This document shows positions 1 through 64,000 of a stretch of 64,000 nucleotides of DNA, in pieces. A model generated the notes under the pieces. That model ran no database searches. It saw only the letters and a program-made list of their open reading frames with translations, and was not told where the DNA came from. The translations under genes were made by a program, and so were the position numbers. Each line of letters begins with the position of its first letter. Position 1 is the first letter of the stretch. This DNA is from Ruditapes philippinarum. Lineage: Eukaryota. The DNA lies in contig NW_026852957.1 of the NCBI RefSeq assembly GCF_026571515.1, positions 62,001 to 126,000 on the forward strand, read 5' to 3'.

Positions 1-750
1 ATGTAGCAACGAGTATGAGTAACATGTAGTTACTATAATTGTTAATGTCTTTACAACCTGTTATATAAATCGTCTATTGACAATGTATACATTTCTTGTT
101 TTCATTTACACGATTCTACATATGAGCGTGTATTTATTAAAGATTACAGTCTTACTTTGTGACATTTTATTATATGAATGAATATAGCGGTATAATATGA
201 GATAAATGAGTAGCAATCGTTGTGTTCAACAGCGGCGCGAGTGTCCTTTACTTTTCAAAGTCTTTCACAGCCACAAAGTAAATAATATTCACTATATTTA
301 AAGTACTCTCAACTTTTAAATGCTTGAGATTTGGTTTGATTCTTTTCTTCTTAATCTATTTTCTTTTTTAAACAAACTGCTATTGAAGGTCTTTCCCAGC
401 CACAAAATAAACTTTGTTTACAACATTTAAAGTTTTACATAAATAAATGCTTTAGCTATGGTTTGATTATTTCCAGTGAATCGCTTTTCTTTTTAAACAA
501 CATATTAAGACAAAAAAATCTTCTTTTTTGTTTTTCTCCATTATTTGTGTGAAATTCATCAACATATATTGCGTGCGTGCATGCGTGAGTGTGTGTGCGT
601 GTACTTGTGCATGTGTCACAGGCTTAGAATAATATTCAGCCTGGCCGGACCTTCGAAATATCGTTCCGCGGTTTTACTATCTGAGCCATCCGGCCGCCCT
701 CTAAATAGTGAACAGTTCTTCACCGTGATACATGTATGTTCACATAGATT
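1..750 (+). repeat. Segmental duplicate of 24761-25449 (partly also 61987-62313); scramblase 3'-flank block
   Basis: Collinear matches, e.g. atgtagcaacgagtatg at 1 vs atgtagctacgagtatg at 24761; ttctccattatttgtgtgaaattcatcaacatatatt shared; similarity ends at tagattcag (about 745 and 25441). Confidence 0.9.
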
Positions 751-1812
751 CAGGTGACCGGGCAAGTACCCTTCGGAAACCATCCGAATACCTAATGGGC
801 CACAGAGTGAGAGTGACCGCCCACTTCTTCCCGGACATGATTGAAATGTTTCTCTCTGATCTCAAATTATCAACGGTGTCACATCGATCCCTCTCTATAC
901 CGGCCGGTTCCCACATGTAATGTGACGTAGGCATTACAAAGGAGGGCCACCGACCGGAGACCTTTAAAAATTGGCAATTTCAGCCCGTTTAGACATCGGT
1001 ACCCCATCGTAAATCTAATCAGAGTGTTATATGACGCAGGCTATAACAGGAAACGGGAAAGACAATTTCAGAAATGATACTACTATGATATAACTATTCG
1101 TAAAAATGGTCTACATTTTTACTTAAAATAATTTGTTAGATAAAACAGTATTTGCAATTAAAATCAACAGAATCTGGTTTCATGCTAGCTTTTATATTAA
1201 CACATAAAGTGTTCAAAATGATTTAGCAATTATCAAGTGAACAAACAATGTATTACTAATACAAATACATGTAATGTGTCAAAATAATAATAAGAAATAG
1301 CGTAATTTTGTAAAAGGCAGCACAGATATGTAGTGTGAAATAGTAGTCAGACATGTTTTCATATCACATGTAAAAACGTCAAAATAACTTTTGTATTAAT
1401 ATATTTCTTTTATGTATTCACATATTGTCTGAGATTTAATGTTCTAGAAAATTTGTTAACTAATCTTTAAAAAAAATGAACGGATAATATGATATTGTGT
1501 ATTTCTATGCACAATTTAAATACCCGTTTATGATCACTATCAGAAAATATAAGGTAAATAACTACGTCGGTCATAAATCTAATCGATTTGTTATCCCCTT
1601 TAAATATGTTCCAATCTTTAAACCTTCTGTTTATTTATAGATACACATAGCAACAAGCAGACGAAGTATTGAATAGCATTTATTGTGACTGAATTAGCAA
1701 TTATTAACGGATATAACTTACTGTCGAATTAGTTTACGTTGTTAAACTTGACGATATATATTATCACATTCCAAAATTTGAAAGGATTTTCAACTGTTTC
1801 AATGTTATAAAA

Positions 1813-1835
1813 CGACTGATTTTCATAGATTCAAA
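1813..1835 (+). promoter_or_regulatory. Putative 3' splice acceptor 7 nt upstream of the ATG (intron in 5'UTR)
   Basis: ctgat branch-like motif then tttcatAG|attcaaaATG; same arrangement in the paralogue (tttcatAG|attgaaaATG, AG at 30270-30271). Confidence 0.6.
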
Positions 1836-3554
1836 ATGGAAGTATCGGGTCGTAAGGAATGGGACGATAATCATTCAACATCTAACCAAGGGAGACAACG
1901 TACAGTTCTTTGCCAACCTTGTGAATGTGACGGTGATACAATAGAAGCGGAGGCATTCTGTGAAACTTGTAACGAGTTCCTCTGTTCTTCCTGTTTGAAG
2001 GCTCATCGGAAATTAGCTATAAGTAAAAATCACGTGATCAAGTCAAAGAATGAAATGCCAATATCAAAGGAAAAGCAAAAAGATCCATGTACGGAGTTGT
2101 GTTCAGTCCATTCTACCGAAATAATAAATTTTTATTGTGAAGACCATAATTATGTAGGATGCGGAGATTGTATTGTCCTTAGCCACAAAACGTGTTCTGT
2201 TAAACTCGTCAATAATGTCTCGGATAACTATGATGCCTGTGAGGAATTCCGGCAGACCAAGAAAAAGTTAGAAAGCCTTCAGCGTAGAATTTCATCTTAC
2301 CAGGGTATTATTGTAGATTCCATTAAAGCTGCTGATGAAATGAGAGAAAAGATTATGAAAGATATTCATATTTTCCGACAAGAGATTAACGAATATTTGG
2401 ATAATACTGAGGCAGATCTGCTGAAACGAATAGATCAGCTGACATCGAAACAAGTGTCTCAGCTTAAACATATCCAAAAAGAATTTGAGTCTATGGCCAC
2501 TGAAATGAGAGAATGCCAAGAAAAAATAAATAAAAATACAAACAAGATTAATCAATTGTTTGTAATAGCAAAACTTACACATGAAAAGATTGATGCCTGT
2601 CAGATTTCAACAGAGGAGCTAGCGTCTAAATGTGAGATTGAAACATTTGATTTTGTGAAGTCTCATTATTTAGAAAAACTTGTAACAGACAAATTACACA
2701 TTGGTGTTATCAATGCAGATAAGCGAAAGTTAAGCACACTCAACAAAATGAGTCTGAAAGACGTTCAAACGACGCTGTTAAAGACGTTAAATGTCCTCAG
2801 TGCAGTACGCGACAGGACGCAAAGCTTAATATCGGGAATGGCAATAATTTCATGTGATGAACTCTTGCTTGTGGATTGTGCAAATGATTGTTTAAAACTT
2901 ATAACCTTAGAAAAATTTAAGATAGTTGTTACATTAAATACAAATGGTAAACCATGGGACATCACTGCGATAATTTCAGGATTATTCGCAGTCACTGTAT
3001 TCACAACAGGTGAAATACTATTCATAAATACATCAAATGGTATTTCTAAAAGTCACAGTATTAAGGTTAGACATGACTGTAGAGGAATCGACTACCGTAA
3101 CGGAGTTCTTGCAGTATCGTTCGACAAACCAGCATGCGTACAGCTACTTGACATTAAAGGAAACATTATGAAAGAGTTTGATATCGCTAAACAGTGTTCA
3201 TTTCCTCATTATATAGCGTTTTGTAACGACGACAACAAAAGCTTCATTGTGTCCTGTTCCTGTAATGATGCTCTTTTTGAGTTTGGGCCAGATGGGAAAT
3301 TAAAGGATAAAATAAAAAGCAATGATATAAAGAGCCCAGAACATTTTGTTGTTACACATGATCGAGCGATTATTGTATGTTGTACAAGTATCAGTGAAAG
3401 GCTTATTATGATTACACCACATACAAGAGAGGTGCTTCCCATTACTGTGGAAGATATCAAATGTCCATTTTGCTTAGCGATATCTGAAGATCAGACGAGG
3501 ATGTTTATTTCTGACACGTCAGATCGTTATATCAAAGTGTTTAGTATCAAATGA
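1836..3554 (+). CDS. RING-less TRIM-like protein (B-box1, B-box2, coiled coil, NHL/TolB-like beta-propeller), 572 aa, single coding exon
   Basis: B-box1 CQPC..CETC..CSSC..H..H; B-box2 CSVH..CEDH..CGDC..HKTC; K/E/Q-rich helical middle; blade motifs ISGMAI, KPWDIT, CRGIDY, PHYIAF, PFCLAIS; no RING motif. Confidence 0.9.
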   Translation: MEVSGRKEWDDNHSTSNQGRQRTVLCQPCECDGDTIEAEAFCETCNEFLCSSCLKAHRKLAISKNHVIKSKNEMPISKEKQKDPCTELCSVHSTEIINFYCEDHNYVGCGDCIVLSHKTCSVKLVNNVSDNYDACEEFRQTKKKLESLQRRISSYQGIIVDSIKAADEMREKIMKDIHIFRQEINEYLDNTEADLLKRIDQLTSKQVSQLKHIQKEFESMATEMRECQEKINKNTNKINQLFVIAKLTHEKIDACQISTEELASKCEIETFDFVKSHYLEKLVTDKLHIGVINADKRKLSTLNKMSLKDVQTTLLKTLNVLSAVRDRTQSLISGMAIISCDELLLVDCANDCLKLITLEKFKIVVTLNTNGKPWDITAIISGLFAVTVFTTGEILFINTSNGISKSHSIKVRHDCRGIDYRNGVLAVSFDKPACVQLLDIKGNIMKEFDIAKQCSFPHYIAFCNDDNKSFIVSCSCNDALFEFGPDGKLKDKIKSNDIKSPEHFVVTHDRAIIVCCTSISERLIMITPHTREVLPITVEDIKCPFCLAISEDQTRMFISDTSDRYIKVFSIK

Positions 3555-3651
3555 GTTAAATCCTAGGCATAACTTAGAAATGGTTTGATAACAATTTCTA
3601 GGACATTATGGACACTATTCTTATATGAACCTTACAAAAGAATTACATTGA

Positions 3652-3790
3652 CATTTTCTGTTTCATAAACAGTTCATTAATCAAGAATTGTGATGGTCAT
3701 GTTTACATTCGATCATATTACATTTTCTATTTCATAAACAGTTCATTAATCAAGAAATTTGTGATGGCCATATTTACATTCGATCTTCAT
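3652..3790 (+). repeat. Two-copy direct repeat of about 68 bp in the 3'UTR, followed by AATAAA at 3812-3817
   Basis: cattttct(g/a)tttcataaacagttcattaatcaagaa...tgtgatgg...tttacattcgatc occurs twice. Confidence 0.8.
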
Positions 3791-4696
3791 CATGTATGTT
3801 TCCATTTTATCAATAAATTATATATATTCTATTGCGATAGAAAAAAGATTTTATAAACTTGCGTTTTAATCCTGACCCCACTAAATTTTTCAAATATACT
3901 TGTCTATATGTTAATTTGGACAGAACCATTCATCAATGTAGGAAATTTTCCAAATATGTACTGTTTGAATATCTGATATTAAATTATGGTGAGGTGCGGC
4001 CAGATCCATTTTGCACTGTTGCACAAAACAGATTTTAAAGTAAAAATGTATAAATTGAATAAAAAAACAAAGGAGAGTCAAATTATGTTTTGTCTCAATC
4101 ACGATTATCTTTAAATACCTGTTTCCATTTTATCGTTCATTTTGAATTCGACCAGACCATGATAAAAAGGTGCCAAGTTAAAAACATTTTCTTGAAAAAA
4201 GTTAAGCGTGTTTGTAACATTTGTTAAATTTGCAATGATATTCTTTGGACGAACTTTAGTTTTAAACTTTAATTTTGGTAGCCATCTTGTGGTTATCTTG
4301 ACTTTGATCTTTTTATTGCTCTTACAGAGGCCAAATAATACCAGAGGTTTGTCAAACTGACAAACATTTATGGCCATTACTGGGACAGTGTAAATGGAGC
4401 TTTAATGGCTTAATTTGACAGCCCAATTATAAGTTTAAACCAAGTCTGAGCTGGCTTATATTCTATTTCTTTTATAGAGTAATTGAAATATTGTTAAGCT
4501 TGGCTAAGCCTGTATGTTGTTATTACATGTCTAACTTTGGGACAGATTTACTTAATGAATTTATTTATGTCTTATTTTCATATACTATATTATGTATATT
4601 ATGGAGGGACACTGGTTCTAGAACAGAATCAATCCCACTACAGGCTTTTAACAGAGAAGGTGTTTATTTGCACTCTTGATTTAAACTAAATTTTTT

Positions 4697-5075
4697 TGTG
4701 GCTGAGTTGGTAATTGGACATTTCAGGCAGTCGACATTTCTTACTAGACACATCAAACAAGATTATGGGACACTTCAGAACAGTTTTCGGGACATTTCGA
4801 ACCGGATATTTGTATACTTCGGCCCATTCATTGGACGCTTTGGACCAATCATTTAGACACTTTAAACCTTTCTTTGGGATGTATCGGAACAGTCTAAAAT
4901 ACCAATTTTTGTTATATTCATGTAAATCATTATTTTTTACGAGGATATGGAAAAACAACAAAGTGCCATGGGCGCCGGGCAAAAAATACAACCAAAATAC
5001 TAAGTCGTATTTTTTAGTTTTCATCTGGTGCCTACCTAAGCAAAAGTACAACATGGCACAAATCAGCCACCGTAG
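4697..5075. mobile_element. Degenerate DNA-transposon/MITE relic
   Basis: Repeated ggacattt/ggacactt motifs; right end atggcacaaatcagccaccgtag matches the terminus seen at 14900 (inverted) and 22090. Confidence 0.55.
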
Positions 5076-6424
5076 AATTTATTATGTACTATCTTTTTTG
5101 TACAAAAATATAGACATGGTAAATATATTTGTTAAGTTTTAACTATACATGTATAAATAATGGAACAATAATCGTCTCATCCTATTTCAGTAAAAAATAT
5201 ATATATATTATAATGCTCGTAATATAATTGTAATTGTAAATTTTGTCAAAGTAATGTGTGCATAGATATTGGTTTTTATTCAATGCGTAGCCCCCAAGGG
5301 TAGTCAGACTATTCTCTCCCTTACCAGTTCCTCCCTGACGGTTCTCTCCCTATTTTGGGGGAGAAGCGTCTGACTATTTTCAAATAAGAAGACAATTCCT
5401 CCCCATTTTTATTTTTATTAATGCATTATTATTAATGCATTTATATGTTAAATAGATAGGTTAGTAAAATATCAATTGATATGAATTAGAATTTCTTATT
5501 TTATTGAAGTGTTTAGATGTTAACTGGGTAAGTTTATTATTTATTGATATAAATTAGAGTAAAAAATGTTGTAGTGAAATATTTCGATTTTATGTTATTC
5601 AAATAGGTTAGTTTTTCATTAATTAATATAAATCAGAAACAAAAATATTGAAGTTTAAAATGTTTAATAATTGGATAAATTACAGAAATTAGAGACAAAA
5701 TATTTTATCGAAGTATTTAGATGTTTAATAAATGGGTAAATTTATTATAAGTTGATATAAATTAGAAAAGAAATATTTCAACAAATTAATAAATTATTCT
5801 GTTTTTTTAATTAGATCGAATGTATAGTTTTTAATGTGTTTAGACATTGAAAATAATCAATGAATCATTTACTTGATTAGGAGAATCATTAGATATTAAC
5901 TATATACATTGTAAGTGTGTTGTTTTTTCTTTAATAAATAAGAATAAAATTTATAAGAAAAAAATGATAACTGTCTTTTAATACCTAAATTTCATACTTT
6001 ATAATCAAGAAACTTTAAGGTTTTCAAAACACATGTGCAATAAGTTTGCTGTCAAAGATAATTGAGGTGTTTTTGAGTTTATTACTTAAAATAGCTGTGA
6101 AAAGGTGTTGACGAATAAGTTTTTTATATAAATAATTTGGTCTTATATATATATTGTTTTATGTGAATGACAACATGTTCTATAATCAATTTAGTTTAGA
6201 AGTAAATATGAAATGTAATTGCATACCAGTTATTGCTTATTTATTTTCTAGAACATACTTGTTACCATGTTACTGCTATTTAACAAATAAATGAATATAA
6301 ATAGACCTCAACATAATTACAGGTGTATCAGTCACTGTCCAGTTATCTGAATCCCTCACAATGAAGGTGTTGACAGGATTAAAATGCCTGAAAAAGGTGT
6401 TAAATTTACAAACACTTTTCAGAT

Positions 6425-9400
6425 AATATATATATTCTTTATTTGAGTCTCATCCATACATAATATAAAACAATTCAATGACATAATTTTACAAAGTAAA
6501 AGTTATTTATGTACGGCCATTCTTATCAGAATTACAAGAGACTATAAAATTTTTAATCTAATGGAAGGGAGGCAACTCTGCAAGAATGTCCAATGTTACT
6601 TACAGAGTTACCTCTCTTCTCATTCCATATTCATATGCATGTTACAATTTAAAATTGCTAAAATAAGAAACTATTGCTAATCTTGTTCTAAAATACTTAA
6701 AATGTTTCTGGTAATTTTTGCTTTACAGTAAAAATCCTTAAAATGTTCTCTTCCTTAAACCCGTAAAATTACACTGAATAGCAATAGATTCTTAAACTAT
6801 AAAATCATGTAAATAAAATTATTTCGCATCATTGGAAAGATAAAAACCTATACACGTAAAATAAAACATTATTCACATTTAAGTGACTTTACATATAATG
6901 TCTTTGCCTAAAAATAAAATAAAAACGATCAGTTACTAATTATTAACTATGAGTATGTTTACCATTTCAAGAGACCTAGAGAGTTTACAATTACCCTTGT
7001 CTAATGATTAAAAGTATTAAAATATTACTAACCATAAAATCAGGCTTATAAATACCCTGATTAGTACAATTTCTCAATAATATAATGTAAGACTCTCAGT
7101 TTGTTGGATAAAAAGTTTAGCAATTTACATTAACATTATAAGAGACAGTTCTCATGAATATAACCAGTTAGTTCTACTTTTAAGAATATTGAAACAGGAT
7201 TTTGCAGCACACTTTACAATTTCAGTATTGGAAAAAATGAACGACAATTTATTATCATCAGACAGCCTTAAAAATTGATCATTTACATTTTCTGCTTTGG
7301 CAAATAAATCTTTCCTAATATCCTCATACCTTGGACAATATAAAATAACATGTTTCTCATCTTCAATTCCAGTTTTACAGATTGGACAAATTCTTTGGTT
7401 CAAAGCTAACCTTTCATATCTGCCCGTTTCGAGTCTGATAGGGGCTACCCCACATCGGAACTTTGCAAATGCTGCTCTATGCTTAATCGGCAGGATAGCA
7501 GTTACATATGCTTCTGTTTCATAACTAAACTTAAAGGTTCTGTAAGTCCTCAATTTATTTCCCCCTTGCCCAGAACTACTATTTATTGTATGTAGTGACT
7601 CAATCCATTCATCCAAATACTCATCTAGATATGAGCTGGTTAGCTTTTCCACCAAACAATTTTTATTTAAAACATTATTAAGAACAAAAAATTCACCACA
7701 GTTATATTTCTCAAAAATTTCTTTTACTCTAAAATACCAGTTCTTACAAGTTCTACCCGCCTGCTTAAAACAGTACATATTTACTTCACAATTTATTCTC
7801 ATACTGTTCATACTTGCAGATCGACACCAAGTACTCGCCACACATTTAAGTTGTTTAATAAAGATAGGTTCCCAGCCCATATCCCCGGCAACTGCCGCAT
7901 TTGGAGTGTATCTGCCTGTTCCTAAGAAAAACCTCATTGCCCGGTTCTGTACTGCTTCAATACATTTGTACTTTCTTGTACCCCAAATAGCAGCACTATA
8001 ACCCATAACAGGCCAAACAATGGAATCATACAATTTTTTAAATACATTGAAAGGCATACCTCCAAGTTGCTTAAATTTTGCAATAATAAGTCCAAGAGCC
8101 CTGCTTGCTGCCTTAGCAACAAATTTTGCTGTAAAGTTATAGTCAAGAAACTCATTAAGAGCCAGCCCAAGATAGACATAGCTATCAGTGACATTTAAAC
8201 TATCAGTTCCACACTTGAATGGAAACGATGTTCTTGGTGTCGATAAGCTTCGAAAATGTACAACATTACTTTTCTTTACATTGATTGCCATATGATTTGT
8301 ATTACACCATATAAATACAGTATCTAACATGGCTTGTAAATCCTGCTCATTTTTTGCCAAAAGTACTACATCATCAGCATATAATAAAATTGATAAGAAT
8401 TTACCCTCTTCAAGTTCTATTCCTAGACCTAGAGACTTTATGTTTACAGCCAGATCATTTATATAGCAGTTAAATAACACGGGGGATAAAATGCATCCTT
8501 GACGTAATCCCAAATTAACATCAAACCACTTTGAAGTGTAACCATTCAGTCTTATACATGAACTTACACAAGAATATAGAGACTTAATAACATTTAACAT
8601 TTTACAATTCAATCCCATCTTAAATAAATGTTCCCATAATATTGAACGGTCAACTGTGTCATAAGCCTTTTTAAAATCTATAAACGCAGTAAAAGTGCTG
8701 AGTTTCTTTTTTAATCTAGTTTCTATAATAGATGTGATACTTGATAAATGGTCCCCAGTACTACGCTTCTTACGAAAGCCATTTTGCTCATCTACCAATT
8801 TGGAGTTATCCTCTAACCATGATGATAACCGTTCGTTAATAACTGAGCAATATAGCTTGTACATAGTAGGTGCTAAAGTTATACCCCTATAATTTAACGG
8901 ATTCAAAGGATCTGTTGTATTAGATTTTGGGATGGGATTAATAATGCCTTTTCCCCAGTCTTTAGGTATTTGACCAGTTTCGAAACATACATTAAACAGT
9001 ACATGCAAGAATAAAACTGCAGTATCATTTTTAAAAGCTTCATATGGTATGTTATCAACACCACAAGCTTTACGGAAATCTGCTTTATCTATGGCTTTTT
9101 TAACTTCATTTACTGAAATATTATTGTCTAGCTGTGGGATATAACTGTTATGATCTGTCTGAACGTCTCGATAAACACTAGATCCATCAGCAGGGGAACC
9201 ATTCAAGAGATCTTTAAAACTATCTTTCCAATAATCTAACACTTTGTCTTGATCTGTAACTAATACTCCTTTGTCATCAACAAACTCAAATGGAATGTTG
9301 TGTGTTTTTGTTTTAGATATACCAACTTTACCAATTGTTTTCCAAAACCTGTTTTGGTCACATTCTACATAGTTAAGTAGTTCTCCCTGCTGTTGGAACC

Positions 9401-9450
9401 AGTATTTTCTTTTAGTTTTTTGTACCTCCCTATCAAAAAGTTTTCTAAAG
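6425..9450 (-). mobile_element. 5'-truncated non-LTR retrotransposon (probably RTE-X-like) with about 730 bp 3'UTR
   Basis: RT ORF plus 3'UTR ending gagactcAAATAAAgaatatatat on the minus strand; no endonuclease domain or ORF1; clade assignment is from recall of the C-terminal motif only. Confidence 0.8.
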
Positions 9451-9458
9451 ATAAACAT
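7152..9458 (-). CDS. LINE ORF2 fragment: reverse transcriptase plus C-terminal Cys/His knuckle (768 aa, N-terminally truncated)
   Basis: NYRGITL, QNGFRK, FIDFKKAYD, GLRQGCILSP, LLYADD, YLG motifs; ETGRY..CPIC..EDEKHVILYCPRY. Confidence 0.92.
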   Translation of the reverse strand: MFIFRKLFDREVQKTKRKYWFQQQGELLNYVECDQNRFWKTIGKVGISKTKTHNIPFEFVDDKGVLVTDQDKVLDYWKDSFKDLLNGSPADGSSVYRDVQTDHNSYIPQLDNNISVNEVKKAIDKADFRKACGVDNIPYEAFKNDTAVLFLHVLFNVCFETGQIPKDWGKGIINPIPKSNTTDPLNPLNYRGITLAPTMYKLYCSVINERLSSWLEDNSKLVDEQNGFRKKRSTGDHLSSITSIIETRLKKKLSTFTAFIDFKKAYDTVDRSILWEHLFKMGLNCKMLNVIKSLYSCVSSCIRLNGYTSKWFDVNLGLRQGCILSPVLFNCYINDLAVNIKSLGLGIELEEGKFLSILLYADDVVLLAKNEQDLQAMLDTVFIWCNTNHMAINVKKSNVVHFRSLSTPRTSFPFKCGTDSLNVTDSYVYLGLALNEFLDYNFTAKFVAKAASRALGLIIAKFKQLGGMPFNVFKKLYDSIVWPVMGYSAAIWGTRKYKCIEAVQNRAMRFFLGTGRYTPNAAVAGDMGWEPIFIKQLKCVASTWCRSASMNSMRINCEVNMYCFKQAGRTCKNWYFRVKEIFEKYNCGEFFVLNNVLNKNCLVEKLTSSYLDEYLDEWIESLHTINSSSGQGGNKLRTYRTFKFSYETEAYVTAILPIKHRAAFAKFRCGVAPIRLETGRYERLALNQRICPICKTGIEDEKHVILYCPRYEDIRKDLFAKAENVNDQFLRLSDDNKLSFIFSNTEIVKCAAKSCFNILKSRTNWLYS

Positions 9459-11265
9459 ACAACGTAAAATGCACTTAACATCAAATACATTCTTATAATA
9501 ATCTTCATTAAGAAATGCTATTAGATTAAGTCCAAACTAAAATGATAACTTAAAAAATAAAATTGGGGAGAACTGTCTGCATATATAAAATTTAAAAGAG
9601 AACCGTCAGGGGAGGAAACTGTTTGGGAGAGAACCGTATGTTCGTTAAGTTAGCCGGAACAGCCGGAGCAGCCGGAACTCATTTTGTCTATTTTTGTCTC
9701 ATTTTGAATGGCAATCATGCAAATGAATTACGTTTGGTGAATAACTAACCACCTAAAAGGTATGGTAAACGGAAACTACGCCGCTTCTTGTCGCCGACGT
9801 TAAATACCGAAAATGAGCGGATAAATACGTTTATTTACGATGATGTAGTGGGCGGGAAAATGGGGGGAGCTTATTTTATCTACTACTGAAATACGTGTAA
9901 AGCTGGATTATGCTGATCCGAATCATGATGGCTAAGAATGTAACTTCTGTTTTGTCGGCGTATACACGAACAATGAGTATTCGAACACTTGGTATTGCTA
10001 CTATCAGTAAATGTTTTGTCGTTTCACAAAATGTATTTTGTTGAAATTCATGTTTACAATGTTAAATCGGCAAACTCAATCCAAGGTTTACATATAATTG
10101 TATTTTGTCTATTAACAAACTGTTCAACTCAGATCAACAAGGCTGGATTTTTGGCCATATATATATAACAGTCGAGTTTTTTTCCTATATGAATCAATGA
10201 AAAAACTGTACTGTTATATATCAATACAGTTTTGAAATGCTTGAAGTGTACTGAGTATAATGGGTTAGTTAGAACAAAGGATAAGTTCCAAACCATGCGA
10301 TAAATGGTTATCTCCCCCGGCGTTTAAGAAATTAGAGATCCATACCGAACTACAATGTAATTGCATTGTGTCCTATAGATCAATAGCTGATCAATAGCTC
10401 TATAAAATATCTAGTATCAAATAACGTGTTATAAGGTTGGATATATATGTTGGAAAAAACCTGGCTAAAATAATAGTTTTACAGGTTTCGGTTGGATAGC
10501 TAATATCAAGAGGATCTCATAATTAACTGACATATATTTCCGTGTATATTATAAGACACATCGGTGTGTGAATATACATAACTTTAAATAAAAGGGAGGT
10601 AGAAATTGTAAGTACCTTGTTTGTTATTGTTTTTTTTTATATATTCTAATGTGTACTTGTCGTTAACATGTCAATAAATTGATATAAAACTTTGAAATTG
10701 CAGAATTTGACTAATTCAGTAACTCATGAAATATATATCTTTTGTCTATATGTAGAAGTACGTTGTACGTTGGTTTTTTTGTACCCTTTTAATACCTGCT
10801 AAATTACGTAAATGGATTTTCCCAGTTTCCATTTATGGAACTGACCATTACATCAACTCGGGGGGGGGGGGGGGCATATTGATGACGAATTAAACAACAA
10901 ATTTGAACTTGTGTGACTTTTTATGAGTCCAGAAAGAGTTTACTTTCGTGACTTTACCGATTTCACTTTAATTTAAACAAACGTTGATTTATTGATAAAC
11001 TTCATGTGTACAAAGGGTTAAATATCAAATTGTGTCTATATCAATATGATATAAATATATTTGCTCGCCCGCTATGGTTTAGTCCGGTTGGAAAATAACA
11101 TGCATAATTACGACAGGTATGTCGTTATTTTATTAACTTAAAAATTAAAATAAGTAATAAATACAGAAACTGACAGAATTTCTCTTTATTAAGATAAATT
11201 ATAATTTCATTACATTATTGAAATATTATTAAGGGATTGAATTTGTATTATTGTAAAATAACATA

Positions 11266-11573
11266 CAGTGCAACCTCCATAAAACGATCACTCGTAGAGA
11301 ACTTTACTTCTTTACAGCAAATGTTTCAATTATTACTTCACAATATATTTAACTTCTCTAGAGCAATTCCTGTTTGCAACGACCAAAATTTATTATTGTA
11401 AAAGAGCATACAGAACAACCTCTACAAAACGACCACCTGTAGAACAATAACCTTCATACAGCAACAGAAATTAAGACTTCTTGCCATATATTTTACTTCA
11501 TTAAAGCAACACCTGGCTGCAACGGCCAAATTTTTAGCCTTCTAAAGGGTGCTTCTTTGACGAGGTTGTACTT
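11266..11573. mobile_element. Tc1/mariner-type MITE with an internal duplication
   Basis: TA|cagtgcaacctc ... gaggttgtactt|TA imperfect TIRs with TA flanks; a second left-end copy (tacagaacaacctc) near 11409. Confidence 0.65.
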
Positions 11574-11732
11574 TACCGGCTCCTGTAATGAAAGATTAAA
11601 TATTTGTGTTGCGGATCGGTGGCCAATTTCAAATAATAAATTGTCATTGTCTTTGGCCACTATTCTATTTTTTAGAGGACATGAATGAGGGCGCCTCGTT
11701 TATTTTATCAGCAAAATATTGAGTTGTGAGAA

Positions 11733-11775
11733 ATGGAGAAGTCCTTATATCCACCTGAACCGCCGCCTTCATATG
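11733..11775 (+). CDS. Scramblase coding exon 1 (MEKSLYPPEPPPSY, phase-1 donor)
   Basis: aaATGG start; G|gtaata donor; frame continues into exon 2. Confidence 0.7.
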
Positions 11776-14700
11776 GTAATATTTTATCACATATTTAGAA
11801 AACAATTTTTCACCCTTGCTTAAAAATGCCTTATAGTGTTAAGTTAAGTAAAACAATGTATTGGGAAGGCGTTATAATGCGAATAACGGCCTTATAACGC
11901 ATCAAAGGCGTAATAATACAAAAAAGTAGTTATAACGCAAACATAGGTGTATTTATGCGTAATAAGGCCATATAACGCAAACAAAGGCGTAATAATGTAA
12001 AAAATGGAGTTATAACCTAAACAAAGGTGTATTAATGCGAATAAAAGCGTTATAACACAAACAAAGGCGTATTAATGCGAATAAGAGCGTTATAACGCAA
12101 ACAAAGGCATGTATACAAGTAAAAACGCAAAACAAATGGCGAAATAACGCAAATGAAGGCGTTTTTATGTGATATTAGTTATCTGTTAAAGAAACTTAAC
12201 GAAAATATACCCCATTTTTGTAGTATATTAGCTTGAATTGAATTTAAAGTATTTTCCTAATTCTTTATGGTATTTTTTCACGAGTTACTTACAGCTTATA
12301 TATTTTATAGAATTGCATATTCTTCTTTTTATCAGATTCTTTACCAGGGATAGTGCAACAGCAACCGTCGGCACCACCCCCACCAGGTAATGTATAAGAA
12401 TTACACCAAATGTCGCACACATTGCCGTATACATATGAGTTGCGCCATGACAAATCAACATAGTGCGTTTGCGACCAGCATAGATCCAGACCAGCCTGCG
12501 CATCCGCGCAGTCGATGCGCAGTCTGGGCAGGATCCATGATGTTCGCTTACAAACCCTATTACAAGTAGTGATACTGATAGGGAACAGCACGGATTTGCA
12601 GGCTGGTCTGGATCCATGTTGATCGCAAACCCACTATGTTGGTTTTTTAACGGCGCAGCTCAATTATATCTTAATACAATTTTTTATTTGTTATAAAAAA
12701 TCATTTCCTTAACAAGTTACATGCTATTTAATTTTGCATTTAAAGTTCTATTTAAAGTTATCCGACGATGATGTCGTAGTAACATTTTGCACGTGTTTTG
12801 CCAGCTCTATTATTCACGTGCGTTTATATATAATTCCCCGACGGTAAATTATTGTGCACGAGCTAAAAATGTTTTCATGCTTTACATGCTTTTCTTAATA
12901 TTCTTAATTGTAAAGACAAGTAATTCTTGCTATAAATTGGAAAATTTTATATGTAAAAAAAGGTTAAAGAAATAGTTAAGACTGATTTCTTAATAAAATC
13001 AATTGATAATTGAATATTAAAGTTTGTTAAGTTGTGTTATACTTTTGATTGATTATTAAGTAAAATTGAAGTTAAATTGATTAATAGTTATCATGTTTAG
13101 TAAAACTAGGTAGAAATAGATAATTATTCAAATGGATATTTGAGCCGCGTCACGACAAACCAACATAGTGCGTTTGCGACCAGCATGGATCCCTGCTGTT
13201 CGCTTACCAACTCTATTACAAGTAGGAAACTGATAACGAACAGCATGGATCCTGATCAGACTGCGAGGATGCGCAGGCTGGTCTGGATCCATACTGGTCG
13301 CAAACTCATTATGTTGGTTTTGTCGTTTGTTTTCTTTCCAATGTTTTGGATAAGTAAATAAACTTGAAAGGGATTCAAGACACCACATTCATGAATAATT
13401 CATTGGTTATTTCATTTACACATTTTTTAAATGTCCGATTGTTGAGTAAAACTTGTATTATATTTGAATTTATTTCTAATCTGATTCCTAGCTTTTACCA
13501 ATATTAATATGGTCGTGAACACAATACTTAAGGTATCAAACCCACGTTCAATGGGTTGAGATAAATACACCTTAATCATTTGGCCACTATTTAACTCCGA
13601 TTTTGTAGAACATGTGAAAATTTATATAGAGATACATTAGAGATATATAAACGGTATTTAAAGGGACTCTAATGATGTCCAAAAAACATAAAAATTGCTT
13701 TTCTAGCCCAATTTTAGTGAATAGCGTTGTAACGATTTTCAATTTTATGTCATTTTCTCAATAAAAATAATCATTCTGGAAGAACGGATTGAGCGAATGA
13801 TCTGAAATTTAGCGCAAAAGTTATTTGTCTAGACCTATATCAAATGGAGCATTTTTCTGAAGAAAAAAATGAAAAAATATTCCTTGTCCTTTCATATCAA
13901 AAACCTCAGTGGGGTCCCTTTAAAGACATTCTATCATATCCAAATCAAAACAAGAGCCACAAACTAAACCTGCATGACAGTTTAAAAAAAGACACATCCG
14001 TCTATTTTGAAGCATTTTCATTTCTTAATTTTCTATCAAACTTAAGAAAAGTATTATTATTCGATTTTTAAAGCATTAAAGACACATTTCTTTACCATTT
14101 AGCTGGGTGTTACGGACTCACTCAAGCGTCTAGTGCAGACCCAGATCAGCTAGCACATCCTGGCCAGCTGATCATGGTCTGCACTGTTCGCTATCTACTC
14201 AGCGCATACAATTGAAATATTCCTTCCTAATGATGAATGGTTTAGTCCAAATTGAAAGATGGGCACGTTCGTTAAAGACATGTAGCGTTGTAATAGTCAA
14301 TAATCTTTATTTTCTGAAGTTATGCCGATGCAAGGTATGTCGAGAATGCCGGGGTTGTCAGAAATGCCGGGTATGTCGGGAATGCCACCCGCACAGATAC
14401 TTTGGATGACCCGGCCACTAGGTCGAGTCACCTGTCCTCGTGGTTTAGAATACCTAAACCAACTGAATAAGCTGTTCATACACCAAGAGATAGACAATAG
14501 TCCTGGAGGTTTGTAAAAATAAATATACACTATCTTCTATCTAAGATATTTTTAGAGGTCAAATGTATCCCAGAAACGCTATTATTTTTATTTCTCAAAA
14601 GCATTGTATTTTTTGGTCTTATGTGCTATAGTTTCCAACAAGTTACTAAATGGCCAATTACCTAAACCTACTTTTGCTTTTGAAAGTCAAATTACTATTT

Positions 14701-17700
14701 TGTTTGCATTTCGCTACTTTTATGACAAATAATTACAAATCCAATGCTGCTTTATCAGATTAAAAGCATCTAACATGAAACGATTATTTAAACGTTATAA
14801 TTTTCCCTTTCAAACGAATACATTCTTTTTCCGTTTCTGGGGCAGCGTGTGCCTTTAAAGTTACATAGTAAATGGTCATGTTGTTTCAAACTTTGTTTAC
14901 TATGGTGGCTGATTTGTGCCATTCGTGTTTTCGCCCCGCGACCCCACCAAGCGAAAAGTCGAGAATAAACAGATAAAAATGGCAAGGGCGCGGACCGAAA
15001 ACACGCTAATTAGCGAGTGTGTGGGGCGAAGATTAATAAATAAAACTTCTCCCCGCGGGGGCGCGGAGCGAGATTTAAAAAAATAAAACGGCGGCGTCGC
15101 GGGGCGAAAACACGAATGCCACAAATTAATAACCATAATATACAGAGAATGCATACAACAAGCGATTCAACTTATTTCCTTAACTTACAGGTTTTATTAA
15201 TTATTTGCAGGGATGTATGACGAAAGCGCTTACTGGTACAAGATAATGAATGCCAATGGCCAACAGGTGTTTACAGCAATTGAAGGTAAAGATACAAAAA
15301 ATAAAGATAATCATAAAAGCAAAACATATGTTTTTGGTACATCGCGTAGGGGAAGAGTAAAATATCATAGAATCCGGGAATTGGGATTGTTTGACTATCT
15401 TCTAATGATATCTCAAAGATTGTCTTGAAATGGATCAAATATTATAAAGATGGGGTTATGCTTCTGACAGAAATGAATCTTGAAAAAAAATGTAAAGACT
15501 CAAATCAGCATTAATCTACATGACTTCAGTTTTAGGATATAAAAACATTTAAGTTCTAATTGCACCTTATGCATAAATTATCAAACTGTACATTGCGCAC
15601 ATTCTCGCAATTTACTATGATTTACAAATTCCGAAGTTAATAGTCAGTCACTTTATCATTTTGTTCTATTTACACACGTTACATATTCAATATTCCTTTT
15701 ATTAAAACTGGATAGGTCAACTATACAGACTCGAATGACTTATAAAATCTTGACATGGTACATGTTTTTTAAAATTAAAAGATTTTTGACATGTAATACG
15801 GCCCTGTATAAACGGTTGTTCAAAAATATAATCTAAGTCACCAGGCGAGAGTTATATTGCAAACAACCGTTTATATACGACCATATAACATGTCAGAAAT
15901 ATTTATAACGAGTTTATAATACAGCAAGCATCAGTTTGTAGAGAAAAAAGCGAGATTTCTTCATAAACTGACAGCTACTATGTATATAAATTTATGTAAA
16001 CGTCACGATTATCCAATGAAATGTTACAACCGTGCAGATTATAACTAGCTTTATATCTATTTCAGATCCTTCAAACACGAGTGGCACCTGTGTCTGCCTT
16101 CCCGGACAAAGAGGCTACAACGTCCGGATCAAAGACAATATTAACAATGTATGTATTAATATATTTTATTGTGATAATTATAGCTTCAATATGCACATGG
16201 ACATGACGATCACTGACCTATATAGTATGTGACGTCATTATACTATTAGTTTTAAGGTTTTTGACAGGTTATGTGTCCACATATAAACGGTTACTTTCAA
16301 ATATAACCCGAGCTAGAAAATAAAAGCCTTGCAAAACTTTAAATCATACCACCAAAACACACAAAATAAATGTAAAACTTTGACTACATGTGTTGTTAAC
16401 TTTTCCAGGAAGTGATGAGAGTTACACGTGACCCAATCTGCTGCTCGTGCTGTCCATGCCTTGGCTGTGAACACGTGGTCAAAATAGAAGCCCCTGTCGG
16501 TCAGGTCATAGGTTATTTTAAGAGCCAGTAAGTTAGTTTTTACAACGTTCTCTTAAAGGCCCATTATGCCCTAGAAATGCTCTAAAAGTTTTTAAAAGGT
16601 TGCTTATTGAACATTACATGAACCATCTTCTTGTTTTGTCGTTTTTTTTGTTGTTTTTTTTTTGTTGTTGTTGTTGTTTTTTGTTGGTTTTTTTTTTTGG
16701 CAATATGTACAATTTTAGTGATTAAGTAATTTGTATGTAGGTTTTTTTTTATAACTCCTACGTAGGAGTTTATAAGTTCTACGTAGGACTTTATAACTCC
16801 TACAAAGGAGATAAAAAGCCTAATTAGGAGTTTTAACTCCTACGTAGGACTTAATAAATCATACGTAGGACTTTGTTACTCCTACGTAGGACTTTATAAC
16901 TCCTACGTAGGAGATAAAAAAAAACCTAATTAGGAGTTTATAACTCCTACGTAGGACTTTATAACTCCTACGTAGGAGATAAAAATCCTAATTAGGAGTT
17001 TGTATCTCCTACGTAGGACTTTATGACTTAATAGGAAAAGCATACAGAACACTTTGCAAAATCTCAACATTCCGGACCGGTAAATCGGCGATGGAACAAG
17101 ACACATACCCGCCTCCCAACCCACCCCCGGCCAAAATTTAAAATCTTAAATATAGAGGACATTTCACCTTTGGTTTATACACAGAGTGACAAAATCATCT
17201 CTGGCTACAGACTAAGGGTATTGCCACAATTACAACATGACACATATAATTTATTTTCCTACATAATATGCTATCTTAAGTTATACTCTAGCATACATGT
17301 CCGTCGAACTCTGTGCTTTCAGTACTTTGAATGTATCCTCCGTAGGAGTTATAAAGTCCTACGTAGGAGTTTAAAAGTCCTTCGTAGGAGTTATAAAGTC
17401 CTACGTAGGGGCTATAGAGTCCTTATTAGGCTTTTTTTATCTCCTACTCTAGCATACATGTCCGTCAAACTCTGTGCTTTCAGTACTTTGATATGTATCC
17501 TACGTAGGAGTTATAAAGTCCTACGTACGAGTTATAATGTCCTACATAGGAGTTTAAAAGTCCTACGTATACGTAGGACTTATTAACTCCTAATTAGGAT
17601 TTTTTATCTCCTACGTAGGAGTTATAAAGTCCTACGTAGGACTTACATAGTCCTACGAAGGACTTATAAAATTCTACGTAGGAGTTATAAACTCCTAATT

Positions 17701-20700
17701 AGGCTTTTTAATCTCCTACGTAGGATTTTTTTATAGAACATAATGAATTGGTACCAGGACGCTTCCGTAAAAAAAGATGTTACTTTCAAATACATTTTCA
17801 AAATTTTCATGAAAATTAGCTTGCATTTTGAGGCATTCTGCATAAATGTTTTTTCGTGAATTTATTGTCAAAATGTACACCGTGGTACATAGCGTGTCTT
17901 TAATTAGTACATTATAATTGTTGCTAATAACTTTATTTAAAATTTTCACAGAAAAGGCTGCGGTAGCATTACATTCACGATTTCAGATGCTGGAGATCAG
18001 GTGGTGTTCATTATTAAATTTCCGGCATGCGCGACATCATCGTATCAACAAGCACAAGAATATCAGGTTATCTCATTTCACTATTTTTATCAGAATAAAA
18101 ATTATGGATTTAAAAAAAAAAAGAATGCTTCTAAAATGTTTGTGTGAAATAAAACTGGCAATAAGTTGCCTGAAAGCGAGTGGCGCATGCACAAAACATT
18201 GCTAAACGGATAAAACCCTACTTAAAATAGCAAAATAATATATAGTTCTGGAACATTTTATTCTGTTTACGTACATTATTCATATGTATTAAATAACAAA
18301 GACATTCTAAGTTACAACTTTTTGAGTAATTTAATAATGGAACGGATATAATTTTACTGTTGATAAATTTTATAAAAATTATTTCATAAAATTTAGATTT
18401 ATTCACTTTAAGTCCAAGATTTACATAAAATATGATTATCTCATTTGATTGGAATAAACATTATATAAAGCTGCATGCCTCCAACCACAATATTTGAAGA
18501 AAATCAAACTTGAGTAAATTTTGTGCCATTTGCGCCAAAAAACCTCCTTTGCGTTATTTAGTCATACCGCTTCAAAAGTTAAAGGAGCAGCAAAACTTCG
18601 GTACACTGTTCACTCGGTCATAATTATGATAGTGCATGGTAGCTATAATGTTACTGTTACTATTTATCGGAACATGAAATAGTAAAACGCTACTCATAAA
18701 ACAATACGGTAATGAATTTATACATTTTAAAAATAAAAACGGAATGAAACATCCATGTAGCGCTAAGTAACTTAAAAGATATTTTCCGATTTTTCTATGT
18801 ACCGATTTGTTCACTTCGATGTTAATTTTACGTTTAAGTTAAGTCGTATATTGAAGCGGAGCATGCGCATAACAATTTTTGTAGACTGCTTTTAATGATT
18901 TTACTCTTTAAACGAGATTAATTCACTACAATTAAAACAAGTAAAAATGGATGCCGCCAGCAATCAGTCTGAACACTGTGGAGAGGTCATCAGACCTCTC
19001 CAATGAGAATGACGTTGCGTTTTTGTGTACACAAAAAATTATAATCTTTGTCTGAAGAGGTAAAGTAGGGTATTAAGAAGTCAATATGATACAAAATCAG
19101 AAATAGAATTTTAAAAGACTCGATAGCAAAGATGGTTAAGTCAGCATGATGCCATAAAAGTTAAATTTTATCATGAGTTTGAGCCTCACAAGTTGTTTAA
19201 CCTTTTTTTCTTTTTTATCCCAATTTTTATTTTTTTGTTTTTTTACATAAGATGCAAATTAATTGGAATATAAAGGCAGTTTTGTTTTAATATTGAATAA
19301 TTTAGATTTACCGGAAATAATGATGTTTATCCTGTGTGGTGTATAATATATATTATTAGTACTTTTGCATTGTACAAGTTTTTGGTGCTAACTTAACTAT
19401 AGTTGAAACAATTTATGTACATGTATGCATTCCGTATCAGGTTGCACAAACTTACTAAACATAGCAACATTTAAAGAAAAAGTGAAATGAGAAGTTAATA
19501 GAAAATAACACAGCACTAATAATCTTTACAAGAAAAACAAAAGATATTCTTACTCGATTGATAATAATATTGAAATTTTTGGGACCGAACCTGGCTGGCA
19601 GTCTTGCATTGATATGTCACTAAAAATTTACCAGAGAACTTTACCTACTGCGTTACGTCGACAGTAGGTAAATTTGTCGATATTTTTATTTATATGGCAA
19701 GCCTGCTTGACTTATGATATTAAACACAATATGATACCGTTGTAGTGGACACCGTGTCACTAAATAATTATCATAAACGCACAGTACATATAAATATTCA
19801 TCATTTTGGGTCATCCTTGCCAAACATCAACCCAGTATGTCTTTTTTTCTTGAGAATGTTACATGCATCCAAACTAGCCCGCTTTTGTAGGAAGAGTTTA
19901 ATTTTCGAGGCTGCCGATTACTGCAGGAACACAAGTATTCTGAAAGAAAATCAAAATCACTCCCGGGTAAGACAGGCAAAAGTGATATCAATTATAAGAA
20001 GATATATTCAGTGGAATTCAAGCTATTATAAGGTTAAGAAACATTTATACACTTGTTACTATTTAAAGCAACAAAATTGTCTGCCATTCTAACTGATTAT
20101 GAGTGTCACATGATCGATTATGCGTTTGCGTCGCGGGCCGAGTACTCGTATCATGATCATCCCGCTGAACACAAGTACGTGCACAAACTTAAGCAAGTGC
20201 GTCACATTTACGTCCTGTGAAAAAGTGAACGTAGGTTTAAAGCACGAATAGCTTGATTTTATGAGAACTTAAGCCTTTCTTGTACCTTCCGGCCCTACTC
20301 TGCCTGGTATTTATCTCTTAATAAAAAAGTATTTAACAGGATTTAGCAACTTTTATTTGGGAGTATATCAGTTCTTACTAGCGGGATATGATACAGCGTC
20401 TCCTTATTATGAGTTACTTCAACTAACTTGGTCTTTTTAAAATATAGTATTACGAAAAATAACCCCAAATAAGAAGTTATAATAACTTTAGTCGGCCTTT
20501 GTTACTCCTAATTACAAAGGTAACAACTAATGTTAAAGCGATTTAAAAAGCCCTATTAGAAGAAATAATGGTTGAATTAAAATGTTTAAGTAAACATCTT
20601 AATTCGACCGTATTTTCTTCTTAATTCGCTTTGATGGTAACATTTTAAAGCTTTTAATTAGAACTTTGTATAACAACGTTCAAATAAGGATTTTATTTCT

Positions 20701-23379
20701 CCTAAACAAAAATTAGGACTAACAAAGTTCTTCCTTAAACCTTAATGAAAGTAACAAAGTCCTTAAACATATATTAAAGTAACTAAGTCATAATTAGACT
20801 TTTAAGATTCTTATTTATTTAGAGTAAGTATTTTTAATATTAAGATGTGGCATCATTACGCTTCCGTATCAAAACAGATTTTAAATTTTCGACCGTGCGA
20901 CCACATACACGCATCGAGGACATATTGAACGGAAAGTGACCGTGTGATCACAGGATTCCCCTTCTTATTCGAGAAAAGGGCAAAATGCAGTCCGCCCCTT
21001 TTATAAAAGGACAATATTATAAAATGTGCAATTTCCTTATTGCTATCAATTAGGAGGCTTATATTTAAGACTCTGTCTTGAATTGGTTTAAATACAACTA
21101 TGGTTAAGCAAATCAAACATTTTTCGTCTTTTTAAGTTTCCTATGAAAAGTTAAAAAGATCATTAAAATTTGGAAAATCTTGAGTTAACTGTTTTGTCTA
21201 CGTTTCATTTTATGTATATAATATAATTATATGTATTTTAATTCTTAAAAACATAAAAGTTTTCAAAAACGTTTCATATGCATTAAATGTAGGAGATGTA
21301 TATCACACTTAGTCTTGGGGCATTTTTGTCAAATTGCGTATTTATTTTCTGACTTTGCTAACAGTACCTGACTTATCCCACTTGTAAAGGAAGAGGTAAA
21401 ACTATAGATATACGATATACATATGAGCAGTCAATTCAAGTTATTTAATCGATTCCCACATATTGTAAATCGCAATAAATTCATGGACTTCGTTTGGATT
21501 TAAATTTCATTATTGTGTGTCATTAAAAAGATTAATCGCATTGAAAACTATTCCGTAATTAATAAGAGACGAGTTCATGAAAAGTATAATATAAAGGCGT
21601 TCCTAATTTGCACTTGAAAAAGCAATATTTCAAAGCGCAGATAAATCGAAAAACGGACCCGATAACAACCACTTTTCGTTTACAAATGTTTCTGCACTAA
21701 GCTCACCAAATTTTTAAACAAATTCTTTTTTTACAGATTTTAATTTACTTATATGTTTATTATCCGAGCACGATAAACAGAATTTTCTTCACATTTATTT
21801 ATAGTACCGAATAGTCTATATTAATACAATATAGGTAAATGAAATGTTGCACATCTCAATGATTGTACGTTTGACTGATAATTGTAAAAGTAAATAAAAA
21901 ATGTCGCAATATCTCTATCGGTAGAGCACTATGTTCAGAAGGATCCTACTCCTCGACAGGAGGGTAACAGGTTTTCACCACGGCCAAGCTAATTAGCTCC
22001 GCTAATTTGCTGCGCGCCCCGACATTTTAACTTGATACTTGGCGGAGTCACGGGGCGAAAACACAAAATGGCACAAATCAGCCACCATAGTTATATATTC
22101 AAGTCACAAACAGTATGATGATTGAATTATTAGCGCAATGCTCCTCACCAACTATCTTACTATTGAGACATTGGTAGATTTTAAAATGCGTCACGTGACA
22201 TTTTAAGGATTTATTATTTTATATAATTGATATATCAGGTATTAGCACGTGATGGCATAACTCAGTTGGCAAGATTTACCAAACACTGGGGCAAGATAGA
22301 GGATTCCATCCGCTTGAAAAAATTCTCATTAACTTGTAAGTAGGATCATCTATTATATTATAATGCTGTTTATGTGTTTCTCTCCCCTGATTATTTGCGG
22401 TTGGGCAAATGCATAAAAAGAGGTACATCTCAATTAAGCTTATACATTATTATTATAACTCGATTGTTGACTTACTGATATCAATGTACCTTCACCAGTC
22501 CCCTTTCTGGTACAGACCAATACTGGTGTCATATGGGGAAACACGGTCGTGACCCAAATAGGGTTCGAACCAACGGTACCGGTATTGCTCTGCAGAGGTT
22601 TATATTGTACTTTCTAACAGGTGCAACTTCTTCTTAAATAAGTCTTTAAACATGAATGTATCAAATAGACTTTTTCTGCGTTTGTGAAAGCTTTTAAGAT
22701 ATCAAAATGCCATTGATTCTAATCACCTTGCACGAGTATATAGGAACTAACAATTCAGACGAATATTTCTGAAATTATCTTCTCTGAAGTGCAAATTTGC
22801 TGGCCTTTATACTTGTAAACATAAACTTAACTAACGAGGAATGCAAACATTAGATATTGAATTATTCCAGTTGCACCTATGTTATCATGAATAAGGTATT
22901 GTCATTTAATTCAACTATCACAAACTTACATGAATATTTATTACTAAGTCTTATGTTCCTTCTTATACATATTCCGTCTGATACATTTTCCGCACTATAT
23001 TTGTTCCATCGTATACATGTCCCTTTGTTTTCCGTCTTATATATGTTCTATTTTAAAGATGTTCCGTCTTACGCATATTCCGTCTTTGACATATTCCGTC
23101 TTTTCCATGTTCTGTCCTATACATGTTTTCTCTTAAAGATGGTCTGCCCTGAACATGTTCAGTCTTATACATATTCAGTCTTAAACATATTTCGTCTTTT
23201 TCATGTTCTGTCTTATACATTATCTGTCTTTAACATGGTCTATCCTAAACATGTTCTGTGTTATACATGTGATGTCTTATAATGTATCAGCTATTTAAGA
23301 AAATCTTTTTCTGTTTTAAGTTCCTATGGATTTAGATGAGAGAATGAAGGCTGTGTTGCTTGGAACAATTTTCGCAATT
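11733..23379 (+). CDS. Phospholipid scramblase (PLSCR family) gene; 9 coding exons, 831 nt, 277 aa; terminal exon not located
   Basis: Exons 11733-11775, 12336-12386, 14320-14508, 15211-15285, 16066-16148, 16409-16527, 17952-18066, 22239-22335, 23321-23379 all have GT-AG borders and compatible phases. The joined frame has no stop. Family motifs: CPRGLEYL, YKIMNANGQQVF, CCSCCPC, IEAPVGQVIGY, KHW, FPMDLDERMKAVLLG. Confidence 0.9.
11866..12165. repeat. Minisatellite with a unit of about 39 bp in scramblase intron 1
   Basis: Recurrent aaaggcgtattaatgcgaataagagcgttataacgcaaac-type units, about 7 copies. Confidence 0.85.
12336..12386 (+). CDS. Scramblase coding exon 2 (DSLPGIVQQQPSAPPPP)
   Basis: tcttctttttatcag| acceptor, cag|gtaatg donor; 51 nt, phase 1-1. 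Confidence 0.8.
12436..12662. mobile_element. Long-TIR MITE, copy 1
   Basis: tgagttgcgcc..caacatagtgcgtttgcgaccagc..gatccagaccagcctgc is mirrored by gcaggctggtctggatcc..tcgcaaacccactatgttg..ggcgcagctca. Confidence 0.85.
13141..13326. mobile_element. Long-TIR MITE, copy 2 (same family, internally deleted)
   Basis: Shares caacatagtgcgtttgcgaccagcat and gcaggctggtctggatccat with 12436-12662. Confidence 0.85.
13662..13919. mobile_element. TTAA-flanked MITE (Kolobok-like ends)
   Basis: TTAA|agggac ... gtccct|TTAA. Confidence 0.65.
14092..14300. mobile_element. Degenerate MITE; relatives at about 3865-4025, 52665-52870, 60088-60244 and 62808-62970
   Basis: Shared core gtgcagacc.agatcag..ctgatc.tggtctgcactgttc and the tgtccatcttt..ggacaaaaccattcatc end motif. 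Confidence 0.55.
14320..14508 (+). CDS. Scramblase coding exon 3 (Met/Pro/Gly repeats, then WM..CPRGLEYL..LFIHQ)
   Basis: ttttctgaag| acceptor, gag|gtttgt donor; resembles PLSCR1 WMPAP..CPPGLEYLSQIDQILIHQ. Confidence 0.9.
14900..15138. mobile_element. MITE with imperfect TIRs of about 43 bp
   Basis: ctatggtggctgatttgtgccattcgtgttttcgccccgcgac ... gtcgcggggcgaaaacacgaatgccacaaattaataaccata. Confidence 0.85.
15211..15285 (+). CDS. Scramblase coding exon 4 (GMYDESAYWYKIMNANGQQVFTAIE)
   Basis: tttgcag| acceptor, aag|gtaaag donor; resembles PLSCR1 NKYEIKNSFGQRVYFAAE. Confidence 0.9.
15783..16306. repeat. Three copies of a 50-70 bp arm (forward 15783-15831, reverse 15852-15918, forward 16238-16306) around scramblase exon 5
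   Basis: Core tataaacggtt / aaccgtttata with flanking tttgaca(t/g)gt and aatataa. Confidence 0.75.
16066..16148 (+). CDS. Scramblase coding exon 5 (DPSNTSGTCVCLPGQRGYNVRIKDNINN)
   Basis: tttcag| acceptor, |gtatgt donor; resembles PLSCR1 CCGPSRPFTLRIIDN. Confidence 0.88.
16409..16527 (+). CDS. Scramblase coding exon 6 (EVMRVTRDPICCSCCPCLGCEHVVKIEAPVGQVIGYFKS)
   Basis: ttttccag| acceptor, |gtaagt donor; Cys cluster and IEAP.G..IGY motif. Confidence 0.92.
16750..17725. repeat. Minisatellite of about 21 bp with palindromic core CCTACGTAGG, arranged as two inverted arms
   Basis: Left arm mostly ataactcctacgtaggacttt (16750-17030); right arm mostly aaagtcctacgtaggagttat (17335-17725); about 300 bp spacer. 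Confidence 0.9.
17952..18066 (+). CDS. Scramblase coding exon 7 (QKGCGSITFTISDAGDQVVFIIKFPACATSSYQQAQEYQ)
   Basis: ttttcacag| acceptor, cag|gttatc donor; phase 2-0; aligns with PLSCR1 FTIQNEKREDVLKISGPC. Confidence 0.8.
21985..22090. mobile_element. Truncated inverted copy of the 14900 MITE
   Basis: ggggcgaaaacacaaaatggcacaaatcagccaccatag is nearly the reverse complement of 14900-14937; internal gctaattagc also shared. Confidence 0.8.
22239..22335 (+). CDS. Scramblase coding exon 8 (VLARDGITQLARFTKHWGKIEDSIRLKKFSLT)
   Basis: atcag| acceptor, |gtaagt donor; KHW motif. Confidence 0.88.
22445..22595 (-). mobile_element. tRNA-derived SINE relic
   Basis: Minus strand has B-box GGTTCGAACCC, then gtcacgacc..catatgacaccagtattgg..ccagaaaggggact (recalled as a mollusc Meta/MESC-type body; unverified) and a short (ata)n tail. 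Confidence 0.6.
22950..23280. repeat. Degenerate tandem repeat with a unit of about 20 bp
   Basis: Recurrent tatacat(a/g)ttc(c/t)gtct units. Confidence 0.8.
23321..23379 (+). CDS. Scramblase coding exon 9 (FPMDLDERMKAVLLGTIFAI)
   Basis: ctgttttaag| acceptor, |gtaagt donor; aligns with PLSCR1 FPLDLDVKMKAVMIGACFLI. Confidence 0.92.
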
Positions 23380-23586
23380 GTAAGTTTAATAATTAGTAGG
23401 GAGCATATATTTATTTAAATCAATTTTGATCAACTAATGACTTTAATAAAAAAGATAAAACCAAAACTGAATTTATTGTGGAATATTTATTGCATTTTTG
23501 GCATTGATTTTTGTTTTTGTTTTTGTTTATCATATTTTGTAAAATGAACATAATGTTTCATGAAATATTAAGAGACAGTTTTCTAT

Positions 23587-23716
23587 NNNNNNNNNNNNNN
23601 NNNNNNNNNNNNNNNNNNNNNNNNNNNNNNNNNNNNNNNNNNNNNNNNNNNNNNNNNNNNNNNNNNNNNNNNNNNNNNNNNNNNNNNNNNNNNNNNNNNN
23701 NNNNNNNNNNNNNNNN
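23587..23716. other. Assembly gap (130 N)
   Basis: Run of n. Confidence 1.
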
Positions 23717-25449
23717 CAGTGATACAGATAAATCAAAACTGAATGAAACTAAAAATCAAACTTTGTTAAATATTTGAACGGTATATTTTACTAAATTTAT
23801 TTATCTAGACTATCTAGAGATTGTGTTGAAGATAAAGGATTTATTTGTGTTCAATGTTTAGATATAAAACTTTACAATTGAATGTGAAGCTAACATTTGT
23901 GTTATACTTTGCTACCTACGTATAAACACAGTATCGCACTATATAACACTATATAATTTATGCCATTCTGATGAAGCTGAAGTTCTGGAGCTGTTAAAGG
24001 TTATTCACTTTCTTTATTACGGTTATAACAAATAATGATAACACATTTTGTGTGAGCACTACATCTAATTAGTAATCTCTTTGTTTCATTTCGTACAGAC
24101 TTGCAGTTTTTGGACAGAGGTTGCTTATGGGGTGAAATAGTTTCCTTATTTGGTTTTACAGACCAAAAATGATCAAAGAAATATCAATGTTCATTCCGTA
24201 CACACTTGTACTTGTGGATAATAAAGAGAACGTCCGTCCGTCCGTCCGTCCGTCCGTCAGTCCTGCTTACTCGATATCCGTCTTTAACAACTTAGGAAAA
24301 AGGGGAACATTCGTGTTCTATGTCGGCAAAGATTTTCGATTGTAAATTTAAATCCTAATGTATAATACATTTCTATTCGTTTCAGATTTATTTTTGTATA
24401 GACGAAAAATGTAAAGATATAACATTTTAGTTTTACAAGCAAATTTTCATCGTGTGAGCTAACAGACCATGAATCAATTTCAAAAAAGCAGTAGATTAAC
24501 TTGTATACAAAATTGGTGTTGTTAAATTGCAGGATGTTATGTATTATCCACCAGTTGAAAGTGAAAGTGATCCCAGTATGTGAAAATGACAGTTATAAGT
24601 TTGGCGGAGAAAAGAAAACTTAAAAAAAGACACATAATTAATGGATTTGGAGTTTTCAGCTGATTTTTAGCTCGTGCAATCAGAAATGACAATTTCAAAA
24701 AATCAATTTTCTTATTTATTTGTTTTATGATATTGATTGTAAAATGTAATTTAATGCATTATGTAGCTACGAGTATGGTAAACATGTAGTTACTATTGTT
24801 AATGTATCTACGACTTGTTATATAAATCTTCTATTGACAATGTATAAATCTCTTGTTTTCATTTACACGCTTCTACCTTTCAGCGTTTATTTATTAAAGA
24901 TTATAGTTTTATTTTATGATATTTGATTATATGAATAAACATAGCAAATCGTTGTGTTCAGCAGCAGCGTGAGTGTGCCATGCTCATAGCCACAAAGTAA
25001 CAAATATTTACGATATTTTATATTTAAAGTACTACCAACCTAAACGCTTTAGCTGTAATTTGATTATGTCGCCTTAATCGCTTTTCTTTTTAAACAAATT
25101 GCTATTAAAGGCTGTCCCAGTCACCAAATAAACTTTGTTTACAACATTTAAGTTCTACACAAAGAAATGCTTTAGCTGTGGTTTGATTATCTCCCCTTAA
25201 TCCCTTTTATTTTTAAAACAACTTAATAAGACAAAGAACCTTCTTTTTTGTTTTTTCTCCATTATTTGTGTGAAATTCATCAACATATTAATATTATATT
25301 ATATTATATTGATATGCGTGCGTGTCACATGATAAGAAAATGTGCAATCTGACCGGGACTTTACTGACTGAGATATCCGGCCGCTTACACATCTTCTCCT
25401 TTAAATAATGAACAGTTTTCAACGGTGATGTATGTTGCAATAGATTCAG
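23717..25449 (+). repeat. Probable scramblase 3'UTR and downstream block, duplicated at 1-750, 61068-62313 and 63669-63779
   Basis: Collinear similarity, e.g. ttcattccgtacacacttgtacttgtggataataaagagaacgtccgtccg in both long copies; AATAAA at 24934-24939 and 62140-62145. Confidence 0.8.
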
Positions 25450-26741
25450 TAATGTTTGAATTACCTGTAATGTTTCAATGTTTAACATTTGATATCTTTA
25501 CCCCTTGATAATGCGTCGTCTATAGCAATATCCGAAAATTTTAGTTTAAATTTTGAATAAAAAAAAGATTAACGAAAAAGACAATACCATACAATACATA
25601 GCCTCAATCAAACCAAATGATTTTGCTTATCTCTTTTTGTGCGATATTGCATGTCCTGTCGTGATTTAACTGATTTACAAGAGTATTGATTTCACATAAT
25701 CAATAAGAGTCTGGTGGAAGCACTTAAATATATTAAAAAACAAAAGTTGCTGGGAAAGCAGCAATTTTGGGGCTCATGCAAAAATTAAAAGGGGGCCCCA
25801 AAAACAGATACTTACCCAAATTTATTCCTGCCACATGTATTTAGACATTTTTGACATTTTTAATCTATTTGGGGGTTAAAGGGTTTTTTTCATGCGTGTA
25901 CATTTTTTTTAAAACCAAAATTTTTTTGTATAAAGAAATTTTTAAAATTTGGGAAAATTTTTACTTTTGTATGCATTTTCCATTAAGAAGGGGCCATTTG
26001 GGATTTTAAAAATTAAAAATTTTAAAACTGCTTTTCACTGATGTTTTTACCTTTTGGTTAAAAAAAAAGAATTCCCCAATACAAAACAAAAAATTTAACA
26101 AAACATTTTTTAAAAATTTAAAAGGTATTTTTGAACAAATTTTTTTTGGGCCAAAAAGGTTTGTTGGGCAAAAATTGGGGTTCTTTGGTTTTTTTTCCCC
26201 AAAAAAGGTAAAAAATTTTTTTTTAAGATTTTTTTGGGAAAACATTTTTTTTTAAAAGGTTTAATTTTTACAAAATTTTTTTTTTCCTTAAAAATGGTTA
26301 ACCCATTTTTTTAACAAATATAAAAACTTTTTCATTATATATTAAAATCCCCTATGTAAATAAGGCCCAAAATTTCATCCAAATTTTTCTTTCAAAAAAG
26401 TCCGTTTAAAGTTTTTGGGGGCAAAAGGTAACAAGAAAAGGGATTGATGCAAAGCATCAAAGAGGGGTCCCCAAACCAAAAAATGGCAGCAAGTGACATG
26501 AAAATAGTAGACTTGTAATGAACCCGGGGGCCGTTTTTATCACGGGTAAAACGACACCCCGATATTTTTTATAAAGTTTTTTCAGCTGTTTTTAATTTGA
26601 TTTTACCAGAAATTGTACACATGTATATCAATCTTAGGTGAATGGGCGGATGAAAGAACATTGTTCAACATGAACTTTGGTAGACTTTGCCTAGAAGATA
26701 TTTGGGACATAAAAACAGTTTGTCAAAATGAATAAAGTTTG

Positions 26742-27585
26742 TTTTTTGTGCCCACACATTAGTGGCAGGCCATTAAGATTTACCCTTGTCCCGTCCGTTC
26801 CGTCCGTTCCAATTCCGTCCCCGTCCGCCTGTCCGTTCTCTTTTAATGTCGTAACGTTAATTTCAAAGTATTTGACCTAGAGTCATGAAAACTTTTACAG
26901 GAATGTGTTGATCAGCCTGTAAAGTTGGTGCACCTGGGGTATTTTAGTGTGGATAATTTTTGTATTTTTAGAGTTATTGCCCTTTACTTAGAAAATGTTT
27001 GCAATTTTCAACTTGTGTCGCATGTAACACAAAAAGGATTTGACATAGAGTCATTAAACCTTATGGGAAGGTTGCTCAGCATATTTAGTTTTGCTCCTGG
27101 GGTTTCGCTTGTGGATTTATCCAGTATTTGTAGAGTTATTTCCCTTGACTTAGTAAAAACTGTTTCATTATGTTGTTATTTGTTCCTTGAGTGCTTGATT
27201 GCTTGAGTTAGAATCGACCAACTTTACAGGAATAATGATCAACATCACTAAATTACAGGAATACTGATTCACATCACTGTGAAGCTATGAACCTGGGACT
27301 TTGCATGTAGAATTTTTTTCAGTTTTTGTTAGAGTTATTGCCCTTGACTTACAGTAGTATAAATTTGCAATTTTCAACTTTGGGTTTGCTTGGGGAATTT
27401 ATTTCAGTAAAAAATTTTTAAAGTTTTTTTGCCCTTGAAAACCCTTAAATAAAAAGGAATTTTTTAGGTTTTTTTAAAAAATTATTTGACCCTAGAGTTT
27501 TAAAAAGAAATTGGGGCAAGAAAAAGTGGCGGGGTTGGGGGGCCAACCCCGTGTTCCCTAAATTTGGGCAAATAATTTTAAGTTT
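26742..27585 (+). mobile_element. Helentron-associated non-autonomous element (HINE/DINE-1-like)
   Basis: Starts in a T-run; (gtcc)n microsatellite; internal tandem units of about 165 bp (tttgac.tagagtcat..tagagttattgccctt); degraded GC-rich 3' end followed by a T-run. Confidence 0.7.
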
Positions 27586-28696
27586 TTTTTTTTTTATTTA
27601 AATTTTTTATTTAAATTTTTTTATTAATTTAATTTTTTTAAATTAAATTTTTTATTATTAAAACCCTTTTTAAAATTGGTTGGGTTTTTTGTTGTTGTTT
27701 TTTGTTGTTGTTTGGGGTTTTGTTTTTGGTTTTTTGTTTTTTTTGTTTGTTTGGGGTTTTTAAATATGCCCTTAAAATTAAAATTTTTTATTATTTTTAT
27801 TATGTTGGGTTTTTTTTGTATTTAAATTTTTTCAAACAGAATTTTAAAAGGTTTTTTAAAAAAGGACTTTTTATGCAATAATTAAAATTTTTTTCCCTTT
27901 TTTTGGGTATTTTAAAAAAATGGGTTTTTTTGATAGTTAAGATAAGTTTGGCTAAAATTTTAAAGGGCCCCCGACTAAATATGACATTAAAACAACACTG
28001 AAATAAAAAATTTTAAGGATGGAAATTTTTAAAATGATCAAATTCAGGGTTTTTTTGTTTGTTGTTTTGCTTTTTTTAAAAAATTCATTTTGCCAATTAA
28101 ATTTAAAATTTTATTAATTTGCCAAAAATTGGCATGTTTTATACGGTGGGAAAAAATTTTTTACCCAAAACCAAAAGGGGAAAAATTGTTAAAAACCTTT
28201 AAAATTTTAAAAAATTTTGAAAGGGGAAACCACTTACATCATGTTCATGCGAGTCAAAGATATAAAAGCTACTTGACATTGGTGATAAATAAAGAGCTTT
28301 TTTTAATTGATTTATTGGGAAATCAATCTACAATTTTGTTGAATTGCTTCAAAAGCCTCGTCGGACCCACCAGTGTTTACATTCTTATCAATAAACCCAA
28401 ACCACCTTATGTTACAAAATGTTAAAGTTTCCGTTGTTAGATATCACAGTTTTCGGCAAATCAACATTCCACTTAAAACAACCATAAAATCGATTGTCTA
28501 AAAACAAAATAGAATAAGCTTTTTAAAACAAAAATCGGGAAATAAAGTTCGATTTAAATATTCACGGTAAAAACTGTCAGAAGTACAATCAGGGCCGTAA
28601 GAAAAGAAAGAAGCAATTAATTTACCAGGAAACGGAAAAGACAATTTCAGAATGATACTACTATGATATAACTATTCGTAAAAAATGGCCTGCATT

Positions 28697-29426
28697 TATA
28701 CTTAGATAAAATATAAAGAGTTCAATTTATTGTTAAATGTGTTTGCATTTCATTTTCTCCAAAAGCCTCAGGTTAGTTATTTATTGCCATAGCGGCAATC
28801 GGAACGTCCCCGGCTATTATCTATATTAACCTCGGAAACAACAAGGAGTGACAGTAGTTCTACCACGTGGTTTCAGATGTAAACCTAATGTAAAAGTACA
28901 TATAATTGACATCCAAAAGAAAATTAAGTCTGTTTCGGAACAGACATGATTGAAAATATGTCTGACAAAAATTTTTAATTTAAAATGCCCACTGATGTAC
29001 AATTTTAAACAAATGCGACTAAATGTCAACAGGTCGGCATTTTTGTACTTTCGGTTTCTACAACCATTATAATAAATATATAAACAATGTATCGTTTGCT
29101 TTTGTATCTATGAATACACTTATTCTAGGTTGGCATTTACTTAATATTTTGGAAATAAACCGATATACCTATAATATTTGTCCGAAGACTTACGGAAAGG
29201 GTCGAAAAGTTGAGATCGCCATAGCGGGACACGAATGACCGTTTCGTTTAAACAACCATTTCACCAATCGGAATGTCCGAAAAGTTGCGATTGCCCTTCA
29301 TTCATTTTATAAAGGACGTCGCGCTTCGGCGCGAACGCCAATAAAAATGTTGAAATAAATGCCCATGGTTGTATTGCTCTATTTAAAATCAATGTGTTAA
29401 TCAATACACTATATACTTAGATAAAA
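28697..29426. mobile_element. Insertion absent from the paralogous region, bounded by a 15-bp direct repeat
   Basis: tatacttagataaaa at 28697-28711 and 29412-29426; the paralogue runs from about 1125 to 1160 without it; internal cgcgcTTCGgcgcg hairpin near 29320. Confidence 0.5.
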
Positions 29427-30278
29427 ATACCTAGGTTTAAAGGTTTAAAATTACTTTGATTATTTACCATATATCGGATCTTTTATAAATTCCGTTGCAT
29501 ACACATGTACGTAGAATATTAAAGTATAAAATGTATCATTATCAACAGGAATGCTATGATCAATAAAAATATAACGTGAATACAGTAGTATTCTATTGCT
29601 TAACGTTAGAAGAGCTAACAATATAAATCAACAGAATCTGGTTTCATGTTAGCTTTAGTATTAACACATAAAGTGTTCAAAATGATTTAGCAATTATCAA
29701 GTGAACAAACAATGTATTACTAATACAAATACATGTAATGTGTCAAAATAATAATAAGAAATAATGTAATTTTGTAAAAAGCAGCAGAGACATGTAGTGT
29801 GAAATAGTAGTCAGACATGTTTTCATATCACATGTAAAAACGTCAAAATAACTTATGTATTGATATATTTCTTATAATGTATTCATATATTGTCTGAGAT
29901 TTAATGTTTTGGAAAATTTGTAAAATAATCTTCAAAAAAAAATGAACGGATTAATAATATTATGATATAATGTATTTTATGTCCAATTTAAATACCCGTT
30001 TATAATCACTATCAGAAAATATAAGGTAAATAACTACGTCGGTCATAAATCTAACCGATTTGTTATCCCCTTTGAATATGTTCCAATATTTAAACCTTCT
30101 GTTTATTTATAGATATACATAGCAACAAGTAGCATTTATTGTGACTGAAATAGCAATTATTAACTGTCGAATTAGTTTACGTTGTTAAACTTGACGATAA
30201 ATATTATAACATTTCAAAATTTGAAAGGATTTTCAATTGTTTCAATGTTATAAAAAGACTGATTTTCATAGATTGAAA

Positions 30279-31997
30279 ATGGAAGTATCGGGTCGTAAGG
30301 AATGGGACGATAAACATTCAATGTCTAAACAAGGGAGACAACGTATAGTTCTTTGCCAACCTTGTGAGTGTGATGGTAATACAATAGAAGCGGACGCATT
30401 CTGTGAAACTTGTAACGAGTTCCTCTGTACTCCATGTTTGAAGGCTCATCGGAAATTAGCTATAAGTAAAAATCACGTGATCAAGTCAAAGAATGAAATG
30501 CCAATATCAAGGGAAAAGCAAAAAGATCCATGTACAGAGTTGTGTTCAGTCCATCCTACCGAAATAATCAAGTTTTATTGTGAAGACCATAATTCTGTAG
30601 GATGCGGAGATTGTATTGTCCTCAGCCACAAAACGTGTTCTGTTAAACTCGTCAATAATGTCTCTGATAACTATGATGCCTGCGAGGAATTCGGGCAGAC
30701 CAAGAAAAAGTTAGAAAGTCTTCTGCGTAGAATTTCATCTTACCAGGGTATTATTGTAGATACCATTAAAGCTGCTGATGAAATGAGAGAAAAGATTATG
30801 AAAGATATTCATATTTTCCGACAAGAGATTAACGAATATTTGGATAATGCTGAGGCAGATCTGCTGAAACGAATTGATCAGCTGACATCGAAACAAGTGT
30901 CTCAACTTGGGCATATCCAAAAGGAATTTGAGTCAATGGCCACTGAAATGAAAGAATGCCAAGACAAAATAAATAAAAATACAAACACGATTAATCAATT
31001 GTTTGTAATAGCAAAACTTGCACATGAAAAGATTGATGCCTGTCAGATTTCAACAGAGGAGCTAGCGTCTAAATGTGAGATTGAAACATTTGATTTGGTG
31101 AAGTCTCAGGAGTTAGGAAAACTTGTAACAGACAAATTATCCATTGGTGTTATCAATGAAGAAAAGCGAATGTTACACACACTCAACAAAATAAGTCTGA
31201 CAGATGTTCAAACGACGCTGTTAGAAAAGTTGAATGTCCTCAGTGCAGTACGCGACAGAACAGCAAGCTTAATATCAGGAATGGCAATAATTTCCTATGA
31301 TGAAATCTTGCTTGTTGATTGTTCAAATGATTGTTTAAAACTTATAACCGTAGAAAAGTTTATGATAACTTTTACATTAAATACAAATGGTAAACCATGG
31401 GATATCACTGCAATCAGTTCAGGATTATTCGCAGTTACTGTATTCACAACAGGTGAAATACTATTCATAAATACATCAAATGGAATTTCTAAAAGTCACA
31501 GTATTAAGGTAAGAAAGGACTGTAGAGGAATAGACTACCGTAACGGAGTTCTTGTTGTATCGTTCGGCAATCCAGGATGCGTTCAGCTACTTGACATTAA
31601 AGGAAACATTATGAAAGAGCTTGATATCGATAAACATTGTTCATATCCTCATTATATAGCGTTTTGTTACGACGACAACAAAAGCTTCATTGTGTCCAGT
31701 TCCTGTAACAATGCTCTTTTTGAGTTTGGTCCAGATTGGAAATTAAAGGATAAAATAAAAAGCAATGATATAAAGTACCCAGAACAACTTGTTGTAACAC
31801 ATGATGGAGCGGTTATTGTTTGTTGTGGAGATATCAGTGATAGACTTATCATGATTACACCACATACAAGAGAGGTGCTTTCGATTACTGTGGAAGGTAT
31901 CAAACGTCCAATGTGCATGGCGATATCTGAAGATCAGACGAGGATGTTTATTTCTGACGCGTCAGATCGTAATATTAAAGTGTTTGGTATCAAATGA
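30279..31997 (+). CDS. RING-less TRIM-like protein, paralogue of 1836-3554 (572 aa)
   Basis: Same length and motifs; 72 aa differences by hand count. The real start is the ATG at 30279, not the TTG at 30237. Flanks are homologous (29626-32105 vs about 1161-3660). Confidence 0.9.
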   Translation: MEVSGRKEWDDKHSMSKQGRQRIVLCQPCECDGNTIEADAFCETCNEFLCTPCLKAHRKLAISKNHVIKSKNEMPISREKQKDPCTELCSVHPTEIIKFYCEDHNSVGCGDCIVLSHKTCSVKLVNNVSDNYDACEEFGQTKKKLESLLRRISSYQGIIVDTIKAADEMREKIMKDIHIFRQEINEYLDNAEADLLKRIDQLTSKQVSQLGHIQKEFESMATEMKECQDKINKNTNTINQLFVIAKLAHEKIDACQISTEELASKCEIETFDLVKSQELGKLVTDKLSIGVINEEKRMLHTLNKISLTDVQTTLLEKLNVLSAVRDRTASLISGMAIISYDEILLVDCSNDCLKLITVEKFMITFTLNTNGKPWDITAISSGLFAVTVFTTGEILFINTSNGISKSHSIKVRKDCRGIDYRNGVLVVSFGNPGCVQLLDIKGNIMKELDIDKHCSYPHYIAFCYDDNKSFIVSSSCNNALFEFGPDWKLKDKIKSNDIKYPEQLVVTHDGAVIVCCGDISDRLIMITPHTREVLSITVEGIKRPMCMAISEDQTRMFISDASDRNIKVFGIK

Positions 31998-32469
31998 CTT
32001 AAATCCTAGGCATAACTTAGATATGGGTTGATAACAATTTCGAGGACACTAAGTCTATTAATTTATATGAAACCTTACAATTCAAAGAATTACATGACAT
32101 TTTCTGTTATTAGACGCCGCTTGCAATGGGGAAAATTTTAGACTTGATTTTACATAAGTATTTTTTTTGTTTTAACAAAATCACACTGTTCTAAGATTTT
32201 CTAATAAAAATAGCTTTTCTAATGCACAACATGTCACAGAGCTTTAAGGGATTTGAATAAACGACTAACTGAAATTCTAATGCCATGTTTGAATATCATA
32301 CTCTTTTTATCATTATCTAATTTTATCTACATAATAAATAACGTGCCAATGAGCCAGTCTATTGTCGATCGTTCTTAAACTTAACCGTTGAAAGAGATTA
32401 CGACTGAGGCAGTGTCACTTACTTTATTTGCCCCGCCTCTGTTGAAGCCTTAAATTGTCGCAAAAATTC

Positions 32470-35400
32470 CTGTCACAGTATAAAACGAGCACTACTAGTA
32501 CGAAAATAGTGGGATTTTAGTGCAGAGATGACCATTTCTTCGCAGCCATTTTACGTGTGCGTAAAACTTCGCACTTTTCTGTGTTTACAAGTACAAATGT
32601 TCATGTATCATGTTTCAAAAATGTGTATCTCAACTTTGAAATACATGTACTTCCTTTGTACAATCTAGGTCAATGTTTGCGGAAGATAATGTATGAACAA
32701 ACAGTCCATGAAAACTTATGAAAGAATTCAAGTCAAATAAGTTTATTGTTTTGCCTGCAGTCGGGATTTTCACAACACTGCTATTTTTGTTTAAATGGAA
32801 AATAAGGGTTAAAATATAAATATGATAGACTTTTACAGAACTTTGGACCAATTCAAACCCCGCAAACATTCCAGTTAAAGTAATCAGAAAATGAGTGTTT
32901 AGGGTGGCGAGAAAAGACCAGAACTTGAACTGAGTAATGCCAGTTGGAGTTGTCCTACGATGTACGCAAAGAGGCGACGAGGATGGTGTGCTACGGTGTG
33001 TGAACCCCTAACACGGTTATACGGCTTTAAAGGCTGGCCCTTTACGAGGCACCAACAGCCCTTTTAAGGGCTACCTCCTTTTCTATTGTCTCATGACACT
33101 GTGCAGTTAGGTTCTCATTGACTGCCGTACAGTTACCTATTTTTAGTTCAAAATTCATATTTTTTGGCTAATACTCTGTGATAATAATCTATGGGGGTAA
33201 ATTATCACCACTTAGTCTTTCCAATTAACTATTTAAGGGCATAACTTGTGACATGTTCGGGGTCCGTACTCGACAGCGAAAGCTGCTTTTTGTGCCCTTG
33301 CGGGTGGATGGACCCTATTTAAACATAGATTACATACATACACATTTTGTACATTTACTAGTCAAAATATATTGACGTGCCGAAGCCAGATTCTGAGATA
33401 TTTTCGTTCTGTATCAGAATCTTGCTATTGCCCAGACACAAAATAGCACAATATCTCGTCGCGCAGTATAAATAATTGGACTCAACTGTAAAACCTGCTG
33501 GCCTTAGCGTAAAAAAACTGGTACTAATCATGCAGGTAAATATATTAACCATAATAAATGTATCTTTTTTATTTAAAACGATATATGACTTAATAAATAA
33601 AGACACAACACTTCATTGATTAAAGTCAAATGCTATACCTGTATGCCGTTTTTGTATACTGAAAATTTATCATAATGGACACGTCTATTTTATATTTCGC
33701 TTATGTATTTGTATTAATTAACTATTTATTTATAGTACTATAGTTCGCTTTCCGATTTCAGAAAACATGCTGAGTCAGAAAAACTTATCCGTTATCTAGA
33801 ATATGTATACATGTACTCTGGTGAAAAGTTTATCAGGATTTGAAACAAATAACAAAATTTTTTTCCTGTAACCCCGACGAGATAAAAGATCTGTTTGTAG
33901 CTTAAGATAAATATACACATAATTTAGCATCACCTTTATTTTATATATATTATTATACAACTATTGTATGATAAAGATGTTATTCGGGTGTATAGACCTG
34001 GCTAATGTGATATGGATATCGCATTAGCAAAGGCAATATACTTGAATATTCACCAAAGTCTTTGTGCATTAAATGTTATATTGTACATATATGACCAAAT
34101 TAAAATCCTTCATTTTGTACATTTTCAAAGTTGTCTAGTTTCATTTTAACGCAATCAAGTCCTAAGTTAGCGGACTGAAAGCTCAAACGTTGTTTGTATA
34201 TATTTTCGGCATTCCATTCTATTTTAAGGTTATAGTTCTTATAAGAATTATATTCAAATGCAAGTGGGCATCAAAGAGAAATTTTCGAATTTTTGTTTCA
34301 CTAATCAGGTGAAACTGTTAAATGATTATTATGTCAGTTTCCAAATATTGAGAATTACGCTCCACCTACTGGAATGATCAGTTCTCGTCTGGTAACATAT
34401 TAGAACAACATAAATGTTGGGCAATTTCTTTATGTAAACAAGCAAATTCAGGAATTTTTTTTTAATTTTCTTAGCCCTGCTATTTATCAAGAAAACAGTC
34501 CAAGACTCAATTTTTGTCTGCAAAAATGCTTGCAAACCGATAATACAGACTAAAATTTATTATATTTCTAACTTATACGTTTCGGGGAGGGGCGGCATAC
34601 AGTATATCTATGTATTAAAAAGGCCTATGCGCGTAAATAGTCAGCTGAAGACCAACCTGACATTGCATTATATATTACGAAGAGCGGCTGTCGTATACAA
34701 CAAAAAGCGCTGGCCTACAATTTGTAGGGCTTCAAAAAAAGAAAACCTTTTGAAAGTGTACATTGTCGCAATTTAGGAACTGTTGCGGGTTCACCATCAG
34801 TAACTGCGTCCATGAAATAATATTTTCTCCCTCTAAGAGTAAATCCTGAGAGAATTTGTCATCATCAAAATTTAATACGTCTGTCATATCCTAACTTGTT
34901 GTGATCCACAACTTATACATGTAAGGCTACTCTACATGTTCTGTAAAATGTAATCGTCATTTTGGGCATTACCATGTTTTGGCCACTAGTCTCACGTTTA
35001 CATCATCGGCCTAAATTTTAATGACTGCCAAATATCTATTGCGGGCATGACATAAGTTTCATGAAACGAATCGACGGAGTGAACTATAAAGCTGGTAAAT
35101 GTTTCTATGAAAACGCAGCAAAACGTTTTAATATTTGACAGGAAACAAACGTTGTCTGAATCTGTAAATAACTATGATGTTTGTTTGAAGTAACGTTGTT
35201 TTGATTGGCCGGCTATTGGTTTCCAATAATGGACTGTTAAATTTGGCGCCACTTGTTTTAACGTTATACAGTACAGGTAGTTTGTTTTGATCAATTTACC
35301 TCAGGTAAATATCACTTTCTATTGCCCGTCAAAAGCAACAAGAAGTCGGTAGTCACGTAATAATGTTATTTATATAGGTATGCATACAACTTCGCAACAC

Positions 35401-36187
35401 TACTAGTATAAGACATACAAAACATTAACATATCAATTGCTTTTTTTTTCTTTATTTCATTTCAACTATCAATATTGATTCAAAGCCTAAGCAAAAGAAA
35501 GGAAGTTCACGATGGAAATTTATAAGCGTAATTTTTATCATAAACAAATATACAAAATCATACAACCGTTTATTATTTACTTTCACATTGTAACATCATT
35601 TGGAGTATGCTATATCTTAGTCATATGCAAGTTTCATCATGTAAAGGTTGACTTAAACTTAATAAAGTACTTGTCTTTTTCAACACACTCTTGCACAAAC
35701 AACGATTTTCATTAATCCTTAACATAGAATTTAAAAAAACCCCAAAAGTTTAAAAGCCCAAAAGCTAACCCTTTTTGAAATGTTACTTTCGCCAAAAAAA
35801 GCTCTTTTACTTGATAGGGAATATTTAAAAACAATCATGTTTTTTTTAGTTTTAAAGTGAAAATTTTTGTTTCAAAAATAATATACGTGCACTTACAAAT
35901 TCCCGTTTCAAAAAATGTTTATGTACAAAAATTTTAAAAAATCCAAAAAAAACGTCAGCTTTTTAAAATTTTATTGTCGAAGATGTTATTTAAATTAAAA
36001 TATATTTTTCAAAATTTTGAAAAATTTAAAAATAAAAGGGTTCCCAAAACCATACCCCTTTATTTTAAAAGTTTGGAACATTTTATGTTTTTTTTATGGG
36101 CCCCATTTCCCTTTTTGTAAAAAATTTTAATATTCCTTTTTAAAAAATGATTGAATGTTATTTTATTGATTTATATTGATATCTTCT
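32470..36187. repeat. Segmental duplicate of about 53650-57114 (downstream flanks of copies A and D)
   Basis: Starts with ttcctgtcacagtataaaacgagcactactagtacga in both and stays collinear to the gene ends. Confidence 0.9.
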
Positions 36188-38149
36188 TTATTTCAACCAT
36201 GGATCAATATTACTTTGTCTTAAGCTGAAAGTTGATGGCTTATCCAACATGTTTTAGTCCAGCTGAAAACATAAAAAATCTGCAGATTCCCGTAATCCGA
36301 CATACAGTTTTAAATTCGGGTGATCGAATAATATTGCAAACGGAAATTGTTGCAAACCCGTCACAACTGGTTCAAAAGAAGTGAAGTCTTTCGAAAGTAA
36401 CTTTATTGATTTTGAAGAAGTTTCCGCAATCAAAGCATGTCCATCCGCGTCAAAGCAAACTGATGCATAGTTAGTCCCTGATGCCATTGTAGTATTAAGC
36501 TTTTTGATGTTGAAACTATCTTCTTTTAAGTAATTAAGATGAATCAAATTGTTGACATCTGTTATAAGTGCAGTAGTCATGCCAGGAAGGAATGGTATTT
36601 TACAAGGAAAGCCAACAATTGCTTTTCCAAATGAGTCATTCGTTACTGTTTACAAAATATTTCCCTCAGTATCAAACATTCTAATGTGACCCGGCCCTTC
36701 TTTCTCATCCTGTCCTCCACATGCCACAAATAACTTTTTATTACTGTATGCTATTCCACGACAGCATTCTCCTGTTTCAAAAGACGATCTTTCCTTTAAG
36801 CGGTCCGGCATATTTCTATGGAACTCTATAATACTGACTTTCCGACAGTGTGTGATTGTTACAGCAAACGCTCCATCTTCTAGTTTACAGATGCCAAATG
36901 GGTTTGACGATATTTGGCGTGTGCTAAACACTACTGCCTTGTTTGTTTCAATAACTTTGACGCAGTAATTGATCCAGTCTGTTATCAGAATCTTGTTATC
37001 CCCTGCCTCACAAATGTCAAACACAGTTGCTACCTTCTCTTGCCTTTGTATGATATTTATGCGTCTAGACTCCGAACTTGTGTAAGTTCTTTTATCACTG
37101 TCAAAAAATCCGAATCTTTGAAAAGCGGCCAAATTCTTATCGTACTGTTTATCTCTCTCATTTCCGATTTTATGTGATACAGGTTTAGACGGCGCAGCTA
37201 TAATTGCTTTCTGAACTGCTTGTATTTGCTGTTCTGCCTTTTTCATTTGAATAAATTTGTATTCAAGACAGATGTTTTTTCTTTTTTGAAGCAACGTTAA
37301 AGTTGTGTTTAAGCCCTTTATTATCCTTGAATAATTTTCTATATCGGCCAAAACTTCGTCCTTTTCTTTCTTGTATTTGTTTTCAACCTTCTTGTTTTCT
37401 GCCTCAAGAGAACGTAATAATCCTTGAAAGGTGTCTTCAGTGTCTACTTTGTTCTGCTCTAACACTTGCAATGAATCGTTTCTATCTTCATCTAGGTTTG
37501 CGATATCTACATTCCTTTTCTCAATTGCATCGTTTCATTTACTTTGTGTTTCTGCTATCTTTTCTTCTATTGACTGTGTGTTCGTTGTTTCAGCTGTGCT
37601 TGCAATGGCAACTATGCTGTCACATTTGTTGTGCTCAGTTGCTTTCGTTCATATGAATAGGGCATTCCTCTTCTCTTCTTATCATCAACTCATCTCCACA
37701 GTTATTAAGTACATCTTTAGGTACAAGTTTATGCTTTTTGGTAGGTTTAACCATTCTATGTATTTCTACACATTTTTCACACAAATAATCTTCACACTCG
37801 ACACAGTATAACAATGAGTCAATATTTCTATCATTCTCTAAACATGGCTGACAAGGATTGCTAAATTCTTTTACAGAGCCGACATAACCTCCACTCGCAC
37901 CACAAGATTCTGTCTCTGTACTATTCATCCCATCATTGCCAGTGATATCTGAGTCTCCCATTGATTTTGAGGAAGATTATTCAGTTAGTTCAGGAGTATC
38001 TTTAATCTCAGTATCATTGTTAAATGTTGCAGAATTTGAACACGAACTTGCCGCTCTGCCCTGCTCTGTATTTCCAATTATGTTTAAATTTCCTTCATTA
38101 TTTTCTATCTGTTCTAAATCGGTCCCCCCCCCGTTACTTCATCCGACAT
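36188..38149 (-). pseudogene. TRIM-like subfamily 2, copy A (multiple lesions)
   Basis: ATG 38149; -1 in the C-run near 38125; TAA near 37977; net 53-nt deletion in B-box2 near 37647; AAA>TAA at 36650 and 36254; ancestral end IDPWLK* at 36188. Confidence 0.85.
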
Positions 38150-40720
38150 TCTATAGCGGAAGTCGAAAAACAGCAATATTTTAATTCACAACTTTAGTGA
38201 TAACATTGCATTTTATCCATTTGTTATAGCAAACTGAATCAATGCTAAAACGTTGCCTAAAGCTTATGCTAAGTCTCGGTCATTCTTTATAACAATTATC
38301 GTATATCCCAGCTTTTATCTTTCTCGATATTGTTAATAATTCCCAAACAAATGTAGTTTTCTATTTCCATATTCTTATCCGACATCTTATCACATACATG
38401 AACATATCTTATCAATGCAACTGAAATAAATTGACATAGAATGTAATTTATATGATACTACAGGTTTGTAGTTTCAATTTACGTCTCCTGAAAACGACTA
38501 TAGTGGTCTTAGTTTGTCAAAATATACAATTTATTTAACAGTTAGTAAAGTTGCAAAAGATAATGCATACTGAACAGTCAATGAAAACTTTTTCAAATTT
38601 TGAAATGCTATACCTTTTCGCCGTGTTTTTTTACATACTGTAAACTTATCATGATGGATGCATCCATTTTATCTTCCGCTTTGGTATTTGTATCAATTTA
38701 CCATTTAGTTTCGCTTATCGTTTTCTGAAAATATAAGGAGATCTGTTATCGAATGTCTGACTGAAAAAAGTCACTAGTTAGAATATGTATACATGAACTT
38801 TGGTGAAATATTTCATCAGTATTTGAAACACATAGACATATTTCTTTCCTGTAAACCCCTACGAGATAAATGATGATTTTGTAACTATACACATAATTTG
38901 GCATCACCTCTATTTTGTTTTGTTTTTTTACAATTATTTTATGGTGAAGGGATTATACATGTATATACACCTGGCTTATGTGGTGACCGATATAATTGGA
39001 TATTCACATGACTGTGTCTTTATGCAATAACTGTTTTATTGTACAACCAAATACAAATTTTATTTGGTGCATCGTTTTTTGTTTATATCTTTTTGACATT
39101 CGATTGCATTTTAAAGCGGGTAAATATTCATATAAAAACGCAGCAAAACGTTTTTAGTTTATACTCATATTTTGACAGTAAAGCAAGCGTTGTCTGATTC
39201 TGTAAGTAACATATGATGTTTGTTTTATGTCACGTTGTTCAATACGATATTGATAGTTGAAATGATGTTTCTGATTCAAAATTTTCCCATTTCATGTTTA
39301 TATGTTGAATTATGTATAAGCCAGTGATAGGGGGCGTGGACGGTAACTTTCGCTTTTCAGTACCGTCCTTGAACAGACTCATCAAACTGCAACATTTTCA
39401 ATTTTGTCATGTAAGAGTTTCTTTAGAAAATTTGTTTTTCTCTATTTGATTGGCCGGTTTTCATTGTTCTGATGTTATAAAGTGCACGTAGTTTGTTTTG
39501 ATCAATACCCTCAACTGAATATCACTTTCTATTTCCGTCAATCGCAATAAGGGGATATAGGTAGTCATATAATAATGTTTTTTATATAGGTATGCACTCT
39601 ACCAGTACAAAACATAATTTTTTTTTTTAAAATCAAGTGTTTTATTAATTTCATTTCAACTATCAATATTGATTCAAAGCTTTAGCAACAGTCATGAAGA
39701 GCACGAGAGAAATTTATAAGCGTCACTCTATTTTATCATAAACAAACATACAAAATTTGTCTACATGTCACACAACCATTTATTATTTACGTTTACAGTG
39801 TGACAGCATTTAAAGAATGCTATTTCTTAGTCATATGCAAGTATCATCTATGTATAGGTTGAATTAAACTTAAGTACTTGACATTTTTCGACAGTACCTT
39901 GCCAAAACAATCATTTTCATTGGTCTTTAAAATAGAATCAAATAGTAACCAACTGTTCAACATTTGTGAAATGTTACTTTCACACAATGCTCCTTTACAT
40001 GATAGGAATATGAAGACAATCAAGTACCTTTAGCTTAATGTCAACATTTATTATGTAAAAATAATATTATACATGTACTAACAATCTGTTTCAAGTACTT
40101 CCTTGTTATAATTGCGCAATGCGTAGTACAAAAAATGTTACATTTTTTAAAAATCAAATTCGTGTCGGTATTTAAACATTTTATTGTCAGAGGTGTAGAA
40201 AATTATCATATCTTCTTTATCGATTTTTAATATAAATTGCTGCAACAAAACCAACGAATAAAGTCAAATCAAGATTTGTTTCTAAACTATTGTCTTGTAG
40301 CTTGAAAACAACACCATTCTATATAATCTGAACTATTTTATGATTCTTTTTATGGACCAGTATCTTTATCTTCATCTATTAATTACAGCCACGATGATAA
40401 ATTCCAAAATGTACATTATATATGTGTTGTTTGTGTAGTTAAGTTCCGCATTGAAAAAAAATATGAATTCAATTTTGGTAATTAAGTTTTATTGTATAAC
40501 AAACATGTCTTTATCAAAACAATGTCTAAGAGAACTGTTTATATTTCAAAATATACGTTGTCAGAAAGCTTATATATTAGTGAATACATATGAATAACTA
40601 CACAAAGAGGTTAATATAAATAATTTCAAATAAAAAATCATTTTCATTCATATCTATAAATCATAATTATAATGATCAACTTAGTCGGTCACAAATAAAT
40701 GTTATCCATAAAACTTTTAT
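38150..40720. repeat. Homologous intergenic spacer, also at about 45180-47750 and 49886-51900
   Basis: Near-identical to 49886 onward; shared blocks such as gtggacggtaactttcgcttttcagtaccgtccttgaacag in all three. Confidence 0.9.
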
Positions 40721-41167
40721 GATAAAGAAATGCAGCTGAATGTGTAATGTCTATGATCATTTAATAGAAATAAAGTGCATGCATATGTTAGACTGGCGTG
40801 TTTTGATAAAATTAGTCCGCTTGTGATTAGAGAATTTATTTCACATAATCAATACCACTTGAATGAAATCGAAAGGCAATAATAAGAAATGTTCACACTA
40901 TTGATTATATTATTTTTACCTAGTAGAATCATTTTATAATTCATTATTTTACGCAAGGACGTATCAACTATATTGTACAATTTAGTAAGCAGTTTGATCA
41001 AGTAAAACAGTTAACAATGTTGAACCTTTTTTCTTTATCTTTGTCCTTTTCTTTCATAAAATGAACCAGGATCTCTAAACTTATCATAGTGCCTTATTTT
41101 AACGCAACAAAAAACATAAAAGGATTACGGTTAAGGCAGTCTGTAGTGCTGTAGTGTGTAGGCATTA

Positions 41168-41565
41168 AGTTTCACACCATGAGCAAGAGCTCCAAGTTTA
41201 AAATCGTATCTTAGTTTCACTTCTTCGTGAGGAAGTAGTCAAAATATCACACCGTGAGCAAGATAACTCTTGAGAAGCAAGTCTTAGTTGCACACCATGA
41301 GTTAGTAGTCATAATTTCACACAGTGAGTAAAGAGTCATAGTTTCACACAGTGAGCAAATAGTCTTAGTTTCAAATCGTCAGCAAGAAGTCTTAGTTTCA
41401 CACTGTGAGCAAAAATTTAGTTTCACTTCGTGAGCAAGTAGTCAAAGTTCCAAACCGTAAGCAAGAAGTCTGAGTTTCACACCGTGAGAAAAACGTTTTA
41501 ATTTCACTTCGTGAGCAAGAACCGTGAGCAAGTAGTGAGTACGTTGTCCACGTTTTACACCGTGA
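41168..41565. repeat. Degenerate minisatellite with a unit of about 29 bp
   Basis: Recurrent agtttcacaccgtgagcaag.agtc units. Confidence 0.85.
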
Positions 41566-42737
41566 ACCTGACAGATACAGACGATCAAAATCCCGATTGA
41601 GTCATTGTTATGCATTTGGCATTGCACTATTGCCATTCTTTATGTCAGGAATCTTCAGCTTTATAAGAAAATCATGTCGTTAAACCGATGTCGTACTTTA
41701 GACACACTCACTCCTAATCATATGAGCTATCCCATGTACGACATATACCTTCCTTAATCAAAACATTCTTGACATGTTTTGTCATCGGATAGAATGGCTT
41801 AAATAGAGAGAAGCTGAAAATCTTCTTTTTAAAAAAAAAAAACCTTTCTGTTGGAGCATATTTTATTATAAAGTCACGTGGTAGGGACACACTGTAGTCA
41901 TGGTTTATTAACGTATAAGGTTGATCGATCTGAAATAAAATCGTACTCTTACGTTTTCCTATGCCTTTTTGCAACAATTTTAATAGTGGCGCAAACCAAG
42001 TCGCTGCCCGCGAAGACGAAACAGGCCTAATTTCATTGTACATAAATATCGCTCTACATGCAACTGATATTGATTGTCTGACCAATTGGAATTTCTCGGC
42101 TATTATATTCATTAAAACCTCGGACCACGTATCACAAGTATATGAATAATGTACTGTTTACTTTTATATCTTTTTACTTTATTTAGGTTGACATTCACTC
42201 AATATATTGGAATGAATTTACTTAACAAGTCCTAGCATTAAATTATTATTTGTTTATATGTTTTGTAGGTTAAACGGAAATACAGTATCCCTTCTGCGTA
42301 TTCTTACTATTGTGTTCGTGGTCCTTATCCGAAGTTTGACGGAAAGAACCGAAAAGATGCGATTGCTTTTATGTTTAATTCACCATTACTAACTCCTTGA
42401 ATGGTTTACATAAGTATACATCTTAACAGCATTTGTTTCTGCAGCCGTTTTTATTTCCATGCATTATTTAATTATGGCTTTGATTGCAATATTCTGCAAA
42501 AACTTCTTTATCATTTGCGCCTTTCAAGACAAACATGATAAAATGTTTAAGGAAATAAATAATGTGTATAATTATGATGTGGTTATTTCCCCTTGAATGT
42601 GGATCATATTATCGTTCGGCAACCGTCCAGGTTTTACTTGGGCACATTTGATAATTCATTACTTCCAACTGTGCAATGATCTCGCAATTATCTATCATTT
42701 TGTGGACATAGACAATAATAAAATGTAACCAATATTT

Positions 42738-42926
42738 GAACATAATTTCATTGATACATATATGGAACATAATTTTATTGATACATATATGGAACATAAT
42801 TTTATTGATACATATATGGAGCATAATTTTATTGATACATATATGGAGCATAATTTTATTGATACATATATGGAGCATAATTTTATTGATACATATATGG
42901 AGCATAATTTTATTGATACATATATG
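42738..42926. repeat. Seven near-perfect 27-bp tandem repeats
   Basis: Unit ga(a/g)cataattttattgatacatatatg. Confidence 0.97.
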
Positions 42927-43178
42927 GAGAAAAAGACCTGTTTAAGCCTTTTAAGTTTAATGTATACGAAGAGGGGAAAAGCAACAACACAAAACCCTTC
43001 ATAAAAATTACATCTATAGCTCAAAGGTTTCAGACATACCGTTCATACAATTACTATTTTTTTCACCATGAATAAATCATTCATTACACCTCAATGTGTT
43101 ACTAGTTATCATAAATATTTTTTGTTGTTTTGTTTCAAATGTTACAATGATGTGCAACTGTTGGTCTATAGCTGTCCT

Positions 43179-45179
43179 CTAATCAAACATTGGTGGCTTT
43201 TCCCACTTATTCTCTACGAGCTGAAAGCATAACAATTCTGTTGATTCATATAACCCAACATATAGTTTTAGATTCGAATGATCAAACCATATTGCACGAG
43301 AAAGATTTTTTAAGCCTGTTACGATTGGTTCGAAGTGAGTGTAATCTTTTGACAGTAATTTGACAGATCTTGAAGTAGTATCAGCAATTATAACATGATC
43401 TGTTTTGTCAGGACAAAGCGATGCGTATCTGCATTTTGCAGACATTGTTGCATTAAGTTTTCTTATTCCAGTTATTTTGTCTTCGCAGAAATCAAGCTGT
43501 ATCAAATTATTATGATCCGTTACAATCGCTGTGGTACCGCCAGGAAGAAACTTTATTTTACAGGGAAAGTCAAATATTGCTTTTCCAAATGAGTCATTTG
43601 TTATTGTTTTCAATACTCTGCCTTCAATATCAAACATTTTTATATGGCCTGGACCTTCTTTTTCACCGTCGCCTCCACATGCAACAAATAACCTTTCATT
43701 ACTAAATGAAATTCCACGACAGTGTTCCCCTGTTTCAAAGGACGATATAACAATTAATTGTTCCTGTAAGTTTTTCCGGACTTCTATGAGACGCACTCTT
43801 TGACAATAAGTGATTGTTACAGCAAACATCCCTTCTTGTAACTTAGATATTCCAAATGGGCTGTCCTGCGATTAAAGCATGCATATGACAGTTCCTCTTC
43901 TTGTGTTGATTAGCTTTATACAACGATTATACCAATCTGTAATTAGGAATTGGTCTGTTTTCACTTCACAAATGTCAAATACAGTCGCAATTGTTTCTTT
44001 TCCTTGTATTACACTAAAGCTCCTAGGCTCGGAGCACGTATAAGTTCTTTTATCACTGTCAAAAATTCCGAATCTCTCAAAAGCGGTCAAATACACACTG
44101 TACTGTTTGTCTCTCTCATACCCTATCGGGGTAGAAAGAGGTTTGGTCTGCACATCTAAGATTGTTTTCTGTACTGACTGTATTTGCATGTATGCTTTCT
44201 TCATCTGGATAAATTTGTATTCAACACAAATGTTTTCCTTCCGTAGCCACGTCAGAGTTGTATTTAAGCATTTGATGATCCGTAAACAATTTTCAATATC
44301 AGCGGAAATCTGCTTCTTTTCTCTCATGTATATATTTTCAACCTTCTGGTTTTCTTTCTCCAAAGAACGTAATAATCGTTGAAAGGTATCAACGGTGTCT
44401 ACTTTGATCTGCTCTAACACTTGCAAGGAATCTTTTCTATCTCCATCTAGGTTTGTGATATCTACATTCTTTTTCTCAATTGCATCGTTTAATTTACTTT
44501 GCGTTTCTGCTATCTTTTCTTCTATTGATTGCATGTTTGTTGTTTCAGCTACACTTGCAATGGCAACTATACTTTCACATTTGTTATGTTCAGTTGCTTT
44601 ACATATATTGCAGCATAGCTTATCATCTGAAATACAAAACCATTTAATAGCTTCTTTCATATGAATAGGACACTCCTCTTCTCTGTTTATCATCAACTCA
44701 TCTCCACAGTTATTTAGTACATCTTTAGGTACAAGTTTATGCTTTTTGGTAGGTTTAACCATTCTATGCATTTCCACACATTTTTCACACAAATAATCTT
44801 CACACTCGACACAGTATAACAACGAGTCAATATTTCTATCATTCTCTAAACATGGCTGACAAGGATTATTAGATTCTTCTTCAGAGCCAACATAACCTCC
44901 ACTCGCACCATAAGATTCTGTCTTAGTACTTTCATTCATCCCATCATTGCCAGTGATATATAAGTCTTCCATTGATTTCGCGGAAGATTCTTCAGTTAAT
45001 TCAGGATTATCTTTAATCTCAGTATCACAGTTTAATTTATCAAAATTTGAACACGAACTTGTCACTCTGCCCTGCTCTATATTTTCAATTATGTTTAAAT
45101 TCCCTTCATTGCTCGGTGTTTCAGTTTTATATTCTATCTGTCCTAAATCGGTTTCCTTGTCCGTTACTTCATCCGACAT
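43179..45179 (-). pseudogene. TRIM-like subfamily 2, copy B: 666-aa frame with one in-frame TAA after residue 435 (pseudogene or truncated allele)
   Basis: ORFs 43872-45206 and 43179-43829 are in the same frame, separated only by TAA at 43872-43874 (ICML*SQDSPFG); both B-boxes intact. Confidence 0.8.
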
Positions 45180-47934
45180 TCTATAGCTAAAGTCGAAAAA
45201 CAGCAATATTTTTTATTCACAAATTTAGTGATTACCTTGCATGTTATCCATTTTCATAGCAAACTGAATCAATGCTTAAAAGTTGCCTAAAGATTATGCT
45301 AAATCTAGGTCATTCATTATTAAAATAATCGTATATCCCAGCTTTTATTTTTCTCGATATTGTTAAATAATTCACAAACAATCCATATTCTAATCCGACA
45401 TCTAATCACATACATAGATCTATGTTATCAATGCGAGTGAAATACATTGGCTGAGATTGTAATTAATATGATACTACAGGTCTTTGTTTGACAAAAATAT
45501 GCATTGTATTTAATAGTTAGTAAAAATAAAAAAGAAATTAACAAAAGTATTATGTTCATTCAATTTTATTTTTTGTCTGAAATACTCGCTATGATATATA
45601 TATCTTCTTAATTCTAGGCCAGTGTTTGCGGAAGATAATGCATACTGAATAGTCCATGAAAACTTTTTCAAATTTTGAAATGCTATACCTTTTCGACGTT
45701 TTTTTTTTTTTGCATACGATGAACGCATCCATTTTATCTTCCGCTTATGTATTTGTATTAATTTACCATTTATCTATAGTACTTTTGTTTCGCTTTTTGT
45801 TTTCTGAAAACATAATGAGTCAGATTTATTTATATGTTAATGTAAACAGTCCCTAGTTAGAATATGTATACAATAATGTACTTTGGTGAAATATTTTATC
45901 AGTATTTGAAACACATAGAACTATTTCTTTTCTGTAAACCCCTGTGAGATAAATGATCATTTTGTGACTATACACATAATTTGGCATCACCTCTATTTTG
46001 TATTATTTTTTTACAATTATTTAATGGTGAAGTGATTATACAAGAATATACACCTGGCTTATGTCGTGACCGATATAATTGGATATTCACATGTGTCTTT
46101 TTGTGATAACTGTTTTATTGTATAACCAAATACAAATTATATTTGGTACATTGGTTATATCTTTTTGACATTCGATTGTATTTTAAAGCAGGTAAATGTT
46201 CATATAAAAACGTAGCAAAATGTTTTTAGTTTATACTCATATTTTTTACATTAAAACAAACGTTGTCTGAATCTGTAAATAACATATGATGTTTGTTTTA
46301 CTTCACGTTGTTTAATACGATATTGATAGTTGAAATGATGTTTCTAAATTCAAAATTTTTCCATTTCATGTTGATATGTTGAATTATGCTTAAGCCGGTG
46401 CTAGGGTGCGTGGACGGTAACTTTCGCTTTTCAGTACCGTCCTTGAACAGGCTCATCAAACCGAGCCTGCAACATTTTCAATTTTGTCATTTAAGAATTT
46501 CTTTTTCTCTATTTGATTGGCCGGCTATTGGTTTTCATTGTTTTGACGTTCTAAAGTACACGTACTTTGTTTTGATCAATACCCTCAGGTGAATATTAAT
46601 TTCTATTTCCGTCAATCGCAATACGGGGATATTGGAAGTCATATAATAATGTTATTAATATTGGTATGCACTCTACCGGTACAAAACATACAAAAAATAA
46701 ACAAATCAAGTGTTTTATTAATTTCATTTCAACTATCAATATTGATTCAAAGCTTTAGCAACAGTCAAGAAGAACACGAGAGAAATTCGTAAGCGTCACT
46801 CTATTTTATCATAAACAAACATACAAAATTTGTCTACATGTCACCCAACCATTTATTATTTACGTTAACATTGTGACAGCATTTAGAGAATGCTATATCT
46901 TAGTCATATGCAAGTATCATCTATGTATGGGTTGAATTTAACTTAAGTATTTGACTTCTTTCGAAAGTATCTTGCATCAACAATCATTTTCATTGATCCT
47001 TAAAATAGAATCAAAATCAAATGTTAGTAACCAACTGTTCAACATTTGTGAAATGTTACTTTCACACAATGCTCCTTTACATGGTAGGAATACGAAGACA
47101 ATCAAGTATCTTTAGCTTAATGTCAACATTTATTATGTAACGATAATACTATATATGAACTTACAATCTGTTTCATAAGTTCTTCCTGGTTATAATTGCG
47201 CAATGCGTAGTACAAAATATGTTACGTTTTTAAACATCAAATTCACGTCGGCATTTAAATTTTTTTCAGAGATGTAGAAAATTATTATATCTTCTTATTC
47301 GAATTTGAATATAAATTGCTGCAACAAAACCAACGAATCAAGTCAAGATTTGTTTTTTAACTATTGCCTTGTAGCTTGAAAACAACAACATTCTATATTA
47401 TCTATGATCCTTTTTATGGACCAGTATCTTTATCTTCATCAGTTAACTGCAGTCACGATGACGTATAATCTATAGTCCGAATGTACATTTAACATTATAT
47501 GTGTGCTGTTTGTGTATTTTAGGTCCACATTAAAAAAATATGAATTCAATTTTGGTAATTAGGTTTAATATATAGCAATAATCTCTTTATCAAAACAATG
47601 TCTAAGATATCTGTTAGTATTTGAAAATATACGTTGTCAGAAAGTTTAGATATTTGTGAAAACATATGAATAACTACACAAAGAGATTTATTTAAACAAT
47701 TTCATTCATATAAATCATAATTATAATGGTGAAGTTGGTCTGACATGAATAAATGTTACTTTTGTATTTTTTTCAATCATAAAATGTCTATGAAACTGAC
47801 ATGCAGTTATAATTTCATTGAGCATTATATAGTATTAAATTTCATGTTTATGTTAGACCGGTGTGTTTTGATAACATCATCTCAATATCATTTCAGTTAA
47901 TGACTGTTCACTATTGATATCAACTTTATTTCAA

Positions 47935-49885
47935 TCATGGATCAATATTACTTGGTCTTAAGCTGAAAGTTGATGGCTTATCCCATATGTTTTTGTCCAG
48001 CTGAAAACATAACAAATCTTCAGATTTCCATAATCCGACATACAGTTTTAAATTCAGGTGATCGAATGATATTGCAAGCGGATATTGTTGCAAACCTGTC
48101 ACAACTGGTTCAAAAGAAGTGTAATCTTTCGAAAGTAACTTTATTGATTTTGTAGAAGTTTCCGCAATCAAAGCATGTCCATTCGCGTCAAAGCAGACTG
48201 ATGCATATTTAGTTTGTGGTGCCATTGTGGTATTAAGCTTTTTGATGTCAAACTTATCGTCTTTTGAGACATTAAGATGAATCAAATTGTTGACATCTGT
48301 TATAAGTGCAGTGGTCACGCCAGGAAGGAATGGTATTTTACAAGGAAAGCCAACAATTGCTTTTCTAAATGAGTCATTCGTTACTGTTTTCAAAATATTT
48401 CCCTCAGTATCAAACATTCTAATGTGACCCGGCCCTTCTTTCTCATCCCGTCCTCCACATGCCACAAATAACTTTTTATTACTGTATGCTATTCCACGAC
48501 AGTATTCTCCTGTTTCAAAAGACAATCTTTCCTTTAAGCGGTCCGGCATATTTCTATGGAACTCTATAATACTGACTTTCCGACAGTGTGTGATTGTTAC
48601 AGCAAACGCTCCATCTTCTAGTTTACAAATGCCAAATGGGTTTGACGATATTTGGCATGTGCTTGACACTACTGCCTTGTTTGTGTCAATAACTTTGACG
48701 CAGCAATTGATCCAGTCTGTTATCAGAATCTTGTCATCCCCTGCCTCACAAATGTCAAACACAGTTGCTACCTTCTCTTGCCTTTGTATGATATTTATGC
48801 GTCTAGACTCCGAACTTGTGTAAGTTCTTTTATCACTTTTAAAAAATCCGAATCTTTGAAAAGCGGCCAAATTCTTATCGTACTGTTTATCTCTCTCATA
48901 TCCGATTTTATGTGATACAGGTTTAGACGGCGCAGCTATAATTGCTTTCTGAACTGCTTGTATTTGCTGTTCTGCCTTTTTCATTTGAATAAATTTGTAT
49001 TCAAGACAGATGTTTTCTTTTTGAAGCAACGTTAAAGTTGTGTTTAAGCCCTTTATTATCCTTGAATAATTTTCTATATCGGCCAAAATTTCGTCCTTTT
49101 CTTTCTTGTATATGTTTTCAACCTTCTGGTTTTCTGCCTCAAGAGAACGTAATAATCGTTGAAAGGTGTCTTCAGTGTCTACTTTGATCTGCTCTAACAC
49201 TTGCAAGGAATCGTTTCTATCTTCATCTAGGTTTGTGATATCTACATTCCTTTTCTCAATTGCATCGTTTAATTTACTTTGTGTTTCTGCTATCTTTTCT
49301 TCTATTGACTGTGTGTTCGTTGTTTCAGCTGTGCTTGCAATGGCAACTATGCTGTCACATTTGTTGTGTTCATTTGCTTTCGTTCATATGAATAGGGCAT
49401 TCCTCTTCTCTTCTTATCATCAACTCATCTCCACAGTTATTAAGTACATCTTTAGGTACAAGTTTATGCTTTTTGGTAGGTTTAACCATTCTATGCATTT
49501 CTACACATTTTTCACACAAATAATCTTCACACTCGACACAGTATAACAATGAGTCAATATTTCTATCATTCTCTAAACATGGCTGACAAGGATTGCTAAA
49601 TTCTTTTACAGAGCCGACATAACCTCCACTCGCACCACAAGATTCTGTCTCTGTACTATTCATCCCATCATTGCCAGTGATATCTGAGTCTCCCATTGAT
49701 TTTGAGGAAGATTATTCAGTTAGTTCAGGAGTATCTTTAATCTCAGTATCATTGTTAAATGTTGCAGAATTTGAACACGAACTTGCCGCTCTGCCCTGCT
49801 CTGTATTTCCAATTATGTTTAAATTTCCTTCATTATTTTCTATCTTTTCTAAATCGGTTTCCCCGCCCGTTACTTCATCCGACAT
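47935..49885 (-). pseudogene. TRIM-like subfamily 2, copy C: nonsense at codon 58 plus B-box2 deletion/frameshift; coiled coil and propeller frame intact
   Basis: TAA at 49712; gcttt-cg-ttcatatg junction at 49381-49382 replaces 55 nt present in B and D; frame open from there to 47935. Confidence 0.85.
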
Positions 49886-52029
49886 TCTATAGCGGAAGTC
49901 GAAAAACAGCAATATTTTAATTCACAACTTTAGTGATAACATTGCATTTTATCCATTTGTTATAGCAAACTGAATCAATGCTAAAACGTTGCCTAAAGCT
50001 TATGCTAAGTCTCGGTCATTCTTTATAAAAATTATCGTATATCCCAGCTTTTATCTTTCTCGATATTGTTAATAATTCCCAAACAAATGTAGTTTTCTAT
50101 TTCCATATACTTATCCGACATCTTATCACATACATGAACATATCTTATCAATGCAACTGAAATAAGTTGACATAGAATGTAATTTATATGATACTACAGG
50201 TTTGTAGTTTCAATTTACGTCTCCTGAAAACGACTGGAGTGGTCTTAGTTTGTCAAAATATACAATTTATTTAACAGTTAGTAAAGTTGCAGAAGATAAT
50301 GCATACTGAACAGTCAATGAAAACTTTTTCAAATTTTGAAATGCTATACCTTTTCGCCGTTTTTTTACATACTGTAAACTTATCATGATGGATGCATCCA
50401 TTTTATCTTCCGCTTTGGTATTTGTATCAATTTACCATTTAGTTTCGCTTTTCGTTTTCTGAAAATATAAGGAGATCTGTTATCGAATGTCTGACTGAAA
50501 AAAGTCACTAGTTAGAATATGTATACATGAACTTTGGTGAAATATTTCATCAGTATTTGAAACACATAGAAATATTTCTTTCCTGTAAACCCCTACGAGA
50601 TAAATGATGATTTTGTAACTATACACATAATTTGGCATCACCTCTATTTTGTTTTGTTTTTTTACGATTATTTTATGGTGAAGGGATTATACAAGAATAT
50701 ACACCTGGCTTATGTGGTGACCGATATAATTGGATATTCACATGACTGTGTCTTTATGCAATAACTGTTTTATTGTACAACCAAATACAAATTTTATTTG
50801 GTGCATCGTTTTTTGTTTATATCTTTTTGACATTCGATTGCATTTTAAAGCGGGTAAATATTCATATAAAAACGCAGCAAAACGTTTTTAGTTTATACTC
50901 ATATTTTGAAAGTAAAACAAGCGTTGTCTGATTCTGTAAGTAACATATGATGTTTGTTTTACGTCACGTTGTTCAATACGATATTGATAGTTGAAATGAT
51001 GTTTCTAAATTCAAAATTTTCCATTTCATGTTTATATGTTGAATTATGTATAAGCCGGTGATAGGGCGCGTGGACGGTAACTTTCGCTTTTCAGTACCGT
51101 CCTTGAACAGACTCATCAAACCGAGCCTGCAACATTTTCAATTTTGTCATGTAAGAGTTTCTTTAGGAAATTTGTTTTTCTCTATTTGATTGGCCGGTTT
51201 TCATTGTTCTGACGTTATAAAGTACACGTAGTTTGTTTTGATCAATATCCTCAAGTGAATATCACTTTCTATTTCCGTCAATCGCAATACGGGGATATTG
51301 GTAGTCATATAATAATGGTTTTTATATAGGTATGCACTCTACCAGTACAAAACATAAATTTAAAAAAAAAATCAAGTGTTTTATTTATTTCATTTCAACT
51401 ATCAATATTGATTCAAAGCTTTAGCAACAGTCATGAAGAACATGAGAGAAATTTATAAGCGTCACTCTATTTTATCATAAACAAACATACAAAATACAAC
51501 CATTTATCATTTACGTTTACATTGTGACAGCATTTAGAGAATGTTATATCTTAGTCATATGCAAGTATCGTCATGTATAGGTTGAATTAAACTTATCAAA
51601 GTGCTTGCCTTTTTCACTAGTATCTTGCATAAACAATCATTTTCATGGATCCTTAAAATGGAATTAAAATCAAATGTTAGTAACCAACTGTTCAACATTT
51701 GTGAAATATTACTTTAAGATAATACTCCTTTACATGATAGGAATATGAAAACAATCAAGAATCTTTAGCTCAATGTCAACATTTACTATGTAAAAATAAT
51801 ACTATACATGTACTAACAATCTGTTTCAAAAGTACTTCCTGTTTAAATTGCGCAAATTCACGTTTCTCCTTATTCCAATTTGAATATAAATTGTTTCAAC
51901 GCCATTTTACATTATCTGCTCTTGAACTGTTTTATGTTTCTATTTATTGGCCTTTACTTGTGTCTTTTGATAACATCTTTATGTTCAGATTTCAATATAT
52001 TTTAATTAAAAATAAATTGTTCAATATAT

Positions 52030-52170
52030 TGATACCAATTTTATTTTAATCATGGATCAAAATTACTTGGTCTTTAGCTGAAGGATGATGGCTCCACATG
52101 TTTTTTCGAGCTGAAAACATAACAAATCTGTAGATTCTCATAACCCGACATGCAGTTTAAAAGTCGATTT
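52030..52170 (-). pseudogene. 3'-terminal remnant of a fifth subfamily-2 copy
   Basis: Translates as KLHVGL*ESTDLLCFQLE, matching KLYVGL..S.DLLCFQLD; catggatcaa end is shared. Confidence 0.8.
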
Positions 52171-55100
52171 ATCAATTAAATTTAGTCGCCTCTTATTATT
52201 ATATAGGTATAAACGGTGGCTGCAATTTCAATTCATCAAACCTTAAAAGGCAACACCTCAGCGAAAAGAGGGATCAAATATATGATTTTACCTATCTTAA
52301 GATACTTATACTCATAATTAAATCCCTTTCATTTTTTAATTATTGTAATTCACCACAAAAGGAAAAACTATATTTTCTTTATTTCTTTCATTTCCACTTT
52401 TCTTTCTCAAAACCTTAAAAAAACAAATGAAAGCTCACAAGAGAAAGTTGTAGGTGGTATTTACTATATATGTTTTTTATCATTATACATGAACATACAA
52501 TTTGTTCCTTTTGAATATACTCAAGTCCGATAATTATATATTAGGATTTCAAGATGTTGTCGTGCTTCCCCATATACATTTTATGTGTCATTTTATTCTG
52601 TCATATCACCTGTTTTAAGTCTTAAGAATCAAACCGATGTATACAATAGGTAATGTAAAACTTAATCCTTAACCTGTTAACCTGAATTTCTGATATAGAC
52701 TTGCCCAGCATCAAGTTTTGGACCTGCCATTTTTAATTTTTTTTTTTAAGTATCAAGACCAAAGGTGAAAGTAAGACTGCCGACTGTCAAACAACATGAA
52801 CGTGCTGGCTGGTCTGGCTTAATATTGATGACAAAGCCTATGACTTTGGGTTTCAGCAGGGTACGGGTTTATGATAACCCAATGAAAATTGACATAAACA
52901 TTGACATTAAAGACTGAACCCCATTTTCAAATATTAAACACAATTCCTTTAACTTTATTGATCGATAAATTTGCTATTGAAAATTCGACATTAAAGGTTA
53001 ATATTCTAGACAGAAGGTAATGCTTTATAAAGCCCAGTTTCTTAATCAGAACGGGTTAAATCATTTAAAGCTGGAATATAGAGCTGATATTTCTGTGCTT
53101 TATTCAATCATTTTTATCACTACTATTTATTTATTTTAATGTGAGAATGTTTCCGGAAATACTGTAAATATTGATATCTCGATTGTTGATTTCTGTTAAC
53201 AGTAATATTTGACGACATGTTCATATTATATCAAGTTGTTTTACCTGTTTTGTTAATTTCATAATTATATGTTTGTATATATGTTCAGCTACCTATCTGT
53301 ATTTATTATAATTGTGAGATGATTTGGATATTGCTCTGTAGTCATAGTTCTGGTTTCAAAAACTTTACCAACATTATGCAGTAAAACACACGTGTGGTTT
53401 GTTATTGTAATTGGTCAATTGCCTTATAAATGTATGTTTAATGTACTATGTTTATGCTCCTCAAAGACGATGTTTCATTGCTGGTCATTTGTTTATTAGA
53501 AATTTATATATTGAATAATCAGGATATAATTAATATATGTCTAAGGCATTAGGATAAATCATTATGAGCGTATCAGCACTGTTAATATATGAATAAGACA
53601 CATGGTTTTCAATTTCTGGCACAATATGACAATGATATAAGTGTATTCTTCCTGTCACAGTATAAAACGAGCACTACTAGTACGAGCATAGTGGCATTTC
53701 AGTGCACAGATGACAATTTTTTTCGCAGCCATTTTACGCGTGCGTTAAACCTCGTCTGTCTCTGTTTTAACATGTACAAATGTACATGTATTATATTTAA
53801 AAAAAGTGTATCTCCACTTTGTATTACATATCGTCTATATTCTAGGTCAGCGTTTGCGGAATATAATGCATGAACAACAGTTCATGAAAACTTTGTGAAA
53901 GAATTCAAATCAAATTAGTTTATAGATTTTCACAACACTGCTATTTTTGTTTAAATGGAAAATAAGTGTTAAAATATAAATATAACAGACTTTTACAAAA
54001 CTTTGGACAATTTAAAACCCTGCGAACATTTCTGTTAAAGTAATCAGGAAATGTTTGGGATGGCGAGAAAAGACCGGAATGTGAACTGCGAACCAGCTGC
54101 CGGTGTTTTGACCTATGTGCCTACGATGTAAACAAAGAGGCGAGGAGGATTTTATTTTAGAGCGTGTGAGTCTCTAGCACACATAGACGATTTTAAGGCA
54201 GGCCATTGTGTAGGCACTAATAGCCCTTTTAAGGGCTCCATCCTTTTCCTATTGTATCAGGACACTGTACAGTTAGGTTCTCACTGACCGCCTCACAGTG
54301 ATCTACATTTGGTTCATAATAATATTTTTGGCTAACACTCTGTAGAAATAATCTATGGAGGTAAATTATCACCACTTTGTCCTTCAAAATTAATATTCTA
54401 AAGGCATGACTGGTAACATGCCCTTTGCCCTTCTAAATTCACTTTTAAGGGCATGATTGGTGACATGTCCGAGGTCCGTACTCGACAGCGAAAGCTGCTT
54501 GTTGTGCCCTTCCGGGTGAATGGACCCTTATTTAACATAGACTACAAACATATTTGGTACTCCATGTTTATTAACGATCAACTGAAAAAACCTGCTCGCC
54601 TAAGTGTAATAAACTGGTACTAATCGTGTATGTAAAATATATTTACCATATTGCAAAATACGTTTTTATTCAAAACGATATATTACTTAATTGATTAAGA
54701 CACATCACTTCATTGATTAAAGCGAAATGCTGTACCTTTACGCTCTTTTGGTATACTGGACATTTATCATAATAGACACATCTATTTTATATTCTAAATG
54801 TATTTGTATTAATTTATCATTTATTTATTATAGTACTATTATTTCGCTTTCCGATTTCTGAAAGCATGATAATTCAGATATACTTATCCGTTATCTAGAA
54901 TATACACGTACTTCGGCGAAAAGTTTTATCAGTATTTAAAACAAATAACAATATTGATTTTCTGTAACCCCCGACAAGATAAATGATCTTTTTGTAGCTT
55001 AAGATAACTACAGACATAATTTAGTACCACCTTTATTTTATATATATTTTTATACAATTATTGTATGATAAAGAGGTTATTCGGGTGTATAGACCTGGCT

Positions 55101-57114
55101 AATGTGATATGAATATCACATTCATTAGCAAGACCAGTATACTTGAATATTCATCAAAGTCTTTGTGCAATAAGTGCTATATTGTACATATATGACCACA
55201 TTAAAATCCTTCATTTGGGAAATTTTCAAAGTTGTCCGGTTTCATTTCCACGCAAACAGGCCCTAATTCAGCGGACGGAAAGCTCAAAAGGTTTATGTAT
55301 ATATTTTTGACATTCTATTCTATTTTAAGTATAGGTCATAGTTCGTATAAGAATTATATATATTAAGTGCAAGGGGGCATCAAAGAGAAATTTTTGTTTC
55401 ACTTGTCTGTATATTTTTATATTGCGCATACTATCTATTAGGTAAAATCATAAGGTGAAACTATTTAATGATTAATATGTCAGTTTCCAAATATTGAGAA
55501 TTACCCTCCTACTGGAATGATCGATTCTCTTCTGGTAAAATATTAGAACAACATAAATGTTGGGCAATTTCTTTTTGTAAACAAGCAATTTCAGGAAATA
55601 TTTTAAATTAATGAGATTTAGCAAAGTGTGGGTCATTTTCTGTGCCCTTTATTTACCATGGAAATAGTCCTAGACTCAATTTATTTTTTGTCTGCAAAAA
55701 GGCTTGCAGACCGATAATACAGACTAAAATCTATCATATTTTTGCCTAATGCATTTGGGGGGGGGGGGGGGTTGAGGGTGCAACATACAATATGTTGAGC
55801 TACAAAATAAAAGCACACCTAAACACGAAAAGTGTACATTGTCGTAATTTAAGAGCTGTTGCGTGTTCACCATCAGTAACTGCGTCAATAGAATATTAAT
55901 TTCTACCTCTAATATTAAATCCTGAAATCCTAAAAGAATTCGTCCTGTCCTCATGTTGGATAAAAATTTAATATATTTAACATAACCAAACTCGTTGCGA
56001 CCCGCAACTTATACACATAAGTCTACATTACATGTTCTGTAAAATGTAATTGTCCGTTTGGGCATTTGCATGTTTTGGCCACTGGTCTCATATTTACATC
56101 ATCTGAATCTGTAAATAACTATGTTTGTTTTACGTAACGTTGTTTTAATTGGTCGGCTATTGGTTTCCAATAGTGAACTGTTAAATTTGGCGCCACTTGT
56201 TTTAACGTTATACAGTATATGTAGTTTGTTTTGATCAATATCCTCAGTGAACATCACTTTCTATTGTCCGTCAAGCGCAATACGGGGATATTGGTAGTCA
56301 TCATGGTCATATGATAATGTTATTTATAAAGTTATGCATACAACTTTGCCACACTACTAGTATAATACATACAAAACATTAACATATCTATTGTTTTTGT
56401 TTTTTTCTTTATTTCATTTCAACTATCAATATTCATTCAAAGCCTAAGCAAAAGAAAATAAGTTCAAGATGGACATTTATAAGCGGCAATCTTTTGTATC
56501 ATAAACAATTATACAAAATTTACTTGCAAATCATACAACCGTTTATTATTTACTTTCACATTGTAATATCATTTGGAGTATGCTATCACTTAATCATATG
56601 CAAGTATCATCATGTAAATGTTGACTTAAACTTATTAAAGTACTTGTCTTTTAAAACACTCTCTTGCACAATGATTTTCATTGATCCTTAAAATAGAACC
56701 AAAAACAAATGTTAATAACCAACAGCTCAACATTTATGAAATGTTACTTTCGCATAAAGCTCTTTTACATGATAGGAATATAAAGACAATCATGTTTCTT
56801 TAGTTTAATGTGAACATTTATTATGTACAAATAATAATATACGTGCACTTACATTCTGTTACAAAAGTGTTTATGTACAAAGTTAAAACATCAAATTAAC
56901 GTCAGCATTTAAACATTTTATTGTCGAAGATGTAGTAATTATCATATATCTTCATATTCGAAATTAAATATAAATTGCTTCAACACCATACTTTATTATC
57001 TGTTCTGGAACTATTTTATGTTCTTTTTATGGGCCATTACTTATGTGTAAAAATTTCAATATCTTTTAATTTATGATTGAATGTTCATTATATTGATTTA
57101 TATTGATATCTTCT

Positions 57115-59147
57115 TTATTTCAACCATGGATCAATATTACTTTGTCTTAAGCTGAAAGTTGATGGCTTATCCCACATGTTTTTGTCCAGCTGAAAACATA
57201 ACAAATCTGCAGATTCCCAAAACCCGACATACATTTTTAAATTCAGGTGATCGAATGATATTGCAGACGGAAATTGTTGCAAACCCGTCACAACTGGTTC
57301 AAAAGAAGTGAAACTTTCGAAAGTAACATTATTGATTTTGTAGAAGTTTCCGCAATCAAAGCATGTCCATTCGCGTCAAAGCAGACAGATGCATAGTGAG
57401 TATGTGATGGCATTGTTGTATTTAGCTTTTTGATGTTAAAATTATCTTTTTTTGATAATTTGAGATGAATCAAATTGTTGTCATCTGTTATAAGTGCAGT
57501 TGTCCCGCCAGAAAGGAATGATATTTTACAAGGAAAGCCAACAGTTGCTTTTCCAAATGAGTCATTCGTTACTGTTTTCAAAATATTTCCTTCAGTATCA
57601 AACATTCTAATGTGACCCGGCCCTTCTTTCTCATCCTGTCCTCCACATGCCACAAATAACCTTTTATTACTGTATGCTATTCCACGACAGCATTCTCCAG
57701 TTTCAAAAGACGAACTTTCCTTTAACCGGTCCGGTATATTTCGATGGAACTTTATAATACTGACTTTCCGACGGTATGTAATTGTTACAACAAACGCTCC
57801 ATCTTCTAGTTTACAGATGCCAAATGGGCTTGACGACATTTGAAGTGTGCTTGATACCACTGCCTTGTTTGTGTCAATAGCTTTAATGCAGCCATTGGTC
57901 CAGTCTGTTATCAGAATCATGTCATTCCCTGCCACACACATGTCAAACACAGTTGGAAGCCTCTCTCTCGCTTGTATGATATTTATGCGTCTTGACTCCG
58001 AGCTTGTGTAAGTTCTTTTATCACTGTCAAAGAATCCGAATCTTTGAAAAGCGGCCAAATTCTTATCATATTGTTTGTCTCTCTCATATCCTATTTTATG
58101 TGATGCCGGTCTAGAAGGCGCAATCAAAATTGCTTTCTGAACTGCTTGTAGTTGCTGTTCTGCCTTTTTCATTTGAATAAATTTGTATTCAAGACAGATG
58201 TTTTCTTTTTGAAGCAACGTTAGAGTTGTGTTTAAGCCCTTGTTTATTCTTGAATAATTTTCTATATCGGCCGAAAACTTTTTCTTCTCTTTTTTGAATA
58301 TGTTTTCAACTTTCTTGTTTTCTTTCTCCAGAGAACGTAATAATCGTTGGAAAGTATCTTCGGTGTCTCGTTTGATCTGCTTTAACACTTGCAATGAATC
58401 GTTTCTGTCTTCATCTAGGTTTGTGATATCTACATTCTTTTTCTCAATTGCATCTTTTAGTTGACCTTGGGTTTCTGCTATTTTTTCTACTATTGATTGA
58501 ATGTTCGTTATTTCAGCTACACTTGCAATGGCAACTATACTTTCACATTTGTTATGTTCGGTTGCTTTACATATATTGCAGCATAGCTTATCATCTGAAA
58601 TACAAAACCATTCAATAACTTCTTTCATATGAATAGGACATTCCTCTTCTCTGTTTATCATCAACTCATCTCCACAGTTATTTAGTACTTCTTTAGGTAC
58701 AAGTTTATGCTTTTTGGTAGGTTTAACCATTCTATGCATTTCCACACATTTTTCACACAAATAATCTTCACACTCGACACAGTATAACAACGAGTCAATA
58801 TTTCTATCATTCTCTAAACATGGCTGACAAGGATTGCTGAATTCTTCTTCAGAACCAACATAACCTCCACTCGCACCACAAGATTCTGTCTCAGTACTTT
58901 CATTAATCCCATCATTGCCAGTAATAGCTTTGTCTTCCATTAACTTCGCGGAAGATTTTTCAGTTAATTCAGGAGTATTTGTAATCCCAGTATCACAGTT
59001 TAATTCGTCAGAATTTGCACACGAACTAACAATTTCGGCCGATTCTGTGTTTTCAATTATGGTTAAATTCCCATCCTTGCTCAGTGCTTCAGCTTTATTT
59101 TCTATCTGTTCTAAATTGGTTCCCTCTTCCAGTACTTCTTCCGACAT
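57115..59147 (-). CDS. TRIM-like subfamily 2, copy D: 619-aa ORF; one 1-nt deletion near 57313 truncates an otherwise 677-aa frame
   Basis: Intact B-boxes, coiled coil and most blades; gtgaaactttcga vs gtgaagtctttcga in copy A; homologous tail continues to IDPWLK* at 57115. Confidence 0.75.
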
Positions 59148-60244
59148 TTTAAAGCTGAAGTCGAAAACAACAATATTTTAAATTCAGAAGATTATATAGG
59201 CACGCATTTGATCAAAACTGAATAAATGCTAAAACGCTTGATAAAGTTAATTCTAAATCCTGGTCATTCTTTATTTTTGGAAAATAACGATCTTTTATCT
59301 AGGAATGTCCCAGCTGATACTGTTAAATAATGCACAAACAAATGTATTTTTCTTTATTCATATTTTTATCCTACATCTAATTAAATTCCATGATATATCC
59401 AATTAATACGAGTGAAATAAACTGACATAGATTATTTATACGATACTACAAACATGTAGTTTCGATTTCCGTTTTCTGAAATCGACACGAAATTTCTCCG
59501 TGCTTTACGGTAAAATGTTAACAGTGTGCGATCTTAGTTTGACAATATATGCATTTCAATTAATAGTTGGTAATAAGTTAAAAGAAATTAATAAACTTTT
59601 AGCTAAAATAACTTACTTCCTGAACATCACATCTTTTCTACGATCAATATACAATGCACATTTACATCAAGAATAACTCTGTATGTTGTGAAAATTGCGT
59701 TTAAGCCCGTAGTAATTGTTTCCCTTATTTTGTGAACGTGAACATTAATTTTAATGGTGGTAGTTTGATATAATAAATTTCGTGTCTTTATCCCTTTTTG
59801 TACCGGCAGTGTCGATTGTGATAAATTGTTGTAGCAATAAAAAAAATATATATTTGAACATATTTTTGAAAATATTATTAAAACTTTGATTGGAGGAGAT
59901 TTTTGTTGTTGTTGGTGGTGGTGGTTTTTTTATTATTATTTATTTATTTGTAGATTGATTGTAGAAAGTTGTTCGATTTTATGTCTTTTTATCCCTGTTG
60001 AATGAAATTTTATGTTAAAATATTATACAGTGGTATTAAGTCATTTATTACACAATTCAGTGGATTATCTTTAAATAATTTACTGAATTTAAACCTTACC
60101 ACGCTTTATATCTAAAATAGACATGTCCATCTTTATAGGGACAAAACCATTCATCAATTTAGTGAAATCCTTAATTATGTACTGATTGATCAGCGAACAG
60201 TGCCGACCATGATCACACGGCTGATAGGCTGATCTTGGTCTGCA

Positions 60245-60382
60245 NNNNNNNNNNNNNNNNNNNNNNNNNNNNNNNNNNNNNNNNNNNNNNNNNNNNNNNN
60301 NNNNNNNNNNNNNNNNNNNNNNNNNNNNNNNNNNNNNNNNNNNNNNNNNNNNNNNNNNNNNNNNNNNNNNNNNNNNNNNNNN
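60245..60382. other. Assembly gap (138 N); the duplicate shows a compound (gtt)n(ctt)n(att)n microsatellite here
   Basis: Flanks match about 62965-63051. Confidence 0.9.
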
Positions 60383-60977
60383 TTTGTCATTATAGGAACG
60401 GCTATTTAAATGCAGATTAAGCTTGTATGACAAATATTAACAGATAGAAAAAAGTAAAAGCGCAAAACGACAGTCAATACTAAGGAGGCTGCTGGCTTTT
60501 TCTGCTGCAGGAGTAACGTAGAGGTCAATGAGGGACGGGACAATGATATCGTTGTTACGTGCCTTTGTCACGGCTTAAAGCCCTAAGAACGGGACTTAGC
60601 TGCCGGGTTCGCCTACATGGCCGATTCAGTTCAATTCAATTCAAATATCTTATTTACATTTCATCATATGTACTTCATAAACACCACAATCAGAAATTAA
60701 TAAAACTGATAAAAGTACATATGTCATTTAATCACACACCCGTGCCGATTTGGCGACTCCGTAAAAATGGTATTGCACGGCCGTGCATATATTTTGACGT
60801 GACGTCATTAGCGTTATACAAACAAACTGTAAAGACGCGCTAAATGTTAGCGTTATACTATAGACCCGTCAATGAAAAGACTCTTTTTTTACTTTAAACG
60901 GTCTTTATTTTGGGTATGTGATAAATAGAATATTAAATTCGTGTAAGTTCATCACTGAATTTATTGAACTCGTTGAG

Positions 60978-60994
60978 TTATTATTATCATTATA

Positions 60995-61052
<58 letters not shown>
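60978..61052. repeat. (ATT)n microsatellite; shorter copy at about 63611-63652
   Basis: Direct reading. Confidence 0.97.
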
Positions 61053-61054
<2 letters not shown>

Positions 61055-62617
61055 AACCCACCTTCCAGTAATACAGAACTGAATGAAAATAAAAGTCAAA
61101 ATTTCGATACATTTACCTGCATTAAAGGTTATCTAGATTTTGTGTTGAAGATATTGGATTCATTTGTGTTATATTTTTAGATAGAACTTTACAATTGTAT
61201 GTGAAGCTATCATTTGTGTTATACTTTGCCTACCTACGTATAACTAAACACAGTATAGCACTATATAATATGCCATTCTGATGAAGTTCTGAAACAATTG
61301 TTAGGTTATTCACTTTTTTTATTAGGTGTATAACAAATAATTAGTAACACATTTTGTGTGTGCACTACATCTTATTAGTAATTTCTTTGTTTCATTTTGT
61401 ACCGACTTGCATTTTTTGGATGGGGTGAAATAGTTTGCTTATTTGGTTTTAAAGACCAAAAAAGATCAAAGAAATATCCATGTTCATTCCGTACACACTT
61501 GTACTTGTGGATAATAAAGAGAACGTCCGTCCGCCCCGCATCCCTGCTTACTCGCTGTCCGTCTAAAACAATTTTAGAAAAAGGGGAACATTGGTTTCCT
61601 ATGTCGGCAAAGATTCTCGATTGTAAATTTAGATCCTAATGTATAATACATTCTCATTCGTTTCAGATTTATTTTTGTATAGACGAAACATGTTAAGATT
61701 TACAAACAATTTTCTTCGTGTGAACTAACGGACCACGAAACAAGTTAAAAAAAGCAGTTGCCTTTAAGTAGTTTAACTTGTATACAAAATTGGTGTTGTT
61801 AAATTGCAGGATGTTATGTATTATCCACCAATTGAAAGAGCTACCAGAAGAGGAAGGCGTATGTGAAAATGACAGTAATATGTTTGGTGGGGGAAAACAC
61901 TTCTCGTGCAATCAGGAATGACAATTTAAAAAAATCAATTTTTTTTTCTTTTATGATATTGATTGTAAAATGAAATTTAATGCATTATGTAGCTACAAGT
62001 ATGATTAACATGTAGTTACTATTGTTAATGTCTCTACGACCTGTTATATAAATGTATAAATCTCTTGTTTTCATTTACACGATTCTACATATGAGCGTAT
62101 TAAAGATTATAGTTTTATTTTATGATATTTGATTATATGAATAAACATAGCAATCGTTGTATTCAGCAGCGGCGTTAGTGTCCCATGCTTTCAAAAGTCT
62201 TTCACAGCCACAAAGTAAATAATATTTACTATATTTTATATTTAAAGTACTACCAACCTAAACGCTTTAGCTTTGATTTGATTATGTCGCTTTAATCGCT
62301 TTTCTTTTTAAACGTTTCTATTTGATAAAAGTATATTATTTTAGAAAATGTATTGAATTTAGTTGTATGAATAAATGTGAATATGAATGTAAAAGGTCTT
62401 TTTTTGTAAAATAGTTATTTTAATGATAGAACTACCCACTCTGGTCGCCATCTCTGACTTGTGACTATTGGTGGCTGTTTGATAATAATAAATTTCGCGC
62501 CTTTTATCCCTTTTTGTACAGGCAGTGTCCATTATGATAAATTGTTGTAGTAATAAAAAAATATAAATTTGAACATATTTTTGAAAATATTATTAAAACT
62601 TTGATTGGAGGAGATTT

Positions 62618-62650
<33 letters not shown>

Positions 62651-63437
62651 TTATTATTATTATTTATTTATTTGTAGATTGTAGAAAGTTGTTCGATTTT
62701 ATGTCTTTTTATCCCTGTTGAATGAAATTTTATGTTAAAATATTATACAGTGGTATTAAGTCATTTATTACACAAATCAGTGGATTATCTTTAAATAATT
62801 TACTGTATTTAAACATTACCACGCTTTATATCTAAAATAGACCTGTCCATCTTTATAGGGACAAAACCATTCATCAATTTAGTGAAATCCTTAATTATGT
62901 ACTGATTGATCAGCGAACAGTGCCGACCATGATCACACGGCTGATAGGCTGATCTTGGTCTGCACTGTTCAAAATGGGTTGCTGTTGTTGTTGTTGTTGT
63001 TCTTCTTCTTATTATTATTATTATTATTATTATGGTGCCATAATTTCAACCTTTGTCATTATAGGAACGGCTATTTAAATGCAGATTAAGCTTGTATGAC
63101 AAATAGTAACAGATAGAAAAAGTAAAAGCGCAAAACGACAGTCAATACTAAGGAGGCTGCTGGCTTTTTCTGCTGCAGGAGTAACGTAGAGGTCAATGAG
63201 GGACGGGACAATGATATTGTTGTTACGTGCCTTTGTCACGGCTTAAAGCCCTAAGAACGGGACTTAGCTGCCGGGTTCGCATACATGGCCAATTCAGTTC
63301 AATTCAATTCAAATATCTTATTTACATTTCATCATGTGTACTTCATATACACCACAATCAGAAATTAATAAAACTGATAAAAGTACATAATTATGTCATT
63401 TAGTACAGAATTTTAGTAATCTAGTAATCTATAGTTA

Positions 63438-63508
63438 TCTATAGTATAACGCTAACATTTAGCGCGTCTTTAGTAAAGACGCGTTAAATGTTAGCGTTAT
63501 ACTATAGA
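63438..63508. repeat. Near-perfect palindrome (35-bp arms, 1-nt spacer, 1 mismatch)
   Basis: tctatagtataacgctaacatttagcgcgtcttta-g-taaagacgcgttaaatgttagcgttatactataga. Confidence 0.95.
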
Positions 63509-63609
63509 CCCGTCAATGAAAAATGACTCTTTTTTACTTTAAACGGGTATGTGATAAATAAAATATATAATTCGTGTAAGTTCATCACTGAATTTATTGA
63601 ACTCGTTGA

Positions 63610-63653
<44 letters not shown>

Positions 63654-63776
63654 AATAAACCCACCTTCCAGTAATACAGAACTGAATGAAAATAAAAGTC
63701 AAACTTTCGATACATTTACCTGCATTAAAGGTTATCTAGAGTTTGTGTTGAAGATATTGGATTCATTTGTGTTATA

Positions 63777-64000
63777 TTTTTGTGTCGCCTTGAAAAGGCG
63801 ACATATAGGGGTTACTTTTGTCGGCGGCGTCGGCGGCGTCGTTGTCGGTGTCGGCGTCCCCTAAAGCTTGTCCGGAGCATAACTCAGTCACTATAAGTCT
63901 GATTGACTTCAAACTTGGTATGCATGCTTCTTTTAATAACCCGAAGTGCAGTGCACAAGGATCGGTACTCTGCAGTTCTTAATTTTTGAGTTATTGTCCT
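63777..64000 (+). mobile_element. 5' end of a Helentron-associated (HINE-like) element, running off the window
   Basis: Inserted in a T-run; hairpin tgtcgcctt-gaa-aaggcgaca; (gtcggc)n microsatellite; the matching site near 61173 is empty. Confidence 0.75.

Follow-up and report, generated by a model that had tools for sequence, protein, structure and literature searches.

A divergent scramblase gene probably carried along with a neighbouring RING-less B-box gene in a tandem duplication in the clam Ruditapes philippinarum

The PLSCR/Tubby/LURP superfamily houses the phospholipid scramblases, whose fold is a 12-stranded barrel around a C-terminal helix; in human PLSCR1 the acidic calcium-binding motif spans D273-D284 (PMC2639001). 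In the parts available of PMC9158361 and PMC12501134, human PLSCR1 is described as interferon-induced and antiviral. The available part of PMC12368045 reports that in mammals PLSCR1 binds NEDD4-2, partly via its PY motif, which makes PLSCR1 a NEDD4-2 substrate; that part describes no role for PLSCR1 as an adaptor for a third protein. TRIM-NHL proteins (Brat, TRIM2/3, TRIM71, Wech) share two B-boxes, a long coiled coil and a beta-propeller with the clam protein described below, and the RING-less TRIM-like B-box proteins of bivalves have the same two B-boxes, coiled coil and propeller. Recent local duplication, with birth and death of copies, is familiar from the tandem expansion of TNF and C1qDC genes in Mercenaria (PMC8905726, available part) and from the clustered human PLSCR1/2/4 genes (PMC9158361, available part).

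We analysed a 64-kb stretch of clam DNA (the window), which holds a scramblase gene and two B-box genes. The scramblase had been read in the first-pass annotation as a protein of 277 aa; it has 293 (P0003), the final exon at 24533-24583 having been missed. Translation of exons 1-9 gives residues 1-277 of P0003 with no differences, and the splice sites were checked. The corrected model is as follows.

11733-24583, + strand: scramblase gene B (P0003, 293 aa), 10 coding exons, PF03803 E=3.6e-37
11733-11775, + strand: coding exon 1
12336-12386, + strand: coding exon 2
14320-14508, + strand: coding exon 3
15211-15285, + strand: coding exon 4
16066-16148, + strand: coding exon 5
16409-16527, + strand: coding exon 6
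17952-18066, + strand: coding exon 7
22239-22335, + strand: coding exon 8
23321-23379, + strand: coding exon 9
24533-24583, + strand: coding exon 10, the last
24386-24430, + strand: alternative last exon, used in P0001

The interval 24099-24172, tried as the last exon, has the wrong phase, and in the annotated proteins the last exon begins at 24533 or 24386; the reading of its copy near 61.4 kb as a decayed exon was dropped together with it.

P0003 and a second full-length scramblase, P0002, whose protein is 84.6% identical, match Pfam Scramblase PF03803 at 128.3 and 130.5 bits, respectively (gathering score 25.4). The predicted model of P0003 (pTM 0.78) has 12 strands and a C-terminal helix at residues 264-281, and its best Foldseek matches are 1zxu and Tubby (probability 0.99-1.0; E 1e-3 to 3e-3, just above 0.001); searching the solved structures by sequence with P0003 gave 0 matches. 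By alignment the clam protein carries a cysteine-rich motif with predicted palmitoylation and a proline-rich N-terminus with a PPxY motif, so that Pfam family, fold, PPxY and cysteine-rich motif are all shared with the phospholipid scramblases. The PPxY is found in both Ruditapes paralogues, in the Mercenaria orthologue P0007 and in 25 of the 88 scramblase matches.

Unlike the vertebrate PLSCRs, the clam protein belongs to a long-branched clade with a basic/aromatic loop: the alignment shows this loop in place of the acidic calcium-binding one in P0001-3 and P0007-9, and the acidic motif is present in the other Ruditapes scramblases P0015 and P0017. In a tree of 38 selected rows, P0002 pairs with P0003 as its sister (100/100), P0007 is their single Mercenaria orthologue, and all three fall in a separate 100/100 clade made up of Ruditapes, Mercenaria and one further sequence; the five vertebrate rows group apart from it. 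Judged by this tree, the window scramblase is a member of a divergent venerid-type clade and not a PLSCR1 orthologue.

The two B-box genes are close copies of one another.

1836-3554, + strand: B-box gene A (P0004), 572 aa, with B-box1, B-box2, coiled coil and NHL-like beta-propeller, no RING
30279-31997, + strand: B-box gene B (P0005), 572 aa, protein 87.4% identical to A

Each has an intact frame in a single coding exon; the genes are 93% identical, with dN 0.064 and dS 0.128 (NG86; dS 0.09-0.13 by three methods) and dN/dS about 0.5. In the predicted model residues 1-21 are disordered and the coiled coil is formed by helices 136-233 and 238-265. Profile searches match the TRIM28 B-box/coiled coil (E 3e-24) and the TRIM2/Brat NHL domain (E 1e-17 to 1e-18), and the top five fold matches are all Brat NHL (E 3e-14); Pfam gives no NHL match in A or B, and its zf-B_box hits (E 5e-5 to 2e-4) narrowly miss the cut-off in A and B but clear it in P0101, a third copy outside the window that is truncated at 368 aa.

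The earlier description of these genes as RING-less holds: Pfam finds no RING family in either at E<=0.1, and B-box1 starts already at residue 25. A crude regular expression, run without a positive control, found no RING pattern in the six frames of the window, and the same crude search found none among 182 B-box relatives scanned; RING-lessness is therefore the normal state of this family. Set against TRIM-NHL proteins, the clam protein, known here from sequence and models, lacks a RING, has an intronless coding sequence and is expanded in Ruditapes. The family is large (1,255 clusters at E<=1e-10), and identity within the subfamily is 69-91% in Ruditapes and at most 44% to Mercenaria. A quick tree was built from 30 rows, namely P0005 and a selection of 29 out of 41 matches; it places A, B and P0101 in a 100% clade of their own, within a set of Ruditapes relatives from other scaffolds, and P0101 agrees with A at 19 sites and with B at 16. 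For a second B-box family the best match among the fetched proteins reaches 26%, which is not close.

Large parts of the surroundings of the two B-box genes can be aligned.

1-751, + strand: block A, paralogue of the scramblase 3' UTR/flank, presumably the 3' end of P0002, whose body would lie upstream of the window
1044-1125, + strand: collinear non-coding anchor A, 91.6% to 28623-28704
1155-1835, + strand: conserved upstream region of B-box gene A, 94.6% ungapped to 29619-30278
3555-3662, + strand: right boundary of the duplicated unit, 92.3%; likeness to unit B stops ~110 nt past the B-box stop
7152-9536, - strand: LINE-type reverse transcriptase ORF, 794 aa, RVT_1 E=1e-34
24761-25449, + strand: block B, 3' UTR/flank of scramblase B, AATAAA at 24934 and 25127
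25450-29618, no strand: sequence specific to unit B, separating block B from B-box gene B, with one 82-bp anchor at 28623-28704

The reported recurrence of the 24761-25449 block at 1-750, ahead of a TRIM-like gene, is borne out. In a pairwise alignment of 1-751 with 24761-25449, 567 of 653 columns are identical (86.8%, ungapped), the best BLAST score is 464 bits, whereas 50 doublet shuffles reach at most 35.6, and the B-box genes at 1836 and 30279 are collinear. The block does not merely follow the scramblase gene, as had been assumed; because the real last exon ends 178 nt before its start, block B is the 3' UTR/flank of that gene. Units A and B can be matched over five segments in the same order, the offset between them reaching 28,443 nt at the end, and beyond the block 1155-3662 aligns with 29619-32108 at 91% identity. 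The block alignment puts base 1 of the window in register with a point 178 nt 3' of the scramblase stop. In unit B, 4.2 kb separates the block from the conserved upstream region of the B-box gene, and 25450-29618 has no second match in the window besides the anchor 28623-28704. This stretch is probably poorly polished where it is rich in homopolymers: 26001-28000 contains 306 homopolymer bases, where the other 2-kb bins have 0-91. The LINE-type ORF at 7152-9536 sits within the interval that would hold the duplication junction.

Where, then, is the scramblase that belongs to block A? None of the exons of P0002 lie within the 64-kb window, yet the record that carries P0002 and P0101 is 166,489 bp long, exactly the length of the record of the window's proteins, and by identical record length we count these as one record. 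Since base 1 falls in the scramblase register as well, we infer that P0002 is positioned just upstream of it. The accession order P0002 < P0003 < P0001 < P0101 agrees with such an arrangement, weakly.

We therefore regard a passive tandem segmental duplication of the two neighbours as the likely origin of the paired copies: a segment of ~28 kb with both genes was probably copied in tandem, the scramblase and the B-box gene being copied together because they are neighbours. Of the proposal that the two were duplicated as a cassette, the structural part is thus probably right, given P0002 and the register of base 1, and the functional part is without support. First, apparently within the Ruditapes lineage, a member of the large, dispersed B-box family would have come to be located ~2 kb 3' of a divergent scramblase present as a single copy. 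Unequal crossing-over is then the probable cause of a head-to-tail duplication of the ~28-kb segment, which runs from the scramblase to a point ~110 nt beyond the stop of the B-box gene; the product, if we have the order of events right, would be [P0002 + B-box A][P0003 + B-box B]. The block divergence of 13.2% is close to the B-box dS of 0.09-0.13 and so fits a single event; the B-box upstream region diverges by only 5.4%, for which constraint, conversion or two events are possible reasons. Both genes have intact frames in units A and B; selection on both would give the same.

In a further event, only the 3' part of the scramblase, namely its last exon with the adjoining intron end and 3' flank, would have been copied, perhaps ahead of P0101, leaving the following remnants.

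61068-62313, + strand: block C, orphan scramblase 3' fragment with the last-intron end, last exon and 3' UTR start
63660-63781, + strand: stub D, the start of block C's intron fragment, with unrelated sequence from 63782

Block C had been taken for the same block again; it is indeed a partial copy, but of a different interval, matching ~23717-25095 and including the first ~370 nt of block B. Its last exon (61810-61866) has an intact acceptor and a P0002-like basic tail. It is the one of the 10 coding exons found there, with no other scramblase exon before it and no B-box gene 3' of it within the window. Stub D is included in a local repeat (59752-61178 resembling 62466-63781), and this repeat at 59.7-63.8 kb could be an assembly artefact.

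Block C shows that orphan 3' fragments arise at this locus, and three B-box copies stand against two whole scramblases on the record. Block A might likewise be an orphan, dragged along as a scramblase 3' end by a B-box-centred unit, with P0002 elsewhere on the scaffold. We consider this improbable: P0002, outside the window, needs a last exon and 3' flank of its own, block A fits the register, and protein divergence is similar for the scramblases (84.6% identity) and the B-box proteins (87.4%).

A selected functional cassette, in which the two proteins act jointly in immunity and the scramblase PPxY brings a NEDD4-type ligase to the RING-less protein, is very unlikely. Both genes are intact in two units, the PPxY is kept in both scramblase paralogues, and PLSCR1 offers precedents in its antiviral role and its NEDD4-2 binding, so that the clam N-terminal PPxY is a plausible, putative WW-domain ligand; a bivalve-expanded B-box orthogroup also carries an interferon-beta annotation (PMC8382680, available part), its link to the clam family being putative. 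Against this, linkage, judged by record in sampled B-box matches, is absent elsewhere: 0 of 10 Mercenaria B-box matches, a sample of a large family, lie on the 76,376,716-bp record of P0007, and 0 of 15 off-scaffold Ruditapes B-box matches share a record length with any of the 4 other Ruditapes scramblase matches. The third unit is without a scramblase body, being an orphan exon, and its candidate partner P0101 is truncated. The suggestion that the PPxY supplies E3 activity to the RING-less partner fares no better; the motif is older than the linkage because it is present in the unlinked P0007, the RING-less state is normal for the family, and the scramblase clade is far from the vertebrate PLSCRs and without the acidic loop.

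Among the top-ranked titles and abstract openings, with few subscription journals covered, we found no description of a scramblase/B-box linkage, and the available parts of PMC8195603 and PMC11486371 hold nothing on such a pairing. The linked immune pair is left without support, and from the sequences the juxtaposition looks like a positional accident in this lineage. By analogy with relatives, the scramblase would most likely act alone, as a membrane protein with palmitoylation and a Tubby/LURP fold; a WW-HECT ligase recruited by its PPxY would regulate the scramblase itself. The B-box protein would most likely act alone as a dimeric, propeller-bearing adaptor.

It is very unlikely, too, that the juxtaposition was later co-opted, either for co-regulated joint action or through read-through transcripts that would splice the PPxY-bearing N-terminal exons of the scramblase onto the B-box exon. 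An acceptor-like AG lies 7 nt before the B-box ATG in both copies and would accept phase 2 in frame, and scramblase exon 6 ends in phase 2; chance alone would yield one in-frame match among nine scramblase donors. If true, co-option would be of interest to invertebrate immunologists as a way for the many RING-less TRIM-like proteins of bivalves to borrow a HECT ligase, and a read-through fusion would be a RING-less TRIM-like protein with a NEDD4-recruiting motif in cis.

Ruditapes philippinarum is highly heterozygous, and the window has N gaps besides the poorly polished stretch, as would suit two haplotypes placed in tandem by the assembly. Such an artefact is hardly credible for units A and B, which have different flanks and are set apart by indels of kilobase size. 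The metagenome protein P0006, an independent sequence, shows 98.2% identity to B and 87.0% to A, implying an allele-level difference of about 2%, far below that between A and B. In metagenome contigs, a degenerate pattern of the block gave 0 matches, and the B-box protein gave 58 pattern matches with 0 confirmed relatives. A dispersed transposable element, suggested by four whole or partial block copies in 64 kb, is about as unlikely: the sequence runs unbroken from a scramblase coding exon with its splice acceptor into the block, and the copies in the window lie on one strand with differing ends and no terminal repeat evident on inspection.

The passive tandem duplication makes this locus a tidy case of a neighbour gene hitchhiking in a B-box cluster; compared with other bivalve tandem expansions, an unrelated neighbour appears to have been carried along, once whole and once as a fragment. 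Beyond the corrected scramblase gene model, one lead is worth following, the unequal evolution of the two scramblases. The window copy has 20 unique changes against 5 in P0002 (p about 0.003); counted in this way it has evolved ~4 times faster, which may reflect decay or a new function.

The repeat that the first-pass annotation had reported between 1-750 and 24761-25449 is genuine: in window self-BLAST and alignments, 567 of 653 aligned columns are identical between 1-751 and 24761-25449, and the match reaches 464 bits, where 50 shuffles give at most 35.6. This block is one of five collinear segments shared by unit A (block A followed by B-box gene A, 1836-3554) and unit B (scramblase gene, 11733-24583, block B and B-box gene B, 30279-31997):

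Segment 1: 1-751 and 24761-25449, the block
Segment 2: 1044 and 28623, an 82-bp anchor
Segment 3: B-box upstream region, 94.6% identity
Segment 4: B-box coding sequence, 92.9% identity
Segment 5: about 110 nt past the B-box stop, 92.3% identity

The likeness stops at 3662 and 32108, with a final offset of 28,443 nt. The 13% divergence of the block matches the dS of the B-box genes (0.09-0.13), as a single duplication event predicts. Compared with 13.2% in the block, divergence is only 5.4% in the B-box upstream region, which may reflect promoter constraint, conversion or two events. The stretch at about 25700-28300 is homopolymer-rich and looks like unpolished long-read sequence, and its base-level detail is unreliable.

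A search with scramblase exon 3 returned, at 100% identity, P0001, named Ruditapes philippinarum scramblase 1-like, together with a paralogue, P0002. Nine window exons encode residues 1-277 of a second isoform, P0003, with zero differences, and the gene ends in one of two last exons:

24533-24583, tenth scramblase exon (P0003)
24386-24430, alternative last exon (P0001)

The 277-aa protein described earlier therefore lacks its last exon. Block B starts 178 nt past the true stop, and the block is scramblase 3' UTR or flank. Intron 6 carries palindromic minisatellite arrays with numerous inverted self-matches (16738-17734).

The recurrence at 61068-62313 (block C) is a copy of another interval than had been proposed: it holds the end of the last intron, the last exon (61810-61866) with an intact acceptor, and part of the flank. 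Within the window no other scramblase exon has a match outside the gene itself, so this copy is an orphan. Blocks B and C have 40 sites in common, A and C 16, and A and B 3. The alternative last exon also has a counterpart in block C (61667-61696), terminated by an early stop. The fourth copy, a stub at 63660-63781, is part of a local direct repeat beside an N gap (59752-61178 and 62466-63781, 85-94%); at the gap position the second copy has simple repeats only, and the repeat could reflect either a true duplication or a scaffolding artefact.

Base 1 of the window is in register, just past a scramblase stop. P0002 (297 aa, 84.6% identity to P0003) has no exons within the window, and its record of 166,489 bp is the same length as those of P0001, P0003 and both window B-box proteins. 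P0101, a third, shortened B-box copy of 368 aa (about 91% to both A and B), also lies outside the window on a record of that length. The accession order P0002, P0003, P0001, P0101 hints at the same physical order, and on this indirect evidence P0002 probably directly precedes block A.

B-box proteins A and B each combine a pair of B-boxes with a coiled coil and an NHL-like propeller. No RING domain was found in them, and a scan of 182 relatives with a crude RING pattern gave no matches. The family is very large (1,255 representative clusters at E<=1e-10), and a quick tree groups A, B and P0101 as a recent clade within a set of dispersed Ruditapes relatives. P0101 has 19 sites in common with A and 16 with B, compared with 8 between A and B, which leaves more than one copy history plausible. 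The protein P0006, from a JGI record of 3,142 bp, matches B-box gene B at 98.2% identity but carries the source label 'phage host-nuclease inhibitor protein Gam'; it is clam DNA in a metagenome, wrongly labelled.

For the order of events, we infer that an intronless member of the dispersed B-box family settled about 2 kb past the scramblase stop (a putative 2,013 nt in unit A), and that tandem duplication of a segment of roughly 28 kb followed. The junction would fall between 3662 and 11733, an interval containing a LINE; unit B would have been lengthened by later insertions, and block C would have arisen from a partial copy. The putative junction interval includes a 794-aa open LINE-type reverse transcriptase frame on the minus strand (7152-9536, RVT_1 E=1e-34). 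The collinearity, exon structure, folds and trees come from the analyses themselves; the place of P0002, the sequence of events and every function are our inference.

The first-pass annotation had raised the possibility of a linked immune pair. Placing genes by record length, an indirect measure that samples the family only, we found none of 10 Mercenaria B-box relatives on the 76,376,716-bp record of the single scramblase orthologue, P0007; their records measure 82.4, 86.0 and 104.1 Mb. Likewise, none of 15 named off-scaffold Ruditapes relatives (7 at 69-74% identity) shares a record length with the four other Ruditapes scramblase matches. Conserved linkage is thus not borne out in this sample and, given the nested recent clade, the pairing looks recent and local from these sequence comparisons. 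Against this reading, an unsampled family member may adjoin the Mercenaria scramblase. One of the three units holds just one of ten scramblase exons. Purely passive co-duplication is weighed against by the intact frames of both genes in units A and B and by a B-box dN/dS of about 0.5. Of 88 scramblase matches, 25 carry the PPxY motif, which the unlinked P0007 has too, and in mammals the motif is described as helping NEDD4-2 to bind and ubiquitinate PLSCR1 itself (PMC12368045). The proposed recruitment of a NEDD4-type ligase is thus plausible as a way of regulating the scramblase itself, but no result implicates the B-box protein. Among the top-ranked literature matches we found no description of a scramblase/B-box pairing. 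The co-duplication, which resembles other tandem expansions described in bivalves (PMC8905726), is real but ordinary.

The scramblase passes Pfam, and its predicted fold, a barrel of 12 strands plus a C-terminal helix (closest structures 1zxu and Tubby), fits the published family description (PMC2639001). In a 38-row tree it falls in a long-branched clade of Mercenaria and Ruditapes sequences plus a single unnamed row, separate from the vertebrate PLSCRs, and in the alignment it lacks the acidic loop retained in other clam scramblases. The name 'PLSCR1-like' is therefore no basis for importing the antiviral role described for PLSCR1 (PMC9158361). The clade of P0002/P0003 and P0007-P0010 has a basic/aromatic loop in place of the acidic Ca-binding loop; among the sequences compared, its members come from Ruditapes, Mercenaria and one unnamed record only. 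The window scramblase carries 20 unique substitutions versus 5 in P0002 with P0007 as outgroup (relative-rate chi-square 9.0, p=0.003) and 23 versus 4 with P0008 (p=0.0003); branch lengths in the 38-row tree are 0.19 and 0.016. Its basic C-terminal tail, retained in P0002, P0009 and block C, is gone. Relaxed constraint and new function are both consistent with this fast evolution.

A second B-box/coiled-coil/propeller family is represented in the window by four copies in tandem:

36170-38200, minus strand
43100-45230, minus strand
47850-49950, minus strand
57000-59200, minus strand

Their identity to genes A and B is about 22%, their DNA identity to one another is 76-97%, and all four frames are broken. 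An in-frame stop interrupts one copy at codon 436, and one has a 1-nt deletion near 57314. A 53-nt deletion is common to two copies (near 37646 and 49381), so this lesion was inherited and is no sequencing slip.
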